Source: a virus
Lineage: Duplodnaviria; Caudoviricetes
Strand: one strand, 5' to 3'
IMG/VR virus record: IMGVR_UViG_3300037484_000435
Location: 96,001 to 160,000 of that record
Length of the DNA: 64,000 nucleotides
Part shown: one piece after another, positions 1-64,000 of the stretch
Numbering within the stretch: the stretch's first letter is position 1
How the letters are laid out: the number at the start of each line of letters is the position of its first letter
Made by a program: the position numbers and the translations under genes
The notes under the pieces: model-generated
Database searches by the model: none
Told to the model about the DNA's origin: nothing
Seen by the model: the letters and a program-made list of their open reading frames with translations, nothing else

Positions 1-318
1 AGGGTCACCATACAAATCTGTAAGTTTGTAAATTACGGAATCGACCGACAGCCCCAGGACGAGCACTGGGGCTACCGTATATACGATGACTACGGAGTCA
101 ACTATGACAATCTGTATGATACTCTAGAAGATGTGTTTGATGAACTGGACCCCGACACTATCTTAGAGTTTATACAAGAAAGGCACGATGACTTTCTTGA
201 ATCAGTCCTCTATTCAGGAGGATTATATCTATGTGATGACTGGATAGACATCACGGAGCAGATGAATGATAGCGAACGAGAAAGAATCCGTAAACTGCGA
301 GGACTGGATACCTTTTAA
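1..318 (+). CDS. hypothetical protein, 5'-partial
   Basis: Frame 1 is open from base 1 (RVTIQICKFVNYG...) and continues into ORF 133..318. Confidence 0.6.
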   Translation, partial: RVTIQICKFVNYGIDRQPQDEHWGYRIYDDYGVNYDNLYDTLEDVFDELDPDTILEFIQERHDDFLESVLYSGGLYLCDDWIDITEQMNDSERERIRKLRGLDTF

Positions 319-646
319 TAAAGGAATTGAAGTCAACAATTATATTGTTATAAAACGACGTAAAGGCGAGAACACTAAGTGGGATATCCTAGAAATTGAG
401 TCTATGAAAGGTGACTGGAACGATCTAGTCTTTACGCTCTTTGAAAATTACGGGCAGTTTCAAGACCAAGTTGCCCACCTGTCTAACCGTGCCGCACGAC
501 ATGACAAACTGGACTCCATAGCGGCGGAATATGCAAGCAAAAATGTACCTTATGAATTTGTGCTAGCAGATGGCACAGATGATTGGTACATTGCTTACGT
601 AAAGCCTGTTATCTACAGGATGGACCCAGACGGGAGTCTGAGATGA
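266..646 (+). CDS. hypothetical protein
   Basis: 126-aa ORF in a co-directional gene string. Confidence 0.55.
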   Translation: MIANEKESVNCEDWIPFNKGIEVNNYIVIKRRKGENTKWDILEIESMKGDWNDLVFTLFENYGQFQDQVAHLSNRAARHDKLDSIAAEYASKNVPYEFVLADGTDDWYIAYVKPVIYRMDPDGSLR

Positions 647-900
647 AATATTTAGTTATGGTCTATCCCTACAACACTGACGAACTGGTCGCAGTTTCCG
701 TATATAATTTTGAAAGCATACCTACACCAAGTGGTGTTTTTATGTTTGTATTGGAAGCAGACTCTGAGGACGAAGCTCGTGTGATTGGGCAAAGGAATTG
801 GCAGGACTACGAGAAGGAATCGTTGGCCCTCGGAGAAAAGCATCGCGAAGAGAACTACAAACTTTGTCGCAAATTTAAAGTGCTGGGATACCACGAATAA
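643..900 (+). CDS. hypothetical protein
   Basis: ATG at 643 overlaps the upstream stop (ATGA), with GGGAG upstream; MKYLVMVYPY... Confidence 0.6.
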   Translation: MKYLVMVYPYNTDELVAVSVYNFESIPTPSGVFMFVLEADSEDEARVIGQRNWQDYEKESLALGEKHREENYKLCRKFKVLGYHE

Positions 901-910
901 CAACAATCTA

Positions 911-940
911 ACTGGGGATGTATTTTACATCCTCAGTTTA
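911..940 (+). terminator. hairpin, probable intrinsic terminator
   Basis: ACTGGGGATGTA-TTT-TACATCCTCAGT, a 12-bp stem with one G.T pair, just after the stop at 900. Confidence 0.55.
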
Positions 941-963
941 ACAAGGAATTAACAAGGAATTAA
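938..963 (+). repeat. tandem 11-bp duplication (TTAACAAGGAA x2) containing the RBS of ORF 965
   Basis: ttaacaaggaa ttaacaaggaa ttaa read directly. Confidence 0.8.
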
Positions 964-964
964 T

Positions 965-1459
965 ATGGCATTAGTATTTGGTAGAGCTATCTCAGCCAGT
1001 GAGATGGTAAAAATATTTCCTCCGCATATAAAAACTGATATGGACCTTCTTATGGCTAGGATGCGTGTGCCCATCAAGGAAAAAGAAAGTCCGAAGTTTG
1101 AAGTGACAAACATAAGCACACGAGTAACCAGAGAACCTGTAGTTAAAATAGTCGACCTGCACACACCCACAACAATTCTCCCCGAAGAACATAAGTATTC
1201 TGTGGAGATACTGGGGCAACTCAAAGATATTTTGGGGGTCGACTTAGCAGGATACTTTGATGTGGAAGTCAGTATACGGGACAAGGATGCTGTTGTGAGG
1301 TTGTTCTATAAAGGTAACGCCTTAGGTGTAGGAGTACATAAAAGCACAGCCGCGGCCCTGTCAGACGCAATAGGCTACGGGGTAGTTCCCTCACTTAAAC
1401 AATTGCAACGTGACCTGAAAGAAATACTAAAGAAACTTCCGTGGATTGGTGCGAAATGA
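965..1459 (+). CDS. hypothetical protein
   Basis: 164-aa ORF with AAGGA RBS. Confidence 0.65.
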   Translation: MALVFGRAISASEMVKIFPPHIKTDMDLLMARMRVPIKEKESPKFEVTNISTRVTREPVVKIVDLHTPTTILPEEHKYSVEILGQLKDILGVDLAGYFDVEVSIRDKDAVVRLFYKGNALGVGVHKSTAAALSDAIGYGVVPSLKQLQRDLKEILKKLPWIGAK

Positions 1460-1773
1460 ATTCAAAGGAACGGTGGATAGTGGGGGCTATAGAAGCAATA
1501 TTATTTATCATAATAATATCGTTTGTAATCACTATCAACCAAAAGGTGAATCAAGTAATAACCGCCCAACAAAAATTAGATAAACAATTATCTGTCCTTT
1601 CACCGCTATTGGAAGATTCCTCTATGTCAAGTGTTAATAACTTGGCTCTAAGACGGATGATAAATTCATTAAACTCTATAGAGCGGTTCGTAAGAACTAC
1701 TCCATTAGTAGAATGCGGAAACTGGAATGATAGACAACAACAAAAAAGAGCTGTTCTCGAAAACAGTAAGTAA
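1456..1773 (+). CDS. membrane-anchored coiled-coil protein
   Basis: N-terminal hydrophobic stretch WIVGAIEAILFIIIISFVITI; ATG overlaps the upstream stop. Confidence 0.6.
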   Translation: MNSKERWIVGAIEAILFIIIISFVITINQKVNQVITAQQKLDKQLSVLSPLLEDSSMSSVNNLALRRMINSLNSIERFVRTTPLVECGNWNDRQQQKRAVLENSK

Positions 1774-2806
1774 TTACTCAACCATCCACATCTTTATGCA
1801 CGATCAGCCCGCCCCTGACCCAGACTCGATTGGATCGGCAGTTGGATTATCCAAGTTGCTTAAAGATGTTTTCCAGAAAAAAGTCATTATTCATGGTATA
1901 CCTACGGACCACCGTATGAATACAAAGATGGTATCCGAGCTTGATATAACTCTACTAGACCCTAGGGACAAAGAATCGATGAGCACGTTGGTTGACAACG
2001 ATGACCACGGTTTTATGCTGGTAGACTGCACCCTTAAATCAGGTTCATTCCACTTCACTGAACACTTGGGGGATAAGAAACCGCTCTGGATATTGGACCA
2101 CCACCCCAACAAAGAAGAATCGGAAACCGCAACCTTGGATTTACAGGCTGTGGGCTCATGTGCAACCATCGTGACGGAATACCTCCGTGCCTTCGATGTC
2201 GCATTCGATTCTGAAAACAAAAACGATCGTAATGTTGCGACCGCCCTGATGTTAGGCTTGATGGTGGACACAGATAACCTCCGAAGCGAGGATGTAGATG
2301 TAAAGCGGGACGTTGACACCTTTATCTACTTGAGGTCACATTACAACCTAGACCTGTTTAACAGCATCATGAAATACGATATACCTCGTTACTTCAACGA
2401 CGCTTTGCAGGCTACCAACCGAGAAAAGAACCAACAAGTAACTGAACCCTATGCTATTCTGACTCCCGGCTTCCTGAAAGAGGAGCGGTTAGGAGTCTTG
2501 TCTTTCATAGCAGATTACTGGATTCGGGTTGAGCGGATAAACATTGTGGTTGCGTTCGCCATCTCTGGCAACGAAATCATAGCATCCATACGTACCAAAA
2601 CAGGAACCAAAGCGTCTGACTTAGTCAAACCTCTTTTTCCTACGGGTCGTGGAGGGGGCAAAAAGTTTGCATCTAGGGCCATGTGCACAGTCAATGGTAT
2701 GTTTGACGTGGGCCTGTTGGATGAAGCTGGAAAAGAAGCCCTCTTGGTTCTGACAATGACCACACTAGTAGCTCGTATGAAAATATTCTTAGACGCAGAT
2801 GAGTAG
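1727..2806 (+). CDS. DHH/DHHA1 family phosphoesterase (NrnA-like)
   Basis: Motifs PDPDSIGSA, MLVDC, ILDHH, GLMVDTDNL; C-terminal SIRT...GRGGGK resembles DHHA1. Confidence 0.85.
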   Translation: MIDNNKKELFSKTVSNYSTIHIFMHDQPAPDPDSIGSAVGLSKLLKDVFQKKVIIHGIPTDHRMNTKMVSELDITLLDPRDKESMSTLVDNDDHGFMLVDCTLKSGSFHFTEHLGDKKPLWILDHHPNKEESETATLDLQAVGSCATIVTEYLRAFDVAFDSENKNDRNVATALMLGLMVDTDNLRSEDVDVKRDVDTFIYLRSHYNLDLFNSIMKYDIPRYFNDALQATNREKNQQVTEPYAILTPGFLKEERLGVLSFIADYWIRVERINIVVAFAISGNEIIASIRTKTGTKASDLVKPLFPTGRGGGKKFASRAMCTVNGMFDVGLLDEAGKEALLVLTMTTLVARMKIFLDADE

Positions 2807-3118
2807 ATGAATGTAAGAAAATTAAAAGTATACCACGAATGTGCTGTAGGATGTCCAACATGCTATGGTTCAGGAGAGGGTATGTATGACGGGTCCAGAG
2901 GGTGTCAATCGTGTAAAGGCACGGGCACCCTATGGAACGACGGAGAAGTTACAGACCAATTTGAAGTTGAATGGTCAAAAGAGAATTTTGATGATTTGGA
3001 GATTATTGACGGGACCAATGACCGACAATGCCAGTACTGTGGGCAAAACTTATTGGAAAACATAATTGAAGAATTATCGTGGAAATTAAAGGAAGAAATT
3101 AATGAAAGTAAACTTTAA
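2807..3118 (+). CDS. zinc-binding protein with DnaJ-type CxxCxGxG repeats
   Basis: CPTCYGSG and CQSCKGTG, plus a distal CQYC. Confidence 0.7.
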   Translation: MNVRKLKVYHECAVGCPTCYGSGEGMYDGSRGCQSCKGTGTLWNDGEVTDQFEVEWSKENFDDLEIIDGTNDRQCQYCGQNLLENIIEELSWKLKEEINESKL

Positions 3119-3359
3119 ATGTCCCGAGTGTGACCATGATATACTTGTAGAGATTTCGACCGCCACCGAGTCGATACCTGTGGTATACGCAGAAAAAACT
3201 ACCGGTGGTAGTACCCTGTTAGATTATGGAGATTCGTTCGGTATAGACTATGATGACGCCCCACAATCTTATAGGTGTGCACTCTGTGACAAGAAGATTG
3301 CTACAGATTCAGATGAACTTTACGCATGGCTTAAATTCCAAGGAATGCTAGAAGATTGA
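3102..3359 (+). CDS. zinc-ribbon protein, paralog family member A
   Basis: VNFKCPEC...YRCALC...ELYAWLKFQGML. Confidence 0.75.
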   Translation: MKVNFKCPECDHDILVEISTATESIPVVYAEKTTGGSTLLDYGDSFGIDYDDAPQSYRCALCDKKIATDSDELYAWLKFQGMLED

Positions 3360-3616
3360 CAACACGAAAAATAAAATTTAAATGCCCTAAATGTGGTGAT
3401 AAGACTCTCTGTATCAACCAATTATCATTTGAATCCATGAGCGTTGATGAAGAGATGGAAGATGACCGTTTTCTTTCAACAGATTATACCTTGGATTATG
3501 AGTTGGATTCAGTTCTTAGTATAGGTTGCTTTAAGTGCGGGTTTGTGGTTGGCTCGGATGTAAGTGACGCCTGCAAGTGGTTGATTGATAATGATATGAC
3601 GGAGGTAACTGCATGA
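3356..3616 (+). CDS. zinc-ribbon protein, paralog family member B
   Basis: IKFKCPKC...IGCFKC...DACKWLIDNDM. Confidence 0.75.
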   Translation: MTTRKIKFKCPKCGDKTLCINQLSFESMSVDEEMEDDRFLSTDYTLDYELDSVLSIGCFKCGFVVGSDVSDACKWLIDNDMTEVTA

Positions 3617-3891
3617 TAGACTACACATTTATTTGTCCTTATTGTCTTCAACGAGCAAACATAATCGAACGGTGCTTAATTATACGGGACACGAGAATGA
3701 TTGGGTTCTATCAATATGAGGGCTTCGATTACCCCCATCCCGAATTTAGTGCAGACGAAGATTTTGATACAGATGGTGGGGAATATTCTTACGTATGCTC
3801 TAACTGTGAGCATGAGTTACGAACTACATATGAGCAACTTTATAACTATATAAAGGAACATGGGTCCTTAACCGTAACGGAGGTGACTTAA
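3613..3891 (+). CDS. zinc-ribbon protein, paralog family member C
   Basis: YTFICPYC...YVCSNC...QLYNYIKEHGSL. Confidence 0.75.
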   Translation: MIDYTFICPYCLQRANIIERCLIIRDTRMIGFYQYEGFDYPHPEFSADEDFDTDGGEYSYVCSNCEHELRTTYEQLYNYIKEHGSLTVTEVT

Positions 3892-3895
3892 TGCA

Positions 3896-4423
3896 ATGTT
3901 AGACTACAACAGACTGATCGCGACATGGAACGAATTTATACAAGAATACCCAGACGCTATTGATATAGCGGAATTTGATATTCTAAAAGAAGATGCCTAC
4001 ATAAAAAAAGTAGGTAGTAAATGGTGTATTTTCTCTGAAGATGGCCGCAATCTAGGATGCAAAGGTTCCAAAAAAGAAGCAGAAGATCGGCTCGCTGAGA
4101 TTGAAATGTTCAAACATATGAAGAGCGGGCAGGAAGAAAGTGTAAAAAAATCTAGGCGTAAATTCTGCATATGTGATAACTGCGGAGTCGAGTTCACTAC
4201 AACCAAAGAGTGCGACCTAACCAAGTGCCCGTCATGCGGAGAGTACAAGGGTGTGGATGTCGAAGACGAAGAGATGACGCAGAACTCTGAGAAGACTATC
4301 GCTAAACAGGAATGTTACTGCCCTGATTGTGGCCGAGAGTTTTTTGTAAGCACCATGTGCCACCTTGAGCGGTGTAGATATTGCGGCGGGGATGATTTGG
4401 AAGAAATCACAGGAGAACTTTAA
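3896..4423 (+). CDS. hypothetical protein with a small phage module and two Zn-finger units
   Basis: YIKKVGSKWCIFSEDGRNLGC...EAEDRLAEIEMFKH, a module I recognise from other phage proteins; CDNC/CPSC and CPDC/CRYC pairs. Confidence 0.65.
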   Translation: MLDYNRLIATWNEFIQEYPDAIDIAEFDILKEDAYIKKVGSKWCIFSEDGRNLGCKGSKKEAEDRLAEIEMFKHMKSGQEESVKKSRRKFCICDNCGVEFTTTKECDLTKCPSCGEYKGVDVEDEEMTQNSEKTIAKQECYCPDCGREFFVSTMCHLERCRYCGGDDLEEITGEL

Positions 4424-4441
4424 GGAGGTAACTAGTTTGGG

Positions 4442-4825
4442 ATTACTGAACATGATATAATAGCGATCGACCTCGCAACGCAGATCGCACAAAATAGTGA
4501 CTACAGGCAAAGACATGGAGCCGTACTTTACAAGAGGAGTAAGATAATTAGTGTAGGGTTTAATAGACTGAAGACTCACCCTAAGGCATTGCCTTTTTAT
4601 AAATATCCGTTTATCCATGCGGAGATGGACACTATAATACGAGCCCCAGAAAATGAAATTTTGGGTGCTAGTCTTGCTTGCGTCAGGATTAACAGGAGCG
4701 AGGACATCAGGCACTCCCATCCCTGCCCAGAATGTATGCGGATGATGCGTTACTATGGGATAGCTTACATAGTATACTCTACCCAAGACGGAATAGAGAA
4801 AGAATTCCTAAGAACAAAACAATGA
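4442..4825 (+). CDS. zinc-dependent cytidine/dCMP deaminase-like protein (start uncertain)
   Basis: HGAVL...IISVGFN...IHAEMD...PCPECM (HxE/PCxxC). The frame is open from 4436 with no ATG/GTG/TTG before 4589, so an ATT/ATA start is assumed. Confidence 0.75.
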   Translation: MTEHDIIAIDLATQIAQNSDYRQRHGAVLYKRSKIISVGFNRLKTHPKALPFYKYPFIHAEMDTIIRAPENEILGASLACVRINRSEDIRHSHPCPECMRMMRYYGIAYIVYSTQDGIEKEFLRTKQ

Positions 4826-5340
4826 AATTTAAAGACATACCCAAGTTCACTCGGTGTGCGAACTACCGTGTTACACAACCGTGGAACTATATGAAAGGTT
4901 GGATTGATAAGAACATCGAGGAGCTGAACCTCGATATGAATCCAGATTTCCAACGTGCTTATGTGTGGACTCCTGAACAGAAATCGAGATATGTGGAATA
5001 CATATTGAAGGGGGGAGTATCTGGAAAAGAAATTTATTTTAACTGCGTGGGATGGATGATGGATTTTCAAGGACCCTTCGTAATTGTAGACGGAAAACAA
5101 AGGGTAAATGCTGTGCTGGAATTTCTAGATAATAAAGTCGCAATATTCGGTAACAACTTTTACCAAGATTTTGAAGATAAACTCGGAACGATGGATGCTT
5201 ATCTTTTGTTTAATGTTAATGACCTCCCTACACGGCGTGAAGTCCTGCAATGGTATCTTGACTTAAATACTGGTGGGACAATACACAGCGAGGACGAATT
5301 GAATAAGGTAAAAAGGTTATTGAAGCAGGAAAAAGTTTAA
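4822..5340 (+). CDS. DUF262 (ParB-like/GmrS-type) domain protein
   Basis: PDFQRAYVW...EQKSRYVEYILKG...IVDGKQR. Confidence 0.85.
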   Translation: MKFKDIPKFTRCANYRVTQPWNYMKGWIDKNIEELNLDMNPDFQRAYVWTPEQKSRYVEYILKGGVSGKEIYFNCVGWMMDFQGPFVIVDGKQRVNAVLEFLDNKVAIFGNNFYQDFEDKLGTMDAYLLFNVNDLPTRREVLQWYLDLNTGGTIHSEDELNKVKRLLKQEKV

Positions 5341-5342
5341 TT

Positions 5343-6701
5343 ATGTCAAAAGTCACAAAATTATCTGGCCCCGACCCAGGGGCATTCGATGAAACAATTA
5401 AATGGAACGTTTTGAGTTGCGGAAATATAGAGGTTAACTCAAATAAATATTACGTAATTGAGATACAACGTAATCGTAATACTGGGGAGCACCGCGTTTA
5501 CACGCAATATGGGAGAATAGGCTCATCTGCCGTGTATGAAATGCGGGGGCCTTATTCAGAGTATGACGCCACAAAAGATTTTGAATCAATTCTTAAGGCG
5601 AAACAACGCGGAAAAACGGGTGGAACTAGCAAGTATGCTATAGTGGATGTGATTACACCCACCGTGGGTTCCTACAATATACGAGGAAAAGCACAAACTA
5701 TAAAGGTAGACAGCTCTAAGGACATGGTGGCCCAGTCAAGCCACAAGTTCACACCAGATGTAATGCGGTTGCTCAACCAATTTGCTGACGAAAACATACA
5801 TAATATTACGTCAACAACTAGCATGTCGTTCACATCGCAAGGACTAGAAACAGCACTAGGACCAGTAACAGAGTCCCATGTGCAAAAGGCCAGAGAAGAA
5901 CTCCAAGCTATCCAAACGATAGTAAAGTCTAATGGTGGTAAAGTTTCGAGTCCCTATCACGATTTTGTGCAGGCTAATAATCGTTACCTAAGCCTGATTC
6001 CACATACCTTTGGGAGAAAAATAACTGAGTCTGATTGGATTGCGGACGACTCTAAATTGATTGAAGAGTTTGATTTGTTGGACCAGTTAGAGGCGGCGGT
6101 CAAGCTAGGCCTAAAATCCAACGCCCCCCAACAGTTCAAAGGATTGGATACAGACATCTTTACTGTTGCGGACCCAAAGCCGTTTATAGAAATGGTTAAC
6201 AAAACCAAAGCTCATACCCACCTCAATAGATGGCAGGTAAAGAATGCTTACGAAATAACTATATCCAAAGAACGTGCTCGCTTTGATGTGAACAGTTCCA
6301 AATACGGAAATTACAAGGATTTCTTCCACGGCTCAACCAACTGTAATTTTCTTTCTATATTATTGGGTGGATTAATCATACCAGGGCACGGCGATGGAAT
6401 CGCAATAGCTGGTAGAATGTTTGGAAATGGAATCTATGGAGCGACAAGCTCAACAAAGTCCCTAAACTATTCCGTAGGAAGTTGGACAGGAAGGAGGAAC
6501 AAATATTCAAACGCGTTTCTTCTGAGAGTTAAATTTGCCATGGGTAAAATCTATGAGCCCACCCGATCTGGGAGTCCACCCTCAGGTTATAATAGTGTGG
6601 CAGCTTATGCAAAGAAAACTGGTTTACAAAACGACGAATTTATTGTTTATAATTTAGAGCAATGCACAATAACGCATCTGCTCGAACTCGAACAGCGATG
6701 A
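5343..6701 (+). CDS. poly(ADP-ribose) polymerase: WGR, helical regulatory and catalytic domains
   Basis: NSNKYYVIE...TQYGRIG (WGR); NRYLSLIPHTFG (regulatory domain); FHGS, GRMFGNGIYGA..STKSLNY and NDEFIVY (H-Y-E triad). Confidence 0.92.
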   Translation: MSKVTKLSGPDPGAFDETIKWNVLSCGNIEVNSNKYYVIEIQRNRNTGEHRVYTQYGRIGSSAVYEMRGPYSEYDATKDFESILKAKQRGKTGGTSKYAIVDVITPTVGSYNIRGKAQTIKVDSSKDMVAQSSHKFTPDVMRLLNQFADENIHNITSTTSMSFTSQGLETALGPVTESHVQKAREELQAIQTIVKSNGGKVSSPYHDFVQANNRYLSLIPHTFGRKITESDWIADDSKLIEEFDLLDQLEAAVKLGLKSNAPQQFKGLDTDIFTVADPKPFIEMVNKTKAHTHLNRWQVKNAYEITISKERARFDVNSSKYGNYKDFFHGSTNCNFLSILLGGLIIPGHGDGIAIAGRMFGNGIYGATSSTKSLNYSVGSWTGRRNKYSNAFLLRVKFAMGKIYEPTRSGSPPSGYNSVAAYAKKTGLQNDEFIVYNLEQCTITHLLELEQR

Positions 6702-6907
6702 GGCTAGAAAGGACAGATAAAATGAAACCTGTGGAAGTCTATTGTTGTGGAGAAGTCATCTCTTGCACCGACGCAGTTAACGTATGCGATACATGCGGGG
6801 CTGAGTATGACATTGAGGGTGACAAAATAACTAACAAAAAACTTTGGACTAATACTAACATAGACGATCTGTGCGACTCAACAGACGTAATCATAGTAAA
6901 CGAATAA
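6698..6907 (+). CDS. small Cys-rich zinc-binding protein
   Basis: VYCCGEVISC...NVCDTCGAEY; similar to the next ORF. Confidence 0.6.
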   Translation: MRLERTDKMKPVEVYCCGEVISCTDAVNVCDTCGAEYDIEGDKITNKKLWTNTNIDDLCDSTDVIIVNE

Positions 6908-7170
6908 TGAGGCTTCCGATGAGTAGAGTAATTCAATATGGCTCCAGTGTTGTAGATGAACATGGGGTCTTACAAAAGAAATATACTGTAGTTGAATGTT
7001 GTGGTGATGAACTTTATTGTTATGGATTTACAAACACGTGCCCAATTTGTGGTGCTGATTATAACCAAGCAGGACAACGACTAGCACCAAGAGAACAGTG
7101 GGGCGAAGAAACAGGTGAGCATTATACAGATATACTCAACATGCGTGAACCGTGGGATGACAATTATTGA
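6907..7170 (+). CDS. small Cys-rich zinc-binding protein
   Basis: VECCGDELYC...NTCPICGADY; TAATG coupling to the upstream gene. Confidence 0.65.
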   Translation: MRLPMSRVIQYGSSVVDEHGVLQKKYTVVECCGDELYCYGFTNTCPICGADYNQAGQRLAPREQWGEETGEHYTDILNMREPWDDNY

Positions 7171-7333
7171 GGAAGACAAGAAACTTGAGATAGATTGGGA
7201 AGGGGCATTTGATGAAGCTGTGACTCTATTCGTACAAAAGGGAGGACTGATTGATACTCTTAGACTTGAGGAAGTTAGAGCCGAACTAATCGCCCGCCAC
7301 ACCCATTACGTCGATATTGTGGACACACAATGA
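7157..7333 (+). CDS. hypothetical protein
   Basis: MTIIEEDKK..., overlaps both neighbours. Confidence 0.45.
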   Translation: MTIIEEDKKLEIDWEGAFDEAVTLFVQKGGLIDTLRLEEVRAELIARHTHYVDIVDTQ

Positions 7334-8016
7334 TAACCACCAATAAAAATCCTAACATGATTACTGCTTGTGAGGCGGCTGAAAGCTACGCACAAATGAA
7401 GAAAGCGGATTATATGTTTTCACTCATTGATTATTTAGTAAGTGGTCTTAGTTCCTGTAGTCATGAATTAATCATACCACCTAATATATTTGGAGTGTAC
7501 AGGTGTGTAAAATGTGGGTTGCGATTTTCCCTCCGTTCACTCCGAGAAAGAAACAGAAGAGAGGTTTCAAAACAAATGTGTACAGTAGATGAAGAAAGAA
7601 TCATAAAGATGAAAGTGGAGGAGTTCCTCCAACAAGGTAAGATGTTTACCTCAGTCGACATTGCAAACGAAATAAAATTATCAGGGACGTGGATTCGTAA
7701 CCGCGACGTTGCAGGCTACTTGAGGGGCAATGCTATGAGTCTCGCCCGTATGCTCATGATGGTGTATAGACAAACCCTAATTCCTGTTACATTGGACGAT
7801 GGGACAGTGTCTGAAACTTATTTGTACCACCCGATACAGACAGATGCCAGTGAATACACCACTACAAACCAGCGAGCTTTAGACCCGCTCACCGCTAACC
7901 ACCCGAGATCGGCATCGATACACATACAAGCTGCCCCACCAGTGGTATCAAACCCAACACCTGTGGATACTACACCGAGTTTCGATATCAATCCTTGGCG
8001 AGTAGCTAGTGTCTGA
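7330..8016 (+). CDS. hypothetical protein
   Basis: 228-aa ORF with CVKC and a Pro-rich tail. Confidence 0.6.
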   Translation: MITTNKNPNMITACEAAESYAQMKKADYMFSLIDYLVSGLSSCSHELIIPPNIFGVYRCVKCGLRFSLRSLRERNRREVSKQMCTVDEERIIKMKVEEFLQQGKMFTSVDIANEIKLSGTWIRNRDVAGYLRGNAMSLARMLMMVYRQTLIPVTLDDGTVSETYLYHPIQTDASEYTTTNQRALDPLTANHPRSASIHIQAAPPVVSNPTPVDTTPSFDINPWRVASV

Positions 8017-8314
8017 TTGGAAATTACCGGGCGATCAACGACGAAAATTGTTTCGCCGTTATGTGGACCTCCAAATGCGACATGTGCATGAGGAGGTCTT
8101 CAAATATGTGAGTGAAGTTAGGAGTGATTTGTGTATCAACGATATAATGGATGACATACCAGATTTAATGTATCATTCATTCTACGAGCGTCCTCGCGAC
8201 CCGAAAGCAGTTGAAGAGATGTTATCAATACACAAATTATTAACGGAGAAAAAAGATGGACCAACCAACGAAATTGACACACCTAGCAAGCCTGAACAAG
8301 CAGGCCTCAATTGA
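8009..8314 (+). CDS. hypothetical protein
   Basis: 101-aa ORF. Confidence 0.5.
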   Translation: MSDWKLPGDQRRKLFRRYVDLQMRHVHEEVFKYVSEVRSDLCINDIMDDIPDLMYHSFYERPRDPKAVEEMLSIHKLLTEKKDGPTNEIDTPSKPEQAGLN

Positions 8315-8426
8315 TCAGCTCAAACATGAGTTAGATATACTAGAAAAATACTTTCTAGTCCATGGTACTTTCGAGCAAGCCCTGAAAAGTATACACCAAA
8401 CAATTAAGACGATCGAGAAGGAATAG
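8256..8426 (+). CDS. small hypothetical protein (below the ORF-track cutoff)
   Basis: GGAG RBS then MDQPTKLTHLASLNKQ...KE*; fills the gap before 8433. Confidence 0.45.
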   Translation: MDQPTKLTHLASLNKQASIDQLKHELDILEKYFLVHGTFEQALKSIHQTIKTIEKE

Positions 8427-8432
8427 TAATTG

Positions 8433-9704
8433 ATGGTACAACAAGCGTTTGATTTTGAAAAATTTGCTATCAGAGATGTGAAATTAACCCAAGAAATCAA
8501 AGAAGGAACTTACCCAATTAATCAAGCGACAGTTATTTCTGTCAGTGCCCTAGAAGATATAAAAGACCTATTACGTTCTAAACTTTTGGACAATACAGTT
8601 TGGGGTGCCGAGCCTATCTCTGAAAAATCCCTTAGGGGCCTGATGGATGAAATAGGAACTGAATGGACAACCAAACAAGGGAATTGGCCCAAGCGTTTCG
8701 CTAAGGTCTTTAAATACCGAAGAAGCCAGAAGTTCGATAATGACTTTCTCTCGCGGGTTGGAAAAATAGCGAGAGAATCATGTATTATGTCCACTGGTAA
8801 GGAACTAGTGGTTTCGAAAGACTTCGATTGGAGTCCGGGGGACTACGGTGACTACGACTCGTGCTTCTGGAGATGCAGGTCTGGAGCCAAGAAGATACTT
8901 AGAGACGCTCGTGCATTTGCACTGCTGATCCACGGAGAAGACGAGAACCCGTTAGGCAGAGCATGGTGTGTGCCCTATAAGTCTTATTACGTAGTGTTTA
9001 ATGCTTACGCACGAGGCGGGGAATCGATTACTATTGTAACCTTCGCCAGAATAGTGTCGGATATATTCAATTTTCCCTACTACAGGAACGTCCGACTTAC
9101 ATGCCGAGGAATGACTGAGGGACCTCTCTGGATAAATAACGGGAAAGGCTATGTTGTAGGACCACAAGAGGTAGCAGACCTAGATGATGTCAATTTAGAG
9201 CACGCTCTGTACTGTTCGAGCTGTGACGAAGAGTGTTGTTACGAAGCCCACCTTGAAGACGACAGAGTGTTTTGCGAGAACTGCTATTCAGGGTCTAACG
9301 TGTGTGAGTGTTGCGATCGACGCATACACGATGACGACACTTATTGGGTACATGACACAGCTATTTGTGGAAATTGTGCGGACAATGATGCCGAGCGTTG
9401 TTATGAGTGCGAGAACCTAGAGTGGAACGACAACATCACCTACTACAGAGATGAGGCTTATTGCGAACGTTGTGTAGATAGAAAATTTGTTACGTGCGAT
9501 AAATGTAAAGAATTGGTACATCAAAAGGACACATTTAGCCTCAGAGACGGGTATTGCTACTGTGATGATTGTGTAGATGAACACACTTTCATTTGTAAAG
9601 AGTGCGGATACAGGTTTTCCAATCTAGAGGACCACGAAGAGGGAATGTGCTGGACGTGCTACCGCAAGCAACATCCAGAGGCAACCTCTCAGCTAGCTGT
9701 GTAA
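8433..9704 (+). CDS. uncharacterised phage domain fused to about five tandem zinc ribbons
   Basis: DYGDYDSCFW...GRAW in the N-terminal half; ten CxxC motifs in the C-terminal third. Confidence 0.75.
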   Translation: MVQQAFDFEKFAIRDVKLTQEIKEGTYPINQATVISVSALEDIKDLLRSKLLDNTVWGAEPISEKSLRGLMDEIGTEWTTKQGNWPKRFAKVFKYRRSQKFDNDFLSRVGKIARESCIMSTGKELVVSKDFDWSPGDYGDYDSCFWRCRSGAKKILRDARAFALLIHGEDENPLGRAWCVPYKSYYVVFNAYARGGESITIVTFARIVSDIFNFPYYRNVRLTCRGMTEGPLWINNGKGYVVGPQEVADLDDVNLEHALYCSSCDEECCYEAHLEDDRVFCENCYSGSNVCECCDRRIHDDDTYWVHDTAICGNCADNDAERCYECENLEWNDNITYYRDEAYCERCVDRKFVTCDKCKELVHQKDTFSLRDGYCYCDDCVDEHTFICKECGYRFSNLEDHEEGMCWTCYRKQHPEATSQLAV

Positions 9705-9714
9705 AGGAACCTAA

Positions 9715-10641
9715 ATGAAAGTTAACCTGAAGATACTAAAGAACATCTGCACGCTGGATGAAGATAAACTCAAAAACCATCTTACGGTTGTAAGACCTAA
9801 CTTAAAGGACCACGGGACATACCTCTATAGTGAGAGCCCAGACGCAAAAGTATTAGCGGTAGCACATCTTGATGTGCATACCGTTCTAAACGCCCAGTTT
9901 CGTTTGGTTAAAGACGAAAATACAACGGTCATACTACACCCTGGTCTAGATGACCGTTTAGGAGTATTCACTATCCTTTATCTATTCCCTCAATACGGAA
10001 TTGCAACCGACATATTACTAACCACTGACGAAGAATGTTGTATGTCCACCGCACGTGAGTTTGTAGAGAATTGTAAAAAGGATTATAATTGGATTGTTGA
10101 ACTGGATCGTGCAGGCGAAGATTTTGTCATGTACAATTATGATGATGACAAAGAAATAATTCACGACTTGAAATCAGTAGGATTCCAACTTGGTGTGGGT
10201 TCTTACTCGGATATTTGTGAGATGGAGGAACTAGAAGTCAGTGCCTTTAATATGGGCATTGGCTATCATTTCCAACACACCCCACAATGTTGCGTAATTC
10301 TTAGGGAGTTGGCCAAACAATTGCGTAAACTAAAGAATTTCTACGATGAATTTAAAGACAAAGCCTACACACATGTTTACGACCCAACTACAGCCTATTC
10401 ACGCTTTGGTAGTCTAGGTGTTTACTATCCGTCAGATCGTGACTTCCGCGATGAGGCCGATTATCTTTACGGTACATCTAGGGATCGCGAAGAGGAAGAC
10501 GATTACGATGGTGCAGACGTCTACTGGAAAAATGGAAAAATGCACTGGTCCTATGTGGCCCCGCGTAGGGCCTCCTGTGGGCAGAGTCGTGATCGAAGGT
10601 TGTGGAGTGGTCACTGGGACGAAAACGAAGCGGACTACTAA
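9715..10641 (+). CDS. M28/M20-like zinc peptidase
   Basis: AHLDV, GLDDRLGV, TDEE, ELDR, YSDI and GYHFQHT metal-ligand motifs. Confidence 0.8.
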   Translation: MKVNLKILKNICTLDEDKLKNHLTVVRPNLKDHGTYLYSESPDAKVLAVAHLDVHTVLNAQFRLVKDENTTVILHPGLDDRLGVFTILYLFPQYGIATDILLTTDEECCMSTAREFVENCKKDYNWIVELDRAGEDFVMYNYDDDKEIIHDLKSVGFQLGVGSYSDICEMEELEVSAFNMGIGYHFQHTPQCCVILRELAKQLRKLKNFYDEFKDKAYTHVYDPTTAYSRFGSLGVYYPSDRDFRDEADYLYGTSRDREEEDDYDGADVYWKNGKMHWSYVAPRRASCGQSRDRRLWSGHWDENEADY

Positions 10642-10658
10642 GGAACAAAGAAAGGAAT

Positions 10659-10958
10659 ATGACTGCAGGTAAAAGCTATTACATAGATTTCAGGTGCCCC
10701 AAATGCGGGCACCCGAGATTGGAGGAAAAGGTAGAGGGAGTAATCTGGTTTAGCGAGGTTAACTCCTTCTATCAAGAAGAAGATGGTCTCACAACTAGTG
10801 AGGAAATGGGGGATATGGAAGATTTCCATGAAAACTCTGAAGTGACAGCGTATCTTTGCCAAGAGTGCGGACACATAATTGCTACAGATGCTTACGAAGC
10901 CTTAGAATGGCTTAAAGAACACGGCATGATAGGAAAGAACCCATATGAAACCGCATGA
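10659..10958 (+). CDS. zinc-ribbon protein, paralog family member D
   Basis: IDFRCPKC...YLCQEC...EALEWLKEHGMI; AAGGA RBS. Confidence 0.75.
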   Translation: MTAGKSYYIDFRCPKCGHPRLEEKVEGVIWFSEVNSFYQEEDGLTTSEEMGDMEDFHENSEVTAYLCQECGHIIATDAYEALEWLKEHGMIGKNPYETA

Positions 10959-11172
10959 CGGGCCTGAAACCGCCGATGAAATTTATCCGTGGTTACTGGA
11001 AGACGAAGACCCCCCCCCAGAAATGAGCGATCTGGACGCGTTAGACATGTTAAATTATTTTCGAGACCGCTCGCTCAGTAAAGGGTATATGATTATACCT
11101 GATTTTGAAACGCTAATGCAAGCCGTATACATAGCCACAACGTGGTATTATGAACGGCAAGGAAAGGAGTAA
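10945..11172 (+). CDS. hypothetical protein
   Basis: 75-aa acidic ORF. Confidence 0.5.
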   Translation: MKPHDGPETADEIYPWLLEDEDPPPEMSDLDALDMLNYFRDRSLSKGYMIIPDFETLMQAVYIATTWYYERQGKE

Positions 11173-11588
11173 TGGGACAATACCACATAGTCTGTAATGT
11201 TGACAAGGGTGAATTTTTACACCCATGGAAATTCGGCCAAGGATTGAAATTCCTAGAATTTGCTACCTCAGGCGATGGGATACTTTACGGACTAGCTACA
11301 TTAATCGCAGATAGCATGGGCAGGGGTAGTGGGGACCTTAGAGTGGGGAACGCTATAATAGGTTCTTGGGTAGGAGACCGTGTAATAATTACCGGTGACT
11401 ACGGAGGAAAAGAACACATTCCGCAGGAAGAACGTAGGGACTACGAGAGTTTCTATGATTACGCTATAAACTGCTATGAAGATATCAGTGATAAAGTTAT
11501 TAAAGCCATACGTAATGCTGACCCCCACTCTCGTCTGCAGAACGTGAACTTCACAGAAGAGGGCTGGCGACATGTCCGAAGCAATTAA
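11172..11588 (+). CDS. conserved phage hypothetical protein
   Basis: MGQYHIVCNVDKGEFL...GSWVGDRVIITGDY, a pattern I recognise from other phages. Confidence 0.65.
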   Translation: MGQYHIVCNVDKGEFLHPWKFGQGLKFLEFATSGDGILYGLATLIADSMGRGSGDLRVGNAIIGSWVGDRVIITGDYGGKEHIPQEERRDYESFYDYAINCYEDISDKVIKAIRNADPHSRLQNVNFTEEGWRHVRSN

Positions 11589-11805
11589 ATGTCCTAACTG
11601 TGGAAAGAAAGAAATAACGATTACTGGAACGTTCAAGATTTATTATCATTGGCTTCAAGCAGAAGAAGACAAACACTCCCCTTGCTTTTTTGATTATGAA
11701 CTGGGGGATTACGAACCGATTGATGGCTACCCTCTTGAATTTATATGTCACTCCTGCAACCATGTATGGGAAGGAGACAATGACAAGGATTACTTTACTG
11801 ACTAA
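11572..11805 (+). CDS. zinc-ribbon protein (possibly a distant family member)
   Basis: IKCPNC...FICHSC. Confidence 0.6.
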   Translation: MSEAIKCPNCGKKEITITGTFKIYYHWLQAEEDKHSPCFFDYELGDYEPIDGYPLEFICHSCNHVWEGDNDKDYFTD

Positions 11806-12146
11806 TGTTACCAACAATCAAACTGAAAAATATTGATACGCAAGTAACTTTTCACGGGGATATTGATTGGGAAAAGCACCTCAAAGATAACACCCCAATT
11901 ACACAACTCCTCGATAACCTACGCCCAGATTTGAACGTATGGTTATACATTCCCCAAGGTTGGGGCTCAAACACTAGACCAGAACAACACCAAGACTTAA
12001 GGAAATACATAGAAGATAACTTAGGTTACGACAGTATAAAAGGAAAGATGAGAATCTGGGATCATCGCGGTGACTGTTATCGACTATGGTGCAGGGACAG
12101 ATTAACCTTTATTCGTATTTTGAATCTGTTCAAGGACAATGAATGA
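11805..12146 (+). CDS. hypothetical protein
   Basis: 113-aa ORF, TAATG coupled. Confidence 0.55.
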   Translation: MLPTIKLKNIDTQVTFHGDIDWEKHLKDNTPITQLLDNLRPDLNVWLYIPQGWGSNTRPEQHQDLRKYIEDNLGYDSIKGKMRIWDHRGDCYRLWCRDRLTFIRILNLFKDNE

Positions 12147-12352
12147 CACAATTATTTACAGGCCACACTCTCACCAACACACGTGCAGAAGAAATTGTTG
12201 AGGCGATTAATGCTATATCGGATGCGTGTGACGAGGAAATACGGGTCCTATGTATAGAAAATGATGGGCCCGTTATAACCGTCGTAATTAATAATTCGGA
12301 TTTATATGATGAGGTCGTAGCACTAGGTGAGGCATTCTCCGCGGAGAACTAA
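12143..12352 (+). CDS. hypothetical protein
   Basis: 69-aa ORF, ATGA coupled. Confidence 0.5.
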   Translation: MTQLFTGHTLTNTRAEEIVEAINAISDACDEEIRVLCIENDGPVITVVINNSDLYDEVVALGEAFSAEN

Positions 12353-12357
12353 ACAAC

Positions 12358-12579
12358 ATGGTAAAAGAAAAAGAAAAGCCACGCCAAAAATTAAAAAAGG
12401 GTGACCGGGTAAGACTCTGCTCACAGTTGGACGAACGGGGAAAAGTAGGGACTCTTCTAAAATGGGAATACCACAAGGACACTGGGGTATTCTTCATTGA
12501 CTTGAAACCAGACGACGGAGTAGGATATTACTTTATGGGAACGAAGAAGCAATTTTCTTTAGAGAAATTGGATGATTAG
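12358..12579 (+). CDS. small SH3/KOW-like beta-barrel protein
   Basis: LKKGDRVRL...GKVGTL pattern. Confidence 0.45.
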   Translation: MVKEKEKPRQKLKKGDRVRLCSQLDERGKVGTLLKWEYHKDTGVFFIDLKPDDGVGYYFMGTKKQFSLEKLDD

Positions 12580-12593
12580 ATATAGGAAAAGAA

Positions 12594-12869
12594 ATGCCAA
12601 AACCAACACTTAATGAAAGAACCCCTATTGTGGAACAATGTAGAACAGCCAGTCTGACTGTAACTACGCCCGACCCAAAAAACAAGGACAAGAAAGTTAC
12701 TGTTAATATACCTTGCCCGAGGATAGACGGCGACTATTGCACAACCTATCTGTATCCTAGCCTAAAATGGCGAACAGGGTCTTGTCCATTCGCACAGTCA
12801 GCCGTGACTGAAGAACAGGAACGCATGTTGAACCCATTGAAAGCCTCAAAGAGAGCCGCAGGAAAATGA
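12594..12869 (+). CDS. PxxKW-family cysteine-rich protein-like
   Basis: PIVEQC...CTTYLYPSLKWRTGSCPFA...NPLKASKRAA matches the family pattern I recall from Desulfobacterota. Confidence 0.7.
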   Translation: MPKPTLNERTPIVEQCRTASLTVTTPDPKNKDKKVTVNIPCPRIDGDYCTTYLYPSLKWRTGSCPFAQSAVTEEQERMLNPLKASKRAAGK

Positions 12870-13180
12870 TAGAAGCTTTAGCAAAAGAAGGGTGGGAAAG
12901 AGACCGAACAGAGGAGGTTTTTGTAACAGGCAACGAAATACTTCTTTCCTTCTACCACCCCTCTTTTCCTTCTTGTGACTTGGTTCTCGGGATACAACTC
13001 AGTTGCGGAGAGGAAGGGGGCAGCAAAGTAGGTCTGAGTCTAGCTCTTAGGTCGCTGGATTACCAAAGTGGGTCAGAGAATTATAAGGAATGGCGGGACA
13101 AAGAGATAAATCCTACCCTAGTTACCGATACCGCTGAAGAACTACAAAAAGAAATTGATGATACTGAGGGATACGTATGA
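12866..13180 (+). CDS. hypothetical protein
   Basis: 104-aa ORF, ATGA coupled. Confidence 0.5.
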   Translation: MIEALAKEGWERDRTEEVFVTGNEILLSFYHPSFPSCDLVLGIQLSCGEEGGSKVGLSLALRSLDYQSGSENYKEWRDKEINPTLVTDTAEELQKEIDDTEGYV

Positions 13181-13377
13181 TACAATTCATTTTAACAGTT
13201 GTACAAGACACAGACAAAGATGAGGATGTTATTGCTGATTTGGATGAAATCATTGATGACCAATTTGATATTTTCATCGAGGGTCTGATGCAGAATTACC
13301 CCCACACCGAGTATTGTTCTAGTGTAGATTGGGGTTATGGTGACTCTGAAGGTCACGAGGAAGAAATATGGGATTAA
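13177..13377 (+). CDS. small acidic hypothetical protein
   Basis: 66-aa ORF, very D/E-rich. Confidence 0.5.
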   Translation: MIQFILTVVQDTDKDEDVIADLDEIIDDQFDIFIEGLMQNYPHTEYCSSVDWGYGDSEGHEEEIWD

Positions 13378-14123
13378 TAGCACATGTGGACACCAAACGG
13401 GTGCCCGTAGAAGTAGTTATGGACGTACCCACACCTGACCGCACCCGTACTTGGGGTGCTATAGGGCATGGGCAACTAATCGACACCCTGAAGGGTGCAG
13501 TAGATAAAACTAACCTGGTAATCAAACGGGAGGAGTATTCCTTATCCAAAGATGGTGGAAGAATGTTTGGAGTATTCACCCTAGAGAGCCTCGACCTAGA
13601 GAAATCCAACATGCTGGGCTTTAGAAATAGCATAGATAAGACTCTCGCTGTGGGTTTGACCGCAGGTGCCCGAGTGACGGTTTGTGACAACATGGTTTTC
13701 TCAGGTGAGTTCATTGATTATCATGTTCACCGTGCTAAACTTACCGTGGAGGCCCTCGAAATAGCAGCTGATACAGCCGTGCAGTCGATGCTGGTGAAGA
13801 TAGCGGAATTCAATAACTGGCACGAAGGCCTAAATCAATACCAGCTCAAAAGGACAGACGCAGAAGCACTTACCTTTCGTGCGGTAGAAACAGGCGTCCT
13901 ATCTCCGGGGAAATTCGGAAAGTTTCATGAGTTATTCTTCACAAAGAACAATGAAGAAAACGATGCTTACTATGCAGACACCCTTTACGGGTTTCATGGT
14001 GCAATGACACAACTGTGGAATAATAATTCCTTAATAGGTACAGCACCCCGCCACGAAGGGCTGGTGAAACTAATAGAATCTGCAAAAGGTAGCTTACTGG
14101 GGCAGGGCGAAATCAGGAATTAA
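13368..14123 (+). CDS. DUF932 domain protein
   Basis: PTPDRTRTW..IGH...GRMFG...RNSIDK...GARVTVCDNM. Confidence 0.75.
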   Translation: MGLIAHVDTKRVPVEVVMDVPTPDRTRTWGAIGHGQLIDTLKGAVDKTNLVIKREEYSLSKDGGRMFGVFTLESLDLEKSNMLGFRNSIDKTLAVGLTAGARVTVCDNMVFSGEFIDYHVHRAKLTVEALEIAADTAVQSMLVKIAEFNNWHEGLNQYQLKRTDAEALTFRAVETGVLSPGKFGKFHELFFTKNNEENDAYYADTLYGFHGAMTQLWNNNSLIGTAPRHEGLVKLIESAKGSLLGQGEIRN

Positions 14124-14125
14124 TT

Positions 14126-14314
14126 ATGATTAATATACAATGGCTGTGGGTCATCGCCCTCAGGTTCATGGCCTTCGCTCTCATACTCTACGCAGGTATA
14201 TTTGCAGGAACACTGCTCACCATAGAGTTCTTAGGTTATATGGGTAACGGTGTAGCCTGCCTTATCCTCGCCAGATTAGAGGAAATTTCACTTACGAAAG
14301 GGCGGGATTTATGA
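14126..14314 (+). CDS. small two-helix membrane protein
   Basis: Two hydrophobic segments. Confidence 0.5.
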   Translation: MINIQWLWVIALRFMAFALILYAGIFAGTLLTIEFLGYMGNGVACLILARLEEISLTKGRDL

Positions 14315-14910
14315 TTCCCGTAGAACGCATCTCACGTTATTGGTACATAGATACAGAAAACACAGGCCTGATGAATTGGAATGACTATGATGCTCCCGAA
14401 GAGTTTTGCTTACATTGTGTATCTAAGAGACATCAAGATTATTGCATATCCATAGAAATTTCATTGCACAATTGGAGGGTGGGCCTCATCACATTGTGGC
14501 ACAACGAAGGCGGAGTTCTGCGCCCCGTAACCCATACGAAACCGGACGTACCTAATTTAGAAGACCTTCTCTTAGATTGGGCACACCACCCGCAGAAGTA
14601 TGATAAGAAAGAGGATTCAGTAATGAAGTCTATCCTCCTTATTGATAAATGGAGAAAGGGGCTAGAGGGGCAAGCTTCACGCTTGAAACTCAGAGCTACT
14701 GACTTGGTACAAGAGGGCCAACACAGAGTAGTGTGCAGATTTAACGGAACGGAGCTGGATGATGACGAATTCTGTGCTCTCGACGAGAAAGAACAAATAG
14801 CTTGTTTAGAACAACTATCTCGTGCAATAGAACACAAAATGGGGTTAGTATTGGACGATTACAATACAATCGTAGATCAGCTCAAGCATCTTGTAGGAAT
14901 ACACAAATGA
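14311..14910 (+). CDS. hypothetical protein
   Basis: 199-aa ORF. Confidence 0.55.
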   Translation: MIPVERISRYWYIDTENTGLMNWNDYDAPEEFCLHCVSKRHQDYCISIEISLHNWRVGLITLWHNEGGVLRPVTHTKPDVPNLEDLLLDWAHHPQKYDKKEDSVMKSILLIDKWRKGLEGQASRLKLRATDLVQEGQHRVVCRFNGTELDDDEFCALDEKEQIACLEQLSRAIEHKMGLVLDDYNTIVDQLKHLVGIHK

Positions 14911-15116
14911 TTAACGTCAAGCAAGAAATAAAAGGGCATATTCTACACCTCTGGACGGATCTGAGAGAACGTCATGGTCCGTCCAAATCTAAAAAGACAA
15001 CCATAGTGGCGTCCTCTGAGGGAAACCAACGGATAGAACACGAGATGATTCCAGAGAACGAGGAGATGTCCTTTGGATTAAATGTCTACACGAAAAAAAT
15101 CAAAAGTAAGAAATAA
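14907..15116 (+). CDS. hypothetical protein
   Basis: ATG at 14907 overlaps the upstream stop; AGGA RBS. Confidence 0.5.
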   Translation: MINVKQEIKGHILHLWTDLRERHGPSKSKKTTIVASSEGNQRIEHEMIPENEEMSFGLNVYTKKIKSKK

Positions 15117-15237
15117 AATTCACAAACTACTTCGGCTAAGAACCTTACAAAAGTCGCAATAATTAAACCAACCTATTGGCCTTAAGGATAGGTCGAACTA
15201 TCACACACTTCACGTCTCGCAGGGAGGGCCACATGAA

Positions 15238-15582
15238 ATGGAACACTACAGGGGTACCCATGTAATCATTGACCTGTTTGGCTGTAATTTTGACCTCATA
15301 AATGATGGGCCGTACATGGAAAACGTATTGTGCGAAGCATCAGTAGAGGCAGGTTGTACTATATTACATAAGTACACACATAAATTCGAACCCCAAGGGG
15401 TAACAAGCATAGTAGTGTTGGCAGAAAGCCACATATCTGCCCACTGCAGTCCAGAGTATAATAAAATTTGGATAGACGTATTTACGTGCGGCAGCAGAGC
15501 CATGCCCGAGAAAGCTGTGGCCCTCCTGATTGACAAATTGAAACCAGAAACATTCACCACAGAAACTATTGAGCGTGGTTGA
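15238..15582 (+). CDS. speD: S-adenosylmethionine decarboxylase proenzyme (class 1B)
   Basis: GTHVIIDLFGC...FEPQGVT..VLAE|SHISAH..PEY...DVFTCG; self-cleavage Ser, His and Cys all present. Confidence 0.93.
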   Translation: MEHYRGTHVIIDLFGCNFDLINDGPYMENVLCEASVEAGCTILHKYTHKFEPQGVTSIVVLAESHISAHCSPEYNKIWIDVFTCGSRAMPEKAVALLIDKLKPETFTTETIERG

Positions 15583-15628
15583 CTGTACAACAAGGAAAGG
15601 AAAGACTGTATAGGAGCTAAAACAACTT

Positions 15629-16597
15629 GTGTTAACGAAGGAATTAAAGGAGTTCACCTTTATTGACCTCTTTGCTGGTATAGGCGGTTTTAGATTGGGC
15701 CTAGAAAGCATAGGCGGAAAGTGTGTGTTTTCTTGTGAGGTAGATAAACATGCGGCTAAGACCTATGAAGCTTGGTATGGAGATAACCCACTAGGCGATG
15801 TAACACAGCTTAACCCATTAGATGTACCAGACCACGATATACTGACGGGAGGATTTCCTTGTAAATCCTTCAGCATAGCTGGTGTATCACAACGGGTCGG
15901 AACAAATAAGCCCCATGGATTTGACGACAAAGATACCGGACACCTGTTTTTTGAGATAATCAGAATTTTGAAAGTAAAATGCCCGCCAGTAGTTCTGTTG
16001 GAGAATGTAAAAAATTTACGGTCCCACAACCAAGGTCGTACATTCTCAACAATTCAGAAAAAACTCGGGGAGCTTGGGTACAAAGTATTCTATGAAGTAA
16101 TAGATGCTAAATATTACGTTCCACAACATCGAGAAAGAATAATCATTGTAGGTTTGAGAAAAGATGTATTTGGAGAAGAAATAAATTTTGAATTTCCTAA
16201 TCACGACAAACTCGAACCGAAGAAATTAAAAAGTATTCTCGAAGAAAACCCAGACCCAGCTTATACTCTACCTGATGGAACATGGGCCTACCTACAAAGA
16301 CGAAAACAAACGAATATAGACAACGGAAAGGGGTTTGGTTACAGTTTGGCAAACCCAGAAGGTATCACTCGAACTCTAAGTGCAAGGTATGGAAAAGATG
16401 GGGCGGAAATACTAATTAAACAAAGTGGAAACCCGCGGAAACTCACAACTAGGGAGACAGCCAGACTAATGGGTTTCCCAGACCATCTCCCTATTGTTGT
16501 ATCAAAAACTCAAGCATACAAACAATTTGGGAATGCAGTAGTGCCATTAATAATAAAAGCCGTTGGTCTAAAGATAAGAGAACTAATCACATCCTAA
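15629..16597 (+). CDS. dcm: C5 DNA cytosine methyltransferase, Dcm/EcoRII-like
   Basis: DLFAGIGG, GFPCKSFS, LENV, QHRERI, TLSARYGKDGAEILI (Dcm-like target-recognition region), QFGNAV. Confidence 0.9.
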   Translation: MLTKELKEFTFIDLFAGIGGFRLGLESIGGKCVFSCEVDKHAAKTYEAWYGDNPLGDVTQLNPLDVPDHDILTGGFPCKSFSIAGVSQRVGTNKPHGFDDKDTGHLFFEIIRILKVKCPPVVLLENVKNLRSHNQGRTFSTIQKKLGELGYKVFYEVIDAKYYVPQHRERIIIVGLRKDVFGEEINFEFPNHDKLEPKKLKSILEENPDPAYTLPDGTWAYLQRRKQTNIDNGKGFGYSLANPEGITRTLSARYGKDGAEILIKQSGNPRKLTTRETARLMGFPDHLPIVVSKTQAYKQFGNAVVPLIIKAVGLKIRELITS

Positions 16598-16603
16598 TAA
16601 CTA

Positions 16604-16643
16604 ACCTCCTGATACACTACAGAAATTAAATGTGTCAGGAGGT
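16604..16643 (+). promoter_or_regulatory. hairpin sequestering the Shine-Dalgarno of ORF 16651
   Basis: ACCTCCTGA (16604-12) is the exact reverse complement of TCAGGAGGT (16635-43). Confidence 0.7.
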
Positions 16644-16650
16644 AAACCAC

Positions 16651-16896
16651 ATGGCAGCACACAGAATGGCCTGGACTTTGTCCGAGACCAAACAACTAAT
16701 TGAAAACTTTGACGAACCCATACAGGTATTAGAAGAATTATTTCCGCGTCACCCTAAAGCGAGCATAGAAAGAAAGATGACACGCTTGCGTAAAGAGGGA
16801 AAGATTGGTATGAAGTCAGAAGACACAGTCAAACAAGCATATAAAATGCGACATATCCCAGAGAAAGAATTAACAAAGAAACGACCCCTTAAATAA
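16651..16896 (+). CDS. small Myb/SANT-like HTH protein
   Basis: WTLSETKQL...LFPRHPKASIERKMTRL; AGGAGGT RBS 7 nt upstream. Confidence 0.55.
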   Translation: MAAHRMAWTLSETKQLIENFDEPIQVLEELFPRHPKASIERKMTRLRKEGKIGMKSEDTVKQAYKMRHIPEKELTKKRPLK

Positions 16897-17159
16897 TGAA
16901 AGACTACGAAGAAAAAATTATTGCTCTGCTTCGAGAAAAAGGTGACTACTCCTTCGGTCTATTAGGTTATATATCGGACCAGTACACGGCAGGCGAGCTT
17001 ATGCAAATACCAGCAGTGTACTCGGCAGTAATAAATAGTCACGGGAGCTTGTTTGTGGAAGACGTAATCCAAGAAGCTATTGAAGATGAAGGTTACCCAT
17101 TCCGAGAAGAGTTGCTCCAACTAGTCCCCGAAGACGTGCAACTAGGAGACCCCTCGTGA
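16896..17159 (+). CDS. hypothetical protein
   Basis: 87-aa ORF, TAATG coupled. Confidence 0.5.
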   Translation: MKDYEEKIIALLREKGDYSFGLLGYISDQYTAGELMQIPAVYSAVINSHGSLFVEDVIQEAIEDEGYPFREELLQLVPEDVQLGDPS

Positions 17160-17629
17160 GTATGCAGAAAGCAACAATCGAAAGATTGGAGCAGTCAGCA
17201 CTAATAATACGCACAGAGTTACAAGGATACCAAATCGGTAAGTTTACCAAAGAGCCTGAATTAGGTGTGTTTGATATCCCCATGTTTGGTATTCGTATTA
17301 AATGCGTAAGTAACTTCAGGGATGACGATGCGAACTTTCGTGTAATTGACATACCAGATATAGACTCCTTTGACAGGAATAAGCTATTCTTGGAACTTGC
17401 CTCTAGTGGATATTTGCGTTGGATACGTACAAAATATAGCTCACATGGGTATTTTGTTTTATTATCCTATGAGAAACGTGGAGAAAAACTACTCAAGGCA
17501 GCAAAGCTTAAAGCAAAAGAAAACAAAACAGGAGATTTCCGTATCAAATACTTAGAAAGCTTAATCAGAAGGCCTTTCATAGAAGTATATCAGGAAGACC
17601 CTACTATTTTCGATTGGATAATGCTATGA
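17156..17629 (+). CDS. hypothetical protein
   Basis: 157-aa ORF. Confidence 0.55.
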   Translation: MSMQKATIERLEQSALIIRTELQGYQIGKFTKEPELGVFDIPMFGIRIKCVSNFRDDDANFRVIDIPDIDSFDRNKLFLELASSGYLRWIRTKYSSHGYFVLLSYEKRGEKLLKAAKLKAKENKTGDFRIKYLESLIRRPFIEVYQEDPTIFDWIML

Positions 17630-17979
17630 GAAAAATCAACTTTAGATGCCCCGCCTGTGGATGTAGAAAGGTTCTCCAAGTAGAAACAGGAGCGGTATTA
17701 AAAAGCCCTATAACAGAATTAGAGGTTGAAGGGGGCATAGTCGAACTGGAATACGAGAATGAGGGCACGCTTATAATCACAGACGAGACTGAAGTCCCCA
17801 TGCAGATAATATGTTATGAATACGCAGATTGCGGAAGTTTCCTAGTAAGAGGAGACGGAGAGCCCTGCGTAACCCCCGAGGACCTGTTCAGATGGTTACG
17901 GGGAGAAGGAATGTTAGGAGGAGAGGAAAGTAAAAATGAAAAAGATATTGTTAGTAGTGTTACTTGGCATAAGCCTTAG
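17626..17979 (+). CDS. zinc-ribbon protein, paralog family member E
   Basis: INFRCPAC...YADC...EDLFRWLRGEGML. Confidence 0.7.
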   Translation: MRKINFRCPACGCRKVLQVETGAVLKSPITELEVEGGIVELEYENEGTLIITDETEVPMQIICYEYADCGSFLVRGDGEPCVTPEDLFRWLRGEGMLGGEESKNEKDIVSSVTWHKP

Positions 17980-18292
17980 TGGATGTGCCACCCTAGGCTC
18001 GATGTACACAAGGGCAAAGGATTGTGTTTATCCACCAGAGAAACCTGTAGTAACTGAGACGCCCGCTGTTGCCCCAGCCCCGCCTGTAGCGGAACCCACT
18101 ATTAAGATTCCCGAACCAAAAGTGGAACCAACAACTCCGAAAGCGGAGCCAGTTGTGCCAAAAAAGAAACTCAAAAAGAGTGACTTTACAAAAAAGAAAG
18201 TAGACCAATTACCTTTCTACACAAAAGAACGTAAAAAAGTAGAAGACGATCTACAGAAAGAGAAGGCCCCCGCACCACCAGGAGTTAAGTAA
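17936..18292 (+). CDS. Pro/Lys-rich lipoprotein
   Basis: Signal peptide MKKILLVVLLGISLSG|C with lipobox LSGC. Confidence 0.75.
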   Translation: MKKILLVVLLGISLSGCATLGSMYTRAKDCVYPPEKPVVTETPAVAPAPPVAEPTIKIPEPKVEPTTPKAEPVVPKKKLKKSDFTKKKVDQLPFYTKERKKVEDDLQKEKAPAPPGVK

Positions 18293-18627
18293 TGTCTGGT
18301 CCCCCAGATTATATCTACACCGCGCAGCGTCTGTGTAATGATATTGAAGACACCTGCAGGGGCTCTATAGAAGAGCTTATCAACGCCCTTGTTTCTATAA
18401 AGAACCTGCAGGCAGAATTAAAAGATTGTGAGAATTTCGAAGAAGGAGTAGACGAACAGCTGAAGTATAGTTGTGAAGACCTTCTTCGAACTCTAGCAAT
18501 CGTAAGAGAAGATTCCGATATGCTCGCATCCCAATCAAACAAAATATTTGAAACATTGGGACTAAAGGCAGAGTGGGATGACAAAAGAGAAGAATGGCAT
18601 TTGAAAGGAGAGGTCTACGAAAGGTGA
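18292..18627 (+). CDS. hypothetical coiled-coil protein
   Basis: 111-aa ORF, TAATG coupled. Confidence 0.55.
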   Translation: MSGPPDYIYTAQRLCNDIEDTCRGSIEELINALVSIKNLQAELKDCENFEEGVDEQLKYSCEDLLRTLAIVREDSDMLASQSNKIFETLGLKAEWDDKREEWHLKGEVYER

Positions 18628-18781
18628 GAAACACAACAGCATTTGTTTACACTCCTAAGAAGGTGCTTCCAAACGCAAGCATTGATGAACGGTAAATGCT
18701 GTGATGTACCCGCTACCCTAATCTTCGACGATAGTAAGTGCTAAACAATAGGTTTTGATTAAATTACTTTAGGAATACAGG

Positions 18782-19426
18782 ATGATTAATTTTCTGGAAA
18801 ATGAGATTTATCAACGATACACAAAAAGTGACACACACCGAGCAATAATTTTACCACTACTAATGGCCCAAGAAAACTTGAGTATCTTGAATCGTAACGA
18901 CATAAAGAGGGCTTTCGAAACCCACGGAATAAAAACATCAGCACAGAAAACAGCCTTTAGATTTCATAAAGTATTCTATGATGGTGATGAGTGGTATACC
19001 TTCCCCCGTGTCATTACGAATGAAAATATTCATGAAGCCTATACTTACCATCTAAATCAGGATGCTAAAGGTTTCTACGCCCACCTCAGTGCCCCCAGAT
19101 CCCCCGCGGATAGGACACAGTTAACTTTGATAGAAGATCTGCAGTATAGGGTTCGCGAGCTCGAAGATGACAACATGGCACTATCACGAGTTGGCTGGCA
19201 TTTGTACGAACGCGTAATTGACATGAAGGAAGAATTAAATACTCGGGCCGAGAAAGCCATTGTTAATCTACGAAAGTCCTTTATAGCTATGGGGTTTGAA
19301 ATATCGAAAACCGCGGGTAATTTACCCGAACCTGAGAGCCCTCTCAAGAAAATATTAACAGAGGATGATGCAGAGGATTTGTTGTCTAAATACACGGATC
19401 CGAAGTACACGGATACAGATGAGTAA
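18782..19426 (+). CDS. hypothetical protein
   Basis: 214-aa ORF. Confidence 0.6.
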   Translation: MINFLENEIYQRYTKSDTHRAIILPLLMAQENLSILNRNDIKRAFETHGIKTSAQKTAFRFHKVFYDGDEWYTFPRVITNENIHEAYTYHLNQDAKGFYAHLSAPRSPADRTQLTLIEDLQYRVRELEDDNMALSRVGWHLYERVIDMKEELNTRAEKAIVNLRKSFIAMGFEISKTAGNLPEPESPLKKILTEDDAEDLLSKYTDPKYTDTDE

Positions 19427-19946
19427 TACTTTCTTTACAGCGGATCCCCATTATGGGCACGCTAATATTATTAGACACAGCAAACGTCCTTTCTCGGATC
19501 ACGAAGAGATGGACGAGACGATGATTGAAAATTGGAACAAGGTAGTGGGCGTAAACGACGAAGTGTATATCTTGGGAGACTTCACTTTCTATTCCAAAGT
19601 TTTGGTTACGAACCCCGCGAGTATATTCGCCCGCTTGCGGGGCCGTAAATATCTTATAAAGGGCAACCATGACAGAGACTTTACCTTTAAATTACCGTGG
19701 GCATGGGTGAAAGATACTTACTTTGTTAAGAATCTAAACCAAGAAGGTATCTGGTTAAGTCATTACCCGCACCGCTCTTGGAGAAATTCCTTCCACGGAA
19801 GCTGGCACCTATTCGGACACAATCATGGTCACGTAGGACCTTATGGAAAATCGTTTGATATAGGTGTAGACTGTTGGGAATTCACACCAGTAGAATTTGA
19901 AATTGTAAAAGCAAAAATGAAAGAATTAGAATGGATTCAGGAATAA
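19419..19946 (+). CDS. calcineurin-like metallophosphoesterase
   Basis: ADPHYGH, LGDF, GNHD, SHYP, GHNHG, DIGVD. Confidence 0.9.
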   Translation: MSNTFFTADPHYGHANIIRHSKRPFSDHEEMDETMIENWNKVVGVNDEVYILGDFTFYSKVLVTNPASIFARLRGRKYLIKGNHDRDFTFKLPWAWVKDTYFVKNLNQEGIWLSHYPHRSWRNSFHGSWHLFGHNHGHVGPYGKSFDIGVDCWEFTPVEFEIVKAKMKELEWIQE

Positions 19947-20335
19947 CAAAAGACCAAGTAAATGAGATTTCGTCTAACCAATCCTTCACTTTTTATATCA
20001 AGCATGATGGGAGACTAAGCATAGCAGAGCTCACCTTTGATGACTACGTTTACCTAAATGCTCTGGCCACACATGGTATACGCCCGCCAGGACGTTTACT
20101 ATATTTCAATAGACTAAAAGCCATGCCCGAAGGAATAGGTTTGGGCACACATTTAATGAATAGGTTGGAAGAAGTGTGCGATAGGGAATCATATACTGTG
20201 TGGTGTGACTTAAACCCGTATGGTTCCTTAGACTATGAGCAACTCAAAACCTTCTATACGAAATTTGGATTTATAGAATTTGGTTTAGAGGGGGCGTTGA
20301 TACGACTGCCGAAAGGAAAGAGCGATGAAAGTTAG
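19931..20335 (+). CDS. GNAT-family acetyltransferase
   Basis: EGIGLGTHLM (acetyl-CoA loop)...LKTFYTKFGF. Confidence 0.75.
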   Translation: MDSGITKDQVNEISSNQSFTFYIKHDGRLSIAELTFDDYVYLNALATHGIRPPGRLLYFNRLKAMPEGIGLGTHLMNRLEEVCDRESYTVWCDLNPYGSLDYEQLKTFYTKFGFIEFGLEGALIRLPKGKSDES

Positions 20336-20573
20336 TGTAGAGATAGAACCTGGGAAGGTCCAAGAAATCGCGGACAGAGAGTTCTCTGACCTCGTAAGCC
20401 GAAACATAATGACTACCTTCTGTGAAAGCCCAAGATTCTGGGATGTAGTAGACGAAGAAATCATTGGGTATTTAGAATCTGATAAATTTGTACAACTGAT
20501 TAGAAAAGTAATTGCGGACTCGGAAGAGTCTTTGGCTCAGGCAATCAAAAATAGATTTCTTATGAAGGAATAA
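20325..20573 (+). CDS. hypothetical protein
   Basis: 82-aa ORF. Confidence 0.5.
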   Translation: MKVSVEIEPGKVQEIADREFSDLVSRNIMTTFCESPRFWDVVDEEIIGYLESDKFVQLIRKVIADSEESLAQAIKNRFLMKE

Positions 20574-20577
20574 AACC

Positions 20578-20919
20578 ATGAGTGTCCCAAAGGAACTGAT
20601 GGACTTCTATACTAAGGTATGCCAAGCCCGAAGCCCAGAAGAAATCTTTGGGGGTCTGAATTCGGGTAATCCTATAGAAGCACTAAAGAAGGCTTACCAC
20701 GCGAATTCTTTTGCGTGTCATCCAGACCACTATGCCACCGACCCAGAGGCAACCTTGTATGCAGAAACCACATTCAAACTGGTGCACGAACTGTTTGAGG
20801 AAGCCCAAAAAAAGATAGAAAATAAGACTTACGGTAAGCCTGACGCCCCGGTCCGCTCTCATTGGGAATGGTTATCAGCATGTGCGTTTACCAAATGGAA
20901 GAGAACCACTATAAATTAG
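20578..20919 (+). CDS. J-domain (DnaJ-like co-chaperone) protein
   Basis: LKKAYH....CHPD...F..V.E.FEE with the HPD motif. Confidence 0.75.
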   Translation: MSVPKELMDFYTKVCQARSPEEIFGGLNSGNPIEALKKAYHANSFACHPDHYATDPEATLYAETTFKLVHELFEEAQKKIENKTYGKPDAPVRSHWEWLSACAFTKWKRTTIN

Positions 20920-20947
20920 AACAACAAATCAAAGGAAATAAAAATCA

Positions 20948-21274
20948 ATGAGCACAGAATATGATGCCGTAGTATTCTATGGCGTTCTAGTGTCCCAAGC
21001 AGAAGTAGACGCTTGGGAAAAGAAAACAAAAAAGAATTTCTATGACCAAGAAGCCCACGACTGTCATGTTTATATGTATGGTGATATGATTTGTGGAGAG
21101 ACTGGTTACGCGGTCAGTGTTGATGGGTCAATGGAGTGGGCAGAGTTTACGGCTAAAATTCTGACAAATGAAATCACTGGGTCTTGGAATGAACGCCTGT
21201 ATGAATTCTTCAAAGAAATTGATATGCCCTACGATAAAACCCCATCGTGGATACTCACTATGACGTGTGGTTAG
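20948..21274 (+). CDS. hypothetical protein (paralog of 22347..22670)
   Basis: A.V.YG....WE.K.....D.....C.....GDM...W.L...CG pattern shared with 22347. Confidence 0.6.
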   Translation: MSTEYDAVVFYGVLVSQAEVDAWEKKTKKNFYDQEAHDCHVYMYGDMICGETGYAVSVDGSMEWAEFTAKILTNEITGSWNERLYEFFKEIDMPYDKTPSWILTMTCG

Positions 21275-21509
21275 AATGACCTACATACAACCCGAAGACT
21301 TTCCGTTGCTACCTCCCGAACAATACTCAAACGAGTTATGTGATTGCGGAAGTGGTAGAGTCAGAAGCAAAGAGAAGAGACATCTAAATACCATGTACCA
21401 TGACGAGGAATCTAATTGGGCTCAACCATGTTGTGATGAATGTTTTGCAGACGTATGGAATTACTACACAGAGCGGTGGGAGGATTACTATGCTGGACTA
21501 TTTGGATAA
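21267..21509 (+). CDS. small Cys-rich protein
   Basis: LCDCGSG (partly SEC-C-like) and CCDEC. Confidence 0.5.
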   Translation: MVRMTYIQPEDFPLLPPEQYSNELCDCGSGRVRSKEKRHLNTMYHDEESNWAQPCCDECFADVWNYYTERWEDYYAGLFG

Positions 21510-21852
21510 GTTGGCTTTAGAAAATAAGGAAGAAATCTTGATCTGCCCTAAATGTGGTGCCCCCTTGGCTGGGTCCTATATGGTGCAGACATTTGCAAAT
21601 CACATGACTATAGATAAATACCAACGTATAGGGTTTGCCAATAGGGAGGGGCCACTTGACGCCGACATAGATGAGAGTGAGCTCTACGACTTGCTGTGTT
21701 ACAAATCCAAGTGTAATTGGTCACTAAGAAAGGAGCTGGGCGACTCGCTACCTAGCATCTATGATAAACGTAGCCTGCCTAAAGAGGCGATACTAGAACG
21801 GATAGTATTACCTATGAGGAAAGAGCAAGATGATCTGTCAAACGAAAGTTAA
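21490..21852 (+). CDS. zinc-ribbon protein
   Basis: LICPKCGAP...LLCYKSKC. Confidence 0.55.
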   Translation: MLDYLDKLALENKEEILICPKCGAPLAGSYMVQTFANHMTIDKYQRIGFANREGPLDADIDESELYDLLCYKSKCNWSLRKELGDSLPSIYDKRSLPKEAILERIVLPMRKEQDDLSNES

Positions 21853-22126
21853 ATTTGTATGCCCCAGTTGCGGGGGCACTACTCTGAGAGAAGAGCGCGC
21901 TGTTAGAGTGTTCTCCTACATAACAGGTATTGAGAGTAGCACAGATTTTGAATACCGCCCCATAAGAGATGGAGATGTAGATTGGGAGAACTCTACTTGG
22001 ATAACAACAGAGTGTGCAAACTGTCACAGACCTCTCCGAGGCACAGATGAGGATATGATTAAATGGTTAAAAGAGCAAGGAATGCTCGTGGAACCCGCAG
22101 GAGATGGACAAGATGCCCCTTCTTAA
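21830..22126 (+). CDS. zinc-ribbon protein, paralog family member F
   Basis: VKFVCPSC...TECANC...EDMIKWLKEQGML. Confidence 0.75.
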   Translation: MICQTKVKFVCPSCGGTTLREERAVRVFSYITGIESSTDFEYRPIRDGDVDWENSTWITTECANCHRPLRGTDEDMIKWLKEQGMLVEPAGDGQDAPS

Positions 22127-22343
22127 GAACCAAGATGAGTGGGATGCGTGGTTAAAAGAAAATGCAATTGGGATACATTGCGCCATAGACGGGGGAGAAC
22201 CTAAATGTTTTCCATGCTGGCTTATCGCCATATATCATTCCTCCGATTGTCATGATGACACTTACCTCTGCTCGTTTGTTTATAAGGACAGTAACGGGGA
22301 ATGGGATTTGGGGGATTATGAAGAAAGAGAGGGGTGGGGATAA
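22104..22343 (+). CDS. hypothetical protein
   Basis: 79-aa ORF with GGAG RBS. Confidence 0.5.
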   Translation: MDKMPLLKNQDEWDAWLKENAIGIHCAIDGGEPKCFPCWLIAIYHSSDCHDDTYLCSFVYKDSNGEWDLGDYEEREGWG

Positions 22344-22346
22344 AAA

Positions 22347-22670
22347 ATGAGCCATAATTGCCAAGCAAAAGTAGTTTATGGGATTCCTTTGAGTAACGAA
22401 GACCTAAGCGTGTGGGAACAAAAACACGGGGAAGACTTCGACCCTATGCCTATACATGGTTGTGAACACATCATACATGGAGATATGGATGTTAAGGCCT
22501 TCTCAGCAATAGGTGTTTCTGTGTCTAAAAGTAGGATATACGCTGGAGAAGTAAGGGACCTTGACTTACAACGAGAGATAGAGTGGGATACTGACTTGTA
22601 TCATGTATGCCTAGACCTAGAATTACCTTGGCTAAAGCCCCGCTGGATGTTACTTTGTTGTTGCGGATAA
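22347..22670 (+). CDS. hypothetical protein (paralog of 20948..21274)
   Basis: AKVVYG...WEQKH...GCEHIIHGDM...PRWMLLCCCG. Confidence 0.6.
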   Translation: MSHNCQAKVVYGIPLSNEDLSVWEQKHGEDFDPMPIHGCEHIIHGDMDVKAFSAIGVSVSKSRIYAGEVRDLDLQREIEWDTDLYHVCLDLELPWLKPRWMLLCCCG

Positions 22671-22680
22671 GGAGAAACAG

Positions 22681-23853
22681 ATGTCAATAAAAAGGGCAAG
22701 TGAACTACTAAATATTCCAGAAAAGGAATTCAATGAGTTCTCAGAGATAGACCCCTTTAATGGTTTTGAATTGTCAGGCTACATTAGTCGCCACGGTGAT
22801 CACCGCTACGGGGCCATGGTTATTGTGGCTGTAGATGAGGTACCTTGCGAACAGGTCATCTTCGCGACCCCGAAATTACATTACCCATTTGATAAACATG
22901 GTAAGTATACGTGGCCTACAATAGATGAGCTACAGGCCTTTGAGAAACTGGACGGGACCAACATATTAGCCTATCGTTATCTGCACCGAGGCCAGATCTA
23001 TGTGAGCTACAAGACACGTTTAAGCCCCGTACTAAAGCAGTCTCAATTTGGAGATTTCCTTTCCTTGTGGAAAGAATGCTTGAAAAAGAATCCTTGGGTT
23101 GAAAAAGCAATTGCAGATAACCCAGATTTCAATCTTTCATTTGAACTCTTTGGCTCCCGCAACCCTATAACGATACAATATGAAATTGATCTAGACACGG
23201 CCCTACTCTTTGGTGTACGTAAACACGACCACGCAATAAGGCCTCCTACCCAGCTAGTTCTATCTCCAAATGCCAAATTGCCAGGGCAGAATACTCTTAC
23301 AGAAAGTCCTTGGTACAAAGATGTAGAAATTACAGAGCCAACTAATCTCTATAATGCCTATCGTATGGAAGCTTCGAGGCGTAATGCACAAGAGCTACTG
23401 ACCGAAGGGAATGTATTCTATGTGCATTCTGGTAGTAAATGGCACATGTTCAAATGTAAGCCCGAAGAGATAGAAAAGATACATTGGGCCGCGGGCGGTA
23501 TCCCCCAAATTGCTATCTACAATACAATCATCAATGCATATGAAGATATGGACCAACCTGACATATCCTACATTAACCAGTTACTTCTAGAGGAGTACAC
23601 ACAAAAACAAATTGAGGACCGTGAAGACTCCATCGCTAAACTTTTCAAGAAAGCCAAAAAGCAGATGGACCTCAAGAAGAATGTCAATGAAGTATACCGC
23701 AAAGCCATGGAAGAAGGCTTCGATATTAAAGTTGACAAGAACAAAACGCTTCGTTGGATGTCTCAATTCTTTAGTAGGGACGACATGAAGAAAGTGGGAA
23801 CGGTCATCTTGAAACAAGCGGGGCTGAACAAACCAAAGTTCAGAAGGGCTTAA
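22681..23853 (+). CDS. RNA ligase-like nucleotidyltransferase
   Basis: EKLDGTN (motif I), FELFG (III), EGNVF (IV), FKCK (V); AGGAG RBS. Confidence 0.8.
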   Translation: MSIKRASELLNIPEKEFNEFSEIDPFNGFELSGYISRHGDHRYGAMVIVAVDEVPCEQVIFATPKLHYPFDKHGKYTWPTIDELQAFEKLDGTNILAYRYLHRGQIYVSYKTRLSPVLKQSQFGDFLSLWKECLKKNPWVEKAIADNPDFNLSFELFGSRNPITIQYEIDLDTALLFGVRKHDHAIRPPTQLVLSPNAKLPGQNTLTESPWYKDVEITEPTNLYNAYRMEASRRNAQELLTEGNVFYVHSGSKWHMFKCKPEEIEKIHWAAGGIPQIAIYNTIINAYEDMDQPDISYINQLLLEEYTQKQIEDREDSIAKLFKKAKKQMDLKKNVNEVYRKAMEEGFDIKVDKNKTLRWMSQFFSRDDMKKVGTVILKQAGLNKPKFRRA

Positions 23854-23857
23854 AGTA

Positions 23858-24274
23858 ATGAGTAAAATAGCCGAATTATTGAACAAAGAGATTTGTAACA
23901 TTTCTATGTATGACCTAAATAATTTGTGGGAAGGGGTAGTAGACGAATTAACCCAATCATGGTATAATGAGTTATCGCGAGAAATCGAGGACTCAATGAC
24001 AGATTTGGGTTTCGAATCTGATATAAACCACAATTCATTGGGGCATGAATATGGAATAAAGTTCCAGCAGAAAGACATTGTCTGTAAGATTTACATCAGC
24101 AGGCCCATCCTAGGCTATACTCTAATGGAAGAGGATTCAGAATTCCGACTGTCTGCGATTATTGAAAGGTCTACATCTTCCACAACCACCCATTCGTATG
24201 ACATCGAAGCCGACACAATACAAGAGCTACTTATAGAAATTCAGGTTAACTCAGATTTGTTATCAGAAGTCTGA
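23858..24274 (+). CDS. hypothetical protein
   Basis: 138-aa ORF. Confidence 0.55.
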   Translation: MSKIAELLNKEICNISMYDLNNLWEGVVDELTQSWYNELSREIEDSMTDLGFESDINHNSLGHEYGIKFQQKDIVCKIYISRPILGYTLMEEDSEFRLSAIIERSTSSTTTHSYDIEADTIQELLIEIQVNSDLLSEV

Positions 24275-24290
24275 GGAAGGGTGTAATTAG

Positions 24291-24908
24291 ATGATAACCA
24301 TAAGAAGAAACTATTGGCTTGTTTGGGAAGACGACGGAACGGTCGACGGTACTCCACAAGACTATGAATACAATTCCTTAGAAGAGGCTGAGCGTAACTG
24401 TAGGATATTTAATAAAGTATACGCCACCCGTAAATTCTTTACTGTCCAACACCATAAAGACATTGAAATAGAAGAGGTAACATGCGGGGACTGCGGGGCG
24501 AAGGAAGGAACCCTCCATCGTCCTGGGTGTGATATGGAGCGGTGTCCTTTTTGTGGAGAACAAATCATAACCTGTGATTGTGCTTACGATATACTAGGGA
24601 TAAAAGACAAAGAAAAATATGGTCCAGAAACGTGTTATCTCCCTCCTAAGATATACAGTGGGGGTCTTACAAAGACGCAAACCCAAAAATGGGTGAAACT
24701 CTTATCAGAGAGGGGTTTTATCCCGTTCATTTCCTACCCCAACATATGTGCCAAATGTGGAAAACTCTGGCCCAATATGTTTATGGTTCCCAATGAAGAA
24801 TGGAAACACTACATAGAACCAGAGATGCGTGACAAAATGTTATGCATGGATTGTTACGCAACTATAAAGTACTTGATAGACTCAGGAGCCAAGAAAAGAA
24901 ATGCCTAA
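24291..24908 (+). CDS. Cys-rich multi-zinc-finger protein
   Basis: CGDCG....H..GCD.ERCPFCG....CDC, CAKC and CMDC. Confidence 0.6.
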   Translation: MITIRRNYWLVWEDDGTVDGTPQDYEYNSLEEAERNCRIFNKVYATRKFFTVQHHKDIEIEEVTCGDCGAKEGTLHRPGCDMERCPFCGEQIITCDCAYDILGIKDKEKYGPETCYLPPKIYSGGLTKTQTQKWVKLLSERGFIPFISYPNICAKCGKLWPNMFMVPNEEWKHYIEPEMRDKMLCMDCYATIKYLIDSGAKKRNA

Positions 24909-25054
24909 ATTAGAGAGAGAACAACATGAATCTGAAGAAGTGCTGTTTACTTTATTAGAGGAGTTGAGCTCGGAATCAGCAAATCGAATCATAGAAAATA
25001 TCCGCAGACAGGGCGTTGAGTTAGATTTCAAAAACAAAGTGATGATAAAAAAAG

Positions 25055-28143
<3,089 letters not shown>

Positions 28144-28144
<1 letters not shown>

Positions 28145-28392
28145 TGAAAGTTACCACTTACTACTGTGATATTTGTGGAACTGAGATAGGGAATACAAAT
28201 GCGGAAGAGGGATTTCGAGCCAAGAGAATTTCTACATCAATGGTTAACCAAAGAGCTGAAGAGGTGAGACTAGACCTCTCCGTTATCATAACTGGATGGT
28301 CTAATAAGATTGACATCTGCTATAAGTGTGGGGACAAAGCTTTACAAAAAGGCAAAAGAAAATTAGCTTTTGAAATTGTAGGGGAGAAATAG
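28144..28392 (+). CDS. zinc-ribbon protein
   Basis: YCDICG...DICYKC. Confidence 0.55.
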
Positions 28393-28395
28393 ACT

Positions 28396-28430
28396 AAGGG
28401 GGGGCCCTACCAGCCCCCTAATTAAAATTT
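28396..28430 (+). terminator. probable terminator hairpin
   Basis: GGGGGC-cctacca-GCCCCC followed by an A/T-rich tract. Confidence 0.5.
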
Positions 28431-28610
28431 TTCCTTTATTTAAAAGGTTTTTTATTTAACCTTGTGCCCCTTAATAGAAGGATGCCAATAGGCCTCCACC
28501 GATCTTTGGACTTAATGATTCCGTGTGGTTGCTATAAAGGAGGTTATAGTATAAAATTATTACCTTAAAAGGATGGGAGGATCTAGGTAATCCTATCAGA
28601 GGAGAACACA

Positions 28611-28904
28611 ATGGACGTAAGAAAAGACCAAAGAGACAAAGAAGATCGAGCCGATAAGGAATTCCACGCTAAACAGGAAGCGAGTGACCTTGCTTTTACA
28701 CAAAGAAGTTTAGCAGAAATGGAAACCATCGAGGTTAAAGAATTTGTTAGTCTCACTGAATACGAAAGTGGGATGGTTATACTAAAGTATAAGGATGATG
28801 CCGGCAAAAGCTGTGACGTTTCTTTATACCGAGTAGTTCCAGAAAAGATTGGAAAGTCTGCTCTGGGCCCAAAACGGGCAGTTAAACCTGTAGTCGAGAA
28901 ATAA
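28611..28904 (+). CDS. hypothetical protein
   Basis: 97-aa ORF with GAGGAG RBS. Confidence 0.65.
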   Translation: MDVRKDQRDKEDRADKEFHAKQEASDLAFTQRSLAEMETIEVKEFVSLTEYESGMVILKYKDDAGKSCDVSLYRVVPEKIGKSALGPKRAVKPVVEK

Positions 28905-28908
28905 TAAT

Positions 28909-28941
28909 AAGGAAGAGGCCCACACGTCTCTTCCTTTTTTT
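28909..28941 (+). terminator. intrinsic terminator
   Basis: AAGGAAGAG...CTCTTCCTT 9-bp stem followed by a T-run. Confidence 0.75.
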
Positions 28942-28996
28942 ATTTAAACTTATTGGGTAACTCAGCAATAAAAAATTAAGCATTGAAGGAGACACA

Positions 28997-29563
28997 ATGA
29001 CGATCAAGAATTTTATTGCTGTAACTGCAATATCCGTTTTATCTGCAACCTCTGTCTACGCATTTCCGTGTGAGGACCAGAGGTTTATGGGCAAAGAAAA
29101 TAATGGTGGTTATAGAATCAATCAGACAAGAAGTAACACACCTACAGACGTATCTGGTTCGTACAAGACCCAGAATAATGCAGATGAGATGAAGACTACG
29201 AGTAGAGAAGAGAAGAAACTCAGAGATGACCAGATTAAAGCCGACAAAGAAGCTCGGATAAAAGCTGATAAGGAGGCCAAGGAACTCAGAGACGCTAAGG
29301 CCAAAGCTGACAAGGAAGCTAGGGTAAAAGCCGCCGAAGACGCTAAGGCCAAGGCTGATGCAGACGCCAAAATCAGAGTAAATGAATCTGGTAAGGTCAA
29401 AACAGACAAAGAAATTAAGGCGAAGGCCGACGCAGATGCTAAAGTAAAAGATACTGATGCTCAAAATGCTAAGGCTAAGGCTGACGAAGAAGCCAGAGCT
29501 AAGGTCAAAGCTAACGAAGAAATCAAGAAGCTTAAAGACGCTAAAGACCTAGAAAAGAAATAA
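28997..29563 (+). CDS. secreted protein with KAD(K/A)(E/D)A coiled-coil repeats
   Basis: Signal peptide ending SVYA|F; repeated KADKEA/KAKADADA units; AAGGAG RBS. Confidence 0.75.
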   Translation: MTIKNFIAVTAISVLSATSVYAFPCEDQRFMGKENNGGYRINQTRSNTPTDVSGSYKTQNNADEMKTTSREEKKLRDDQIKADKEARIKADKEAKELRDAKAKADKEARVKAAEDAKAKADADAKIRVNESGKVKTDKEIKAKADADAKVKDTDAQNAKAKADEEARAKVKANEEIKKLKDAKDLEKK

Positions 29564-29599
29564 AAAAATATTTTTGCTGAGTAAAATCCAATAAGAAAG

Positions 29600-29629
29600 T
29601 ATGGTGGGTCCTACACGGGACCCATCATA
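29600..29629. terminator. hairpin between the convergent gene blocks (possibly bidirectional terminator)
   Basis: TATGGTGGGTCC...GGACCCATCATA stem in the gap where the strands switch. Confidence 0.7.
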
Positions 29630-29653
29630 TATTTAAGGTTTTTTTGTCCCCGT

Positions 29654-29896
29654 TCAATAGGGGTGTGTGGGGATGATAGACAGGAAAGGGTTATCCTTTT
29701 CTTTCTCTGCTTCTTCCATTTCATACAGTAGTCTGTCGTTGGACCAATCTGCAAATTCAGAGATACTGTGCAAATCCAGTCTACGATTAAAATACTCTGC
29801 TAGTAATCTACTATAACGGGATTTACTAGTAGTTATCTTGTCATGTTTACAGAATGAATTTGTCAAAGCATGTCCCTTAGAAAAGTTTAAACTCAT
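29654..29896 (-). CDS. hypothetical protein
   Basis: 80-aa ORF. Confidence 0.5.
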   Translation of the reverse strand: MSLNFSKGHALTNSFCKHDKITTSKSRYSRLLAEYFNRRLDLHSISEFADWSNDRLLYEMEEAEKEKDNPFLSIIPTHPY

Positions 29897-29897
29897 C

Positions 29898-30308
29898 TTA
29901 CCTCCTATTAGGATACTTCAACTTCTTGAGTTCCAAAAGCCATTCGAGTAGTTGATAATCCTGCTTTTCTTCTGCAAGTGTAATAGCGTCTAACAAATCT
30001 CTAAATTCTTTTTCCCGTTTATACGCCCGTTGTTGGCGGGATGCTTTCTCTTCTTCGGTAAGAATAAAACTTTTAAAAGAGTCTACCGAACCAACTGCTA
30101 GCGGACCTTCTTGACCGTTTTCTCCATGAAAGTAACGATAACCTAACCAAGTCCCTGCCTGTTCAGAAAGTACCTTCCACGAATGGGCGAAGTAGTCACA
30201 AAAATCATTTAGACATACTTCTAATTCTACCCCGCCCCATTTTGATAGTGCTGGGGTCTCGATGGTAGTTAATTCTTGGGAGCAATGGGGGCATTTCAAT
30301 TTTTCCAT
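29898..30308 (-). CDS. zinc-finger protein resembling a deltaproteobacterial family
   Basis: CPHC.....P...W......C.ND.C.YF..SW..L..Q.....YRY pattern. Confidence 0.6.
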   Translation of the reverse strand: MEKLKCPHCSQELTTIETPALSKWGGVELEVCLNDFCDYFAHSWKVLSEQAGTWLGYRYFHGENGQEGPLAVGSVDSFKSFILTEEEKASRQQRAYKREKEFRDLLDAITLAEEKQDYQLLEWLLELKKLKYPNRR

Positions 30309-30319
30309 TATTCCTTCTC

Positions 30320-30850
30320 CTATATTTCCAAAAACCGAGAGTTAGTAATAAATTTTACTCTCCAATTTAAATAACTTTCCCACAAACCCATCTCCTGCAG
30401 ATAATAAAACAGTGCTGTAGTTTCTGGTAATGACCCCCCTTTATGTAATTTAATATGATCGGAACTGGACATCAACAGAAGGTTATTCGGGTTGTTATCA
30501 TAAGGTTTCGCGTTTATGTGATGTACCACATATCCTTCTGGAATACCACACTTATTGAACTCACAAAAGACAAAATGATGTGCGGGGGTCTTTTTTCCAT
30601 CAGGTAAAGTTATAATAAAATACCCAGAAACCGATTCAACAGGATACACTTTACCCAGCAATTCCATCTCCTTAAGTGGGTAATCCTGTTTTGAAATGAT
30701 TTCCTTTAGCTTGTGCTGTATAGCATTTGGGGTTCTGTTTTTAATAACTCGACTTAGTTGTACACTCAGCCCCCATAACGTCGACTCTTGTCTTCTCTCC
30801 AAAGACATTCTAAGTTTAGACAGCTCTCTATCAGACCAGCGTCGGGCCAC
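30320..30850 (-). CDS. HNH endonuclease (HNH_3-like)
   Basis: AHHFVF...VVHHINAKPYDNNPNNLLLM...H. Confidence 0.85.
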   Translation of the reverse strand: MARRWSDRELSKLRMSLERRQESTLWGLSVQLSRVIKNRTPNAIQHKLKEIISKQDYPLKEMELLGKVYPVESVSGYFIITLPDGKKTPAHHFVFCEFNKCGIPEGYVVHHINAKPYDNNPNNLLLMSSSDHIKLHKGGSLPETTALFYYLQEMGLWESYLNWRVKFITNSRFLEI

Positions 30851-31770
30851 TATATCTTCTCCAAAACAGGAAGTGCTCTTTGGTATTTTCGTTCAAGATA
30901 GATAGTAGCATCTGCATAAATATGTTGAAGAAAAGATACCGCTTTTGTGCCAGTATAAACAACCTTAAAAGTATGGTCCCCAGTTTGGTGTATCTTAGTA
31001 GAACTATTGCATATCTTGTTAAAATAAGTCTTCACAAAGGTTATGATATTTATATTACCAGTCATATTGCATTCCAAACCAGATAAAGTTGGTCTGTTGT
31101 TTCTATGAAAAACAGAACCATCCCCATCAAAATAACCTCTCATCCAATGATTTAATAAATAATTGGGAAGATTAGGAGGGAGCTTAACAGCTCTTGTTTT
31201 ATTTGGAATAATTCCGTGGGAATAAAGTTGCTGACATAATTCTACATTATTTATACAAAATTCACAGACATCAGTTCCATGCTGGTTTGTATTATAATAA
31301 ATTCGGACTTCACCCCGCGGTTGAATATAATCCCTTAACTTCTCAAGCAATTCTAAGTCGTCCAACTTTAATTTTAAACATGTAGCCCGTCTATGGTGGT
31401 ACATCCGACCATCAGCCGCTAGAAGCCCTAAAACATAAGCTTTGACCTCTGTATCAAGGTGTGCAAAATCTATTTTGTAATCATGTTTGTCATCACTTCG
31501 CAAGGTAATCATAGCATTTTTCAAAAGATTTCTTATGAATTTTCTGGAACAATTATGTGTTTTTGATAGGCACGTTATGGTTGTTCCAGCTTTATAGGAC
31601 TGAATAATTTCTTTCTCAAACTGCCACGCAATACTGCTTTCCCACCTATTAATTCCAGCCTCAGTCAAAGTTCTATTAATCCAACGAACGTCGCAACTAA
31701 GAAGAGACTGTATCTGCTTTTTAGTTTTGCCCTCTGCTCGTAAATTAATAATCTGTTCTTTCTTTGTCAT
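30850..31770 (-). CDS. free-standing LAGLIDADG homing endonuclease 1
   Basis: AYVLGLLAADG and WMRGYFDGDGSV; N-terminal HTH. Confidence 0.88.
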   Translation of the reverse strand: MTKKEQIINLRAEGKTKKQIQSLLSCDVRWINRTLTEAGINRWESSIAWQFEKEIIQSYKAGTTITCLSKTHNCSRKFIRNLLKNAMITLRSDDKHDYKIDFAHLDTEVKAYVLGLLAADGRMYHHRRATCLKLKLDDLELLEKLRDYIQPRGEVRIYYNTNQHGTDVCEFCINNVELCQQLYSHGIIPNKTRAVKLPPNLPNYLLNHWMRGYFDGDGSVFHRNNRPTLSGLECNMTGNINIITFVKTYFNKICNSSTKIHQTGDHTFKVVYTGTKAVSFLQHIYADATIYLERKYQRALPVLEKI

Positions 31771-31833
31771 TACTAGTTTATCCTATGGCTATAACACAAC
31801 ATATTAAGGCGTATTTTACTTACTTCTCTTGTG

Positions 31834-31863
31834 TGGGCTATCTCTGGTAAAAAAGACAGCCCA
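31834..31863 (-). terminator. hairpin downstream of ORF 31881
   Basis: TGGGCTGTCT...AGATAGCCCA stem on the - strand. Confidence 0.5.
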
Positions 31864-31880
31864 TTTCTTTTTCCGTCCAT

Positions 31881-32093
31881 CTAGACATTAAGTGATTCTC
31901 TGTATATAACCTTACATCCGTAATATTCAGATAATTTATCCAGAACTTCTGACATAGCCACACTAAAATCTTTATGTGAGGCTTGTGTTTTAGTCACGCG
32001 GTGTTTTATTACTACGTGGTCCTCCCCTCCGCTTACTGGGGTGTCCTGTATCATGAATTCCTTCTTCGTTAGTATTATTTTTCTTTGTCCCAT
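31881..32093 (-). CDS. small hypothetical protein, weakly release-factor-domain-like
   Basis: GAGGG RBS; LTKKEFMIQDTPVSGG...VVIKH; no GGQ. Confidence 0.45.
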   Translation of the reverse strand: MGQRKIILTKKEFMIQDTPVSGGEDHVVIKHRVTKTQASHKDFSVAMSEVLDKLSEYYGCKVIYRESLNV

Positions 32094-34023
32094 TACTACT
32101 TTTACCCTCTTTGAATATAAATTCTCCATCCTTTACTTTAATCTTAATTAGATCCGGTCTATTTTCTTTATCAACATCATCACTCATAATATATTTATTA
32201 CGCAGTATCCACTCAGCTAAAGGTAATTCAAGGCTCTTTTGTACTGCTCTACCTATATTCCTAGCACCATATTCTTCGCTATAACCTTCATCCAAAAGAA
32301 AGTCTTTTACAGAATCGTCCCACGCCATAGTCATATGTTGGGCCTTTTCTAAGTTAATTTTGGTTTTTGAAAGCATAACGTCAGTGATATCACGACACAC
32401 TGCTTTATCCAAACGGTTAAATTGGATAATGCCTGTCAACCTATTCAGAAACTCTGGGCTAAACAATTCTTTAATAGTAGAACTGATGGCTTCGGCTTCC
32501 AATTTAGATTTGTCGTCGCAAAGACCTTCCATCCGAATCCCTATAGGATTTCGGTTACAAATTTCAGCGGCTTCCTTTGTTCCCACATTGGAGGTCATCA
32601 AAATAACCGACTCGTTAAAACGAATGGACTCACCTCTACCACTTGTCACTACACCATCATCCATGATCTGGAGCAATACGTTGAATATGGCTTTATCAGC
32701 CTTCTCTAGCTCATCAAATAAAACAACACAAAACGGATTAGCTTTTACTTTGGCAGCTAGGGTCATGGGTGGTCCTGAATCCTGCCGAGAATCTTCAAAT
32801 CCCACATATCCAGGAGGTGCACCAAAAAGTTTTGATATTTCATGTGCGTGTTGATACTCAGAGCAATCTACTCTAACAAGCTCAACCCCTAATTCATCAG
32901 CGAGTACTTTGGCAAATTCAGTTTTGCCTACGCCAGTAGGGCCCGGTAGTAACCAACTACCCACAGGCTTTTCCTCTCCTCTAAGACCAACCCTAGCAAC
33001 TGCGATAGCATCTACTACTGCGTCAATAGCATGGTCCTGTCCTACAATTCTGGTACCTTTTATTCTATCCTTTAACTCTAATATAGTTTGTGCTGATAGT
33101 GTATTAAACCGCTTCTTTTCAGACTCTACTTCATCACGAGAAGACCTACCTAATGGCCTACCTCTGCCTGGCAATTTTTTACCTTTCAAGATTTTAGCCC
33201 CGTAGTCCCCTCGCCTATCTTCAAAAGGAGACCAGTCTATTAATCCCCAATCCAAACTGGGGTTCACATCTACAACAGCCAAATACAATTGTGTCATCAC
33301 AATCGTTTCTGTGTAAATATTTATATAATTACCCTCGGATAACGCCGTAAATAATTCCTGTATTTTGGGGACGGTGGCTGCGATAACATGTGCTTTCCAT
33401 TGTGCAATATTAGCTTTTGCCACCTCCACGTCATTGTCGCATCTACGTTCCACGTAATCCTGCACGACGCGATCTGGTGATACATTTACGGAATCAATTT
33501 GTAGAATCGGCACCTCTAAATTCAACGAGTTTATATGTTTCTTGATATAATCTCGTTCTGGGTACTTCCGTTTTATCTCGTCCCACGCTTGACTAACTAC
33601 TGACTGGGCGGGAGCAGGATTAAAAAGGGCATTAAATTCTACCGATGTTATCCACCCAGGATTAGCGGGTAACGCGATTGTGCCCGGCAAACCATTTCTG
33701 AGTGCGTCAGACTGATCCATTACTTTTTCTCCCACAATAACTAAATACTGCGGGCGTAGTCTATTGTTAAGTTTATAGACTGTATCTATTAGTTGCCCCC
33801 TAAAGATATCGTGATCCCGTTTATTTAATTTTGATTGAACAGCCTTCAATTGGGCGGAGTCTTTTACTAAGGAATGAATCAAAAATTTCTCATACTCTAC
33901 TTGGCTTATAATTCCTCCAGCAACAGATAACTTGGATAAAAATAGGGAGGTGTCATCGCTGGGAATGACACCAACCTCCAAACGTAAACTGTAATCATCG
34001 AAATCAATTGGTTTATACATCAT
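31990..34023 (-). CDS. ClpA/ClpB-like AAA+ ATPase (second module only) with a novel N-terminal domain
   Basis: IVGQDHAI, GPTGVGKT, DCSEY, GAPPGYVG, FDELEKA, TSNVG, PEFLNR, GARNI. Confidence 0.92.
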   Translation of the reverse strand: MMYKPIDFDDYSLRLEVGVIPSDDTSLFLSKLSVAGGIISQVEYEKFLIHSLVKDSAQLKAVQSKLNKRDHDIFRGQLIDTVYKLNNRLRPQYLVIVGEKVMDQSDALRNGLPGTIALPANPGWITSVEFNALFNPAPAQSVVSQAWDEIKRKYPERDYIKKHINSLNLEVPILQIDSVNVSPDRVVQDYVERRCDNDVEVAKANIAQWKAHVIAATVPKIQELFTALSEGNYINIYTETIVMTQLYLAVVDVNPSLDWGLIDWSPFEDRRGDYGAKILKGKKLPGRGRPLGRSSRDEVESEKKRFNTLSAQTILELKDRIKGTRIVGQDHAIDAVVDAIAVARVGLRGEEKPVGSWLLPGPTGVGKTEFAKVLADELGVELVRVDCSEYQHAHEISKLFGAPPGYVGFEDSRQDSGPPMTLAAKVKANPFCVVLFDELEKADKAIFNVLLQIMDDGVVTSGRGESIRFNESVILMTSNVGTKEAAEICNRNPIGIRMEGLCDDKSKLEAEAISSTIKELFSPEFLNRLTGIIQFNRLDKAVCRDITDVMLSKTKINLEKAQHMTMAWDDSVKDFLLDEGYSEEYGARNIGRAVQKSLELPLAEWILRNKYIMSDDVDKENRPDLIKIKVKDGEFIFKEGKSSNGTKKNNTNEEGIHDTGHPSKRRGGPRSNKTPRD

Positions 34024-34033
34024 AATACTCTGT

Positions 34034-35065
34034 TTATTGTACTCCTTGTACAGTATTCCTCATATACTCTAAAACCCGCACAGCTTGGGCAGAAGTAAGC
34101 TCCTCTACAGCCTGTAGCGTTTGTGCTTCCGCACCCAGTACCTGCCTAACTAATAGCATTGGATCGGCGTTCGGCCCAAATGCCATCGTCGCGGCTCCCC
34201 TAATTGCACTTATCTGGTGAGACACAATACCAGCACCGGCTGTACCCTGTTGCATCTGGCCCATAGGTGGTGCCATTGGTTGCTGTGCTGGGTACTGTCC
34301 AGAGGGTGGACCCTGCGGGATACTCTGTATTGGCATTTGTGTTGTCGCTGGCGTACCAGGACCATTTGTATATCCTACATTTGGATTAGTCATCTGCGGC
34401 ACAGGTCCCAATGGCTGCTGCTGTTGCTGCGGCGGTGGACCCTGTGGAGGCATCTGCATACCCATATTAGGATTTGGGTTAGGATTAGCCATCTGTGGGG
34501 GAGGCATCATAGTTGACTGTACTCCCTGCGGGGGCATATTATGTGGACCTGGATTAACCACATTAACATTCATCTGTGGTGGTGGGGGCCCAAACTGACT
34601 CGGCCCTTCCCAAGGTGGTGATTCTCCGTCGTCCAAACCGCTCACATTCTCGCTACTCACTCCCCAGAGATGCAAACCAACACCAAACAGTGATGCTGCT
34701 TTTGTAAGGGCTTTAGAAAAAGCACTTTTCATACTGTCTCCAGGGTCATTGCCTATCGCGTGTCCACCCCAACCATCTCTAATAGCAGTTTTTCCTGTAT
34801 CGGGATCCGGTACTTCGAGACGTACCCTTTTAACGACAAAGTTATTAATTACCATTGACTCAACTTCAGTAACACTCCAAGAACAACCGAAAACCTCATT
34901 AAGTCTATTGATTACTTCTGAAGAAGCAACGAAAGACCATTTCTGTCCAGCCCGTCCCTGACGAGTTTCTATCTTATCTGGTGGAAAAGGTTCATATAGT
35001 CCCTTTATTACCTGTTGCATTTTTGGTGTGAGCGTTGCTTCCGTACTTGTTTTTTTCGTAGCCAT
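34034..35065 (-). CDS. Rad52/Rad22-family ssDNA-annealing protein with a Pro/Gln-rich tail
   Basis: EVINRLNEVFG..W...RDGWG...KSAFSKALTKAASLFGVGLHLW. Confidence 0.85.
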   Translation of the reverse strand: MATKKTSTEATLTPKMQQVIKGLYEPFPPDKIETRQGRAGQKWSFVASSEVINRLNEVFGCSWSVTEVESMVINNFVVKRVRLEVPDPDTGKTAIRDGWGGHAIGNDPGDSMKSAFSKALTKAASLFGVGLHLWGVSSENVSGLDDGESPPWEGPSQFGPPPPQMNVNVVNPGPHNMPPQGVQSTMMPPPQMANPNPNPNMGMQMPPQGPPPQQQQQPLGPVPQMTNPNVGYTNGPGTPATTQMPIQSIPQGPPSGQYPAQQPMAPPMGQMQQGTAGAGIVSHQISAIRGAATMAFGPNADPMLLVRQVLGAEAQTLQAVEELTSAQAVRVLEYMRNTVQGVQ

Positions 35066-35118
35066 GTATTACCTCTCCTTTTGTATACGAGCCTTTTATT
35101 GACCTGCTCAGGTCTTAC

Positions 35119-35178
35119 CTAACACCCGCCTTTGCAGTGGGTTACTGGTCTCAACATATAACGTTTTCTACTAACCAT
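35119..35178 (-). CDS. 19-aa peptide MVSRKRYMLRPVTHCKGGC
   Basis: AGGAGG RBS 8 nt upstream of the ATG; occupies an intergenic gap. Confidence 0.5.
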   Translation of the reverse strand: MVSRKRYMLRPVTHCKGGC

Positions 35179-35193
35179 TTTGTAATCCTCCTA

Positions 35194-35604
35194 CTACAAT
35201 TTAAAGCCCTCTTCAGGACTTTTTATCAAAGCAAAGTAGTCATCAATCATTTTATCTACTTTTTTATTACCAAACATTTCTCGAAAGTAATCTTCACCAA
35301 CACGCCACGCAAACCCCTCGTGGGGGTCTTGTGCGTTGGTGGCAAAAAGTACATCCAAAACGCGTTCGCCTTGTTGAACTATGTGCTGGTCAAATACAAA
35401 TGCTGTGCACTCGTTCGCTACACTACATTTAAAGTCTGTGTCCTGCCTGTATTCTGGACAAGTGGGCTGACAGTAGCGACCAACAATTTTAGATACTTTA
35501 GCCACATTTATTTGGATAATTCTCCATTCCCAGTATGGGGCTACAACCACATTATCTGCTTTATAATCTAATGAATCTATGAATCTAGACATTTTCTCTC
35601 TCAA
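35194..35604 (-). CDS. hypothetical protein
   Basis: 136-aa ORF. Confidence 0.55.
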   Translation of the reverse strand: MREKMSRFIDSLDYKADNVVVAPYWEWRIIQINVAKVSKIVGRYCQPTCPEYRQDTDFKCSVANECTAFVFDQHIVQQGERVLDVLFATNAQDPHEGFAWRVGEDYFREMFGNKKVDKMIDDYFALIKSPEEGFKL

Positions 35605-36202
35605 AAAATTTTATTTCTTCTAGGAGTGTTCTTATACTAGTATCAAATGTAACTAGTTGCGGTTCCTCTACATCATTATAAACGACATAGTCAGGACTAA
35701 AAAGGGCAAGTTCAACTTCGGACCTATGCTTTAGGTTGATAAACGAATCTCCTAGCCTACGCTGACGGATTTCTTCGGGAGCCTCTATACCTATGAGTGT
35801 AAACCCTAATCTCTTCATAAGATTATACTCACCGAGAAACCTGACATCATCAACCATAATCAACACATGTTCTTGTGTCAATTCAGGTAGCTTGTTAGTT
35901 ATTAAACCAATAACATTTTCCTCAAGAACATTCTGGAAGACGTCATCACCAAATTCGCGTCTGGCTAGGTCTCCCAACCGTTGCAAGAAGGTTCGTTCTG
36001 CGGATCCGCCTTTATTTCTATGAAAAGCTATCATGCTGGTATACAAGGGCTGGGCAAACTTCAAGATGTACCCAATTGATGCTTCTCCCCCGTATAGGTC
36101 AGTCATACAACCTAAGGCCAGCATCGCAGCAGCGGTTTTACCTGACCCCATCTTGCCACAAAAAGCAAGTTTATGAACTTTTTTACCATTTATTATTTCC
36201 AT
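35585..36202 (-). CDS. deoxynucleoside monophosphate kinase
   Basis: GKMGSGKT P-loop, FAQPL, RTFLQRLG..AR, DDVRF..EY, HRSE. Confidence 0.85.
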   Translation of the reverse strand: MEIINGKKVHKLAFCGKMGSGKTAAAMLALGCMTDLYGGEASIGYILKFAQPLYTSMIAFHRNKGGSAERTFLQRLGDLARREFGDDVFQNVLEENVIGLITNKLPELTQEHVLIMVDDVRFLGEYNLMKRLGFTLIGIEAPEEIRQRRLGDSFINLKHRSEVELALFSPDYVVYNDVEEPQLVTFDTSIRTLLEEIKFFERENV

Positions 36203-36213
36203 ACATCCTCCTT

Positions 36214-37095
36214 TTACCACCTTCCGCATTTAGGACATTTTACCATCGCCGTGTCCTCCGTAACTCCTGCTTTATACCTGAATGAAAAACTGTCCCGCTC
36301 GAATTCATACCCACATTTATCACAAACAAAACCTCCACTAGTGAGGAAGTTGGTTGCCCGAGTAATTATGTCATACATCTCCCCACAGTCTGCTCTCATT
36401 TTTTCCTGATAGGCACGAAGTGCTAACCACTGATCGATATACTTTTTTAGATTATCCCAATGATCGAACATATACATTCTTTTACCCTTATCTCTCATCT
36501 CTAAATAAGGGAGTTTAGTCCAAGGCCACTTAAGTGTTACAACGTGAATACGAGCATCTATATATTTTTCCCAATAAAGATAATTGTCCTCCACAAACAT
36601 CTCAACTTTATACTCTTTCAGTAAATCCAATTTGTCATTTCTAAATTCGTCTTCGTAAATATCACCTGTACAAAGAACCTCAAATTTAACCTTTGGCCCC
36701 AACGCCTGCTTGATAGAATTGATAGCGGCCTGTTTAAACTGGGCTCGGCGTGATGTAATAAATAATAGCGGCTTCTTGTAGCTCTCATAGAGACCACACA
36801 GAGCTTCTACAGCACCATTTACTGGAGGTAGGGCATGATTATACAGAACAGGCTCATATACCACCCTCAATTTACTAGTAGGGACTCCTACAATTTTACC
36901 TATATCGTAATGAATCCATTTGTCCAACGACCAAGGTAATTCTAAATGAGATGTAATAGCATTCCACATCTCGGTAGCAGTATCGAGAACAATCCCGTCT
37001 ATATCAAAAGCAACTGGTAAATGCTCCCCAGGCTCAAAAATCTTTTCAATGGGCACATCAGTAATCTTTGTGAGTTCAATATTAAAAGTATTCAT
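36214..37095 (-). CDS. HAD-family 5'(3')-nucleotidase-like protein with a C-terminal Zn ribbon
   Basis: FDIDGIV, ITSR, FVEDN; CDKC...CPKC. Confidence 0.75.
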   Translation of the reverse strand: MNTFNIELTKITDVPIEKIFEPGEHLPVAFDIDGIVLDTATEMWNAITSHLELPWSLDKWIHYDIGKIVGVPTSKLRVVYEPVLYNHALPPVNGAVEALCGLYESYKKPLLFITSRRAQFKQAAINSIKQALGPKVKFEVLCTGDIYEDEFRNDKLDLLKEYKVEMFVEDNYLYWEKYIDARIHVVTLKWPWTKLPYLEMRDKGKRMYMFDHWDNLKKYIDQWLALRAYQEKMRADCGEMYDIITRATNFLTSGGFVCDKCGYEFERDSFSFRYKAGVTEDTAMVKCPKCGRW

Positions 37096-38134
37096 TTAAT
37101 CCCTCTGGGGTTCCTATTAGTAGTTTGTCTCCAGTATCAATAATCACCAGATTCGACACGCCATACAAAGCAATAGTTTTACCTGGAGGTTTAAAAATAA
37201 GATTGCTGGTGGACTCAATAGAATGCACACCTGCTTGGCCTTCCGGTTGAAATAATCCAGAATCGTAGAGAAGATGCTTTATGGAAACCCAGTTATCTAA
37301 TGTAGACCAAGCAATTTTTGGGATAAGGGCACCGCGTAACTTTCTATCTGTCAAAATAGAAGGCACTACAAAAGAGAACGGAGTTACTTCTAATTTATTC
37401 CAACCCATAATTTGGGACCCTTTTACTTGTAAAGCCTCTCTCAGATAGTGATCGAACGATCGTAAAGATGCTCCGTAAGTTCCTAAATCCCACATCCAAT
37501 TGTTGGCTACCAATTCTTTGGCAGAATCTAAATCAGGCGTAATCTGATACCCTTCCATCGCAACATTTAATGTACTAATTGTCCCCAAGACAGTGTCCTC
37601 GTAAGGGATTCCCATTGTAGTAACTTGTTGCCAATCACCAAAAAAGTAATTCATTCCGGGGGACGGGCCACCTGGGTTCAAACAAACTGCCACCCATTCA
37701 TCTGGGTGCGTCCTTAACCGCGTTGCAATATTTAAAAAATGAAACATTGCTAATTCAGTTGGCCATAAAAATTGGTCAGATGGTGAAACAATTATTGGTT
37801 CGTCGGAAGGAACTTCTTTTATATCTATTAAATACCTAACAGCTTCCCAAATGGCCCATGCTGAACCTTTTTGTGCTGGTAAGGTTAATACATTTGATAC
37901 AGGAATCCCGTAGAGATTTAATGTGTTTTGTTTAATGAGAGAGTCTATAGATTTGCCCGTAGTCACTATAATAAACCGGTCTCCCTGTCCCTCTACTACC
38001 GCAGATAATCTAGCTAAAGTTTCTTCCAATAGTGATAACTCACTGTATACTGGTAAAAATGCTTTAGGTAGTTCCTCGGAGGTTACGGGCCAAAGTTTCG
38101 GTCCAATTTCATCTGCCAATATAATTACATGCAT
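37082..38134 (-). CDS. mannose-1-phosphate guanylyltransferase (ManC)-like, degenerate active site
   Basis: VIILA...LWP....PK.FL; C-terminal NLI...IALYGVSNLVIIDTGD.LLI; GGxGxR replaced by DEIGPK. Confidence 0.8.
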   Translation of the reverse strand: MHVIILADEIGPKLWPVTSEELPKAFLPVYSELSLLEETLARLSAVVEGQGDRFIIVTTGKSIDSLIKQNTLNLYGIPVSNVLTLPAQKGSAWAIWEAVRYLIDIKEVPSDEPIIVSPSDQFLWPTELAMFHFLNIATRLRTHPDEWVAVCLNPGGPSPGMNYFFGDWQQVTTMGIPYEDTVLGTISTLNVAMEGYQITPDLDSAKELVANNWMWDLGTYGASLRSFDHYLREALQVKGSQIMGWNKLEVTPFSFVVPSILTDRKLRGALIPKIAWSTLDNWVSIKHLLYDSGLFQPEGQAGVHSIESTSNLIFKPPGKTIALYGVSNLVIIDTGDKLLIGTPEGLNEYF

Positions 38135-38168
38135 CCTAATTTTATCCTTATGTTGTTATAATGATAGG

Positions 38169-38810
38169 TCATGTTTGGTGTCTATGATGACCTGAGAGTC
38201 CGTGCTCTTTAATGGCATCGAGATGTTGTTTAGTTGCAAATCCTTTATTTGAGTTCCACCCATATAGGGGAAGCTCCTCATGCAACATATCCATCAGAGC
38301 ATTCCTAGCCGTCTTAGCCACAACAGAAGCCGCAATGCAAGGTTCGAAGAACTCACTAGCACCATCGGCCCGAATTATGGGTATGCCAGAACCGTATAAG
38401 TTTGATGGCAATGTTTCCTGTGTATAACCAAACCCATCAATTATTATGGAAGTGGCTGGGTAATAAATAGAAAAACTAGAAAGGCAAACAGACAGTGCCT
38501 GTAAAATAACCATATCGTGAGTTCTTAAATAATCATCAAATACACCCCAACCTATGGTGAGAAAAGACGACCTCAGTTTTATGTCATCAGAAATCTTGCG
38601 ACATTCTTCTTCACTTAAATCCTTTGCGGGCTGTGTGTACTGAACTTTGGAGTGTGGCTCCACTATGACCGCTGACGCGCAGATGGGCCCAGCAATAGCT
38701 TTACGACCATTAATAGACACACCCACTAATGTTCTGAACCCGACCGTATCATATATCTCGGTCATAGTTAAAAGTTTTTTCTCCCTAAGTTTGTCTAGGA
38801 ACCACGCCAT
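38169..38810 (-). CDS. RNase HII-like, catalytic Asp/Glu missing
   Basis: GVSINGR..IAGP..ASAVI, IIIDG, IAASVVAK..R, YGW..NKG..T..H..AI..HG....HR. Confidence 0.85.
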   Translation of the reverse strand: MAWFLDKLREKKLLTMTEIYDTVGFRTLVGVSINGRKAIAGPICASAVIVEPHSKVQYTQPAKDLSEEECRKISDDIKLRSSFLTIGWGVFDDYLRTHDMVILQALSVCLSSFSIYYPATSIIIDGFGYTQETLPSNLYGSGIPIIRADGASEFFEPCIAASVVAKTARNALMDMLHEELPLYGWNSNKGFATKQHLDAIKEHGLSGHHRHQT

Positions 38811-38811
38811 T

Positions 38812-40038
38812 TCAATAAACCCACTCATCGCAAAGAAAGGTTTGAAAACTTTCTATAAGCTTTAACTTCTTGCAACTGGGCTCAATTTTTAATGTTTTAC
38901 CGACTATTGAACCTAATTTAAAGCGTCCCGTAATACGCCTACCTAGGATGAAATATATTTTCCCCAAAAACTTTACCTTATCGTAACGTTGGAATCCCTT
39001 AATAAATCTAGACGCTGTATTACGAATGTGGCTTCGAGCACCTTTAAATAATTTTCTATTTTGTTTGCGAACTTGTTTTACTAGGTGTTGAGTCCCACTA
39101 CGAATTTGGTTTATACCACCTACTATAGCAAAAGCATCATTTTGATGTGACTTTACTAAACCTAATTGTTCTCTAGTATTTTTAGTAATATAACCAAAGG
39201 TTTCTTCCACATCACCACACAATTCCTGCAACTTCAAAATTAGACGTTTCTTAACAATTGACATAAAAGTCTCCGCTTTAAATCCTTTGGTAACCTTAAC
39301 TTTAAGTTGAATAGAGCCCGCATGTAGCTTATCATGACAACTCTTACATAACGTGATTAGGTTATCGGGCCTATCAGAACCACCTTGACTGCGTTGTAAG
39401 ATATGATGAACATTAAGCCGCGGTTCTTTAGAACAACCTTTACAATGCTGGCAAATGTGCCCGTCTCGATGGAGCACATAAGCTCTAACATTATCAAACC
39501 CCAACTGATCACCTTTTTGATATTGGTTACCTCTAATGCTAGGGTTCTTAATACGCTGAATGTCAAAGTTAGCTGTCTCAATTACAATCTTTGTAACAGA
39601 TAAAATTGATATTACTTTTTGGATAATCCTAATATGAGAATCCAATTTATGTTGTATTGATGGGGCAAGAGGATTTCGTTTAAACTTCTCTATCCTATTA
39701 AGGAACCTGCATTTACGGTGCCTAGTCTTCCTAGAACGCCGAGTTTTTCGATACATACGACGTTCTGTTAACAATTTAGAAACGTCTTTTCTAAGCAAAA
39801 CTTCTGCTGAAAATAACTCCTGTTTCTCAGTAACCGCTGACAATCCAATATGCTCATAACCTGAGTCTACTCCTAACGTTATATGTTGCCTATAGCCTGA
39901 ACTCCCGTAAAGTAATTGTATTGTGAATGGTGTACGCTTAACAACCTTAGCCTTACCCCTCTTAAGTAAAATTCTGGCTTTAGGTGGTGTAGTAGGCATT
40001 AAAGGTTTTCCCTGTTGATTATGAACATAAACAAACAT
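38812..40038 (-). CDS. iscB: IscB RNA-guided endonuclease (OMEGA; IS200/IS605-derived)
   Basis: PLMP domain, GVDSG (RuvC-I), Arg-rich bridge helix, IET (RuvC-II), C..C..VHHI..GG....NL..LC..CH (HNH), SHQNDA (RuvC-III). Confidence 0.95.
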   Translation of the reverse strand: MFVYVHNQQGKPLMPTTPPKARILLKRGKAKVVKRTPFTIQLLYGSSGYRQHITLGVDSGYEHIGLSAVTEKQELFSAEVLLRKDVSKLLTERRMYRKTRRSRKTRHRKCRFLNRIEKFKRNPLAPSIQHKLDSHIRIIQKVISILSVTKIVIETANFDIQRIKNPSIRGNQYQKGDQLGFDNVRAYVLHRDGHICQHCKGCSKEPRLNVHHILQRSQGGSDRPDNLITLCKSCHDKLHAGSIQLKVKVTKGFKAETFMSIVKKRLILKLQELCGDVEETFGYITKNTREQLGLVKSHQNDAFAIVGGINQIRSGTQHLVKQVRKQNRKLFKGARSHIRNTASRFIKGFQRYDKVKFLGKIYFILGRRITGRFKLGSIVGKTLKIEPSCKKLKLIESFQTFLCDEWVY

Positions 40039-40039
40039 T

Positions 40040-40269
40040 ATTGTAATTACTCCTCGTTACTAATGTAACTTGGGTTAGGGCCTCATCGCTAATGTTATCA
40101 TAGTTTGTTATGTTATGTACACTACCCCTGACCCTCAGGATTGTTTAATATATAACCACAGAGCAGGGAACTTGAGGAGCATTCCAAGGTGTGATGGCCA
40201 TAATAACGTAGCCCTGTATTTCAGGACTAAAGCTAATCAATTTTTTTTTATTACGTGGTCAATTGATTA
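40040..40269 (-). ncRNA. omegaRNA scaffold upstream of iscB
   Basis: TTGATTAG, CTACGTTA, GAATGCTCCTCAAGTTCC..CTCTG, TTAAACA.TCCTGAGGG, AACATTAGCGA blocks typical of IscB omegaRNAs; TAATCAATT/AATTGATTA closing stem. Confidence 0.8.
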
Positions 40270-40898
40270 AATATTTCCTTCGCCCTGCATAAGTGTGTAT
40301 ATGACAACCAATTCTCTTTTTCTTTATTTGCTCTCATCAAATATGATGGATGATACGTAGTTACTAGACTAGCTCGCCGTCTTATCCCATCAGAACAAGC
40401 ATACTCGAAAAAAGGTAACCGTTCACCCAAAATAGACCCCAACGAATCTGATTTTTTTAATAAACCCAACGAATAAGCAGCAACCTTACCGAATACCAGA
40501 ATCAATTTAGGCTGTATGATTTCGAGTTGGCGGAATAAGAAAGGCTGACACGCATGGACCTCATCGTATGCAGGTGTTATAGCGTTTGATTTCCCCTCGT
40601 GCATAGGTCTTGATTTGATTGCGTTCGTAATGTATAGTTGCTCTCTCACAAATCCAGCACCACTAATCATCCCTTCCCAATATTTGCCCGCCTTTCCAAC
40701 ATATGGGCGTGGCACAGGTTTGGCATAAAACTCCTCTTCTCCCGCCGCCTCCGAGATTGACATCACTAAAGCATCAGCAGGACCCTCACCAAATACTCGA
40801 CAAGGGCCCTGCTGGGATATATAACATCTCTTACAAGACTCAACTTCCTTTTTTAGTCTTTCGAGACCTCTTTGTGCCTCCATCAGCTCGTTTGTCAT
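40251..40898 (-). CDS. uracil-DNA glycosylase family 4
   Basis: CKRC, FGEG, SEAAG, PYVGKAG, YITNA, TYHPSY; one Fe-S Cys position reads KSRP instead of KCRP. Confidence 0.88.
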   Translation of the reverse strand: MTNELMEAQRGLERLKKEVESCKRCYISQQGPCRVFGEGPADALVMSISEAAGEEEFYAKPVPRPYVGKAGKYWEGMISGAGFVREQLYITNAIKSRPMHEGKSNAITPAYDEVHACQPFLFRQLEIIQPKLILVFGKVAAYSLGLLKKSDSLGSILGERLPFFEYACSDGIRRRASLVTTYHPSYLMRANKEKENWLSYTHLCRAKEIFNQLTT

Positions 40899-41454
40899 CC
40901 GTTACCTCGTCATCAATAAGACCGTCTGAATCAAGCATATCTTGAACGACATCTCCTTTGGCTTGTACCACTATGGCACCATCCAGCCCGTCTACTTTAT
41001 CTTTCAGTATTGCGGCTCTTGCACACTCTCCAATTTTTGTAAATACATCCAACCCGTAACGAGCAATGATTGCAGAATGTCCTACTATATCGTGTGGTTT
41101 AAGTGCCCACTCGGGATTCCCATCGTCACCAATCTTGTCTTCGCCATCCTTGTCTTTCTTGACAACACAGCTTTCAAGGGCCGAGTCTAGCATTGCGGTT
41201 TGTTCCACTGAGGAAAGTTCATTCCAAAGTTCATACGTGATTAGAAACACATAATCTTTCTCTGTCAACGTATTCCATACGCCCGTTACTCTCTTAACTA
41301 TTGCAACCTGCCCAGATTCTATTTCGGCAGGTGACGCTTTATCCCGATACAAAAAGACCATACTCGCTGTCGCAATTTCTGTGTGGTATTTACCTATCAG
41401 TTCCTCTGCTAAATCCGTAATTTCTTTTCCTGCTGTCCAAAATTCCATTCTCAT
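40840..41454 (-). CDS. phage metallopeptidase-like protein lacking HExxH
   Basis: DYVFLI....W..L...Q.AMLD(SALES)C...KPHD....I.RYG. Confidence 0.65.
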   Translation of the reverse strand: MRMEFWTAGKEITDLAEELIGKYHTEIATASMVFLYRDKASPAEIESGQVAIVKRVTGVWNTLTEKDYVFLITYELWNELSSVEQTAMLDSALESCVVKKDKDGEDKIGDDGNPEWALKPHDIVGHSAIIARYGLDVFTKIGECARAAILKDKVDGLDGAIVVQAKGDVVQDMLDSDGLIDDEVTDDKRADGGTKRSRKTKKGS

Positions 41455-41495
41455 TCTCCTTTTGTCGTATTTTTTTATCTACGCATAAAATCATC

Positions 41496-41531
41496 TCTAT
41501 ACTATATAACTAGTACACAAATCCATCTCTA
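41496..41531 (-). promoter_or_regulatory. 36-bp motif, copy 1 (putative promoter/operator)
   Basis: 32/36 identical to 63518..63553; contains TACT-N8-AGTA. Confidence 0.65.
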
Positions 41532-41702
41532 TTTATCATCCGTATAAAATTCATCAACATCATGACACCCGCTACGTAACATACGTTGCCAATTTAAAGC
41601 TTCCAAAGCCAATTCAAAATAATCAGCTTCATCATCGTAGTCCACAGATATTCTTCTAAAAAAGTCCATAGCCTCAACAATTTTTTCTCTTGTGGTTTTC
41701 AT
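41529..41702 (-). CDS. small acidic hypothetical protein
   Basis: GAGGT RBS; MKTTREKIVEAM...DDK*. Confidence 0.55.
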   Translation of the reverse strand: MKTTREKIVEAMDFFRRISVDYDDEADYFELALEALNWQRMLRSGCHDVDEFYTDDK

Positions 41703-41707
41703 ATACC

Positions 41708-41977
41708 TCAGATATCCTCCTCGTCATAATCGGACGTAGGTTCATCTTCTTCTTCTTCTTCCACTTCCCTTATTATATCGGGAGCTCCACGGCGATTAGA
41801 CTCCCCACAAAAAGGACAAAACCACACCCCGTCCTCGCCGTCACCAAACCTACCATTAAATCCTATACCCACATCTCTGCTTTCTTGGTCTGGCTCAATG
41901 GAGTCTGGGTGCCGGATAACTGAAAATATACCGTCACAATTACCACAATAAAGTTTTGTTAATTCGGTTATTTCCAT
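41708..41977 (-). CDS. zinc-ribbon protein with an acidic tail
   Basis: YCGNC...FCPFC. Confidence 0.6.
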   Translation of the reverse strand: MEITELTKLYCGNCDGIFSVIRHPDSIEPDQESRDVGIGFNGRFGDGEDGVWFCPFCGESNRRGAPDIIREVEEEEEDEPTSDYDEEDI

Positions 41978-41993
41978 TTCCTTGGTTCCTCCT

Positions 41994-42167
41994 TTAATCC
42001 CACTCTAACGTGCAATCAATACCATCAAGGGTACCATCCAATATTTCCTCTGCCCTCTTTAGTCTTCTACTTCGTTCTGGATTAGACCCATCGTCTTCTT
42101 TTACCATGGCACGAATTTTAAAATATGCTGTAGAGACTATCTTCCTGTATTCCCCTATCGACCTCAT
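41994..42167 (-). CDS. hypothetical protein
   Basis: GGAGG RBS; MRSIGEY... Confidence 0.5.
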   Translation of the reverse strand: MRSIGEYRKIVSTAYFKIRAMVKEDDGSNPERSRRLKRAEEILDGTLDGIDCTLEWD

Positions 42168-42300
42168 TCTTTTTTCCTCCCCCTCAACAAAATTCCTAGA
42201 AAACACCCCCCTTCTTCCTTCATCTGATGGTTGTTTTCCAAAAAATCCGTTGTAATAAATTCATCTGTCTTCGCAATAAATATTAACCATTTTATTTCAC

Positions 42301-42597
42301 CTAAGGTTTGCATACTAACTCCTTTGCTTCCTCGATATACCGTTGTACAAACTCATCAAATATAGGACCTTCAACAACGCGGGCCCTCATGGTTTTAAAG
42401 TCATCCTCAAGCCACTCAGATGATGCCTCACTAACCATTGTATCGATGTAATCAATCGCCATTAAGGTGAGGGCTTTTTTATACACCCTCAAATTAACAA
42501 AATTTTTCTCTCTCATACAAATTAAAGGCTCAGAAATAGAACCTACTAACGTTGCTGGTATTTCTTCACTACACATACTAATCTCCGAATTTAGCAT
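42301..42597 (-). CDS. hypothetical protein
   Basis: 98-aa ORF. Confidence 0.5.
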   Translation of the reverse strand: MLNSEISMCSEEIPATLVGSISEPLICMREKNFVNLRVYKKALTLMAIDYIDTMVSEASSEWLEDDFKTMRARVVEGPIFDEFVQRYIEEAKELVCKP

Positions 42598-42772
42598 CTA
42601 ACCGTTTGACTTCTTGAAGAGCTATCATTGCCCTCATACCATCGCCGCCTTCAATCCATTTTCCAGCTTGGTCTTGCAAGGCCGTCCGTATCTCTGGGTA
42701 CTCTTCCGCGGAACAATTTACCAATTTACCTTGGTATACTGCATTTAATGCTTGAATAATATAATCCAACAT
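42578..42772 (-). CDS. hypothetical protein
   Basis: 64-aa ORF. Confidence 0.5.
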   Translation of the reverse strand: MLDYIIQALNAVYQGKLVNCSAEEYPEIRTALQDQAGKWIEGGDGMRAMIALQEVKRLDAKFGD

Positions 42773-43315
42773 TTAACCTCCGAACTCCTTCCCCAGCTCC
42801 CATATCAGCTTCTGTGTATCTTCAGCCAGCTTATCGTAAGTCTCGTATACCTTTCCGACTTTGGTCCCTAGGTTACTGAGGTCAGCCATAAAGTCATCCC
42901 AAGTTTTATAACGGAACTGGTGTCCTGACACATGGTTTATATCCTTAAATTTCTGTTCAGGAAAACAAGTGTAGGTTACATGCACATTGGTATCATCACC
43001 GAACGTGTTTACTCCTGAAGCACTATTCGTAAATACTATTTCTAATCGGCCCCCGTCGTTCCGCAACTCAATAACAAAACGAAAGTTGTACATGTTAAGA
43101 AAACCACCTGTACTACTAATCCTAGGCCTTCCTAGATTGACATCTGTTACCATGAACAATGCTAGGTTATCAATGCCACTGTGGTGGAGCCCTAAATAAT
43201 TGGGGTGCTCCCTTGTAATGGTTTCATTTATTTTGTCAGCTATATGTTGAGCTAGATTATCTAGCACCTCAACAACCTGCCCCAGAGATAATTTTTGTTC
43301 TTCAGTTTTGCTCAT
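42773..43315 (-). CDS. hypothetical protein
   Basis: GAGGA RBS before MSKTEEQK. Confidence 0.6.
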   Translation of the reverse strand: MSKTEEQKLSLGQVVEVLDNLAQHIADKINETITREHPNYLGLHHSGIDNLALFMVTDVNLGRPRISSTGGFLNMYNFRFVIELRNDGGRLEIVFTNSASGVNTFGDDTNVHVTYTCFPEQKFKDINHVSGHQFRYKTWDDFMADLSNLGTKVGKVYETYDKLAEDTQKLIWELGKEFGG

Positions 43316-43325
43316 TTTGTTTCCT

Positions 43326-44306
43326 CTATAACCCTGCCTTTCGCAGGTGGTAATGTAGTGTGGATTCAGGGATTCCCAAAAATCGATGAACCTGTTTCCA
43401 AGTAGATAATTCACTTTTTAGTTGTAAGAGGAATTCCCTCTCATACCTCAAACTATTCTTTTTAATTTCGTTATCCTGATATGCCTTTTTAATGTTTTCA
43501 AATTCTTTATACTTTCTATCCAAATGTAATGTAGAATTTTTCCACATAATCTCTCCTAGGGCCAACACCGAACCCCAAGAATGCAAGTGGAGAACGTGGG
43601 TTCGAGGAGACTGCTGGTAAGAATAACAAACCACATCTAAAACATTAGTGAGATAGTCTTTTAATTGCTGAATAAAAATTGGGTTACTGGCAAAATGCAA
43701 CACTGGTAATCCCGTTTTGTCCCTCCCTATATGTCCGTCACCGTCAAAATAACCTCTGATAAAATGTGGAAGCAATTCTTTTGGCAAAAAATAAGGAAAA
43801 GTAATTTTCAAGGCTTTAGGAGACAAACACCCTAGACCTTCTAGTTTTTCTATGATGTTCTTGCTAGAAATAACTAACGTAACTTGGTACGACAGAAAAC
43901 CCTTTTTTGTTACCTTAGTATCGTAGTATAACGGCCTTGGGCACGACAGGCACTCTTGGATTTCATGTAGCAACGCTTCGTCCTTTGCTCCCAAGGCAAT
44001 GCGTAACATGTACCTTTGTTTAGATTCATTTTTCGAAACATAGCCGTCAGCATAAATAAAACCTAATATATAGGCTTTTTTCTCGTGGTCTATCTCATCA
44101 AAAAAAGATTCATCAAGTGGGTACTTACGGCACTCTTTACTTCCTGCCCTCCGCGGTATTCCCAATTCCACCAAGGTATCCCACACGAATTTTTCAGACA
44201 ATTTGTGTGTCTCTGCAAGCATTTTGATTGTTGAGCCAGATATGTATTCTGTTGCTAATACTGGCTTTATGCCCTCATAAAATTTTCTAGAGTGTAATGT
44301 TCTCAT
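43326..44306 (-). CDS. free-standing LAGLIDADG homing endonuclease 2
   Basis: AYILGFIYADG and FIRGYFDGDG. Confidence 0.88.
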   Translation of the reverse strand: MRTLHSRKFYEGIKPVLATEYISGSTIKMLAETHKLSEKFVWDTLVELGIPRRAGSKECRKYPLDESFFDEIDHEKKAYILGFIYADGYVSKNESKQRYMLRIALGAKDEALLHEIQECLSCPRPLYYDTKVTKKGFLSYQVTLVISSKNIIEKLEGLGCLSPKALKITFPYFLPKELLPHFIRGYFDGDGHIGRDKTGLPVLHFASNPIFIQQLKDYLTNVLDVVCYSYQQSPRTHVLHLHSWGSVLALGEIMWKNSTLHLDRKYKEFENIKKAYQDNEIKKNSLRYEREFLLQLKSELSTWKQVHRFLGIPESTLHYHLRKAGL

Positions 44307-44311
44307 TGCGT

Positions 44312-44349
44312 CCTCCAATATACTAGGTAATGGTATAGTATATAGAAGG
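44312..44349 (-). promoter_or_regulatory. hairpin sequestering the RBS of homing endonuclease 2
   Basis: CCTTCTATATACT...AGTATATTGGAGG on the - strand; 12 of 13 positions pair, counting one G.U. Confidence 0.65.
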
Positions 44350-44357
44350 TTAGTAAA

Positions 44358-45194
44358 TCACACATCCATTTCTTCTTTCAAGTCAAAATAAAATGAGGGT
44401 GAGAGGGGCTCTACCAAATCCCAAATCATCCAAATCAATCTACGGAGTTCACTCTCAGTATCCGCCCGCAAACGCTCATCAAAAATGTGGCGGAGTGAAC
44501 GGACATTAACCCACATGGTTCTTTCGGTGGAAGAGAATACAGGGATAACCCCCCGTGCTTGTTCTTTTGTCATCGGAACATACTCAGACTTAGTTTTATC
44601 CCACTCCTCTGGAGTACACCCTGTTCCCTTTACGGAGGGCTGGGGAGAACGAAGATATTCGTAGAAATTTTGGCAACTCCTAAAATGCTTGCTCCAGCTC
44701 TGGTATCTCTCCCTAGCAAAATCCTCGTAATCAATATTATCAAGTATAGGGTATACGTAAGCAGGCCCAGCTGTTACAAAACGGCGACTACGACTGATAT
44801 GACCAGAATGCCTGTATCTACTTAACTGAGCTCCCGCTGCCTTGCTTAACCCTTTTATATTTATTGCATACTGAACTATTTCAAATGGCGTAAAATGCTT
44901 CTGACTAATAAGTTTCTTATTTAACTTTATAGCTCGCTCACTATCATTCTCTAGTTTTTCTGTAGCACCGTAGCTTACTCCAGCGGATATTGCTGGTAGT
45001 TGTTCTATTTCTTCCCATCCTATAAACCCATCTTTATCCACGGATTCACACCGATTAATATAACCAAACCCCGGCATAATTATTTTATTCACTGGCATGG
45101 TAATAGCCCGTAGCTCCACTGAAGGCTCCGAATTTCCAAAGAGACCCTTTCGAAGAGGTTTCCACTTGTCTTTTACACGCTCAAACTTTGGCAT
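44358..45194 (-). CDS. thyX: flavin-dependent thymidylate synthase
   Basis: H.TPFE, QL.RYR-x7-S.R (ThyX motif with H>Y), N.RSL.H...R...E. Confidence 0.82.
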   Translation of the reverse strand: MPKFERVKDKWKPLRKGLFGNSEPSVELRAITMPVNKIIMPGFGYINRCESVDKDGFIGWEEIEQLPAISAGVSYGATEKLENDSERAIKLNKKLISQKHFTPFEIVQYAINIKGLSKAAGAQLSRYRHSGHISRSRRFVTAGPAYVYPILDNIDYEDFARERYQSWSKHFRSCQNFYEYLRSPQPSVKGTGCTPEEWDKTKSEYVPMTKEQARGVIPVFSSTERTMWVNVRSLRHIFDERLRADTESELRRLIWMIWDLVEPLSPSFYFDLKEEMDV

Positions 45195-45408
45195 CTTTAA
45201 TCACCTCTAGTTCTGTGAAGTTTATAACAATTTTGTCGATACAGCCGTTTGCTATAAAAAAATCATAGATAAGACTTCTCAATTCTTCCCTATCTCTTTG
45301 AAATACCATAGGACCATCATCTACAGGGGTAATCTCCACTACTGATTTATCTGTCCTCTCCCATTTTAAGTATTTCCCTTTGTCGTCAACTCTCTCAAAC
45401 TTCGCCAT
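45181..45408 (-). CDS. hypothetical protein
   Basis: 75-aa ORF beginning MAKFERV. Confidence 0.55.
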   Translation of the reverse strand: MAKFERVDDKGKYLKWERTDKSVVEITPVDDGPMVFQRDREELRSLIYDFFIANGCIDKIVINFTELEVIKDAKV

Positions 45409-45559
45409 TATATTCCCCCCAACCTATAAAAACCGCACCACTGGGAAATGTCTTAATGAATACAGAGCCGGGCTTAATCTCCCCTATACCTCTTTTCTGG
45501 CTTTCTTCGCTAATTTTTATAGCCTCACTAACAGTTAAATTACATTCAAACTTTTCCAT
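45395..45559 (-). CDS. small hypothetical protein (below the ORF-track cutoff)
   Basis: MEKFECNL...YNGEV*; fills the gap and overlaps both neighbours. Confidence 0.5.
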   Translation of the reverse strand: MEKFECNLTVSEAIKISEESQKRGIGEIKPGSVFIKTFPSGAVFIGWGEYNGEV

Positions 45560-45950
45560 TTCTTTTTGCTAACGCCTCCTCTATAATCCGCTGCTCTTCC
45601 TTAATTAACTTTAACAATACTTCAATAAAGGGTTCCTTTGGGTACCACAGGGTATTGAATTCCCGCCCACCTATACGTTCGTTGAGTAGAATGCAGAGCA
45701 CAGGCTCTAACCAATAATCTTTTTCTGTGTAATTGTACCTGTAAACTATCTCACCTGTTTTTAGGTTTTTTATTACCCAGCCATTGTATTCATCATTGTA
45801 ATCTAGCTCATAATCTCCGACCACCGCTAGGTGAGAACCCTCCCCATATTTTTCGTAACCGTCCTTCCACTCAAGGTAAAACGCGGAGTGGAAAAGCATC
45901 TCTGGTAAACAAAAACCTTTCCATAGCTGTTTGTAGTCTACTGATTCCAT
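45546..45950 (-). CDS. hypothetical protein
   Basis: 134-aa ORF. Confidence 0.55.
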   Translation of the reverse strand: MESVDYKQLWKGFCLPEMLFHSAFYLEWKDGYEKYGEGSHLAVVGDYELDYNDEYNGWVIKNLKTGEIVYRYNYTEKDYWLEPVLCILLNERIGGREFNTLWYPKEPFIEVLLKLIKEEQRIIEEALAKRNGKV

Positions 45951-45954
45951 TCTT

Positions 45955-46299
45955 TTATTTTCCTCTTGACTCTATTACTAGTCCGTGTTTTTCATTATCC
46001 CAACATGCAACATCTCTTTCTGGATTAAATCCCTCTTCTCGTTTTAGTCTCTCTACTTCGTGATGCCACTTATCCATTTCTTCTTCTGCATCTCTAACTT
46101 TCTGAGTTTCCATTGTAGACCACTCCTCAGGATACTCTACTCTACACTTACCGTCTGAAGGGCAAAAATCTCTACAGAATTTAGCTGAAAGAGCATAGTG
46201 ATCCCTGTCATCAAGATATATGTCGCCTGGCATAGGGTCTGATTCTACCGCACACAAAGCTACTCTTGTTCCATTAACATCCCTTAATCTAATTGCCAT
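45955..46299 (-). CDS. hypothetical protein
   Basis: 114-aa ORF with GAGGG RBS. Confidence 0.55.
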   Translation of the reverse strand: MAIRLRDVNGTRVALCAVESDPMPGDIYLDDRDHYALSAKFCRDFCPSDGKCRVEYPEEWSTMETQKVRDAEEEMDKWHHEVERLKREEGFNPERDVACWDNEKHGLVIESRGK

Positions 46300-46449
46300 A
46301 CGCCCTCACCATACTCCACAGCTCGGAGTATCCTTTCTTTCTTAGTTCTTTGTATTTGCACGGAGGGCACATATACTCCTCTCCACTATAAATAAAATCT
46401 CCCCACAAATGCCCGCAACATACACACCTTACTTGTTCAAACCTTGCCA

Positions 46450-46695
46450 TTATTTTATTTCCTTATACTTTTCTGTCTTCTTGTCCCACTTAAAACGTCT
46501 TTTCTTAAACTCATGGGACGGCTCTAACGGCGGTAATTCTATCGCGGGAGGGGCTACTGTTGTTACAGGCTCCTTGTAATGTTTATTAAACTCCTCTGCT
46601 ATTACTTTATCATTCGCACGAATTTTACTGGCACATCCCGCAAGCAACAACGGTAATAATAAATAAAGTATCCATTCAAACCTTACCCTTTTCAT
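46450..46695 (-). CDS. small lipoprotein
   Basis: Hydrophobic signal ending in lipobox LLAG|C. Confidence 0.7.
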   Translation of the reverse strand: MKRVRFEWILYLLLPLLLAGCASKIRANDKVIAEEFNKHYKEPVTTVAPPAIELPPLEPSHEFKKRRFKWDKKTEKYKEIK

Positions 46696-48795
46696 TTTAC
46701 CCTAATGTAACCCCACAGTTTAATCGGACCCAAATATAACCTAAAAGCTGGCATACCAGACCAATAACGAAGAGAGCATCCTAACGCAATTTGGTAAGGG
46801 AATATTGTAATTCCTACCCCACCAAATTTACTGTGTAAGTCATACTCAATTGCTTTCATTATTCCAACAGCCCTCATGATGATTGTAACTGTTGTGGGCT
46901 TTGCACTTGTAACAGATTCGATAGCTACCTATATGGTCGCTGTCTTCTCGCCACTCGTGGTCACACTTGGATACTCTTTCTGCGTGTTCCTGTGCTTCTA
47001 ACTTCTCTAGTCGTGCTTTTAATTGTTTTATTTCCGTACGTCTTTCAGGTCCCATTTATAACCTCACATAATCACCCACATCATTAAAATAATAGAGAGG
47101 GTCATATTTTTGCTTCATAACTTTTTGGCATTCATCACATTCTGCATATTGAGCAATATACAAACCCAACCTTTTACGGCCACATTCCGAGCAGACCCCG
47201 AATACTCCATCAAACATTTCTTCTGTTAATTCTTTTGTTGTATTAAACTCTGACATGTCATTACCTCACCCTTTTTATAGCATTCCTTTCCATTTTCCAT
47301 ATAAATGGTTCCGCATTTATTACAACGAACGTCGAGTAGCCTACTCTCGATAAACCAAGAGTTCGGTATACTTATTTTTGTCCCACAGTCACAAATCAGA
47401 ACTCTGCAACGGCGGGGTATGTCATCATAGAATTGCATTATTCAGATTTCTCCTGTCTCTTAACCGCTTCAAACTCTTCCTTGGTACGAATGTAATGCCT
47501 ATATGGGTATGATTCCCAGTCGGCCCACATTCTAGGGTCTAGTATTCCGCGGTAGGGGTCACACCTCCAACAGTAAGCTTCCTTTCGTCCATAAGCCCTT
47601 TCATCACCACCAAGAGATTTCTGAAATACACTATCCGTAGAACCACACCTACAACAAGTTGGCTTTTTTAACCACTCTTGATAATCCTCTTCCTCCCGCT
47701 GTTCCCGTCGTATTCTCTCTTCTTCCATATGAGAATCAAAACGCTTGGACAGTGAACGTCTATGTAGCCAATCTAATAGTCCCATCAGTTTTCCTCTGTT
47801 AGTTTAAAAATATCACCATAAGATATTTTTTCCCGTGTTGTCTTATACATCATGTACCCCCCCCCCAAACTTTGGTTGAGTAATACAGTAAATCATTCTG
47901 TTGCATTTCCTGCACAACATCTGCCCTAGGTAAGGTTTCAAATCATGCTGACACTTCTTATTTTCGATTTCTTTTTCCATTCCTTACCTCTTCTTCCTCT
48001 TTTATCTGTGCCGATCTTAGCATCAATAGTTCATGGATAATATTTTCTCTAGGTAATTTTATTTTCTCTTCTGGCTTACATTCTTTCAAATAATTCTTCG
48101 TTTCATATCTCATTTGTTTCTCCATTACCACTCTTCTTTAATTTCCCAATCTTCCGCCAGTATATCCGCTCGGCTTAGTTGGTCCTCGTTCCACTCCAAA
48201 AGCCACTTACCCGTTGTTTCGTCATAATTATTCGACTCAAAGAACACTAATGCCTCCTCGTCGTAATCGCTGTCCCACAACCTAATACGCATCCATATAG
48301 ACCACGGAGTCGCGGAGCTTCGATCAGGATAAGGGCGGTCATGGTCATCTTCGCAATAATATGACCGGTGATATGCCACAACACCATTGGTAATCACTTC
48401 ATGCAATGCTTCTTGGAAGTTCATTGGCTCGCCCCAGCGGAATCTGGTATTACTGACTTGATTCCGTAAAGTACACATTCCCATTTCTGCAAATCTTCGT
48501 GCCACTTTGCTTGAAAACTCACACCACATCTGGAACAGTTACACCTGTTCCAAAAAGTCTTCGCCATTAAAGTAGAGCCCCAGCCTTCGCCCCCGCAATT
48601 GGGGCACCGCTGTTCATCTAGCCAAACCTCATTACTACGGTCTCGATGTTGATACAGGACCCGACTCAATTTATCTGTCGCAGATTTTTCCTCCTCGTTC
48701 GGCTCCACATACAACACAGAGGAGAGACCACTCCCCTTCCTAACCCACTCCAAGATTAAATCTGTTTCCTTCTCTGTAAATATAATATTTTCCAT
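46692..48795 (-). other. string of about nine tiny hypothetical genes, many Cys-rich
   Basis: Overlapping - strand ORFs 46692..46877, 46846..47055, 47056..47256, 47226..47438, 47438..47785, about 48125..48421 and 48421..48795, plus sub-60-aa ORFs. Confidence 0.5.
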
Positions 48796-48841
48796 TATAC
48801 CTCTCCCTCAAAACTTACTGTATATTTTATTCCCATCGTTT

Positions 48842-49846
48842 TTACCTCGCTTGGTTTTTTATTCTCCTGTTATTCCTACAAGTTTGATTTATCCTATATC
48901 CAATAGTTTGTCCTATATTAAAGTATTCTGCTACCTTCTTGACACTACCTAAACGTTCGTACGCCTCATTGAACTTCTCACAAGTTATGTTTTCTAAACG
49001 ATACTGCTCTTTATTATCAAAATGCATGTTAGTTAGTTCATTAGCAATTTCCTTCTTTCTATCTAACCAAATAGTAGCATTATTATAAAGGTACATGGCA
49101 ATATATTGAGAAACCAAGTTTGAACAGTAAGTCACTCTCCACCAATTCCCCATATCGTGTGCTTTACACGTGGAACCAGTTAAATTACTCATTAAATCTC
49201 GGAAAGGCACCACAACATCTTTGCAACCCGTCATTACAATGTCCCACCGCACCGCTCCTCTGGGGTAGAATTTTCGGATAGAGCCATCTCCGTCAAAATA
49301 ACCCCTCCAAAAATGATTGTTCTCTATAAACTCAGGTCTGAGGGTAACACCAAATTTTGTTTTATTGGGAACAACCCCACAGTCAGACAAATCAGCATAT
49401 ATCTGTTGGTTATAAATCTCAACAGTTGACATCTTAGATTGATATCCTGATTTAGTTGTCTCTGTAGTGTCCTTAATAAGATGGTCACTTTTTAAGGACA
49501 ACAAGAACTTCTCCAGATGTCCCCTATCAATAGTACTTATTTTAATTTTTAAAGCTCCACCCCTTTCATAAACACAACCATCCGCTATAATAAACCCCAA
49601 CCAATAAAATTGCTCTTCTCGGGTGAGGGGGAGTTGAAAGAAATTCTCATTACATCGATATTTACTATGATGAGACTTTATGGGTACCTTATTTTTCTTT
49701 AATACATTAGAAATGTGATAAGGTTGCACATTATATATTTTAGATATGGTCGTAACAGATTGATTCTCTTCAACGTACAACCTTATTATCTCATTTGTAT
49801 AAGGCACAACCCCAAGACTCCTTAGTTCCAAGTTTATATTACTCAA
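48842..49846 (-). CDS. free-standing LAGLIDADG homing endonuclease 3
   Basis: FYWLGFIIADG and FWRGYFDGDGSI. Confidence 0.88.
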   Translation of the reverse strand: MSNINLELRSLGVVPYTNEIIRLYVEENQSVTTISKIYNVQPYHISNVLKKNKVPIKSHHSKYRCNENFFQLPLTREEQFYWLGFIIADGCVYERGGALKIKISTIDRGHLEKFLLSLKSDHLIKDTTETTKSGYQSKMSTVEIYNQQIYADLSDCGVVPNKTKFGVTLRPEFIENNHFWRGYFDGDGSIRKFYPRGAVRWDIVMTGCKDVVVPFRDLMSNLTGSTCKAHDMGNWWRVTYCSNLVSQYIAMYLYNNATIWLDRKKEIANELTNMHFDNKEQYRLENITCEKFNEAYERLGSVKKVAEYFNIGQTIGYRINQTCRNNRRIKNQAR

Positions 49847-50429
49847 AGTTCAATATCCGAGCTGCCGCACACATATCACTAATATGAAGAAATAACTGCA
49901 TTTGTGTAAATGTTATTGGTTTAAAACCTGGGTTCGTACTATTCCAGCGTCCGGGGTGGTACAAGATTAAACCGTACAGTGTCTCTACCTCGTATTCTGT
50001 CAATCCAAGCTCTAATCCCCTTTCCCTAACACGTCTCGCTGCTATTTCATCGTGATTCTTAACTGTGTGTTTTAGTTCGTTGTTTTCCCCGTATTTAAAG
50101 ATGTCGTGAAGTGAAGCCGACAATAGTAATATATCGTAGTGCTGTTGTTCCTTTGAATCTCCGAATATTCTTGCCAATTTATCTACGAACATCATCAAAT
50201 CTAAGGTGTGGGATTCTAGTGAGTCAACCATACCTGCGGTATCTTGATGATACTTCCCACTACTACTTGATGGTTTATGAAATGGCAACGGTATATCAGC
50301 CGTGAACTGTTGCCAAAAGGCATAATACCTATCAGAAAGGTTTGCCTTTAAAAAGTTATCTATCTTCTCACTGTACCCCAGTGATGCTATTTCTTTGTTG
50401 TCTGTTTTTGCTGTTGCTTTTCTAGCCAT
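49839..50429 (-). CDS. HD-domain phosphohydrolase
   Basis: SHT...LHDIFK...HD..A...YH.G...HISD. Confidence 0.85.
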   Translation of the reverse strand: MARKATAKTDNKEIASLGYSEKIDNFLKANLSDRYYAFWQQFTADIPLPFHKPSSSSGKYHQDTAGMVDSLESHTLDLMMFVDKLARIFGDSKEQQHYDILLLSASLHDIFKYGENNELKHTVKNHDEIAARRVRERGLELGLTEYEVETLYGLILYHPGRWNSTNPGFKPITFTQMQLFLHISDMCAAARILNFE

Positions 50430-51179
50430 TCTTCCTCCGTTTTTTCTCTAGCGATTTGACCCGCCTTTATAATCATTGCTTCACATTCTGAAAAATTTAA
50501 TTGATGCCCACTTCTAAGCAACTCTGTACTCAATTCATATTGTTTCTGGCATTCATTCCAGTAATGTTTCTCGAATATCCAACCTTTCTTTTCCTCTTCT
50601 TTCATCTTTTCTATAAACTCTTGGAAAAGTTCTTTGGTTAGATAACCCTCTTTAGCCATGCTTCCTCCCCATAATATTTTCTATTGTTAACATGTCTTTC
50701 CAATTCAATAAATCTTTAACATCATAGTTACTGGGGTCTATGGCCCAATGTTCTTTATTGCAGGCTGTTAATATTTCCCGTCCTTCGGCACTTCTCCTAA
50801 AGGATTGTATACGCAAAACTCGGTCTGTAATATCACCTTGGGAACAATCACGGTAAAGAAGATAGATTTCTCCTAATTGAGTCCCCACCCACACTCCTCC
50901 TAGCGTAAGAATTATCCCCAATAGTAATTCCATAGCTTACTCCTTAGAGACAAGTCTCTCCGCATCATATAAAAAGTCATTTGCCAAATGAAGCAGATTA
51001 TCTGTTTTTAACTCTGCGTCAGCAACACTATCAGACGACTCCCAGTCATACAGGCCGTCTCGACAACCTTTAAATCTTAACTCGGAATCCTTTATTATGG
51101 GCATTACTAAACCCTTTATCAAATCATAAAATAGCCCGTATTCTGATTGTATTTTTTCTAAGAGTATTTTTTCATCCAT
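50387..51179 (-). other. three small hypothetical genes, one with an N-terminal transmembrane helix
   Basis: ORFs 50387..50659, 50652..50933 and 50937..51179. Confidence 0.5.
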
Positions 51180-51750
51180 TTATAATGTCTCCTTTCAAAC
51201 TAACAGCGTCCAACCAACTGCCCCACCTATCTGGCAACCATACGTTACCGAATTCCTCGGGGCGTATAATAGCCAATCCAAATGGAATTTCCTGGTCATT
51301 TATCGTTTCGTTATCATAGTGAGGTTCCACCCTACCCGAAGATATACAAGTGTCCCCAGTAATTTCCAACAAATAAATCTCATTGTTGATATGGTTTGGA
51401 AACCAATACACATCATCTTTAGGGAATTTCAAGTTCCTCGCAATTAGTATTGCTGAGTTTTTCTGGATAGCGTAAGCAGGCCCAGACAAAGTAACACAAC
51501 CCAAGTTGTTATTGACAAACTCTAAGACATCATCCCAATCGTAGTATCTATGTTTATTTCCACCAGTAGTGTTGCATCTGCCCTCTACGTTAATGTCATA
51601 ACATTCGTAGATACCCCCTTCTACTTGTCCATATTGCTCTCCCTCTGGTTGGTCGCTTACCTTATAGTCTATTGTTATTTTTTGTTTTGTTTTAAACACT
51701 GGCTCTCCATTTTTCTGATATAAAATTGCTCTCAGTAAAATTTGCCGCAA
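51172..51750 (-). CDS. hypothetical protein
   Basis: 192-aa ORF. Confidence 0.55.
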   Translation of the reverse strand: MRQILLRAILYQKNGEPVFKTKQKITIDYKVSDQPEGEQYGQVEGGIYECYDINVEGRCNTTGGNKHRYYDWDDVLEFVNNNLGCVTLSGPAYAIQKNSAILIARNLKFPKDDVYWFPNHINNEIYLLEITGDTCISSGRVEPHYDNETINDQEIPFGLAIIRPEEFGNVWLPDRWGSWLDAVSLKGDIING

Positions 51751-52792
51751 CTGTATAGCCTGTCAACCATTTAATTACTCTGACATCTGCGGTTGTGATA
51801 GGTTCATCAATCACTATAAGTTTTCCATTTATTTTTGTGCAATCTGAGTGTGGGTGAGGACACGTGTCATGCAACAAGCACTTATGCTTATGTCTGTACT
51901 CTAATTTATATTCAAAGGGTATATCTATACTAAGTTTTTCTTTTTGATTATTAAAGATTTTAAACTTACTGCATTTTTGATTCATCACGCAGTAATGGCA
52001 TTCCATTTCATTAGGCCGATAATAATGTGCATTGTAATCTCTTGGCAGTCCATGAACGTGACTAATGAGACACGAGGTCTTCCTAAATATAGGCACAGAA
52101 TATTTATCGGAGGCTCCTACAATCAAATCATGACACTCTTCTGATATAGGTTTCTTTATACTAAAATGATATCCTGGAAAGGGCTCAAAGGGAATACTGT
52201 TATTCCTCCAAAACTCTTGTGTTATGTTATCGCCCTGTAAACCAGAATACCCGACAGGAAGATTGTAGGCTGAACAAAGTTTAAATACCGCATCTATGGT
52301 TTCTTTATTATCGTTTACGCCATAAATAATGGGGCGAAATTCACAAGAAAATTTGACATTCTTAGTTTTAGCAATCATGTCTACGTTATGTTTGAACGTA
52401 TACCAAGACACTGTATCGGTTTTATGTTCACACCCAATAGTGCTGAGAGCAATATGTAAATCTAAATCGCCCACCTGAGCATCTATATCAGAAAAAATCC
52501 CTCGTGCATCCCCCTTCGTGATAATAATGATGGGCCCTCTATGTTGGACCTTATTTAATCTTTTCAGAAACCCGTAAGTATTCTTACGTTGAAAAACCGG
52601 ATCACCATAGAAACAATTTATTACTATTGGAATCTGGGTTAATATGGGACTAATCTCTGTAGGTAAAGTGTGGTAGTGAAACTCTCCATGGTTTTGATGC
52701 CTACAATACCCACAGTTGAAACAGTGTTTCAGAGTATCACCCACCATACAAAAACTTTTTGATATGTATAATTCTTTAATAGCAGTCATCAC
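51692..52792 (-). CDS. divergent radical-SAM-like Fe-S protein
   Basis: CFNCGYC, GDP, IITKG, FRPII.GVND, FRKTSC...HG...YNAHY...C..C....C. Confidence 0.65.
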   Translation of the reverse strand: MMTAIKELYISKSFCMVGDTLKHCFNCGYCRHQNHGEFHYHTLPTEISPILTQIPIVINCFYGDPVFQRKNTYGFLKRLNKVQHRGPIIIITKGDARGIFSDIDAQVGDLDLHIALSTIGCEHKTDTVSWYTFKHNVDMIAKTKNVKFSCEFRPIIYGVNDNKETIDAVFKLCSAYNLPVGYSGLQGDNITQEFWRNNSIPFEPFPGYHFSIKKPISEECHDLIVGASDKYSVPIFRKTSCLISHVHGLPRDYNAHYYRPNEMECHYCVMNQKCSKFKIFNNQKEKLSIDIPFEYKLEYRHKHKCLLHDTCPHPHSDCTKINGKLIVIDEPITTADVRVIKWLTGYTVAANFTESNFISEKWRASV

Positions 52793-53309
52793 ATTTCACT
52801 GGAGTATTCTTGATTTCTTCCATAAGAATATCAAAGTTTGTGCCTGCTGAGAATTCAAATTCTTTTTCTCCTGCAACATCAAACCACGTCCCTATAATCC
52901 TCCTACCAGTATTACTTATTGTAAGTTCTCCAGAACGAATTATAGACTCAAACGTAGTAATGGCTTTACCATCTTTCAGTAAAATCGCAATCTTCTCTTC
53001 CATTAGTTTTTCATGACCTTGGCTGCTGCGACGTAGCGATTCTTCTAAATCTGCCACCCTCTTTTTTAGACACGCCATGGGAGCGATACGCCGAGCTTCC
53101 TCCTCTGAGTCTGCCTCAACTTCTATGTTAAGGTTACCGCTAGCGGTGACCCGTAATACCCCTCCCTTCAAGAAATCCTTCAGAGGTGCAGTGATGGGAA
53201 ATGCAAACACAGTATTTTTATCCTTAGTTTCCCCATCTCTCAATGCTTCATCTATCTCTTCAACGGAATACACGTTGTAACTTGTATCCATTGTTACCCA
53301 GTATTTCAT
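52776..53309 (-). CDS. hypothetical protein
   Basis: 177-aa ORF. Confidence 0.55.
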   Translation of the reverse strand: MKYWVTMDTSYNVYSVEEIDEALRDGETKDKNTVFAFPITAPLKDFLKGGVLRVTASGNLNIEVEADSEEEARRIAPMACLKKRVADLEESLRRSSQGHEKLMEEKIAILLKDGKAITTFESIIRSGELTISNTGRRIIGTWFDVAGEKEFEFSAGTNFDILMEEIKNTPVKCDDCY

Positions 53310-53311
53310 AA

Positions 53312-53722
53312 TTACCCCTCCTTATTCTCGTTGTATTTGTATAATCCACCAAGACAGTCCGACCAAGCCCTCTCTCTTAGTTGGGTCATCCCCGCTCTTC
53401 CGTGTTCTGACCGAGCGATACGATCCCAATCATGTAAACTAATTGTAATGATGTCCCCAATAGAGAGTAAACACCACCCGTCTTCGAGACCATAAATAGG
53501 TCCGTGCAACACATGCTTAATCACACATTTTATCCCGCGAACATCATAGATAAGGGGCGCACCTGCCTTCATTTCTGCTCCCGTGTATTGGGTTCGGTCC
53601 AAGATTAGTATATCCCCCTCTCGAAAATAACGGTCGTTAAACCGTAACTCGTAAGTCTTTTGCCGAGAATCTACCAAGTCCCACACATATGGGTCCGTCT
53701 TTAATATATGCGTCCTTACCAT
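53312..53722 (-). CDS. DUF3850/ASCH (PUA-like) domain protein
   Basis: H.LK.......V....KTYELR.NDR.F..GD.L.L...GL..GWC.LSI. Confidence 0.85.
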   Translation of the reverse strand: MVRTHILKTDPYVWDLVDSRQKTYELRFNDRYFREGDILILDRTQYTGAEMKAGAPLIYDVRGIKCVIKHVLHGPIYGLEDGWCLLSIGDIITISLHDWDRIARSEHGRAGMTQLRERAWSDCLGGLYKYNENKEG

Positions 53723-54273
53723 TATTTAATTACCTCTCCTTCAAATTTCTGCACCACAGTTCCTTCGTACTTGTAAGCATAGGGAGTCAAACCTGCCTTT
53801 TCACATGTACTCCGTAAAAAGGTAGTGGCGTCCCAGTTATATTCCGCTGCTACTTGTGGCAACAATAACCCGCGGTAATGCCCGCGTTCAACAATTAATC
53901 CGTGTTTACCTATAATAATTTCAGCCAAGTCGGAGACTGGTGTGGGAGGATGAAGAATAGTAACTTCATACTCTAGGTCTTCTAACTCCTCCGCTGTAAT
54001 AGGTTTAAATCTGGGGTCGTGAAAAGCGGCTTGTTCCGCCATGTGTTGAACATTATTTACTATATAATCATCAGATAATATAGTGCCTATACAACCACGT
54101 AATTGGCCGTGCTTGGTAATAGTTACAAAAACCCCTGCCTTCTTGTCTGTGTATGTCCCCGCCAAATTTAGCTGGACCATCTCTAGAGCAGTATAAGTAC
54201 GAGTTCCTTTACCTAATTTATTTTCAACCCAATTCTTTGCTAATTCAACTAAGAAGTGTTTTTTCTTTCCCAT
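53722..54273 (-). CDS. AMMECR1-domain protein (AmmeMemoRadiSam protein A-like)
   Basis: GVFVT...GQLRGCIG, AAFHDPRF.P...EL..L..EVTIL, G.HGL...RGLLLPQVA.E..W...F...C.KAGL. Confidence 0.93.
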   Translation of the reverse strand: MGKKKHFLVELAKNWVENKLGKGTRTYTALEMVQLNLAGTYTDKKAGVFVTITKHGQLRGCIGTILSDDYIVNNVQHMAEQAAFHDPRFKPITAEELEDLEYEVTILHPPTPVSDLAEIIIGKHGLIVERGHYRGLLLPQVAAEYNWDATTFLRSTCEKAGLTPYAYKYEGTVVQKFEGEVIK

Positions 54274-54463
54274 CTTTTTCCTTTTCCTGTGCCCGTTGGG
54301 TGCGTAAATAATGGGTTTTATATTTAGCTCTTTTATTTCCCCACTCTTTTAATACGCACTCCAACTCTTTTCCCAAATTGGTGCCTCGGCACCCCCCATA
54401 CCGCTGGGCGAGTTTATTTACTTTTGCTTCTATCCACTCATTTATATCAACTACATCGCCCAT
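54245..54463 (-). CDS. hypothetical protein
   Basis: 72-aa ORF. Confidence 0.5.
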   Translation of the reverse strand: MGDVVDINEWIEAKVNKLAQRYGGCRGTNLGKELECVLKEWGNKRAKYKTHYLRTQRAQEKEKDGKEKTLLS

Positions 54464-54472
54464 GATATTCTA

Positions 54473-56401
54473 TTATCCTACCATAACTGTTAACTCGGGC
54501 TCCTTAGAGAGTTTCATAGCTAAAATGTCTTCCGAACTAAATTCACAAGCATTGCCCGAGCATGCTAATGTTTGTCCGCCTGTCGTGTTATCTCGGTTAT
54601 TCTCATAATAAGCTAATCGAGAAAAATCAATTTCAGGTAATTCCGCTACCATAGCTTCGTACCGTTCTTTCGTTATCTCTTCATAAGGAGCTAACTCGTA
54701 GCGAGAGTTATCGTATGGAAAAAATGAGACCCCGTTAATACAATCAAAGTTATCATACACAAACTTTGTTACATCCAACCACTCATTTTCTTTTACATAA
54801 ATAGTACAACTGACATTATGCTCTGCCCAGTTCTCTACCAGTAGCTTATACCACTCTAGCTGTTTTAAAGCTTCGTCATCGCGTGTTGTTTTACATCCCT
54901 CAGGGGACTTCATTGGAAATTCTAAAATGTAAGTATCATTATTTTCTGGGGCTTTCATAGCCTTAAACCCTTGGTCTAACAACATTCGTAATAGAGGGTC
55001 GTGACCACTTATTCTGACACGACGAATAAAATACTCTGCCCAACGAGAATGCATACCTGAAGAACAATCGACCATCTGGGATACTGTGCCACTAGGTTTA
55101 ATGGTGGTTACCGCTGCAGGTACAGCTATTTCCATAATCTCCGCAGCCTGTTTAGCAACTCGCACCGCGTGACGTTTCCACATACGTAGTACTTCAGGCG
55201 TTGCCAATTTCAAATTATCAGCTAGCCCTGTTAGAGAAACACCTAGTAGTCTTTCTTCTTCTGCATTCGTTTTCCACTGTGGACGTAAGTGGGGAAACTC
55301 AGTAAAACAGGACTGTATAATACCCAACCATACAGCCGTTGTAATTTTATCCCGCACACTGTCTTCGTCATCAGTAGGTCGGATTACTACCTCTGTGAGA
55401 TTACATAGTCCCATGTTCCGTAGAACTATTTCAGCACAAGGGTTTGCACCCGCCAGCAAGGATTTCAATCTTCGTTTGGGAGCCATCTTCTTGGCAGCAA
55501 AGAGATTGAATAACCCTCTTTCCCCGCTACCAGATTTAGCCATATCAATAAATTCCTGAGCAAAGGTCAAAACGTCAGGCTTCTTACTATACACCGCACT
55601 AATATTAGCCATATAGCGTCGAGGATGAAACTCTCCGTGTTTAGAACGTTTCATCAAGTCATCGCTGACGTCACTGAGAGCAATCTGAGACGACCTTCTT
55701 ACTCCTCCAACGACTATTGCGTTCGCAATCTCATTCATGACATCAGAAGCTTCTAAGGTCGTTAACTTGCGCTCCTGTGCTTTGAGTACTGTATCCCTCA
55801 TATACTCTAAACATCTACGAAGGGGCTCAGGTCCCGACGCGTAACCACCAGATATTTTTAGAGGGGTACCCGCCGGTCTCACATCAGTGTAATCAAAGTC
55901 AACATCTCTTCCGTTGAACCATGCCTTTACCCCGAAGTCGACTGATTTCTTCCAACCTTCTCGACTATCAGGTATCTTGAAATATAAGCGTGGTTGATTC
56001 TTTTGCTTTTGTATAGTTGGTAATTCGTTTACATACTGTGCTTCAACTGAATACCCAACACCACAACCACATGCCAAGAGATAGAGGGATTCTCCGAAAG
56101 CCTCTATACTATCGACAGCTAAAAAACTACAATTATAAAATACAGCGTTGTCTCTCTGAGCATTAATACCCGCACTCCACAACGCTCTCATAGAGGGCAT
56201 GACATTTAATGTCTTAATATAATGCTCCGCTTTTCGTCTTACCTTCAATGGGATTTTTTCAGCACGTATCACGTTAGTAAATACAAAATCCAGATATCTG
56301 TTAACCGTTTCTTCCCAAGTTTCTCTGCGACCCGCATCTGGCAACCAACGTGCATAAGTCCGATAAAAAATAAATTCCTGATAGGGTGTCCACATACTCA
56401 T
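54473..56401 (-). CDS. nrdJ: class II (B12-dependent) ribonucleotide reductase, monomeric RTPR type
   Basis: RTYAR...ETW.E, PSMRAL, NCSF, GGVRRS, NPCAE, CNLTE, KPSGT; GGAGG RBS. Confidence 0.95.
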   Translation of the reverse strand: MSMWTPYQEFIFYRTYARWLPDAGRRETWEETVNRYLDFVFTNVIRAEKIPLKVRRKAEHYIKTLNVMPSMRALWSAGINAQRDNAVFYNCSFLAVDSIEAFGESLYLLACGCGVGYSVEAQYVNELPTIQKQKNQPRLYFKIPDSREGWKKSVDFGVKAWFNGRDVDFDYTDVRPAGTPLKISGGYASGPEPLRRCLEYMRDTVLKAQERKLTTLEASDVMNEIANAIVVGGVRRSSQIALSDVSDDLMKRSKHGEFHPRRYMANISAVYSKKPDVLTFAQEFIDMAKSGSGERGLFNLFAAKKMAPKRRLKSLLAGANPCAEIVLRNMGLCNLTEVVIRPTDDEDSVRDKITTAVWLGIIQSCFTEFPHLRPQWKTNAEEERLLGVSLTGLADNLKLATPEVLRMWKRHAVRVAKQAAEIMEIAVPAAVTTIKPSGTVSQMVDCSSGMHSRWAEYFIRRVRISGHDPLLRMLLDQGFKAMKAPENNDTYILEFPMKSPEGCKTTRDDEALKQLEWYKLLVENWAEHNVSCTIYVKENEWLDVTKFVYDNFDCINGVSFFPYDNSRYELAPYEEITKERYEAMVAELPEIDFSRLAYYENNRDNTTGGQTLACSGNACEFSSEDILAMKLSKEPELTVMVG

Positions 56402-56414
56402 AAATCCTCCATAA

Positions 56415-56813
56415 TTACTTCTCTGTGCTCTTTCTTTTTTTATACTCTCGCTTCTGTCTCCATTCCGCTCTATACTTGCCACCGAATACTTCCCTAAAGA
56501 TGTAATTCAATTGTTCGAGGATTTCCGTATGTTTACATGATTTACATGCTTGGTCCTCACTTAACCCGTACTTACCAAATTTTTTGGCTAAGCATGTCCC
56601 TTGCCCTACAAAGCAACCTGTTATACATCGACCAGATATCTCTCTCGGCATCCTTTGGGCCAACAAAGCAATATGATCGTCACTAATACACTCTATAACT
56701 GCGTTTGCTTCGAGTGCAGTTAGAGGGTTTTCTTCTTCCAAAATGCAAAGTACCTTTTTTGTACCTTCCATTTTTAAACGTTGTATTGATTTTTTCCTAG
56801 TTTCTTTTTCCAT
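56415..56813 (-). CDS. hypothetical Cys-containing protein
   Basis: 132-aa ORF. Confidence 0.5.
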   Translation of the reverse strand: MEKETRKKSIQRLKMEGTKKVLCILEEENPLTALEANAVIECISDDHIALLAQRMPREISGRCITGCFVGQGTCLAKKFGKYGLSEDQACKSCKHTEILEQLNYIFREVFGGKYRAEWRQKREYKKRKSTEK

Positions 56814-56817
56814 ATTT

Positions 56818-57762
56818 TTAAAGACCTTTGTCTTGTTTATACTTTAAATATTTGTTATATTTTCTTGGAAGGTAGATGGTTGCATCTTGATACATTAACT
56901 CCAAGAAAGCCTTGGCTGTCTTTCCTCCGTAAGAGATTTCTCGATATATATCTTTGGGATGAACATAAATTCTCACCCTATTGGGATAAACCGCACCAAA
57001 AAGATTCCTAATTGACTCTAAAATACTTATATTTCCAGACAAATGTGCAACCAAGTCTCCTCGTTTAGTAACATAGACACACCCATCTCCATCAAAAAGC
57101 CCCCGTATCCAATGCCAATAAAACTTTTTCGGGATATTATAAGGGAAAGTTAATGTGTGTGCTTTTTTCTGGTGAAGTCCCCATATCTGTAATTCCTCAA
57201 TTAATTTTTTATTCCAAATGTCTAGGTAGCATTGAATCTGTGTATTATTGTCCTTTCGTTTATATTTATTTATCACTGAATCTGGAGAAATAAAATCTCG
57301 CAACATACATAGAAATTCATAATCTTGTTCAGCCAAGACAATCGATAATTTATAAAGACCCTTATCAGGATTGTTTAAGAGATAACCATCTGCCGATACA
57401 AATCCTAGAAAGTATGCTTTCTCTTGTGTATCTATAATAGAAAAATTTATTACAGGAAGAGCATATTGAACTTTTCTACGAAGTCCCATCTTTAAAGCCT
57501 GAAACTCAATGGCACTATAAGACCTTTGTGGAAAAATGGTGCACAGCTCTTCCCTTGTATTAACTATAGGATAGAATTTCTGTAACTTTAGTTTATCTTC
57601 AGCAGTCCAATAATGGGAAAGCTTCTTAATCTTCCACCGTGTTGCCTTAATATTTACCGCTGCCCTTGTTCTTCCTAACCTACGTGCAACTTCTTCTGTC
57701 GGAAACTTGTCGTAGTTATCTCGTAAAAAATCTTTCTCCTCCTGAGTCCAAACTCTGACCAT
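56818..57762 (-). CDS. free-standing LAGLIDADG homing endonuclease 4 with N-terminal Myb-like repeats
   Basis: WTQEEK/WTAEDK repeats; AYFLGFVSADG and WIRGLFDGDG. Confidence 0.88.
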   Translation of the reverse strand: MVRVWTQEEKDFLRDNYDKFPTEEVARRLGRTRAAVNIKATRWKIKKLSHYWTAEDKLKLQKFYPIVNTREELCTIFPQRSYSAIEFQALKMGLRRKVQYALPVINFSIIDTQEKAYFLGFVSADGYLLNNPDKGLYKLSIVLAEQDYEFLCMLRDFISPDSVINKYKRKDNNTQIQCYLDIWNKKLIEELQIWGLHQKKAHTLTFPYNIPKKFYWHWIRGLFDGDGCVYVTKRGDLVAHLSGNISILESIRNLFGAVYPNRVRIYVHPKDIYREISYGGKTAKAFLELMYQDATIYLPRKYNKYLKYKQDKGL

Positions 57763-57818
57763 ATTTATCTCCCCACCAATTCTACTTTTTTTATCTCAAT
57801 AATATCAAATACTTAGGG

Positions 57819-59729
57819 CTAATGGACCCAATAGGGCCCAAATTTTGCATCCACTTTACACGGACACACACTCGCAGGAATCATATCATAAAATGCCCGC
57901 GTCATTCCACCAACTAAAATTTCTTTAGCTTCCTGAACTACTTCTTTCTTCACCATTGTTTGTATCTCATCATGCACAACGGCCCATACATAGGCATTAC
58001 TATTGCCAAATCTGTTGTTTAATCCCTCATAAACATATTTGAGGGCCAATTTAGTCATTGAGGCTGACGAACCTTGAATTGTATGATTCACGGCCTGTCT
58101 TCTTACACCTGCTTTTATCTTCTCATAATCAGGGTCTGAGTTCGGGGGTAAGTTATAATATCTACGCCTACCCATTAAGGTCAAACTAAAACCCTTCTCC
58201 ACCGCCTTGTTACCTTCGACATCAATATAACGCTTCAAAGCGGGGTAAAACTTGAAGAAGCCCTGAATAACTGTCTTGGCTTCATCCTCAGGTATGTTAG
58301 CTACTTGAGCCAATCTTTTATAACTTCCACCGTAGGAGGTTAAGAAGTTAGCAGACTTACAAATACCACGTAGCCTTTTCCATTTTTCTTCTTCTTCTGT
58401 TATCTCGCTAAACCTTTGTTCATCTTGTTTCCTGTCTAAGGATTTCAAGATAGACCTCAGCTTATCCTTGTCAATTCCATATACCCGACACGTGGTGTTA
58501 TTATGTATATCCTCATTATTACGGAAGGCTTCCTGCATATTAACCTCATTACTGAGGTAGGATAACACCCGCAATTCCTGCCCGCCAAAGTCAGCTCCTA
58601 GACATACATAGCCTTCTGGAGCAACAAACCCGCGTCGATATTTACCCAAAGCGGGAATGTTCTGCATATTTGGGTCTTCAGATGCAAAACGTCCTGTTGA
58701 GGTTGAGCACTGTTTAAAACTAGCGTGCATACGACCAGTAACTCTGTTGATTCTGGCCAGCATCTTCTCACCGTAAGAGGTAAAAAACTTTCTTAGTTCT
58801 CGGTATTCCAATAGAGGTTCAATTATTGGGTGTGAACCACTAATCTTTTCCAAGATGTCCGCTCCAGTTGATTCTACATTGAGGCCTAAATCTCTCAAGG
58901 CTGGCCCCAATTGTGCGGGGCTGTCTACAGAAATCCCACAGAAATTATCAAAGACCGATTTCTGTTTCTCTAGGGGTTTGAGGTAGGCGTTTATAATGAT
59001 ACGTAACTCATTAAGTCTTTCCTCAGTTTCCTGTAAAAGTTTTCGCCAATGCTCCAAATCCAAATCAACACCGTGATATTCCATCATGGCCACAGCAGGT
59101 ATAATATCAAATTCTAACTGTGATACTGGTATGAGGCCATCTTGTTGTAACTTAAATAGTTGGCCCCAGTAGATGGGCTGTAGAACATGCACATCTCTTG
59201 CAGAATACTGTAGCTGTTCTTCTGAAAAACCTGTCCGAACATACCCTGAGTAAAAACCTTTCCTCAGAGCTTTATTCATATCTTTCGTTGTAAACTTAGT
59301 GTATTTGGGGGCCACAACATCCAACTTCTGGTAACCGTTGGTAGGAAAATCTTTACCAGCACCCAAGATTTTCTCGCTAATCATAGTATCATACAGATTA
59401 ACGAGTTCAATCCCTGTCGAAGCTTTTATAATCTTGAAATCAAACCCGATGTTATGGCCTATTTTTAAACAATCCTTTTTGCTACAAATGTCCTTTAGCA
59501 ACCTATAAACTGGGGAGGTTGTATCCCTCCGTAAAATTGCGTTCTCTACCGTACAGTCAATCACCACATTACTCTGGCCATTTGAAAACTGCCAAAGCAA
59601 TAATTCTGCTGTGTGTGGGTCCAAACCTGTTGTTTCTGTATCTGTTCCAATTAAAGGGGCTCTAACAAATTCATGCAGAGCCCCGAGTATATCCTCATCC
59701 GTTTTCACGTATGTATACGGTAATTCCAT
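57819..59729 (-). CDS. polA: family A DNA polymerase (3'-5' exonuclease plus polymerase, no 5' nuclease)
   Basis: DTET, HNIGFD, YS.RD, TGR..S..PN.QNIP, ADF...ELR, R...K..NF...YG, VHDE. Confidence 0.95.
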   Translation of the reverse strand: MELPYTYVKTDEDILGALHEFVRAPLIGTDTETTGLDPHTAELLLWQFSNGQSNVVIDCTVENAILRRDTTSPVYRLLKDICSKKDCLKIGHNIGFDFKIIKASTGIELVNLYDTMISEKILGAGKDFPTNGYQKLDVVAPKYTKFTTKDMNKALRKGFYSGYVRTGFSEEQLQYSARDVHVLQPIYWGQLFKLQQDGLIPVSQLEFDIIPAVAMMEYHGVDLDLEHWRKLLQETEERLNELRIIINAYLKPLEKQKSVFDNFCGISVDSPAQLGPALRDLGLNVESTGADILEKISGSHPIIEPLLEYRELRKFFTSYGEKMLARINRVTGRMHASFKQCSTSTGRFASEDPNMQNIPALGKYRRGFVAPEGYVCLGADFGGQELRVLSYLSNEVNMQEAFRNNEDIHNNTTCRVYGIDKDKLRSILKSLDRKQDEQRFSEITEEEEKWKRLRGICKSANFLTSYGGSYKRLAQVANIPEDEAKTVIQGFFKFYPALKRYIDVEGNKAVEKGFSLTLMGRRRYYNLPPNSDPDYEKIKAGVRRQAVNHTIQGSSASMTKLALKYVYEGLNNRFGNSNAYVWAVVHDEIQTMVKKEVVQEAKEILVGGMTRAFYDMIPASVCPCKVDAKFGPYWVH

Positions 59730-60646
59730 TAAGGAGCCTCCAACAATGCTTTCCTGTGCTCAACTATATCTGGTAATTCAGACAGTATATCAGTAAGTTC
59801 CGCCTCTCCACAAGCCATTATTTTTGTGTTGTCCAACAAAAAATGTCCCTCTTTACTCTCCATTACCTTAGGTAAAACTTGTGGGCGTATAATAGGGATA
59901 AGTTTTTGTATTAACTCCGCATTTGGCATTCCAGACGCACTAGAAACATTATATACCCCGCGAAAATCTTTTATACCTAAAAGATTAGCAATCATAACAC
60001 AGGCTTGCCGAACCAAAATATAGTCCCTTTTCTGCTGGCCGTGCTTAACTAGCAATGGTTGGTCAGACAAAAGAGTCTGAATAATAAATGTGAGCGGGTC
60101 GGCCATAGGATGTAAGAAATCTCTTTTGCCCACTATGATAGACGGACGCAAAATTACTAGCGGTATCTTCAAGTTCTTACACACTGAAGTTACATATTTC
60201 TCAGCAATAAGCTTATCCGTAATGAACATATTGGGACTTTCCCAGTTGATTATAGATGTCTCCTTAATTAAACCAGTTTTAGGTTTGTAAACCATATCCG
60301 AAGAGACGTAAACAAGCCGTGCACCATCCAACACTGACATAATAGGGAGCATACGTACCATGGCATGCATTAACCACGAGTACCGCACATGCGGCGTGAC
60401 ATTCGGGTCATTAGCAAAAAAGAAAGGGAGCCAGACTACATTATCCGGCGTGAATGATTTTAAGGCAGAGGACACAGAAGATTCATTAGTAGCGTCCCCA
60501 AACATAATCTGTAGGTTAGGGCTATTCTCTAGAGGGGAAGAAAAACTGTAGTTATCATATACCGCTACAGACTCTCCCCGTAACAATAATTCTTGGGCGA
60601 GATTCCTCCCAAGGAACCCCGCCCCTCCAATAAGTAAGTGTTTCAT
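59729..60646 (-). CDS. extended-SDR NAD-dependent epimerase/dehydratase-like, catalytic Tyr missing
   Basis: GGAGFLG, VYVSS..VY, FITDK in place of YxxxK, LRP, RDYI.V. Confidence 0.85.
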   Translation of the reverse strand: MKHLLIGGAGFLGRNLAQELLLRGESVAVYDNYSFSSPLENSPNLQIMFGDATNESSVSSALKSFTPDNVVWLPFFFANDPNVTPHVRYSWLMHAMVRMLPIMSVLDGARLVYVSSDMVYKPKTGLIKETSIINWESPNMFITDKLIAEKYVTSVCKNLKIPLVILRPSIIVGKRDFLHPMADPLTFIIQTLLSDQPLLVKHGQQKRDYILVRQACVMIANLLGIKDFRGVYNVSSASGMPNAELIQKLIPIIRPQVLPKVMESKEGHFLLDNTKIMACGEAELTDILSELPDIVEHRKALLEAP

Positions 60647-60650
60647 TATG

Positions 60651-61142
60651 TTATTCTAACTTATTTTTCTCTTGGTAATCGATAAATGTCTTTCTCTGTA
60701 ATATAGCAAGGTCAAAGTCCTGTTGAGAAAGAGTGGACTGTTGATTATCTTTCAACTGTTGGTCTATATAAGACTCAATAGGTTCCATATTATATCCCAG
60801 ACCTTTCCCTATATCTATCTTCTTCAATAACTGTCGACTAAACTTACGGGCAGAAAAATCTTCGCCCCCATTATAAAACATAATTAATCGAGATAGTAAA
60901 TGTTTAATCTCGCTGTGTAAAGTTTCTAATGAAGGTGGGGGAATTTCTTCTTGGCAGTCCGACTCCCTCTTATGTTGAGCGAAACCCAACAGACGACCGT
61001 CCACCTCATCCAACTCAAACTCTTCTACAGAAATATCATAGCCTAATCTATAGTGGTCAGATATCTCTTTACTACTACATACCCCAATGACTGTGTCTTC
61101 CTCGGGGCATGCCCCATGCCTTATTAATACATATACCAACAT
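60651..61142 (-). CDS. hypothetical protein
   Basis: 163-aa ORF. Confidence 0.5.
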   Translation of the reverse strand: MLVYVLIRHGACPEEDTVIGVCSSKEISDHYRLGYDISVEEFELDEVDGRLLGFAQHKRESDCQEEIPPPSLETLHSEIKHLLSRLIMFYNGGEDFSARKFSRQLLKKIDIGKGLGYNMEPIESYIDQQLKDNQQSTLSQQDFDLAILQRKTFIDYQEKNKLE

Positions 61143-62291
61143 TTATTTCTTCCTCGTTGACATTCTAGCTCCACCGGGAGTGCTGAGTGCGGCACCGCCT
61201 ATGGCTGCTCTCAAATCAGGCCTCTCCAGACCTATATAATTTTCCAAAGCCTCATTTTTAATCGATACCAAACGAGGTAAGTCCTCTGCTGGAATAAACG
61301 GAATGACTCGTGATGCATCATATACTGTGCGACTTGTCTGCTTCCAAGAAACGATTGAATCATCATCCTCAAACTTGAATAGGTTATCCATCGCAACTTT
61401 ACTGTCTGCCCAAGCCTTAAGTTCAAAGATACGATTCTTGGCAATCTTTTCGACAGCCTTTATCTTCTTCCACTCTGTTGTAAACTCGGCTTCAGAAACC
61501 AGTGACTGAATGGGGGTAAACTTTATGTCTGAGTCCAGAACCTGTTTGTAGGCGGAACACATGTGTTTATAACCACACCAAGGACAATACTGGTTAATAG
61601 TAGGGGTTACATCTTTTGTGGAAAGATCGCCCATCGCTGTCCAAAGCGCATTAAGCCACTGTTCAAAATTCTTTCTCTCATCAGGGGACCTCTCAGTAAT
61701 TACAGCCTCACTTCTAAGAAAGTCAAGAGCTAACCATATTTGATTATACTGGGGGTGTGTCCTGCTCATCATATAATCATACATAGAAAGTTGCACATCA
61801 GTACGTGCTTCATTCAGAGTTTTAGCCCTTCTTGAAGTCTTGTAGTCAACAATCAGTGCTGTCGTAGGAGACATCTCCTGCACCAAGTCAATAATACCGT
61901 TTAGAGGGACACCTCGGTCAGTTGTTACCTGTAATTTATAGAAGTTTAATTCTGTCGCTTTAACGGGGTAGTTTGGGTTGTGCCTATAAAGGCGGGCACG
62001 AATAAGGTCTTGTCCTTCCTTTAGTAGCTCAGGATTAGCTATCCGTTGCCCCGCCGCGTACTCTAAGAACTTCGTAGCAATCTCCTCACAGAGTTCTGCG
62101 GTCAGAGCCTCCCCAAACATCAAACGCTTCCCTAAATCCTCTAGGGCAGCGTGAACAGAGGAACCAAAACGTAAGGCCTCAGTGTCCCCTAAATCCTGCT
62201 CCTTGGTATGGTAACGCCAGTGAAATTTTAAAAGACATTGTAGATACGTATCTATACACGTGGGACTTAAACTTCTAGGTCGAATGCTCAT
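61143..62291 (-). CDS. PD-(D/E)xK RecB/Cas4-like exonuclease
   Basis: LSP..I..Y..C, G..VH..LE, GIID, VDYKT, QL..Y, CPWC.Y...C. Confidence 0.88.
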   Translation of the reverse strand: MSIRPRSLSPTCIDTYLQCLLKFHWRYHTKEQDLGDTEALRFGSSVHAALEDLGKRLMFGEALTAELCEEIATKFLEYAAGQRIANPELLKEGQDLIRARLYRHNPNYPVKATELNFYKLQVTTDRGVPLNGIIDLVQEMSPTTALIVDYKTSRRAKTLNEARTDVQLSMYDYMMSRTHPQYNQIWLALDFLRSEAVITERSPDERKNFEQWLNALWTAMGDLSTKDVTPTINQYCPWCGYKHMCSAYKQVLDSDIKFTPIQSLVSEAEFTTEWKKIKAVEKIAKNRIFELKAWADSKVAMDNLFKFEDDDSIVSWKQTSRTVYDASRVIPFIPAEDLPRLVSIKNEALENYIGLERPDLRAAIGGAALSTPGGARMSTRKK

Positions 62292-62842
62292 TCTATATTT
62301 CTCCTACCTGGAGTAAGGACTATCTCTCCAGTTCTTATTTTTTCTTCAAAACGGTTTGCGTGCAATTTTCGATGACACACTACACATAAATAAATACATT
62401 TTTCTAATTCTGGAACCACTTCTAATTCCCAATCTTTCGACGACATTCGTGCAACAATATATTTCTTTGTCTCTGGGTTTACATGGTGACACTCATATAA
62501 TGAGAAACAATTCTCGTTGCAATGGCAGATAAAACACTTCTCCCCAAAATATTGGTGCAACTTTCTGTTCCAAATCTCTATTCTTTTTTTGTGATAGGCC
62601 AATCGTTTATCCACATGCCTATAATAGCTCTCTCTATTCTTTTTGCGGGATAAACCAAGGGATTTATAGTATTTTTTCTTTCGTTGCTCTTGTATTATAC
62701 CTCTATGCTCTTCGTAATACTTTTGTTTTTTCTTAGACGAACAGTCCCTACAATCTAAATCATAGTAACCGCTAGTCTTCGCTCTATAGAAGGAGCTTTC
62801 TTCCTTCTCCTCTCTACAGGTACGACATATTCTTTTGCTCAT
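62288..62842 (-). CDS. HNH endonuclease-like, tandem copy 2
   Basis: C..C...C..C N-terminus; CFIC...HHV.P...ELEKC..LC..CHR..H. Confidence 0.8.
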   Translation of the reverse strand: MSKRICRTCREEKEESSFYRAKTSGYYDLDCRDCSSKKKQKYYEEHRGIIQEQRKKKYYKSLGLSRKKNRESYYRHVDKRLAYHKKRIEIWNRKLHQYFGEKCFICHCNENCFSLYECHHVNPETKKYIVARMSSKDWELEVVPELEKCIYLCVVCHRKLHANRFEEKIRTGEIVLTPGRRNIE

Positions 62843-63393
62843 TCCTTTTTTCCAGCCCTTAGGATTAATTTTCCAGATTCTATATCTTCATTAAACCAAC
62901 CTGCGTGTATCTTTCGATGACAGTTTGCACATAAATAAACACACTTTTCTAGTTCTGGGACCACCACTTTGTCCCACTGCCGACCATATAACTGATATAA
63001 GGAATAAACTTTAATGTCTGGGTCAACATGGTGCCCATCATAAATTTCGTAAAAGGGCTCATTCCTATGACAGATAAAACATTCACCCCCATAATAATCA
63101 TGAATTTTTTTGGAAAATTCTTCCCTTCTCTTATTGGCACTATCTCGATTTAACCTTTTTCCTCTCTCACTCTGCTTATATTGTCTTGATGTTATAGAAG
63201 CCCTTTTTTTATTATTTCTGTACCACTCTTTTGACCTTTCTCTATTCGTCTGCCTTGTCTCATCTGACATCTGTGACCGTTTAGTAGCCTCACATTGTTT
63301 ACAGCGGGTCTTTAATCCGTGTTTCTGATACTTATCTTTACCAAAACAACTCTTTTCCCTTTCTTCTTGGCAATCAACACAAACATAAAACAT
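62839..63393 (-). CDS. HNH endonuclease-like, tandem copy 1
   Basis: Same architecture; CFICH...HHVDP...VVPELEKCVYLCANCHRKIH. Confidence 0.8.
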   Translation of the reverse strand: MFYVCVDCQEEREKSCFGKDKYQKHGLKTRCKQCEATKRSQMSDETRQTNRERSKEWYRNNKKRASITSRQYKQSERGKRLNRDSANKRREEFSKKIHDYYGGECFICHRNEPFYEIYDGHHVDPDIKVYSLYQLYGRQWDKVVVPELEKCVYLCANCHRKIHAGWFNEDIESGKLILRAGKKE

Positions 63394-63517
63394 CCAAACG
63401 GCCTCCTAAAATAAATGATAAGCTGGCTAAAGACCAACCTATCCTCAATCTAGATATAAGGTTAACTAAAAATATTTCATTTTCTCCAATTATAATTTTA
63501 ATTCTGTTGATGAATAG

Positions 63518-63553
63518 TCTCTACTGTATATCTAGTACACAAATCTATCTCTA
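63518..63553 (-). promoter_or_regulatory. 36-bp motif, copy 2 (putative promoter/operator)
   Basis: 32/36 identical to 41496..41531. Confidence 0.65.
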
Positions 63554-64000
63554 CTTCGCAGGCTTGATATTGAGCCCTTCTAAAAATCTGGAGGGCTTGG
63601 AATAAAACACACTCTTCCCTTCGACATAAGCTCTAGGGTAACACATGTAAAGTCTATTGCGTGCCCTAGTCATAGCCACATAAAAAAGACGGTGTTCTTC
63701 TTCCATATCCTTCTCAGACTCAAAACTCTTACTAGAAGGTAACCTGCCGTCTGTGAGGTTGACAATAAAAACATTATCCCACTCTAGCCCCTTGGCAGAA
63801 TGTATAGTAGACAGTGTTAGTTTATCTCCCTTACGAGCTTCGTCGTCGAAAGCATCAGAAGTGTACCAAGCATCAACAATATCTTGTAACTTAGGAGAAA
63901 TTCTCCACTGCACACAAAGGTTATCAATATCCTTTACGCGGGTCTCGTAAGCCTCAGCTTCCGACTTTAAATCCTTTTGGGAATTAAGCACCGCCTTATA
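63551..64000 (-). CDS. UvrD/Rep/PcrA superfamily-1 helicase C-terminus (runs off the window)
   Basis: LSTIHSAKGLEWD.VF, EEHRLFYVAMTRAR. Confidence 0.92.
   Translation of the reverse strand, partial: YKAVLNSQKDLKSEAEAYETRVKDIDNLCVQWRISPKLQDIVDAWYTSDAFDDEARKGDKLTLSTIHSAKGLEWDNVFIVNLTDGRLPSSKSFESEKDMEEEHRLFYVAMTRARNRLYMCYPRAYVEGKSVFYSKPSRFLEGLNIKPAK

Follow-up and report, generated by a model that had tools for sequence, protein, structure and literature searches.

An expanded family of small acidic zinc-ribbon proteins in a sediment megaphage, with a predicted homodimeric fold

A stretch of 64,000 nt from a 545-kb sediment megaphage genome (hereafter the window) carries a set of short open reading frames (ORFs) of one recurring layout, which raises the question of whether they form a real protein family and, if so, what their constant ends and variable core may be for. 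The six ORFs flagged in the preliminary description (3102, 3356, 3613, 10659, 17626 and 21830, named by their first position in the window) were all found on the + strand where it placed them, and shared the layout reported there ([VI]xFxCPxC, CxxC and a WLKExGM-like tail), with 44-54 residues measured between the two knuckles.

To begin the comparison within the genome, its 3,050 ORFs of at least 40 aa were searched by phmmer, by which the other members were matched with E-values of 1e-7 to 1e-2 and almost nothing besides them. A hidden Markov model (HMM) built from the six ORFs alone recovered the same full members, including one just outside the window, and all seven were matched over their full length by a family-wide HMM of 133 sequences (profile A3), with E-values from 6e-14 to 8e-28. 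Overall, eight copies were found by A3, seven full and one truncated (Table 1), all of them in a 23-kb stretch of the accessory-gene arm on the + strand. The mutual E-values and the profile matches bear out the proposal of a true paralogue family, amplified by duplication and with three copies in tandem. The opposite explanation, in which no real family exists and CxxC motifs recur by chance in short ORFs, can draw on the abundance of short Cys-rich ORFs in this genome; however, mutual E-values as low as 1e-7 among 3,050 ORFs, full-length profile matches, orthologues under purifying selection and a confidently predicted shared fold reduce its probability to a negligible level.

Table 1. Family members and related candidates, with positions in the window unless otherwise indicated.
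Positions	Strand	Description	A3-HMM result
2807..3118	+	non-member, first gene of the tandem-trio operon	0.3 bits
3102..3359	+	family member, 85 aa, first of the tandem trio	E 6e-24
3356..3616	+	family member, 86 aa, TTG start	E 3e-18
3613..3891	+	family member, 92 aa	E 4e-16
10659..10958	+	family member, 99 aa, nearest to the consensus, copy modelled	E 8e-28
11572..11805	+	truncated member, 77 aa	25.9 bits, E 1e-6
17626..17979	+	family member, 117 aa, extra loop and tail	E 3e-21
21490..21852	+	candidate very distant relative, C-terminal part of ORF 21400-21852	9.0 bits
21830..22126	+	family member, 98 aa	E 7e-23
genome 95298-95567	+	full member just outside the window, 433 nt upstream of it	matched

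The three ORFs previously suggested as more distant members fared differently. The first, 11572, belongs to the family, as its score was matched by none of 300 shuffles and both knuckles and the beta insert were kept; it is considered truncated because the C-terminal WLKEHGM helix is absent. Its orthologue (L014:18635-18934) was 42% identical, while phmmer against PDB sequences returned spurious matches only. On the other hand, 2807 was rejected, its score being matched by 121 of 300 shuffles and its hhalign probability being 4.7% across 23 columns. This ORF combines a DnaJ-type CxxCxGxG pair with a family-like CxxCG...W.LKEE tail, and its match to the Pfam model DnaJ_CXXCXGXG (E 0.017) was under the cut-off. 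Finally, the weak score of 21490 exceeded a shuffle maximum of 4.5 bits, in a control that is lenient since shuffling destroys the CxxC motifs, and this ORF was not matched at E<=1 by A3 hmmsearch over the genome ORFs or by the six-frame search.

In the profile, the Cys ligands C13, C16 and C70 were invariant and C67 was 99% conserved. Moreover, the C-terminal amphipathic helix (L..WL....ML) was present in all seven full members, its residues L81, W84, L85 and M90 being conserved at 74-91% in A3. The exception already remarked upon in 17626 was confirmed, as a Tyr (TAC, 17821-17823) replaces the first Cys of the second knuckle where six orthologues have Cys, and these six retain YECxxC. Spare Cys residues occur in 17626 three positions upstream of the Tyr and in the extra loop.

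The proteins were also acidic, with net charges of -6 to -14 and pI values of 4.2-4.7, and the same applied family-wide (mean net charge of -10.3, 8% K+R). This property bears on the possibility of direct binding to DNA or RNA, in which the proteins would serve as structural or regulatory zinc ribbons. Many zinc ribbons bind nucleic acids, and the NCBIfam model PRK14890, a 'putative Zn-ribbon RNA-binding protein', weakly matched 28 members; however, binding to a polyanion would be electrostatically unfavourable because the proteins are so strongly acidic, and this function is deemed very improbable. In the single member for which the PRK14890 match was tabulated, it was confined to the N-terminal knuckle.

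Orthologues in related phages were used to follow the history of each copy. Those of 3102, which has an AGGAAG ribosome-binding site and shares 17 nt with the end of 2807, were P0008, P0021 and L014:8753-9013 (64% identity). The start of 3356 overlaps the upstream stop by 4 nt, and its orthologue in L002 had the same TTG start (dN/dS of 0.11), while 3613, which shows an ATGA overlap with the gene upstream, had as orthologues P0006 and L014:9712-10014 (53% identity), with a dN/dS of 0.16. Furthermore, 10659 had the orthologue P0009 (72% identity), and 21830 had P0014, P0023, P0027 and P0029. In three unsaturated pairs, the per-gene omega was 0.08-0.49, and the fourth (17626) was saturated at synonymous sites. 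Each paralogue is shown to be old and under purifying selection.

The insert between the knuckles, previously described as hypervariable, unrelated between copies and mostly acidic, only partly answers to those words. Its acidity was confirmed (22% D+E and 6% K+R), and the pairwise identity between paralogues was 13% in the insert vs 46% in the N-terminus. However, the inserts are related through a conserved hydrophobic skeleton, positions 21, 28, 34, 37, 48, 50, 62 and 65 of 10659 being hydrophobic in 71-98% of the 133 family members. In addition, an HMM of the insert only, trained on members from outside the window, recognised four of the seven inserts at 20-31 bits, with a shuffle maximum of 12 bits. 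Hypervariability did not hold either, as related phages keep the insert of each paralogue in their orthologues, with a pooled dN/dS of 0.14 for the insert vs 0.23 for the ends (four pairs only). The insert combines a conserved hydrophobic skeleton with variable acidic positions on its surface.

The copy nearest to the consensus (10659) was modelled by AF2, with a pLDDT of 90.7 and a pTM of 0.68. A single Cys4 zinc site was predicted with high confidence, in which CPxC at the N-terminus and the distal CxxC would staple a beta-sheet of 41-56 residues; with equally high confidence, an amphipathic helix (L..WLKEHGML), and after it an acidic tail, are predicted to follow. When two chains were modelled together, an ipSAE of 0.67 was obtained in three runs (best of three controls, 0.00), with a contact agreement of at least 98% and a partner pLDDT of at least 87. 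In the calibration of the tool, its mark was reached by 20 of 30 solved homo-pairs and by one of 23 solved single chains, counts that apply only roughly here because an own alignment was supplied. The two chains are predicted to intertwine as a symmetric homodimer, meeting in an interface that the strands of the insert (residues 20-50) and the helix would make up. Rather than the diversified insert on a constant scaffold that had been imagined, the model points to a structured beta-sheet forming the homodimer interface, and not to a display loop. Natural two-domain fusions (P0025, P0026, P0073, P0109, P0147 and P0150) fit a working unit of two copies. In ten longer fused forms, the extension at the C-terminus matched no Pfam domain.

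The family extends far beyond this genome. At least 591 cluster representatives were matched over the full length at E<=1e-3, in phage-like or mobile-element-like contigs, and look-alike clusters in the ESM Atlas were labelled viral, bacterial and archaeal. The top representative match, P0018 (3,932 aa, 24 stretches), was discarded as a repeat protein matched at the FxCPxC knuckle only. Other searches were less productive, as no match was given by megablast of positions 2800-12000 against GenBank phages or by tblastn, with 10659, P0053 and P0024 as queries against phages and P0024 against plasmids, and searches for relatives with A4, 17626 and A5 on viral contigs and with A5 on metagenome contigs gave pattern matches, none of them confirmed. 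Among the sequencing runs listed for the region, one was a sediment DNA run and none was an RNA run.

The remark that no named family was recognised stood, as no Pfam, NCBIfam, PHROG or PADLOC model was matched above threshold; the family is without a database model or a solved structure, and no published paper on it was found. PADLOC on the 133 members gave one stray ZorE match only, and PF27609 'Rv1322' was set aside as a faint precomputed match on two members. Among the closest known families are the generic zinc ribbons DUF6487 (PF20097), CpXC (PF14353) and HVO_2753_ZBP (PF07754), which likewise have two CxxC knuckles with a long spacer; unlike in this family, the WLKEHGM helix is not a defining feature of any of them, and for none is the function known. 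ORF 10659 reached 23.8 bits against DUF6487 (cut-off of 24) over profile positions 1-63 of 67, while DUF6487 was not among the 25 families most often matched by the 133 members, and its ESM Atlas cluster gave TM values of 0.35/0.44. HVO_2753_ZBP was matched at E<0.01 by 41 of the 133 members (best 3e-5) and CpXC by 25 (best 1e-4), the CpXC matches being partial and their highest tabulated score (22.1 bits, P0031) not reaching the gathering cut-off of 25.4 bits. The gathering cut-offs of the three families were reached by none of the nine window ORFs and ten fused forms; the remaining members were compared with Pfam by E-value only, with matches to a knuckle or partial ones.

The best fold match was the 'AcrVIA2' of Lin et al. 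2020, a small protein whose PDB entry names it an anti-CRISPR (7XMW, 72 aa, from a Leptotrichia prophage); it was a weak match with scores below any safe threshold and to a protein about 20 residues shorter than those of the family. Its reported anti-Cas13a activity was not reproducible (bioRxiv 10.1101/2021.05.27.445852), so the match lends no function, and a review (PMC13131331) assigns 7XMW to another protein, the 61-kDa Listeria AcrVIA2. Lar/RalR (PF14354, TIGR03655) resembles the family in being a small phage or prophage protein with CPxC...CxxC, and TIGR03655 was weakly matched by four of the 133 members. This identity was rejected at 15.5 bits vs a Pfam cut-off of 28.6, and by an hhalign alignment to E. 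coli RalR of nine columns in the first knuckle only (probability of 18%); RalR is currently annotated as a DNase toxin.

The multiplication of a small zinc-ribbon protein of unknown function within a single very large phage genome is a phenomenon already described in phage G (Iyer 2021, PMC7824862). In contrast to that case, this genome has only eight copies, and the family is found widely beyond the lineage. When the phage G record (497 kb, NC_023719) was searched with A3, nothing was matched at E<=1, with the eight copies of this genome as the positive control; homology between the two families was not detectable at this sensitivity. These results weigh on the proposal that the proteins are zinc-ribbon transcription factors or adaptors docking on the host or phage RNA polymerase, in the manner of the TFIIB, TFIIS and Brf1 ribbons or of the zinc-binding anti-sigma factor Fin, with paralogues that would retarget transcription at different stages. 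The matches to such proteins cover the generic ribbon only, phage G lacks a detectable copy where this genome has eight, and no polymerase gene is adjacent, so this role is considered unlikely.

The neighbourhood of the copies was also compared between related phages. Near them are genes for a DHH phosphoesterase, GmrSD_N/DUF262, PARP, a Dcm methylase, a SAM decarboxylase and an RNA ligase, while in other contexts the family adjoins DUF932 and TnpB and lies close to a Tad4-family gene. At the DHH-PARP locus, three copies are present here and four and five in relatives, which shows that copies are gained and lost in the tandem array from one related phage to another. Other copies have stable neighbours: 10659 and 21830 adjoin conserved upstream genes, and 17626 shares an ATGA overlap with a 157-aa gene (17156-17629), a pairing kept in related contigs.

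Such pairings would be expected if each protein were a partner-specific neutraliser or chaperone of the product of the neighbouring gene, like the zinc-binding N-domain of the antitoxin MqsA, which binds its toxin through a beta-sheet. In this sense, the 157-aa gene, which belongs to no known family, always precedes the 17626 orthologues and overlaps them by 4 nt, and MqsA is listed by Foldseek (E of about 1, probability of 0.38). However, that match is not significant, and no partner genes are interleaved in the tandem trio or in the 4- to 5-copy arrays of relatives, leaving a neutraliser role quite improbable, less so than direct nucleic-acid binding.

The roles suggested earlier, as nucleic-acid mimics, anti-defence proteins or adaptors, are plausible given the family-wide acidity, the placement among accessory genes and the weak fold match to a disputed anti-CRISPR. 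The reading favoured here, which is held tentatively and falls somewhat short of an even chance, is that the proteins are non-enzymatic acidic decoys that work as dimers in host takeover or counter-defence. By decoy or mimicry, they would occupy the basic surfaces with which proteins of the host (or of the phage) bind nucleic acids, each paralogue with its own target; the dimer would be built by the fixed hydrophobic skeleton, and specificity would be set by those surface positions that are variable and rich in acidic residues. Ocr and ArdA are DNA-mimic anti-restriction proteins from mobile elements that are likewise strongly acidic, non-enzymatic and dimeric, but they have no zinc ribbon and their folds are unrelated to the family, so the likeness concerns a possible mode of action, suggested by bulk charge and the predicted dimer only. 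A bolder version, which is rather unlikely as a whole, would place the proteins in a new fold class of their own, made of obligate homodimers with intertwined, zinc-stapled chains. The divergent beta insert would itself form the interface, its divergence after duplication would insulate the paralogues from cross-pairing, and the copies would be mutually orthogonal acidic dimers, every one a decoy for a separate DNA- or RNA-binding protein of the host, whether in defence or in housekeeping.

Giant phages, phage G among them, were already known to carry expansions of small zinc-ribbon proteins, for which no explanation has ever been given, and the expansion described here belongs to a far larger family of at least 591 sequence clusters. 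With a confidently predicted fold, a predicted dimer, clear sets of orthologues and a size of about 90 aa, these proteins are a cheap experimental target. Should the insert prove to be the interface of the dimer, the paralogues would offer a natural example in which to study how homodimers stay apart after duplication, and if the reading of orthogonal dimers is true, they would represent an anti-defence or takeover family that is widespread in phages and mobile elements and has not been named so far.

The window came from a single virus genome of 545,322 bp (GC 0.42), rated complete by CheckV and carrying 40 tRNA genes, and its region was present in one sediment DNA run only. Within approximately the first 1-30 kb of the window, nearly every gene was found on the + strand, and numerous small ORFs were interspersed with accessory enzymes. 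All six ORFs grouped in the preliminary description (3102, 3356, 3613, 10659, 17626 and 21830, named by their start in the window) were located where it had placed them, and their alignment gave the common layout it proposed, with an invariant F-x-C-P-x-x-C, a distal Cys pair and a WLKExGM-like tail. When each of them was searched with phmmer against all 3,050 genomic ORFs of at least 40 aa, fellow members were returned at E-values of 1e-7 to 1e-2 and hardly any non-members appeared. Moreover, an HMM built from the six sequences recovered two further ORFs in the genome, namely genome positions 95298-95567 (E 1e-5), ending 433 nt before the window start, and 11572-11805 (E 4e-4). The family profile built on 133 sequences (A3) detected all seven full members at E 6e-14 to 8e-28, and 11572 at E 1e-6. 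This last ORF, previously listed as a possible member, presented the two Cys knuckles and the insert between them, lacked the C-terminal helix, and proved to be a real, truncated member, as a 42%-identical orthologue exists in a related phage (L014). Another suggested distant member, 2807, was discarded: it scored 0.3 bits, the level of its own shuffles, and hhalign (probability 4.7%) covered just the CxxCG...W tail, its N-terminus being a DnaJ-type CxxCxGxG pair. For 21490, a merely possible member, 9 bits were obtained against A3, above its shuffles, a control that is lenient for Cys motifs. Overall, a 23-kb stretch amounting to 4% of the genome contained the eight members, which mostly had a Shine-Dalgarno sequence or a 4-nt start/stop overlap.

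Annotated features of the window (window positions)
Feature	Position	Strand	Score
DHH/DHHA1 phosphoesterase	1727-2806		
GmrSD_N/DUF262 protein	4732-5340		
WGR-PARP	5343-6701		
SAM decarboxylase	15238-15582		
Dcm methylase	15629-16597		
RNA-ligase-like protein	22681-23853		
HEARO (IscB omega-RNA) match	40074-40267	-	118 bits vs. gathering score 83

Other Cys-rich and paralogous genes were observed nearby. The small, adjacent and overlapping ORFs 6662-6907 and 6871-7170 were paralogous (BLASTP E 1e-9, 35% over 37 residues) and had a common Cys core (CCG..C..C..CGA.Y), forming a second, different mini-family, with no Pfam match for 6871-7170. Another pair of paralogues, 20948-21274 and 22347-22670 (108 and 107 aa, 32% identity, E 8e-15), each ending in Cys-Gly, flanked the four-gene block holding 21830; the one scanned, 20948-21274, had no Pfam match. 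Right behind the tandem array, 3896-4423 (175 aa) showed two C.C..CG.EF...C....C..CG repeats and matched neither Pfam nor A3, and a 175-aa counterpart likewise followed the array in related contigs. Furthermore, 8430-9704 (424 aa, no Pfam match), conserved in relatives as a gene of 421-452 aa, had around 10 CxxC pairs crowded in its C-terminal half. A DnaJ-type CxxCxGxG double motif opened both 2807-3118 and the weakly linked genome ORF 81762-82118 (phmmer E 0.025). One of the 40 tRNAs, encoded outside the window at genome 47126-47202, had a CTA anticodon and is a potential amber suppressor. Under the standard code, the studied region reads open.

The seven paralogues were pairwise identical at 46% in the N-terminus and first knuckle, 13% in the insert and 26% in the second knuckle and helix, so the described layout is real. 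The notion of a hypervariable core, however, did not hold between orthologues: related megaphage contigs presented an orthologue of each paralogue in which the insert was well conserved. Selection on the insert, which had been suggested as a test, was purifying, with a pooled dN/dS of 0.14 vs. 0.23 for the ends (Nei-Gojobori; a small sample of four orthologue pairs). Whole-gene values were 0.11-0.49 in three unsaturated pairs, synonymous sites being saturated in the 17626 pair. These sequence comparisons point to old paralogue divergence under purifying selection, and not to ongoing diversification. On the other hand, the array itself showed turnover, as the DHH gene was separated from the GmrSD_N/PARP genes by three members in this genome, four in a 15.6-kb JGI contig and five in L014 (from a 381-kb contig). 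The latter had orthologues of 3102 (64%), 3613 (53%) and the upstream member at genome 95298-95567 (45%), an additional copy resembling 3102 (44%), as well as two members lacking a counterpart in this genome. Group II intron reverse transcriptases (RVT_N, RVT_1, GIIM) were also observed near family members in two related contigs (L014:3341-4801 and L011:2002-3525).

The degenerate second knuckle previously noticed in 17626 was confirmed, reading Y-E-Y-A-D-C in place of the Y-E-C-x-x-C found in all six orthologues, with the Tyr codon (TAC, 17821-17823) one base away from a Cys codon. A Cys three residues upstream of this Tyr, together with an invariant Cys in the extra loop of the 17626 subgroup, could act as replacement zinc ligands. 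The gene 17156-17629 (157 aa, no known family) precedes 17626 with an ATGA overlap. Its counterpart was located immediately before the 17626 orthologue in three related contigs, the stop overlapping the start of that orthologue by 4 nt in the two contigs with coordinates, and the 157-aa protein might be a functional partner of the 17626 product.

When 1.84 billion cluster representatives were searched exhaustively with a profile, 591 proteins were retrieved (E≤1e-3), nearly all of 80-120 aa and matched over their full length, with the consensus F-x-C-P-x-C-G ... L-x-E ... V ... G ... Y ... Y-x-C-x-x-C-G ... L-x-x-W-L-K-E-H-G-M-L. Some of them had two copies per chain (e.g. representatives P0025, P0026, P0073, P0109, P0147 and P0150). 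As first supposed, no named family was recognized, the window members remaining below threshold against Pfam, NCBIfam, PHROG and PADLOC models, and database matches of the 133 members were knuckle-level, to generic zinc ribbons. A profile search of PDB sequences gave at best E 0.015, while tblastn found no match for three members in 50,697 GenBank phage records or for one member in PLSDB plasmids. Look-alike clusters in the ESM Atlas were 'hypothetical proteins' of viruses, Bacillota and Methanobacteriota. Beyond the megaphage lineage, the family adjoined DUF932 and a TnpB, appeared twice in a 5.8-kb contig with a run of small phage-like genes including a Tad4-family gene, and had PNKP and RlaP genes nearby. 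The expansion of small zinc-ribbon proteins in giant phages is an already known phenomenon; no description of this particular family, its fold or its predicted dimer was found in the literature searched. Ribbons docking on RNA polymerase, as proposed for the expansion in phage G (PMC7824862), would be one explanation, but an unlikely one. A3 had no match in phage G, and in the positive control it recovered the eight copies of this genome.

The AlphaFold2 model was mediocre with the seven paralogues as sole alignment (pLDDT 76) and confident with the 133 sequences (pLDDT 90.7, pTM 0.68). In the predicted fold (numbering of the 10659 protein), knuckles C13/C16 and C67/C70 were brought together, the conserved helix spanned residues 78-87, and six short strands lay within residues 21-67, so the insert is predicted to be structured. 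Positions 21, 28, 34, 37, 48, 50, 62 and 65 were hydrophobic in 71-98% of the family, and positions 38-47, 49, 52, 56, 58 and 61 were variable and acid-rich. With an insert-only HMM trained on sequences from outside the window, four inserts of the seven paralogues obtained 20-31 bits (shuffle maximum, 12) and the remaining three 8-10 bits. Fold searches (Foldseek against PDB; BFVD) gave no clear relative, the best matches being 7XMW 'AcrVIA2' (E 0.086, probability 0.96, 25% identity, entire 72-residue chain covered) and unnamed small viral proteins (E 0.018), respectively. The former is a Leptotrichia protein from Lin et al. 2020, and is a lead on the fold only, because the anti-Cas13a activity of that set was not reproduced by an independent study (bioRxiv 10.1101/2021.05.27.445852) and a 2026 review assigns the code to a different, 61-kDa protein (PMC13131331). 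The two-copy prediction passed, with ipSAE of 0.66-0.67 in three runs (best of three controls, 0.00), contact agreement of at least 98% and partner pLDDT of at least 87; in the calibration of the tool, the mark was reached by 20 of 30 solved homo-pairs and one of 23 solved single chains, counts that apply only roughly here because our own alignment was supplied. The predicted interface was large (~155 contacts), pairing strand 22-26 antiparallel to the partner's 29-33 and helix residues 81, 82 and 85 against partner residue 37. On this model, the insert and the conserved WLKEHGM helix would be largely dimer-building elements, and the existence of natural fusions with two domains is consistent with a working unit of two copies.

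The seven full members had net charges of -6 to -14 and pI of 4.2-4.7, the mean net charge over the 133 members was -10.3, and the insert contained 22% D+E and 6% K+R. Such strong acidity makes direct nucleic-acid binding unlikely, and we regard it as highly improbable. That the paralogues neutralise products of neighbouring genes also appears rather improbable. A zinc-stapled beta domain, a very acidic surface, the lack of a catalytic motif, the spread through phage-like and mobile-element-like contigs and the several conserved paralogues within an accessory-gene arm are shown or strongly predicted, and the modelled dimer is probably obligate. The most economical reading, although held tentatively, is that the paralogues are non-enzymatic binders or decoys, which would occupy basic surfaces on proteins of the host or the phage and may thereby serve host takeover or counter-defence.

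Follow-up and report, generated by a model that had tools for sequence, protein, structure and literature searches.

The window, i.e., the entire stretch of 64,000 nucleotides analyzed here, comprises bases 96001-160000 of a 545,322-bp IMG/VR virus record which is rated complete by CheckV. The first 30 kb of the window form a single block of genes on the + strand; beyond this block strand and GC skew flip. In it resides a gene for a poly(ADP-ribose) polymerase (PARP; Table 1). The ORF starts with an ATG three bases past the stop codon of the preceding gene. On its 5' side are a DHH phosphoesterase, small ORFs of one zinc-ribbon family, a fragment resembling a deaminase, and a GmrSD_N/DUF262 protein. 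On the 3' side follow two small paralogous Cys-rich ORFs and then, 630 nt downstream of the PARP gene and on the same strand, a 228-aa ORF which is treated below as the partner gene. Between positions 4300 and 8600 no terminator-like site was seen on the + strand, thus co-transcription of this run is plausible. A promoter scan yielded nothing above shuffled sequences. The sole public run which contains the locus is a sediment metagenome; no RNA run containing it was found among the public runs, and near-identical DNA was absent from the phage collection searched.

Table 1. Positions in the window of the PARP gene, its domains, and the two downstream genes considered in the text.
Feature	Positions	Strand or location	Evidence
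PARP gene (P0001), WGR-HD-ART, 452 aa	5343..6701	+	ORF, Pfam, PDB sequence match, fold match, phrog_23333 (E 1.7e-31)
WGR domain, about aa 1-100, Y56-G57-R58 motif	5343..5642	+	Pfam, AF2 model
Helical (autoinhibitory, PARP_reg) domain, about aa 137-260	5751..6122	+	Pfam, PARP1 alignment, AF2 helices
ADP-ribosyltransferase catalytic domain, about aa 261-452; H329, Y365, K372, Y376, E432	6123..6698	+	Pfam, PARP1 alignment
PARP-linked partner gene, 228 aa	7330..8016	+	neighbour clustering, HMM, AF2
LigA, NAD+-dependent ligase	25899..27932	downstream of PARP	phrog_3869 (E 2e-197)

The first-pass annotation had assigned to the ORF the WGR-helical-catalytic architecture of PARP1, 2, and 3. This is borne out by Pfam, by alignment with PDB sequences and by structure prediction with AlphaFold2 (AF2) and Foldseek. 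In Pfam the order of domains is the canonical one and each exceeds its curated cut-off: WGR (residues 27-89, 43.8 bits against a cut-off of 22), PARP_reg (residues 137-250, 41 bits against 26.8), and the PARP catalytic domain (residues 283-423 plus a C-terminal strand, 67.2 bits against 26.7). PARP_reg is positioned directly N-terminal to the ADP-ribosyltransferase (ART) domain and its helices are modelled with confidence. When all PDB sequences were searched with phmmer, PARPs were the sole matches. The best of them are human PARP1 WGR-CAT constructs (4opx, 7s6h, 4dqy; E about 4e-13), followed by PARP2 (1e-11), PARP3 (2e-7), and then PARP4 and the tankyrases.

The phmmer alignment against PARP1 is instructive at the level of individual motifs. 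Those that had been quoted at the outset are all present and fall on their PARP1 counterparts: Y56-G57-R58 on W-G-R, FHGS (position 328) on LWHGS, GNGIY/GIYGA (GIYGA at 363) on GKGIYFA, TKSLNY (371) on SKSANY, and NDEFIVY (430) on YNEYIVY. In the helical domain (HD), which includes the motif NRYLSLIPH at position 213, the stretch NRYLSLIPHTFG is aligned to NRFYTLIPHDFG of PARP1, and EEFDLLDQLE also falls on PARP1 HD helices. The H-Y-E triad (H329, Y365, E432) is intact, as is the lysine equivalent; K372 corresponds to K903 and E432 to E988 of PARP1.

The AF2 model, calculated with 87 relatives as input, has a pLDDT of 86.3 and a pTM of 0.80. The WGR domain is modelled as a β-sheet with a helix at residues 73-89 (pLDDT about 82-97 across residues 1-90), and the HD as helices 138-158, 177-196, 206-218, and 236-254. 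Disorder is limited to the linker between WGR and HD (residues 119-132) and to a loop beside the NAD+ site (residues 350-356). With Foldseek the whole model resembles WGR-HD-ART chains of DNA-break-bound PARP1 and PARP2 over approximately 490-500 columns (E 1e-28 to 1e-25). Judged by sequence and model, the ORF almost certainly codes for a functional ADP-ribosyltransferase of the DNA-dependent PARP clade, in the minimal form as it is known from PARP2 and PARP3 or from bacteria.

The human enzymes PARP2, PARP3, and the WGR-HD-ART part of PARP1 match the phage protein over its full length in sequence and in fold, and the HD motifs and the H, Y, K, and E residues are aligned. The differences are nevertheless considerable. 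The identity is about 20%, the N-terminus is very short, and the phage protein is about 20 residues shorter than PARP1 ahead of the strand which carries the catalytic Glu, where the alignment breaks. Zinc fingers (Zn1-3) and a BRCT domain, the hallmarks of PARP1 proper, were absent in Pfam, as was any fourth domain; in the AF2 model the protein starts right away with the WGR fold. Further, the linker between WGR and HD has its own invariant residues, P106, G109, S110, and N112.

A resemblance also exists to two bacterial PARPs, HaPARP from Herpetosiphon aurantiacus and CdPARP from Clostridioides difficile CD160. They are of the same size class (47-52 kDa), have the same order of WGR, PARP_reg, and PARP_cat, and like the phage protein possess the H-Y-E triad and a WGR motif in which Trp is replaced by Tyr. 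In vitro, the two bacterial enzymes carry out DNA-dependent PAR automodification (PMC5966428, PMC8120803). The YGR motif had been singled out as a variant in the first-pass annotation. It does not distinguish the phage enzyme, because Tyr is the usual first residue of the motif in bacterial PARPs (PMC5966428). What does set the gene in the window apart from HaPARP and CdPARP is that it is phage-encoded, that the genome is devoid of PARG, and that its neighbour codes for a predicted winged-helix protein.

The conservation among relatives is telling. In a set of 120 relatives which are 40-85% identical to the phage PARP, H329, Y365, K372, Y376, E432, G57, and R58 are invariant in all 120, and Y56 is kept in 112. 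The HD residues L187, P220, and L246 and the four linker residues named above are likewise invariant. That invariant residues are located in the catalytic site as well as in the WGR and HD domains argues for purifying selection on the catalytic and on the sensory and regulatory parts of the protein.

The family is by no means small. A word-indexed search retrieved 289 relatives, nearly all of which measure 440-490 aa and show this three-domain layout; many of them are located on contigs of 200-658 kb. An exhaustive search of 50%-identity representatives gave 2174 clusters at E<=1e-3 and 205 at E<=1e-30; a pattern scan of IMG/VR confirmed PARP relatives on at least 99 viral contigs. The cellular relatives retrieved are only 22-31% identical to the phage PARP. 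Seven cultured phages possess full-length homologues, namely XacN1 (ORF414, BBA65562.1), Xoo-sp13, Klebsiella 05F01, FBKp34, KP13-16, Stenotrophomonas CM1, and RAS14, i.e., phages of Klebsiella, Xanthomonas, and Stenotrophomonas. They cover 93-96% of the query, yet are only 28-31% identical, and in 05F01 and XacN1 the HMM of the partner protein had no match within 5 kb of the PARP. GenBank labels these homologues as poly(ADP-ribose) polymerase or ADP-ribosylation.

In the literature Iyer et al. (2021) noted viral PARPs "in few jumbo phages (e.g., BBA65562.1)" and proposed that they modify host proteins with ADP-ribose chains (PMC7824862); the protein cited there is identical with the ORF414 of XacN1 recovered in our homologue search. 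Subsequently, the PART (PARP) family was counted among the most frequent viral ART families (Iyer et al., 2022; PMC9503650), and PARP1-like genes were reported in NAD-jumbo phages (Sun et al., 2024; PMC11662467). The rarity which had initially been ascribed to such enzymes was therefore overstated, considering the contigs, the clusters, the literature, and the GenBank annotations. Comparative genomics had already listed the family in large phages and thus the mere existence of a phage PARP is unsurprising. By its sequence, the copy in the window is a further, divergent member of an enzyme type that is already catalogued in phages. In the literature searched, no biochemical study of any phage PARP was found.

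The gene neighbourhood is more revealing. From 80 viral PARP loci, each extended by flanks of 6 kb, ORFs were called and the neighbours grouped by clustering; PARP lineages were defined at 50% identity (n=28). In BLAST clustering one family stands out, that of the 228-aa ORF, which occurs in 40 of the 80 loci as well as in the window; the next family has 19. An HMM built on the core of this partner protein raises the number to 50 of 80 loci, distributed over 21 of the 28 lineages. Including the window, all 51 matches are on the same strand as the PARP gene and downstream of it, with a median gap of 602 nt and 17 of them within 100 nt. In the 545-kb genome the partner gene is single-copy, as no second HMM match appeared even at E 10. 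Among 30 PARP-bearing contigs of >=200 kb, 25 carry the partner, nearly always in one copy, and according to the coordinates 23 of these 25 genes are on the same strand, 20 nt to 11 kb downstream of the PARP. Often several genes intervene, with gaps up to about 11 kb. The linkage may therefore reflect co-regulation and not a physical partnership. In a quick maximum-likelihood tree the PARP from the window belongs to a well-supported clade of 11 rows, mostly from huge-phage contigs and nearly all with the partner gene; partner-bearing PARP lineages occur on either side of the midpoint root.

The partner protein consists of a Cys/His-rich N-terminal extension which is lineage-specific and also conserved in the closest relative, a core of about aa 88-190 (nt 7591-7899), and a disordered tail. 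The core has no match in Pfam, in PHROG or among PDB sequences. AF2 of the trimmed protein predicts helices at residues 4-20, 26-35, and 42-59 and a hairpin of strands 64-72 and 78-86, with a pLDDT >90 over residues 1-100. A three-helix bundle with a subsequent β-hairpin wing is the layout of a winged helix-turn-helix. Foldseek matches of the core are weak (E 0.01-0.1) and comprise exclusively winged-helix proteins, i.e., TFIIE-alpha, RTP, and PadR. By its model the partner is a winged-helix protein without a sequence-family assignment. The C-termini of the family vary. Many members end in a domain of the AbrB/MazE type (Pfam MazE_antitoxin 1.7e-5, AbrB-like 3e-4), others in a short motif similar to W..LF..QPSLFP; the partner in the window is without an AbrB domain. 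Across the family no conserved stretch of 7-10 residues is present.

Other genes recur near phage PARPs. Ligases are located within 6 kb and on the PARP strand in 28 of the 80 loci and 10 of the 28 lineages (LigA 14, ATP DNA ligase 7, T4 Rnl1-type RNA ligase 7), an association drawn from PARP-bearing loci. The LigA of the phage itself, mentioned already in the first-pass annotation, is real (Table 1). NADAR genes are 1.5-3.4 kb downstream of the PARP in 10 of the 80 loci, restricted to two of the 28 lineages. Metallophosphoesterases and homing endonucleases recur as well. The GmrSD_N/DUF262 gene upstream of the PARP was considered as a functional partner and rejected. The adjacency is retained only in a relative at 80% identity, is lacking in those at 60% and 42%, and no recurrent cluster emerged.

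The question of how the modification might be removed was raised by the initial statement that no PARG or macrodomain eraser was visible in the window. As far as it goes the statement is correct and even extends to the whole 545-kb genome, in which neither PARG nor Macro has a match. Bacterial writer-eraser operons, in which PARP is combined with PARG or Macro, consequently have no equivalent in this phage, neither adjacent to the PARP nor elsewhere in the genome. However, other ADP-ribose hydrolases are encoded outside the window. The genome carries two NADAR genes and an ADP-ribosylglycohydrolase gene (ARH; G000:C1:204071-204751), the nearest solved relatives of which are ARH3 (E 9e-17, compared to 8e-5 for DraG). 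ARH3 is a hydrolase of PAR and of serine-ADP-ribose. In addition, a cluster of NadD, TnpB, PncB, NadE, and NadK is located at about 492.6-500.2 kb. The hydrolase, both NADAR genes, and this cluster, which is one for NAD+ salvage, had escaped the first reading, as had the winged-helix gene downstream of the PARP.

In the 30 large PARP-bearing contigs ARH was found in 14, Macro in 17, and PARG in none. In jumbo phages the reported frequencies are about 5% (ARG) and about 56% (Macro; PMC9503650). Hence, ARH looks enriched among PARP-bearing huge phages and Macro does not, with a baseline that stems from a different data set, i.e., of cultured phages. Two PARP phages that have been cultured, XacN1 and Klebsiella 05F01, are without an ARH gene.

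PARP signaling is central to eukaryotic DNA repair and to cancer therapy. To our knowledge, almost nothing is known about the roles of PARPs in bacteria and their viruses. The domain architecture, the fold, the conserved catalytic residues, the gene linkage, and the set of NAD+ and ADP-ribose genes are computational findings; the dependence of the phage enzyme on DNA, the length of its chains, its targets, and its role are inferred in what follows. The WGR domain would grip a DNA strand break, most likely a nick or a break in replicating phage DNA. Binding would loosen the HD and unblock the NAD+ site, whereupon the catalytic domain would move ADP-ribose from NAD+ to itself, to other proteins or to DNA ends. 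Activation by strand breaks is suggested by the conservation of WGR and HD and by the biochemistry of HaPARP and CdPARP. The downstream winged-helix protein, a predicted DNA-binding protein, would probably cooperate with the PARP as its recruiter or main acceptor. The phage salvage cluster would supply NAD+, a pool common to PARP and LigA, and the ARH3-like hydrolase would take the modification off. We assign a probability of about 0.6 to this reading, i.e., that release of HD autoinhibition at DNA breaks and the ensuing ADP-ribose transfer serve replication and repair of a huge phage together with the winged-helix protein, ligases, an ARH3-type eraser, and a phage-borne NAD+ supply. Concerning chain length, the H-Y-E triad is necessary, yet not sufficient for polymerization. 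PARP3 and PARP4 have the triad, too, and are nevertheless mono-transferases; therefore polymerization by the phage enzyme is not assured.

Other functions have to be weighed. Like Alt, ModA, and ModB of phage T4, the enzyme might act on host proteins, for instance RNA polymerase, translation factors or those of defence, albeit with longer ADP-ribose chains and with a WGR domain that just localizes it to DNA. This is the function which Iyer et al. put forward for phage PARPs (2021; PMC7824862), and the gene is surrounded by many small, functionally unassigned ORFs on its own strand, which is reminiscent of early takeover regions. Yet in a constitutive effector a sensor (G57, R58) and an autoinhibitory HD (L187, L246) would be superfluous, whereas both are as conserved as the catalytic site. 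Further, what recurs near the PARP are genes for ligases, for NADAR, and for a predicted DNA-binding protein, and not those of the virion or of injection. We consider a takeover enzyme unlikely. A different acceptor is suggested by the minimal PARP2/PARP3-like architecture. PARP2 and PARP3 ADP-ribosylate DNA termini in vitro, and ARH3 reverses this. Accordingly built, the phage enzyme might modify terminal phosphates at breaks, either capping phage ends and nicks against host exonucleases or marking host DNA, with ARH3-like or NADAR hydrolases for reversal. The NADAR genes 3' of the PARP in 10 loci, and the ARH3-like hydrolase and two NADAR genes of this phage, would be in line with it. But the NADAR linkage is confined to two lineages, about 48% of large phages have NADAR in any case (PMC9503650), and DNA and protein acceptors fit the present data equally well. 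As a main function DNA-end modification appears quite unlikely to us, though it is compatible with the role in replication and repair outlined above.

The AbrB/MazE-type domain at the C-terminus of many partner proteins is typical of type II antitoxins, and toxins of the ART family which are paired with DNA-binding antitoxins are well established as a class (PMC8120803, PMC9503650). PARP and partner could then constitute a toxin-antitoxin-like or exclusion system in which damage by a competitor or by host nucleases triggers NAD+ consumption or a lethal modification; that the pair also exists in genomes of Armatimonadota, Chthonomonadaceae, and Kofleriaceae would agree with such a use. The gene arrangement speaks against it, as the two genes can be separated by hundreds to thousands of bases and by other genes, unlike in the tight operons of toxin-antitoxin systems. 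The partner in the window is of the kind without AbrB domain, and it would be strange for a phage with its own NAD+ supply to carry a suicide module that depletes NAD+. Such a conflict module is in our view very improbable. Finally, one may ask whether the PARP is an inert or vestigial copy, kept by chance. With an intact reading frame, a confident model, and catalytic and NAD+-site residues that are invariant in 120 relatives we give this next to no credence.

Returning to the preferred reading of a break-activated enzyme in phage replication and repair, a more far-reaching version can be formulated. In the large Myxococcota/Planctomycetota clade of PARPs, the PARP gene is immediately followed by a macrodomain gene in 48 of 75 cellular loci (Pfam). 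Possibly, huge phages have replaced this PARP-macrodomain pairing of cellular bacteria by a dedicated two-component module for DNA-break signaling, made of the PARP and the single-copy winged-helix gene. The winged-helix protein, with its variable AbrB-type or short-motif tails, would be the PARP acceptor or a DNA recruiter, the ARH3-like hydrolase the eraser, and ligases the downstream effectors, i.e., a viral counterpart of eukaryotic PARP signaling assembled from different accessory parts. We advance this tentatively and would not count on it. If the winged-helix protein were indeed the target or recruiter, this would be the first time that a substrate pathway is defined for a PARP of prokaryotes or viruses.

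As a phage PARP the enzyme is ordinary. The context is useful, i.e., a conserved predicted DNA-binding partner gene, a repeated linkage to nick-sealing ligases, an eraser of the ARH3 type instead of PARG or a macrodomain, and a phage-encoded NAD+ supply. Partner, ligase, eraser, and NAD+ supply are a concrete set of proteins for reconstitution in vitro and thus a moderately interesting experimental entry point.

Two gene calls encountered in the survey deserve a remark. A long ORF at a Kofleriaceae locus (L102) had the appearance of a PARP-partner fusion. It was rejected, since its first 530 residues are an out-of-frame, GC-rich artefact; at this locus the partner begins immediately past the PARP stop. 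Similarly, a PARP of 756 aa with a LAGLIDADG domain (P0024) was considered as intein-bearing. Its extra 290 residues are N-terminal and, therefore, it is not an intein but a homing-endonuclease fusion or a merged gene call.

A macrodomain protein gene follows PARP directly in 48 of 75 cellular loci, mostly from Myxococcota and Planctomycetota, and its product carries an acidic DFDD-rich tail. The cellular PARP and macrodomain genes are a writer-eraser pair; the phage loci are without such a pair. On one huge-phage contig (G015, the L046 contig) PARP, its winged-helix partner and a macrodomain gene are consecutive, and on another (G016, the L053 contig) a macrodomain gene is located 4 kb after the partner.

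The phage genome which holds the window encodes an ADP-ribosylglycohydrolase (ARH), the best solved relatives of which are ARH3 (E 9e-17). ARH genes are present in 14 of the 30 PARP-bearing huge-phage contigs; for jumbo phages a frequency of about 5% has been reported (PMC9503650), a baseline taken from a different data set. Two NADAR domain genes are encoded as well, both distant from PARP. Further, the genome possesses NadD, PncB-like, glutamine-dependent NadE and NadK genes in a run broken by an IS200/IS605-type TnpB gene. This set is a phage-encoded Preiss-Handler NAD(P)+ route.

Coordinates of genes discussed in the text (window positions unless prefixed by a genome or locus)
Feature	Position	Strand	Remarks
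DHH/DHHA1 phosphoesterase (RecJ or nanoRNase type)	1727-2806	+	heads PARP gene run
Short deaminase-like ORF	4589-4825	+	E 1e-4 (below cut-off) to cytidine/dCMP deaminase family
GmrSD_N/DUF262 (ParB-like) domain-only protein	4732-5340, likely start ATG 4822	+	Pfam E 2.7e-12; phrog_1583
81-aa ORF	6662-6907	+	between PARP and partner; overlaps next
99-aa ORF	6871-7170	+	between PARP and partner
424-aa protein	8430-9704	+	C-terminal half very Cys-rich (many CxxC pairs)
Lon-like protease	31990-34023		minus-strand half
Ribonucleotide reductase	54473-56482		minus-strand half
Family A DNA polymerase	57819-59729		minus-strand half
ADP-ribosylglycohydrolase	G000:C1:204071-204751 (= L010:1399-2199)	-	~44 kb past window's end
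NADAR, full-length (two genes)	G000:C1:429536-429952 and 21522-21911		E ~1e-29 each
NadD, PncB-like, NadE, NadK	G000:C1:492626-500161 (L188)		single strand-run
Cellular macrodomain gene, example	L121:7414-8181		directly after PARP stop (loci L106-L168)
PARP, partner, macrodomain gene	G015:32187-35129
Reverse transcriptase of L006	L006:8206-9630

Upstream of PARP the DHH/DHHA1 phosphoesterase gene is syntenic in the close relative L006 (80% identity). PARP itself lies directly downstream of the GmrSD_N/DUF262 gene with a gap of 2 nt, an adjacency which is present in the 80%-identical relative and absent from more distant ones. The match of the deaminase-like ORF is restricted to the C-terminal zinc-binding half; this may be a truncated gene or a gene with an unrecognised start.

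The 81-aa and 99-aa ORFs share the Cys-rich layout CCG..C ... C..CGA.Y and look like paralogous zinc-ribbon proteins; a family match was found for neither. Likewise, the 424-aa protein has no Pfam or PHROG match. L006 carries an insertion about 0.9 kb past its PARP gene and ahead of the partner: a reverse transcriptase of the group II intron type (RVT_N, RVT_1, GIIM), which the window lacks.

Around position 30000 of the window the genes change strand, and the GC skew changes sign. In one partner subfamily the proteins (L067, L072, L077, L081, L082, L084, L085, L087, L088, and L092) end with a conserved W..LF..QPSLFP motif, which we take to resemble the bacterial beta-clamp-binding consensus QL[SD]LF.

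Follow-up and report, generated by a model that had tools for sequence, protein, structure and literature searches.

Gene content of the module

The window analysed here, a stretch of 64,000 nucleotides, is part of a 545,322-bp phage genome and probably represents a portion of the core module for replication and nucleotide metabolism in a family of huge phages (260-660 kb) from sediment and freshwater. The features considered are as follows.

35585 to 36229, minus strand: dNMP kinase-like protein (PHROG 139), P-loop intact; used as an intact control in the selection analysis
36214 to 37095, minus strand: HAD-like phosphatase that retains its DIDG motif; the gene overlaps the ManC-like gene at the latter's end
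37082 to 38134, minus strand: ManC-like (GDP-mannose pyrophosphorylase-like) protein, 350 aa; Pfam 23.8 bits (cut-off 21.2)
38169 to 38828, minus strand: RNase HII-like protein, 219 aa; Pfam PF01351, 39.8 bits (cut-off 25.8)
38812 to 40038, minus strand: IscB (RRXRR and HNH), inserted between the UDG and RNase HII-like genes
40251 to 40898, minus strand: family-4 UDG with mild motif changes
40840 to 41454, minus strand: homolog of PhageMetallopep (PF18894), 204 aa; Pfam 65.8 bits (cut-off 23.7)
44358 to 45194, minus strand: divergent ThyX with mild motif changes
57819 to 59729, minus strand: family A DNA polymerase (PolA), 3'-5' exonuclease and polymerase domains (Pfam), intact
59729 to 60646, minus strand: extended-SDR (epimerase/dehydratase-like) protein, 305 aa; Pfam PF01370, 83 bits

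The ManC-like, RNase HII-like, metallopeptidase-like and SDR-like ORFs, which are the subject of this study, are full length and free of internal stops at these coordinates, and Pfam assigns each to the family named. The original prediction had described them as uninterrupted ORFs that keep their folds and have lost key catalytic residues, a description that Pfam, motif alignments and fold models bear out. It had also held that neighbouring enzymes are intact, and this is confirmed by the NPCAE loop and HD motif read in NrdJ, the P-loop of the dNMP kinase, the DIDG motif of the HAD protein and the motifs of PolA, in which exonuclease motifs I-III and polymerase motifs A, B and C can all be read in translation. 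The milder changes that it had noted in UDG and ThyX are real yet mild. Motif A of the UDG reads SEAAG for GEAPG and one Fe-S Cys is replaced by Ser (KSRP for KCRP), with the His of motif B (HPS) kept; in two more distant relatives (L097 and L098) the corresponding motifs are SEAPG and a retained CRP. The ThyX motif reads RYR..G....S.R against RHR..S....S.R, so that RHR has become RYR and the first Ser has become Gly, and L098 retains RHR.

At least six lineages share the gene order metallopeptidase, UDG, RNase HII-like, ManC-like, HAD, dNMP kinase, a 133-aa protein, Rad52 and a ClpB-like protein. Because IscB is absent from the corresponding site in all relatives, it lies outside this conserved module. 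Contigs from one hot-spring metagenome (run X2) match essentially the IscB stretch alone, together with a short piece over the tail of the metallopeptidase-like gene and the start of the UDG gene; they afforded no comparison with a close strain, and the short piece was not informative. A zinc-ribbon tail on the HAD-like phosphatase is exclusive to the window genome, and Tad2-like genes are seen near the module in relatives. A search of positions 37000-45200 against the GenBank phage collection returned no near-DNA match.

Catalytic residues of the four enzyme-fold proteins

Type 2 RNases H possess four absolutely conserved carboxylates, D18, E19, D107 and D124 in Thermotoga maritima numbering (PMC3025331). 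The catalytic motif of the RNase HII-like protein reads GVSINGRKAIAGP, and T. maritima RNase HII and 44 distinct RNase HII sequences from IMG/VR read G[ILV]DEAGRG. In comparison with bacterial RNase HII (T. maritima structures 2etj and 3o3f-h; PMC3025331), the protein is alike in fold and length, in the third and fourth carboxylates (D131 and D155), in the Arg of GRG, the Lys of DSK and the two Arg residues bracing GRG, and in its C-terminal nucleic-acid-binding motifs, KG.ATK.H and HR. Unlike the bacterial enzyme, it has S38 and I39 in place of the D18-E19 dyad, Lys for the second Gly of GRG (GRK), PAK for DSK with loss of the Asp and Ser, Phe for the junction-sensing residue Tyr163 (NKGF for KGY) and a 3-residue acidic insertion past the fourth Asp, and its genome also encodes a canonical copy (genome positions 179078-179749) in which DEAG, DSK and KGY are all present. 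Its best NCBIfam equivalog score is 93 bits against a cut-off of 167, and it falls under the cut-off of every RNase HII equivalog. The residue loss is shared by every one of 10 relatives with 66-87% identity, by P0017 at 38% and by L097 and L098, the last of which additionally lacks the fourth carboxylate. Across the clade the replaced positions are themselves conserved (S-I-N-G-R-K), as is the acidic insertion (SEF.EP) near the fourth carboxylate; together with the two retained carboxylates, this insertion could mean that the metal site has been rebuilt. In the GenBank phage collection, the protein matches only distant intact RNase HII genes, at less than 32% identity.

GDP-mannose pyrophosphorylases are recognized by the signatures GGXGXR(L)XPLX5PK and F(V)EKP, in which the Arg and Lys are directly catalytic or absolutely conserved (PMC9424295). 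The ManC-like protein has LADEIGPKLWP opposite LAGGSGERFWP of the T. maritima enzyme, so that GGxGxR is DEIGPK; its full signature reads DEIGPKLWPVx5PK, with two Gly and the Arg replaced and the PLx5PK section retained. FREKP has become YQITP and WSDxGxW has become WSTLDNW. Thus, the catalytic Lys of EKP and the Gly-Gly-Arg phosphate loop are absent, and the Lys of PK (K24) and the first Mg-binding Asp (D120, invariant) remain, the Arg having undergone a conservative change to K13. No conserved Asp stands opposite the second Mg-binding Asp, in a stretch where the alignment is uncertain. The altered loop is common to 20 relatives at 36-77% identity; loss of the EKP Lys is confined to the sub-clade of the window, and KP remains in more distant members. 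Invariant motifs specific to the family are dense (DQFxWP, PGGPSP, GDWQ, NNWMWDL and a C-terminal block), and all lineages show an overlap between this gene and the HAD gene.

The fold of the ManC-like protein matches T. maritima ManC (2x5s/2x65) over its full length, including the NTP-transferase domain and the C-terminal beta-helix region: phmmer aligns residues 2-342 with 2x5s (E 1e-13), and the AF2 model (pLDDT 78.8) has 2x65 as its best Foldseek match (E 4.5e-18, TM 0.65-0.67). The family models concerned are PF00483 and TIGR01479, and as an equivalog model the latter gives 50 bits against a cut-off of 373. An IMG/VR scan gave no relative and the GenBank phage collection gave no protein match. 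An intact sugar nucleotidyltransferase (NTP-transferase, GGRGSR) is encoded elsewhere in the genome. The inactive eukaryotic paralog GMPPA is described as lacking catalytic activity while binding GDP-mannose and regulating GMPPB (PMC11228364), and the ManC-like protein resembles it in combining conservation within the family with degenerate catalytic motifs. It differs in that it is not an ortholog of GMPPA and has no adjoining catalytic partner from the same subfamily, and unlike both ManC and GMPPA it bears two acidic residues in the signature loop.

The metallopeptidase-like protein reads DSALESC opposite the PF18894 consensus DHELxHC, so that HExxH is SALES; among 151 family representatives, the first His is present in 124, the Glu in 101 and the second His in 110. 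Thus, the window protein and its sub-clade differ from PF18894 and from minigluzincins in having all three HExxH residues replaced, the motif being missing from 8 of the 8 nearest relatives (35-65% identity) and from L097 and L098. D90 and H121 are retained, and the nearest relatives gain a His close by (VGH, position 126). The predicted fold (AF2 pLDDT 83) resembles the minigluzincins selecase, jannalysin and abylysin, with VIA-align giving Z 9.7 for selecase (rmsd 3.0, 105 residues) and Z 8.8 for the other two, over 99-105 residues in all; weaker matches are Ste24, BepA and the SPRTN and Wss1 proteases. These matches came from the wide search with VIA-align, since Foldseek against the PDB returned nothing at E <= 0.001, and neither a PDB sequence search (no meaningful match) nor an IMG/VR scan (no relative) added to them. 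The C-terminal tail (approximately residues 157-204), acidic and then basic, is modelled with low confidence. A "transposase" label carried by PHROG 513, which matches the protein, was dismissed because the fold gives it no support. The function of PF18894 is itself putative.

Like other extended SDRs (PF01370), the SDR-like protein has a GxxGxxG motif (GGAGFLG), an acidic residue after beta-2 and the catalytic Ser (Ser115, from PDB alignments), with the alignment extending to approximately residue 270; the YDN motif is retained as well. YxxxK is FxxxK, with Phe141 in place of the Tyr (NMFITDK against spYaaqK) and the Lys present in the window. Among 15 close relatives, the window included, the Tyr position holds Phe in 13 and Tyr in 2, and the Lys position is Lys or Arg; the 2 with Tyr also carry Lys. 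In L096, Glu and His stand at the Tyr and Lys positions. G7, G8, G10 and G13 are invariant (alignment A4); GxxGxxG and YDN are invariant while the catalytic positions drift. The database gene call for this protein is short at the N-terminus (258 aa).

The SDR-like gene adjoins polA in 4 of 4 lineages checked. The ribosome-binding site of polA is formed by the last codons of the SDR-like gene; the junction has GGAGG and overlapping stop and start codons (TAATG), and in the three lineages having DNA the junction shows GGAGG with stop/start overlap or near-abutment. To judge from this arrangement, the SDR-like gene is translationally coupled to polA, and it differs from other SDRs in sitting strictly upstream of a family A DNA polymerase. 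An IMG/VR scan with PolA gave one relative only. Complex prediction for PolA and the SDR-like protein scored 0.01 against a mark of 0.32, with controls not run, and speaks neither for nor against association.

Conservation and selection across relatives

The catalytic losses are not peculiar to the window genome, as they recur in 10-20 relatives, down to approximately 35-40% identity. The four genes have pN of 0.07-0.27 against pS of 0.63-0.88 in a comparison of three to five lineages, in which synonymous divergence is saturated in every between-lineage pair and numeric dN/dS values are, thus, bounds only. This pattern equals that of the intact HAD, dNMP kinase, PolA and PD-(D/E)XK genes. A minor-variant contig from the source sample differs from the window by 13 nucleotides in the RNase HII-like gene, which affect 12 codons, 11 of them synonymously and one by a conservative change (V56I). 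At their catalytic positions, the RNase HII-like and ManC-like proteins have fixed new residues, and in the SDR-like and metallopeptidase-like proteins the residues drift. If a pseudoenzyme is defined as a homolog under purifying selection that has lost key catalytic residues, the four genes, as far as alignments can tell, belong to that class.

Intact paralogs of three of the four (RNase HII, ManC-like and SDR-like) exist elsewhere in the genome, the SDR family being represented by three intact epimerases with YxxxK; the metallopeptidase-like gene is single-copy. The original prediction had suggested a check for fixation of the substitutions in related phages under purifying selection; in the relatives compared here they are fixed, with pN far below pS. 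Its proposal of selection for non-catalytic roles stands as far as a non-canonical role is concerned, because the substitutions are fixed, purifying selection is strong and three of the genes have intact paralogs, which also excludes decay; joint deployment of the proteins as decoys has no support.

Possible roles and competing explanations

The observations (residue losses, retained folds, fixation over lineages, purifying selection, intact paralogs, synteny and coupling) are best explained if the four genes are ancient enzyme-fold derivatives that have lost the residues for their canonical reactions and are kept by purifying selection for non-canonical jobs, a reading to which we assign a probability of approximately 0.6. 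Purifying selection on the four genes points to a present non-canonical job for each. Independent origins are the most likely history of the four losses, with the proteins now probably serving as binders, regulators or scaffolds. Loss of canonical residues does not by itself prove inactivity; both the lack of activity and the specific roles proposed here are what we infer.

On this derivative-fold reading, the RNase HII-like protein would be a paralog, dead as a nuclease, of the intact RNase HII that the phage itself encodes; because it keeps the groove residues that grip RNA-DNA junctions, the RNase HII-like protein probably holds primers, embedded ribonucleotides or hybrids without cleaving them. 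The ManC-like protein probably has a regulatory part to play, binding a nucleotide or sugar-phosphate, with the HAD phosphatase and dNMP kinase as its proposed operon partners. The metallopeptidase-like protein may be a zincin fold without zinc ligands that serves as a scaffold or binding module.

The SDR-like protein presumably still binds a dinucleotide, as the invariance of its Rossmann motifs suggests, and would no longer perform the Tyr/Lys proton relay. Atypical SDRs such as NmrA bind dinucleotide and lack the catalytic Tyr, and the SDR-like protein, which also lacks the Tyr, is in this respect similar to NmrA-type proteins. Its production with PolA from a coupled frame suggests a role as a replication-linked accessory factor or in NAD(H) sensing. 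The accessory subunit of mitochondrial DNA polymerase gamma is an aminoacyl-tRNA-synthetase-like pseudoenzyme that serves a family A polymerase, a case which establishes that such exaptation does occur. By analogy, the SDR-like protein would be an enzyme fold without its ancestral activity beside a family A polymerase; in contrast to the polymerase gamma subunit, to which it has no homology, its association with PolA is deduced solely from gene order and coupling.

It is possible, albeit doubtful, that at least one of the four proteins, with the ManC-like protein as the foremost candidate, is still an enzyme that uses alternative residues or has been neofunctionalised for a different reaction. 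For example, the ManC-like protein might be a nucleotidyltransferase for some other nucleotide or phosphate substrate in the HAD/dNMP kinase operon; it keeps K13 (from Arg), K24 and D120, retains KP in distant family members, has dense invariant motifs and overlaps the HAD gene everywhere, features that would suit a binder and an altered enzyme equally and are compatible with activity by way of altered residues. Against this, in GDP-mannose pyrophosphorylases the loop Arg and EKP Lys that are lost here take part directly in catalysis or show absolute conservation (PMC9424295). Similarly, the RNase HII-like protein keeps D131 and D155 and has gained a conserved acidic insertion, and conservation of its replaced positions suggests a new function rather than relaxed constraint; however, RNase H2 enzymes conserve the carboxylates D18 and E19 without exception (PMC3025331), and the L098 protein has lost the fourth carboxylate as well. 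D90, H121 and the new His at 126 could be read in the same way for the metallopeptidase-like protein, but its catalytic positions, like those of the SDR-like protein, vary among relatives, which would be unexpected for a rebuilt active site.

The original prediction had gone further and viewed the four as a coordinated anti-host decoy set of ligand sponges, dominant-negative subunits that poison host oligomers, or substrate shields. Phage sponge proteins are a known counter-defence principle, binding motifs for ligands or nucleic acids persist where catalytic ones are lost, three of the four genes are neighbours, and Tad2-like genes lie nearby in relatives. All four also occur together in at least three lineages (that of the window, that of a 658-kb contig and that of a 260-kb contig of L096/L097), but co-occurrence follows from shared descent, as all four belong to an inherited core replication module whose intact genes co-occur just as strictly. 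Shared synteny is the only link found among the four, with no tie to host proteins, and their catalytic positions behave differently from one another. Bacterial RNase HII is monomeric, so a dominant-negative RNase HII-like subunit is unlikely, and identities of merely 22-31% to cellular or intact homologs offer poor prospects for co-assembly with host oligomers. The count of four pseudoenzyme-like proteins among approximately 20 enzyme-fold ORFs on this arm of the window is not clearly above chance, with P(>=4) of approximately 0.13 under an assumed background of 10%, which is a rough figure for pseudoenzymes. A coordinated decoy set is, thus, very improbable.

A broader version of the idea, in which the four form a counter-defence toolkit of disarmed enzymes and a conserved multi-part decoy strategy of huge phages, is regarded as very improbable. 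Under it, the dead but dinucleotide-binding SDR, produced alongside the polymerase, would act as a buffer for signals derived from NAD or against NAD depletion. The dead RNase HII would protect RNA-DNA hybrids, or phage DNA that contains ribonucleotides, against nucleases or sensors of the host, the dead ManC would tie up a signal of nucleotide or sugar-nucleotide type, and the zinc-less protease fold would trap a host factor. Finally, that the genes are pseudogenes in the making, mis-called or alignment artefacts of fast-evolving viral proteins is scarcely credible and was rejected on fixation in relatives and purifying selection: the marginal Pfam score of the ManC-like protein (23.8 against 21.2) and the short database call for the SDR-like protein (258 aa) could be cited for it, but every lineage has full-length ORFs, pS greatly exceeds pN, the alignments of the motifs leave no ambiguity and the fold models are confident.

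Pseudoenzymes have been catalogued thoroughly in eukaryotes and hardly at all in phages, and no survey of phage pseudoenzymes was found in the literature searched. Here, a single core module of uncultivated huge phages provides four examples that are both clean and conserved. The case raises the questions of whether a nuclease-dead RNase HII binds primers or embedded ribonucleotides and whether an NAD-binding, redox-dead SDR serves a family A polymerase; if true, the link between the SDR-like protein and PolA would represent a new kind of polymerase accessory factor. The names that databases attach to these clusters, "ribonuclease HII", "mannose-1-phosphate guanylyltransferase" and "nucleoside-diphosphate-sugar epimerase", are probably functionally wrong.

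Four altered enzyme folds in the replication arm

The window is bases 96001-160000 of a single contig of 545,322 bp (41.9% G+C), classed in IMG/VR as a virus record and complete by CheckV estimate. Bases 1-145 are repeated at 545178-545322 (138 of 145 identical, the first 126 exact), which fits a circular or terminally redundant assembly broken within a proline-rich repeat gene. There are 40 tRNA genes on the contig; the one with a CTA anticodon, outside the window (G000:C1:47126-47202 on the whole-genome contig), would read TAG, a hint that this codon is suppressed or recoded in part of the genome. In-frame TAG was absent from the ORFs studied.

Every gene from ~30000 to the window end lies on the minus strand, in what is a replication, repair and nucleotide-metabolism arm. 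Recognised there were genes for HNH and LAGLIDADG endonucleases, a ClpB-like AAA ATPase, Rad52, dNMP kinase, HAD phosphatase, IscB, family-4 UDG, ThyX, an HD protein, AMMECR1, class II ribonucleotide reductase, PolA and a PD-(D/E)XK nuclease. The original prediction placed among them at least four ORFs that keep enzyme folds without key catalytic residues. The four that it named exist as described, and the observation holds and can be reproduced; the motifs of the neighbours said to be intact do read intact, and the milder changes noted for UDG and ThyX are present in both.

Features of the arm (window positions)
37082-38134, minus strand: ManC-like; residues 2-342 align with T. maritima GDP-mannose pyrophosphorylase (E 1e-13)
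38169-38828, minus strand: RNase HII-like; full-length alignment with T. maritima RNase HII
40840-41454, minus strand: metallopeptidase-like (PF18894, 65.8 bits)
59729-60646, minus strand: SDR-like; GGAGFLG, YDN and catalytic Ser retained, Phe at the catalytic Tyr position of PDB epimerases
30850-31770, minus strand: free-standing LAGLIDADG endonuclease, one of four scattered through the arm
43326-44318, minus strand: the second of these
48842-49846, minus strand: the third
56818-57762, minus strand: the fourth

Catalytic positions in the four proteins

The RNase HII-like protein reads GVSINGRK in place of the G-x-DEAGRG motif that is present in the T. maritima enzyme, in 44 distinct IMG/VR RNase HII proteins and in six cellular-type homologs. 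RNase H2 has four carboxylates that are absolutely conserved, D18 and E19 among them; its GRG motif and Tyr163 recognise the 2'-OH where RNA joins DNA, and the DSK Lys contacts the scissile phosphate (PMC3025331). Here D and E are replaced by S and I, GRG by GRK, DSK by PAK and Tyr by Phe, while the third and fourth Asp, the GRG-bracing Arg residues and the C-terminal strand-binding motifs are still present. DE is missing in all relatives from a large protein search (ten at 66-87% identity and one at 38%), and the proteins of two deep related lineages, L097 and L098 (~35-40% identical), read GVAIVGRN and GVATNGET. One unsaturated comparison, with a minor-variant contig of the source sediment run, gives 13 base differences within the gene, in 12 codons, of which 11 are synonymous and one is conservative (V56I). 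A canonical RNase HII (GTDEAGLGP, DSK, IDG, GDQ, NKGY), 31% identical to the altered copy, is encoded elsewhere in this genome. No description of a nuclease-dead RNase HII was found in the literature.

The AF2 model of the ManC-like protein has T. maritima GDP-mannose pyrophosphorylase as its top match (E 4.5e-18, TM 0.65-0.67). In such enzymes the GGXGXR(L)XPLX5PK signature anchors phosphates by means of its Arg, which is absolutely conserved; the F(V)EKP Lys is directly catalytic, and two Asp bind Mg (PMC9424295). The ManC-like loop is DEIGPKLWPVx5PK, with ITP in place of the EKP motif; the first Mg-binding Asp is retained, and no conserved Asp aligns to the second. All 20 relatives from the large search (36-77% identity) carry A-[DE]-[DEG]-[IV]-G-x-K, and the EKP Lys is kept only in more distant ones. 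An altered enzyme, working within the operon of overlapping genes that it shares with the HAD phosphatase and dNMP kinase, is a live alternative for this protein. An intact NTP-transferase with LAGGRGSR is present in the same genome. The HAD-like phosphatase (36214-37095) has a CxxC...CxxC zinc-ribbon tail in its C-terminal ~40 residues, which its relatives (213-252 aa) lack.

The metallopeptidase-like protein, single copy in the genome, has DSALESC...HDIVGH against the PF18894 consensus DHELxHC...HD.EEF (alignment of 151 representatives). Its AF2 model (pLDDT 83 overall, >84 across residues 1-140) resembles minimal zincins by VIA-align (selecase, Z 9.7; jannalysin and abylysin, 8.8). HExxH is missing in all eight nearest representatives (35-65% identity), and L097 and L098 read DSALTSC and DSALCSC.

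Among the SDR-like protein and its 14 close relatives (large protein search, 60-88% identity), the Tyr position holds Phe in 13/15 and Tyr in 2/15, and the Lys position Lys or Arg. The gene of a 260-kb lineage has Glu and His at these positions and keeps GGGGFIG. In the window the SDR-like gene is coupled to polA: its stop codon overlaps the start of polA (TAATG), and its last codons contain GGAGG; two related lineages, L095 and L096, have the same GGAGG and an abutting start, and the adjacency recurs in a fourth lineage. Three SDRs with intact YxxxK are encoded in the same genome. A sugar-nucleotide cluster outside the window (G000:C1:171064-193479) holds an intact NTP-transferase and three intact SDR epimerase/dehydratase-like genes, with an intact RNase HII nearby; the cluster lies 11-37 kb beyond the window.

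Selection and possible roles

The order PhageMetallopep, UDG, RNase HII-like, ManC-like, HAD, dNMP kinase, 133-aa protein, Rad52, ClpB-like ATPase occurs in at least six lineages, as read on relatives' contigs of up to 260 kb in the sequence used and up to 658 kb as recorded. The check set for the original prediction was whether the substitutions are fixed in related phages with dN/dS below 1. The losses recur in each clade with pN far below pS (0.07-0.27 vs 0.63-0.88 across the four genes), the SDR Tyr being present in the two proteins mentioned; because dS is saturated, dN/dS ratios (~0.05-0.14 where computable) are upper bounds only. The intact HAD, dNMP kinase, PolA and PD-(D/E)XK genes give pN and pS values that cannot be told apart from these. 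The residues that replace the catalytic ones are in turn conserved in the RNase HII-like and ManC-like proteins, indicating new constraint. In the SDR-like and metallopeptidase-like proteins the catalytic positions drift, indicating that catalysis is dispensable and the remainder of the protein required.

Recurrent losses and low pN bear out the part of the original prediction that held these to be selected non-canonical proteins. A coordinated decoy set is not supported: the four co-occur no more strictly than surrounding intact genes, and no ties to one another or to host proteins were found. Nor are four of ~20 enzyme-fold ORFs clearly more than a rough pseudoenzyme background of ~10%, which would give P ~0.13. 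Gene decay is excluded by the same recurrence and low pN.

On the simplest account, four enzyme folds were turned to non-canonical roles separately and long ago, and have since been passed down as part of this phage family's core module. Retained determinants (the RNase HII-like nucleic-acid groove, the SDR-like Rossmann site, and PLx5PK plus one Asp in the ManC-like protein) suggest that these three may have binding roles. Every one of the four cases has precedent in kind, including atypical SDRs such as NmrA and the polymerase gamma accessory subunit. For the ManC-like protein it is GMPPA, described as an inactive GDP-mannose pyrophosphorylase paralog (PMC11228364). No description of these phage families was found in the literature. 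The finding would chiefly correct database function names, which are probably wrong for these clusters, and the four genes are well-defined biochemistry targets.

Variable genes around the conserved module

This genome alone has IscB (38812-40038; flanks 38780-40387) between UDG and the RNase HII-like gene; the latter two abut or overlap in six related lineages. The IscB stretch also occurs, nearly unchanged (6 differences/1.6 kb) and without its phage flanks, in a hot-spring metagenome run, suggesting an element that was mobile recently. The LAGLIDADG gene between PolA and NrdJ is missing at the same place in L095.

Several relatives have a restriction-modification pair between the metallopeptidase-like gene and UDG, made up of an N6/N4 methyltransferase and an endonuclease that is EcoO109I-like or BglII-like. 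The window has none there, marking the interval as a variable insertion hotspot inside the conserved module.

Restriction-modification pairs in related lineages
L084:701-2282, pair between metallopeptidase-like gene and UDG
L085:2443-4022, pair in the same interval
L097:2218-3665, pair in the same interval

Relatives also carry Tad2-like (PF11195) and WDGH-domain genes, possible counter-defence genes, a few kb upstream of the module. A divergent ThyX is present in the window (44358-45194) and in L098. The L081 lineage has a weak ThyA-like gene (L081:648-1379) and no ThyX in the 10 kb covered upstream of the module; these phages may differ in how they make thymidylate, or their DNA may be modified.

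Follow-up and report, generated by a model that had tools for sequence, protein, structure and literature searches.

Introduction

Cas9 descends from the transposon nuclease IscB. IscB nucleases are guided by an omegaRNA, and in the elements that carry them IscB cleaves donor joints and drives re-copying of the element (Meers et al. 2023, bioRxiv 10.1101/2023.03.14.532601). According to the same study, only about 1.5% of iscB genes lie near tnpA; the remaining ~98% are without a neighbouring tnpA and are presumed to depend on mobilisation in trans. The TAM of GstIscB was reported there as TTCAT 5′ of the left end, which corresponds to ATGAA on the iscB strand. A TnpA-independent spread into co-infecting phages or plasmids, called ‘non-restorative homing’, has been proposed (PMC13565253). 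On the RNA side, OrufIscB and NovaIscB tolerate a 42-nt truncation atop the 5′ guide-adapter hairpin, and the effective IscB guide comprises 13–15 nt (PMC13180657). The homing mechanism is therefore already published, as are the co-orientation of IscB elements with the upstream gene and the ATGAA-type TAM.

Here we describe an IscB-omegaRNA locus in a megaphage genome of ~545 kb (545,322 bp). All positions refer to the window, i.e. the whole 64,000-nt stretch of DNA that was analysed, in which the element occupies 38811–40267 on the minus strand. The element belongs to a known kind and no longer has its transposase hairpins. We assign a probability of roughly 70% to the reading that it belongs to the ISC branch of IS200/IS605 as a non-autonomous IscB-omegaRNA insertion and may now act as a TnpA-independent, RNA-guided homing gene, a reading that is based on sequence comparison. 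An earlier interpretation, made from the letters of the window without database searches (the sequence-only reading), had already suggested an immobilised element, and its claims are taken up below where our results bear on them.

Results

The boundaries of the element were determined by comparison with related contigs. Removal of 1,457 bp (38811–40267, minus strand) makes the window gap-free colinear with five of them (L097, L098, L099, L102 and L103), which identifies these 1,457 bp as an insertion in the overlap of the genes for uracil-DNA glycosylase (UDG) and RNase HII. The insertion point (...ATATTTA|ATGGCG...) is located inside the 20-nt overlap and adjoins the RNase HII start codon on its 5′ side. 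No target-site duplication accompanies the seamless insertion; the only ambiguity is a 1-nt A/A choice in which both boundaries slide together. In all, the UDG/RNase HII junction is empty in nine related contigs, where the two genes overlap by 20 nt, and the gene order metallopeptidase–UDG–RNase HII–nucleotidyltransferase is the same as in the window. The homologs on these syntenic contigs are 71–77% (UDG) and 67–87% (RNase HII) identical. Relatives with an empty junction, which the sequence-only reading had proposed to search for, thus exist, five of them confirmed at the DNA level. The locus shows presence/absence polymorphism at one junction between conserved genes, as is characteristic of the phage homing endonuclease class.

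The syntenic relatives were obtained via a protein database search with UDG and RNase HII. Megablast of a 7-kb region against GenBank phages gave no match, and scanning IMG/VR with UDG revealed no relative. The corresponding IMG/VR scan with RNase HII returned only genes of unrelated phages with 29–37% identity, which are useless for defining the empty site. The number of phage IscB loci in IMG/VR is 212 or more. An orthologous site for the IscB element carried by the related contig L101 was not found, its downstream gene having no homolog in the 545-kb genome. The occupied allele was recovered a second time: a contig of an independent hot-spring metagenome bridges both junctions and differs by 6 substitutions, 4 of which are in iscB, 3 of these being synonymous. 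The Logan contigs of four DNA runs included none in which the flanks are joined across the element, but contigs drop rare variants and depth was low, so that absence of the empty allele is not shown by this result. No RNA run is among the sequencing runs listed for the locus.

The element is co-oriented with both neighbouring genes. Upstream, the UDG gene (40251–40898, minus strand) encodes a 215-aa enzyme of the family 4 type. Comparison with homologs showed that it ends in ...EIFNQLTT, encoded by the element, in place of the native C-terminus, ...EIFNG(V/L)V(S/P)(G/R); the native tail NG(V/L)V.. represents the 5′ end of the RNase HII gene in another frame. The UDG stop codon TAA (40253–40251) sits within the loop of the omegaRNA P1 hairpin and is consequently supplied by the element, as had been proposed. 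Downstream, the RNase HII gene (38169–38810, minus strand; 213 aa) starts with the ATG at 38810. Since nine of nine RNase HII relatives start with MAWFLDKL, this ATG is the true start. The ATG at 38828 (MSGFIE...), which would have given an ATGA TAM, was ruled out as a start because of this shared N-terminus and because the empty sites join at 38810. The RNase HII gene formerly overlapped UDG by 20 nt and now begins 1 nt after iscB: the iscB stop codon TGA (38814–38812) is followed by a single base, the A at 38811, and then by the ATG. By boundary comparison, this A is the last base of the element, so that the left end (minus strand) has neither a hairpin nor a spacer. The sequence-only reading was correct in placing the iscB stop 1 nt from the next start codon with no end hairpin downstream.

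The iscB gene (38812–40038, minus strand) encodes a protein of 408 aa, and its assignment to the IscB family is unambiguous. The Pfam profile RRXRR (PF14239), which covers the N-terminal PLMP/RuvC-I region, matches with an E value of 4.4e-60 over profile positions 1–174 of 174, and the PLMP motif is found at residues 12–15. An HNH domain (PF01844, E 2.6e-11, residues 199–240) is inserted in the split RuvC domain. The RuvC residues D58 (GVDSG), E154 (IETAN) and H298/D301 (SHQNDAF) as well as the HNH residues H211/H212, N226 and H235 are all present. In an alignment of 15 IscB sequences, D58, E154, H298, D301, H211, H212 and H235 are invariant and N226 is nearly so. The solved OgeuIscB chains 7XHT and 7UTN align with the protein at an E value of about 1e-43 and the catalytic residues correspond. 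Both the motif positions and the solved chains confirm the RuvC D/E/D and HNH histidine residues noticed earlier. The closest protein outside the genome is 71% identical, and the two other IscB genes of the genome are 67% and 58% identical.

The omegaRNA scaffold (40074–40267, minus strand) is located directly upstream of iscB on the same strand. It matches the full length of the HEARO covariance model (RF02033, positions 1–211 of 211) with 118 bits compared to a gathering score of 83 (E 1e-23). This is the covariance-model fit that had been suggested as a check, and it is the meaningful test of the RNA; the minimum free energy fold of guide plus omegaRNA gave a z-score of only -2.0. The Rfam model ends 35 nt before the iscB ATG. 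The intervening leader (40039–40073, minus strand) contains GAGGAG at a distance of 12 nt from the ATG and probably represents a 3′ extension of the omegaRNA; RF02033 does not include downstream omegaRNA elements (Meers et al. 2023, bioRxiv 10.1101/2023.03.14.532601). At the other end, the similarity shared with the genome's three further omegaRNA copies starts exactly at 40267, the first base of the element (+/- one base).

The P1 or guide-adapter hairpin (40234–40267, minus strand), which is at the same time the transposon's right end, is shortened compared to its relatives. Its stem has 7 bp, or 9 bp if two flank bases are counted: TAATCAATT (40269–40261) is the exact reverse complement of AATTGATTA (40242–40234). 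The sequence-only reading had let this stem begin in the last UDG codons. The 9-bp stem exists at the positions it gave, but the outermost two pairs (40269, 40268) belong to the flank and guide and not to the element. The loop consists of CCACGTAAT and nine A, as described before; it is 18 nt long and unstructured (dG 0.0). Loops of 30–71 nt with a dG of -3.3 to -23.5 kcal/mol are found in 27 other phage omegaRNAs whose P1 is detectable. Both the inner CCCC..TAAA..GGGG hairpin and the second small hairpin of the relatives are missing, and the omegaRNA is the second shortest among 43.

The guide source (40268–40283, minus strand) comprises the 16 nt immediately 5′ of the scaffold, GCGAAGGAAATATTTA. 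The sequence consists of native UDG codons (...A-K-E-I-F-(N)) and contains the Shine-Dalgarno sequence (AAGGA) that ancestrally served RNase HII. Colinearity with the five empty sites places these bases in the flank, outside the element. Together with the start position of the HEARO match, this supports the earlier claim that the guide is drawn from the 3′ end of the UDG gene. Within the 545-kb genome, a perfect match to the guide is found at this locus only.

On the other side of the insertion, the 3′ flank ATGGCG (38805–38810, minus strand) contains the putative TAM ATGG, which is also the RNase HII start codon and part of the following Ala codon. ATGGC is kept in five of five empty sites, and ATGA or ATGG also follows ten other elements with inferred ends. 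The 3′ flank fits the published GstIscB TAM. The guide was compared with the relatives whose DNA is readable, a set that excludes the closest relative (an 11.7-kb contig, RNase HII 87% identical) and several others, and 3–4 mismatches in 16 positions were observed, mostly clustered in the four TAM-proximal bases. With an effective guide of 13–15 nt, 3–4 TAM-proximal mismatches probably prevent cleavage of these relatives, and the sampled relatives are probably poor targets of this guide.

That no target-bearing relative was found among those with readable DNA would also be compatible with an inert passenger, which is no longer expressed or cutting and is kept since it is rarely lost precisely and since the UDG stop and the RNase HII coupling now reside in it. 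Its intact appearance would then mean that too little time has passed. In line with this, upstream promoter-like signals are at chance level, the scan for sigma-70 promoters and terminators giving no excess over shuffles (9 versus 8.2 and 2 versus 1.6, respectively). Both ends are decayed, and the GC content of the element is 36.6% compared to 41.9% for the genome, with no obvious constraint. On the other hand, the 408-codon frame is uninterrupted and retains all catalytic and almost all family-invariant residues. The scaffold exceeds the Rfam threshold by 35 bits, and only the part that is dispensable for nuclease activity has shrunk. The iscB changes between the two independent samples, 3 synonymous to 1 non-synonymous, point in the same direction, with numbers too small to decide. 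Taken together, we consider an inert passenger quite improbable.

The ends of the element were also examined for features of transposase-driven mobility. In related elements, a CCCC..GC-TAAA-GC..GGGG hairpin occurs twice, once within P1 and once at the iscB stop, and this hairpin is absent at both ends here. Subterminal imperfect hairpins at both ends, the TnpA sites of IS200/IS605 elements, were likewise not found; only a weak 6-bp AT-rich hairpin (AGAAAG/CTTTCT) is present 23 nt from the left end. Compared to sister copy C of the same genome, the element lacks about 31 nt at its 3′ end. We infer an erosion of the ends from elements that are 58–72% identical, none of which is a direct ancestor. 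A candidate second example comes from a 256-kb phage (L105), whose P1 hairpin retains a stem of only 4 bp, making two candidates among 43 examined copies. No match to the Y1 transposase TnpA (PF01797) was obtained at E<=1 in the phage genome of 545,322 bp, whereas it was detected in control genomes; the lack of tnpA noticed in the window thus extends to the whole phage genome.

These observations bear on the explanation that the element is an ordinary mobilisable, non-autonomous member of the IS200/IS605 type whose ends are simply divergent and rich in AT. A host or co-resident TnpA would excise and insert it in trans, and IscB would be ‘restorative’, re-copying the element after excision. Such mobilisation in trans is what is thought to occur for the ~98% of iscB genes that have no tnpA nearby (Meers et al.). 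The hairpins of copy C are non-canonical and AT-rich, too, the weak AGAAAG/CTTTCT hairpin might still allow some recognition by a transposase, and the seamless insertion adjoins the usual motif of the family. Against this stand the missing Y1 transposase in the phage genome, the loss of the canonical hairpin of the relatives from both ends, and the P1 loop with its dG of 0.0, which lies outside the range of the 27 relatives. Moreover, the genome's three IscB copies share only 58–67% identity and give no sign of recent transposition within the phage. Continued mobilisation in trans therefore seems unlikely to us.

The genome as a whole contains three IscB genes, one IsrB-like gene and one orphan omegaRNA. 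This wealth of IscB-type loci could indicate domestication for the benefit of the phage, with IscB serving as a weapon against close competitors that lack the insertion (exclusion without conversion), or with the cassette serving mainly as a regulatory spacer by which RNase HII expression is reset. Homing endonucleases may indeed favour a phage by killing relatives that are too divergent to convert (PMC13565253), and the distance of 1 nt between the iscB stop and the RNase HII start would suit a spacer. However, the guide is fixed by the flank and specifies a single 16-nt target, which the sampled relatives probably already escape. No target in a host or an unrelated phage is indicated, nor does the genome hold a second perfect guide match. 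Domestication, which sequence cannot tell from homing, appears very improbable.

Discussion

The best reading of the locus is that of an element which is immobilised and spreads only by RNA-guided homing. According to this reading, the omegaRNA would arise by read-through of the UDG transcript, and its 16-nt guide would be loaded into IscB. The complex would then cut the uninterrupted UDG/RNase HII junction, recognised by the guide match and the ATGG TAM, in a co-infecting genome that lacks the element and belongs to the same phage or a very close one. The element's own copy would be protected because its guide sequence is followed by the scaffold and not by ATGG. Repair by recombination with the genome that bears the element would copy the element in, and it would persist as a homing gene for which TnpA is no longer needed. 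For RNase HII, termination-reinitiation after IscB is the predicted mode of translation. Selection may have favoured the left-end deletion as it moved the iscB stop to a distance of 1 nt from the RNase HII start and restored translational coupling of the interrupted operon.

The current understanding of IscB is unchanged by this locus, which is a well-documented instance and not a new system. It does provide an exactly mapped natural IscB insertion with boundaries, guide, putative TAM and real empty sites, information that can be used for testing TnpA-independent homing between phages. It is also a further indication that IscB elements of gene-dense phages survive at sites directly before start codons. 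With such a placement the start codon is the TAM, and the guide spans either the ribosome-binding site or the upstream gene's end. The naturally minimised 5′ hairpin of the omegaRNA and the compact 408-aa IscB with an ATGR-type TAM might be of interest for the engineering of small editors. A broader and rather doubtful idea is that large phages harbour a stripped-down IscB element that has no TnpA-binding hairpins and relies purely on RNA-guided homing. If true, it would represent a natural transposase-free intermediate on the way from a transposon accessory nuclease to a free-standing programmable homing endonuclease.

Among known systems, the structurally characterised OgeuIscB and OrufIscB RNPs (PDB 7UTN, 7XHT, 9NVU; PMC13180657) share the domain order, the aligned catalytic residues and a HEARO-type omegaRNA with the present locus. 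Engineered omegaRNAs that lack the top of the 5′ guide-adapter hairpin stay active with these proteins (PMC13180657), which parallels the short P1 found here. These proteins are larger (about 495 aa versus 408 aa), and their TAMs are NWRRNA and NTAAA compared to the putative ATGR. In the ‘non-restorative homing’ of IS605 TnpB in plasmid populations (cited in PMC13565253, section 6.1), the nuclease cuts the orthologous empty site of another replicon, and the same is proposed here. The TnpB guide is at the 3′ end of the RNA, the TAM is 5′ of the target and the process was shown experimentally in plasmids, whereas for the phage IscB it is predicted.

The free-standing homing genes of T-even phages (SegF, SegB, Mob; PMC13565253) resemble the locus in that a selfish nuclease gene lies between conserved phage genes and is missing at the same junction in relatives. 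They spread or exclude during co-infection via break repair, as is predicted for the present element. They differ in recognising DNA through protein, whereas a guide RNA copied from the flank and a short TAM would be used here, and in separating self from non-self by substitutions, whereas here, as in intron homing, self is marked by having the element.

The GstIscB element (a non-autonomous IS605-type member of the ISGst family in Geobacillus stearothermophilus; Meers et al. 2023, bioRxiv 10.1101/2023.03.14.532601) likewise takes its guide from the flank 5′ of the scaffold, has no tnpA in cis and is co-oriented with the upstream gene. Even the catalytic D58 has the same residue number. The TAM on the iscB strand is ATGAA in GstIscB and would be ATGG in the phage element. 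Gst elements reside in a bacterial chromosome, keep both end hairpins and are excised by a genomic TnpA, whereas the present copy has no hairpins and occupies a gene overlap of a phage that encodes no TnpA.

IscB protein and omegaRNA scaffold

The window comprises bases 96001-160000 of one IMG/VR virus record of 545,322 bp that CheckV rates as complete. The IscB cassette is embedded in a co-directional block of minus-strand genes, which encode a metallopeptidase (40840-41454), uracil-DNA glycosylase (UDG, 40251-40898), RNase HII (38169-38810) and a nucleotidyltransferase-like protein (37082-38134). The 408-aa ORF at 38812-40038(-) matches the RRXRR profile of Pfam over its entire length (4.4e-60) as well as HNH (2.6e-11), and was aligned to solved IscB chains (OgeuIscB 7XHT/7UTN and others) with an E value of about 1e-43. 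The sequence-only reading had described the catalytic residues as present, and the alignment to the solved chains places them at D58, E154 and H298/D301 (RuvC) and at H211/H212, N226 and H235 (HNH). In a 15-sequence alignment, they are invariant or nearly so. A covariance-model fit, which had been proposed as a check, returned a full-length match to the Rfam HEARO (IscB omegaRNA) model at 40074-40267(-), covering all 211 model positions with 118 bits at a threshold of 83 bits. Gene and scaffold are thus intact. As previously noted, the 5′ stem of the omegaRNA (P1) is an exact 9-bp complement of 40269-40261 and 40242-40234; its loop consists of CCACGTAAT followed by nine A residues and contains the TAA (40253-40251) by which the element supplies the UDG stop. 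The iscB stop codon (38814-38812) is indeed 1 nt away from the ATG at 38810. The reported absence of tnpA extends beyond the window: a Y1 transposase is encoded nowhere in the 545,322-bp genome.

Empty sites and insertion boundaries

Relatives with an empty UDG-RNase HII junction, which the sequence-only reading had suggested looking for, were found. In protein searches, UDG homologs (71-77% identical) and RNase HII homologs (67-87% identical) occurred on the same metagenomic contigs, nine of which have the gene order of the window with nothing between both genes. The two genes overlap by 20 nt, except in two contigs with 26 and 35 nt. All RNase HII relatives start with MAWFLDKL, which identifies the ATG at 38810 as the start codon. 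The UDG relatives all end in ...EIFNG(L/V)V(S/P)(G/R), compared to ...EIFNQLTT in the window. The native UDG tail is the 5′ end of RNase HII read in a different frame; the insertion truncated this tail, and the first hairpin of the element provides the new tail and stop. The empty-site DNA of five contigs (L097, L098, L099, L102 and L103) reads ...AAGGAAATA(N)TA(R)/ATGGC(N)TGGTT..., and the window without 38811-40267 reads ...AAGGAAATATTTA/ATGGCGTGGTT..., colinear base for base with these sites. Therefore, the element is 1,457 bp long and was inserted without target duplication, its exactly mapped boundaries being ambiguous by 1 nt (one A on either side). A UDG relative with 60% identity shares the conserved overlapping arrangement, which makes the empty state the ancestral one.

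A contig from a hot-spring metagenome of a different study, spanning 38780-40387, carries the same insertion at the identical position. Compared to the window, it has 6 substitutions and an A-run that is shorter by one A; three of four iscB changes are synonymous. The P1 loop of this variant has eight instead of nine A residues (variant positions 40241 and 40256 of the window), and an A-to-G change on the minus strand converts the substitute UDG tail codon ACG to GCG. These changes indicate that the degenerate loop is still drifting. Among the contigs of four DNA sequencing runs, which may miss a rare allele, none was seen that joins the flanks without the element. In addition, three related phage contigs (L097:701-2282, L102:1-922 and a 129,661-bp relative) carry a type II restriction-modification pair (N6_N4_Mtase and RE_EcoO109I) between the metallopeptidase and UDG genes, which overlap directly in the window (40840-40898) without this pair. 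Presence or absence of the pair is a second polymorphism of this type, located one gene from the IscB site.

Guide and target-adjacent motif

The guide had been proposed to derive from the UDG 3′ end. In agreement, native UDG codons make up the 16 nt at 40283-40268, directly 5′ of the scaffold, so that guide and flank are the same sequence. They include the former RNase HII ribosome-binding site AAGGA, which in the empty site precedes the ATG by 8 nt. On its 3′ side, the element is flanked by ATGG, where RNase HII starts. This motif is typical of the family, as ATGA or ATGG also follows three further genome copies, six IMG/VR relatives, the closest outside homolog (L100, 71% identical) and L105. 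Flanks were examined for nine elements: the window copy, genome copies C and D, L089, L091, L092, L093, L095 and L096. In eight of these, an ORF of 66-626 codons begins at the 3′-flank ATG, and in five the upstream ORF extends 14-17 nt into the omegaRNA before its stop. A purine run resembling a Shine-Dalgarno sequence is present in most of the nine 5′ flanks. Together, ORFs opened by ATGR and 5′ purine runs indicate that the elements survive right before start codons and that the target-adjacent motif (TAM) is the start codon. This fits the published TAM of GstIscB, TTCAT 5′ of the left end or ATGAA on the iscB strand (Meers et al.). The upstream ORFs likewise fit the reported tendency of IscB elements to follow an upstream gene in the same orientation (Meers et al.).

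A second perfect guide match was not found within the 545-kb genome, and the element does not target itself because the scaffold, not ATGR, follows the guide at its own locus. In the five relatives with DNA, 3-4 of the 16 guide positions differ: one G/A at the TAM-distal end, the rest in the four TAM-adjacent bases, which are wobble or variable positions of the UDG tail. Given that an IscB guide is effectively 13-15 nt long (PMC13180657), these sampled relatives are probably not cut.

Loss of the end hairpins

The genome contains four omegaRNAs, three with an iscB (100, 67 and 58% identity to the present copy) and one orphan, as well as an IsrB-like gene. The copies resemble each other from precisely the first base of P1 to the IscB C-terminus. 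Similar hairpins on both ends are a hallmark of IS200/IS605 TnpA substrates. In copy D, seven IMG/VR relatives and L100, the imperfect hairpin CCCC..GC-TAAA-GC..GGGG occurs twice, within the P1 loop (right end) and at the iscB stop, where it is followed by 5-25 nt and then ATGR. Consistent with the eroded ends noticed earlier, the present copy has neither hairpin. It stops 1 nt past the iscB stop, and its internal hairpin is reduced to a P1 loop of 18 unstructured nt with the remnant CCACG-TAA before the nine A. Its Rfam hit (194 nt) is the second shortest among 43 phage-borne omegaRNAs, the others, L105 excepted, being 201-265 nt long. The dG of its P1 loop is 0.0, compared to -3.3 to -23.5 kcal/mol for the loops (30-71 nt) of 27 others with a detectable P1. 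The best hairpin near its iscB stop (-3.9 kcal/mol) falls in the weakest fifth by this noisy metric, and compared to sister copy C about 31 nt are missing at the 3′ end. A second stripped element, L105:1315-2760, resides on a 256-kb phage contig (IMGVR_UViG_3300005077_000001), with a 4-bp P1 stem (GTCA-TAT-TGAC) and no hairpin past the iscB stop. Its omegaRNA match is only 162 nt, and it is flanked by AAGGAGG and a stop codon (5′) and ATGA (3′). Engineered OrufIscB/NovaIscB stay active after removal of 42 nt at the upper end of P1, their guide adapter hairpin (PMC13180657); loss of the hairpins therefore strips away the requirements of the transposase and leaves those of the nuclease untouched.

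Other IscB-related loci in the genome

Outside the window, copy D (G000:C1:27045-28511, locus L003 1501-2967, plus strand) has retained the canonical CCCC..TAAA..GGGG hairpin on either end. It shares sequence with the IscB element L093 as far as GGAATATT(T/C)G before ATGA, so its 3′ boundary is most likely 28511. The orphan, a full-length HEARO/omegaRNA of 129 bits at G000:C1:483408-483617 (locus L001, minus strand), has no iscB behind it and lies 7.3 kb from copy C; 300 bp downstream of it, a 369-aa ORF (start MKLTVPLKLL) encoded by the opposite strand looks like TnpB. A fourth RRXRR-domain ORF (G000:C1:471525-471989, locus L088, minus strand; 131 bits, open frame of about 340 aa) shares a 30-kb region with copy C and the orphan. 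By tblastn, it has no match to the HNH region, and it resembles IsrB.

Proposed mechanism and relation to known systems

Read-through from UDG would yield the omegaRNA; upstream of the element, promoter signals did not exceed chance. IscB loaded with this RNA would cut the uninterrupted junction of an element-free genome in the same cell, and repair from the element-bearing genome would copy the cassette into the cut. The iscB stop lies 1 nt ahead of the RNase HII start, a spacing that suggests that termination-reinitiation after IscB now yields RNase HII. Speculatively, this may be the reason why losing the hairpin and spacer of the left end was favoured.

The present copy is not a new kind of system, all its structural features being those of a non-autonomous ISC/IS605-type IscB element. 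Only about 1.5% of iscB genes have a tnpA nearby, so its absence is normal (Meers et al.). IscB is also common in phages: two peptide patterns alone recovered 212 IscB-encoding stretches from IMG/VR. Two things are particular to this copy: it was inserted into a gene overlap, where it supplies a stop codon, and it has lost both transposase hairpins with its nuclease and scaffold still intact. In view of these features, it is a good natural candidate for an RNA-guided homing gene that works without a transposase. Both the nuclease and the transposase halves of the mechanism have been demonstrated in Gst IscB and TnpB (Meers et al.). The mechanism proposed here would be the nuclease half without the transposase half, which matches the homing into co-infecting phages or plasmids that a review terms non-restorative (PMC13565253).
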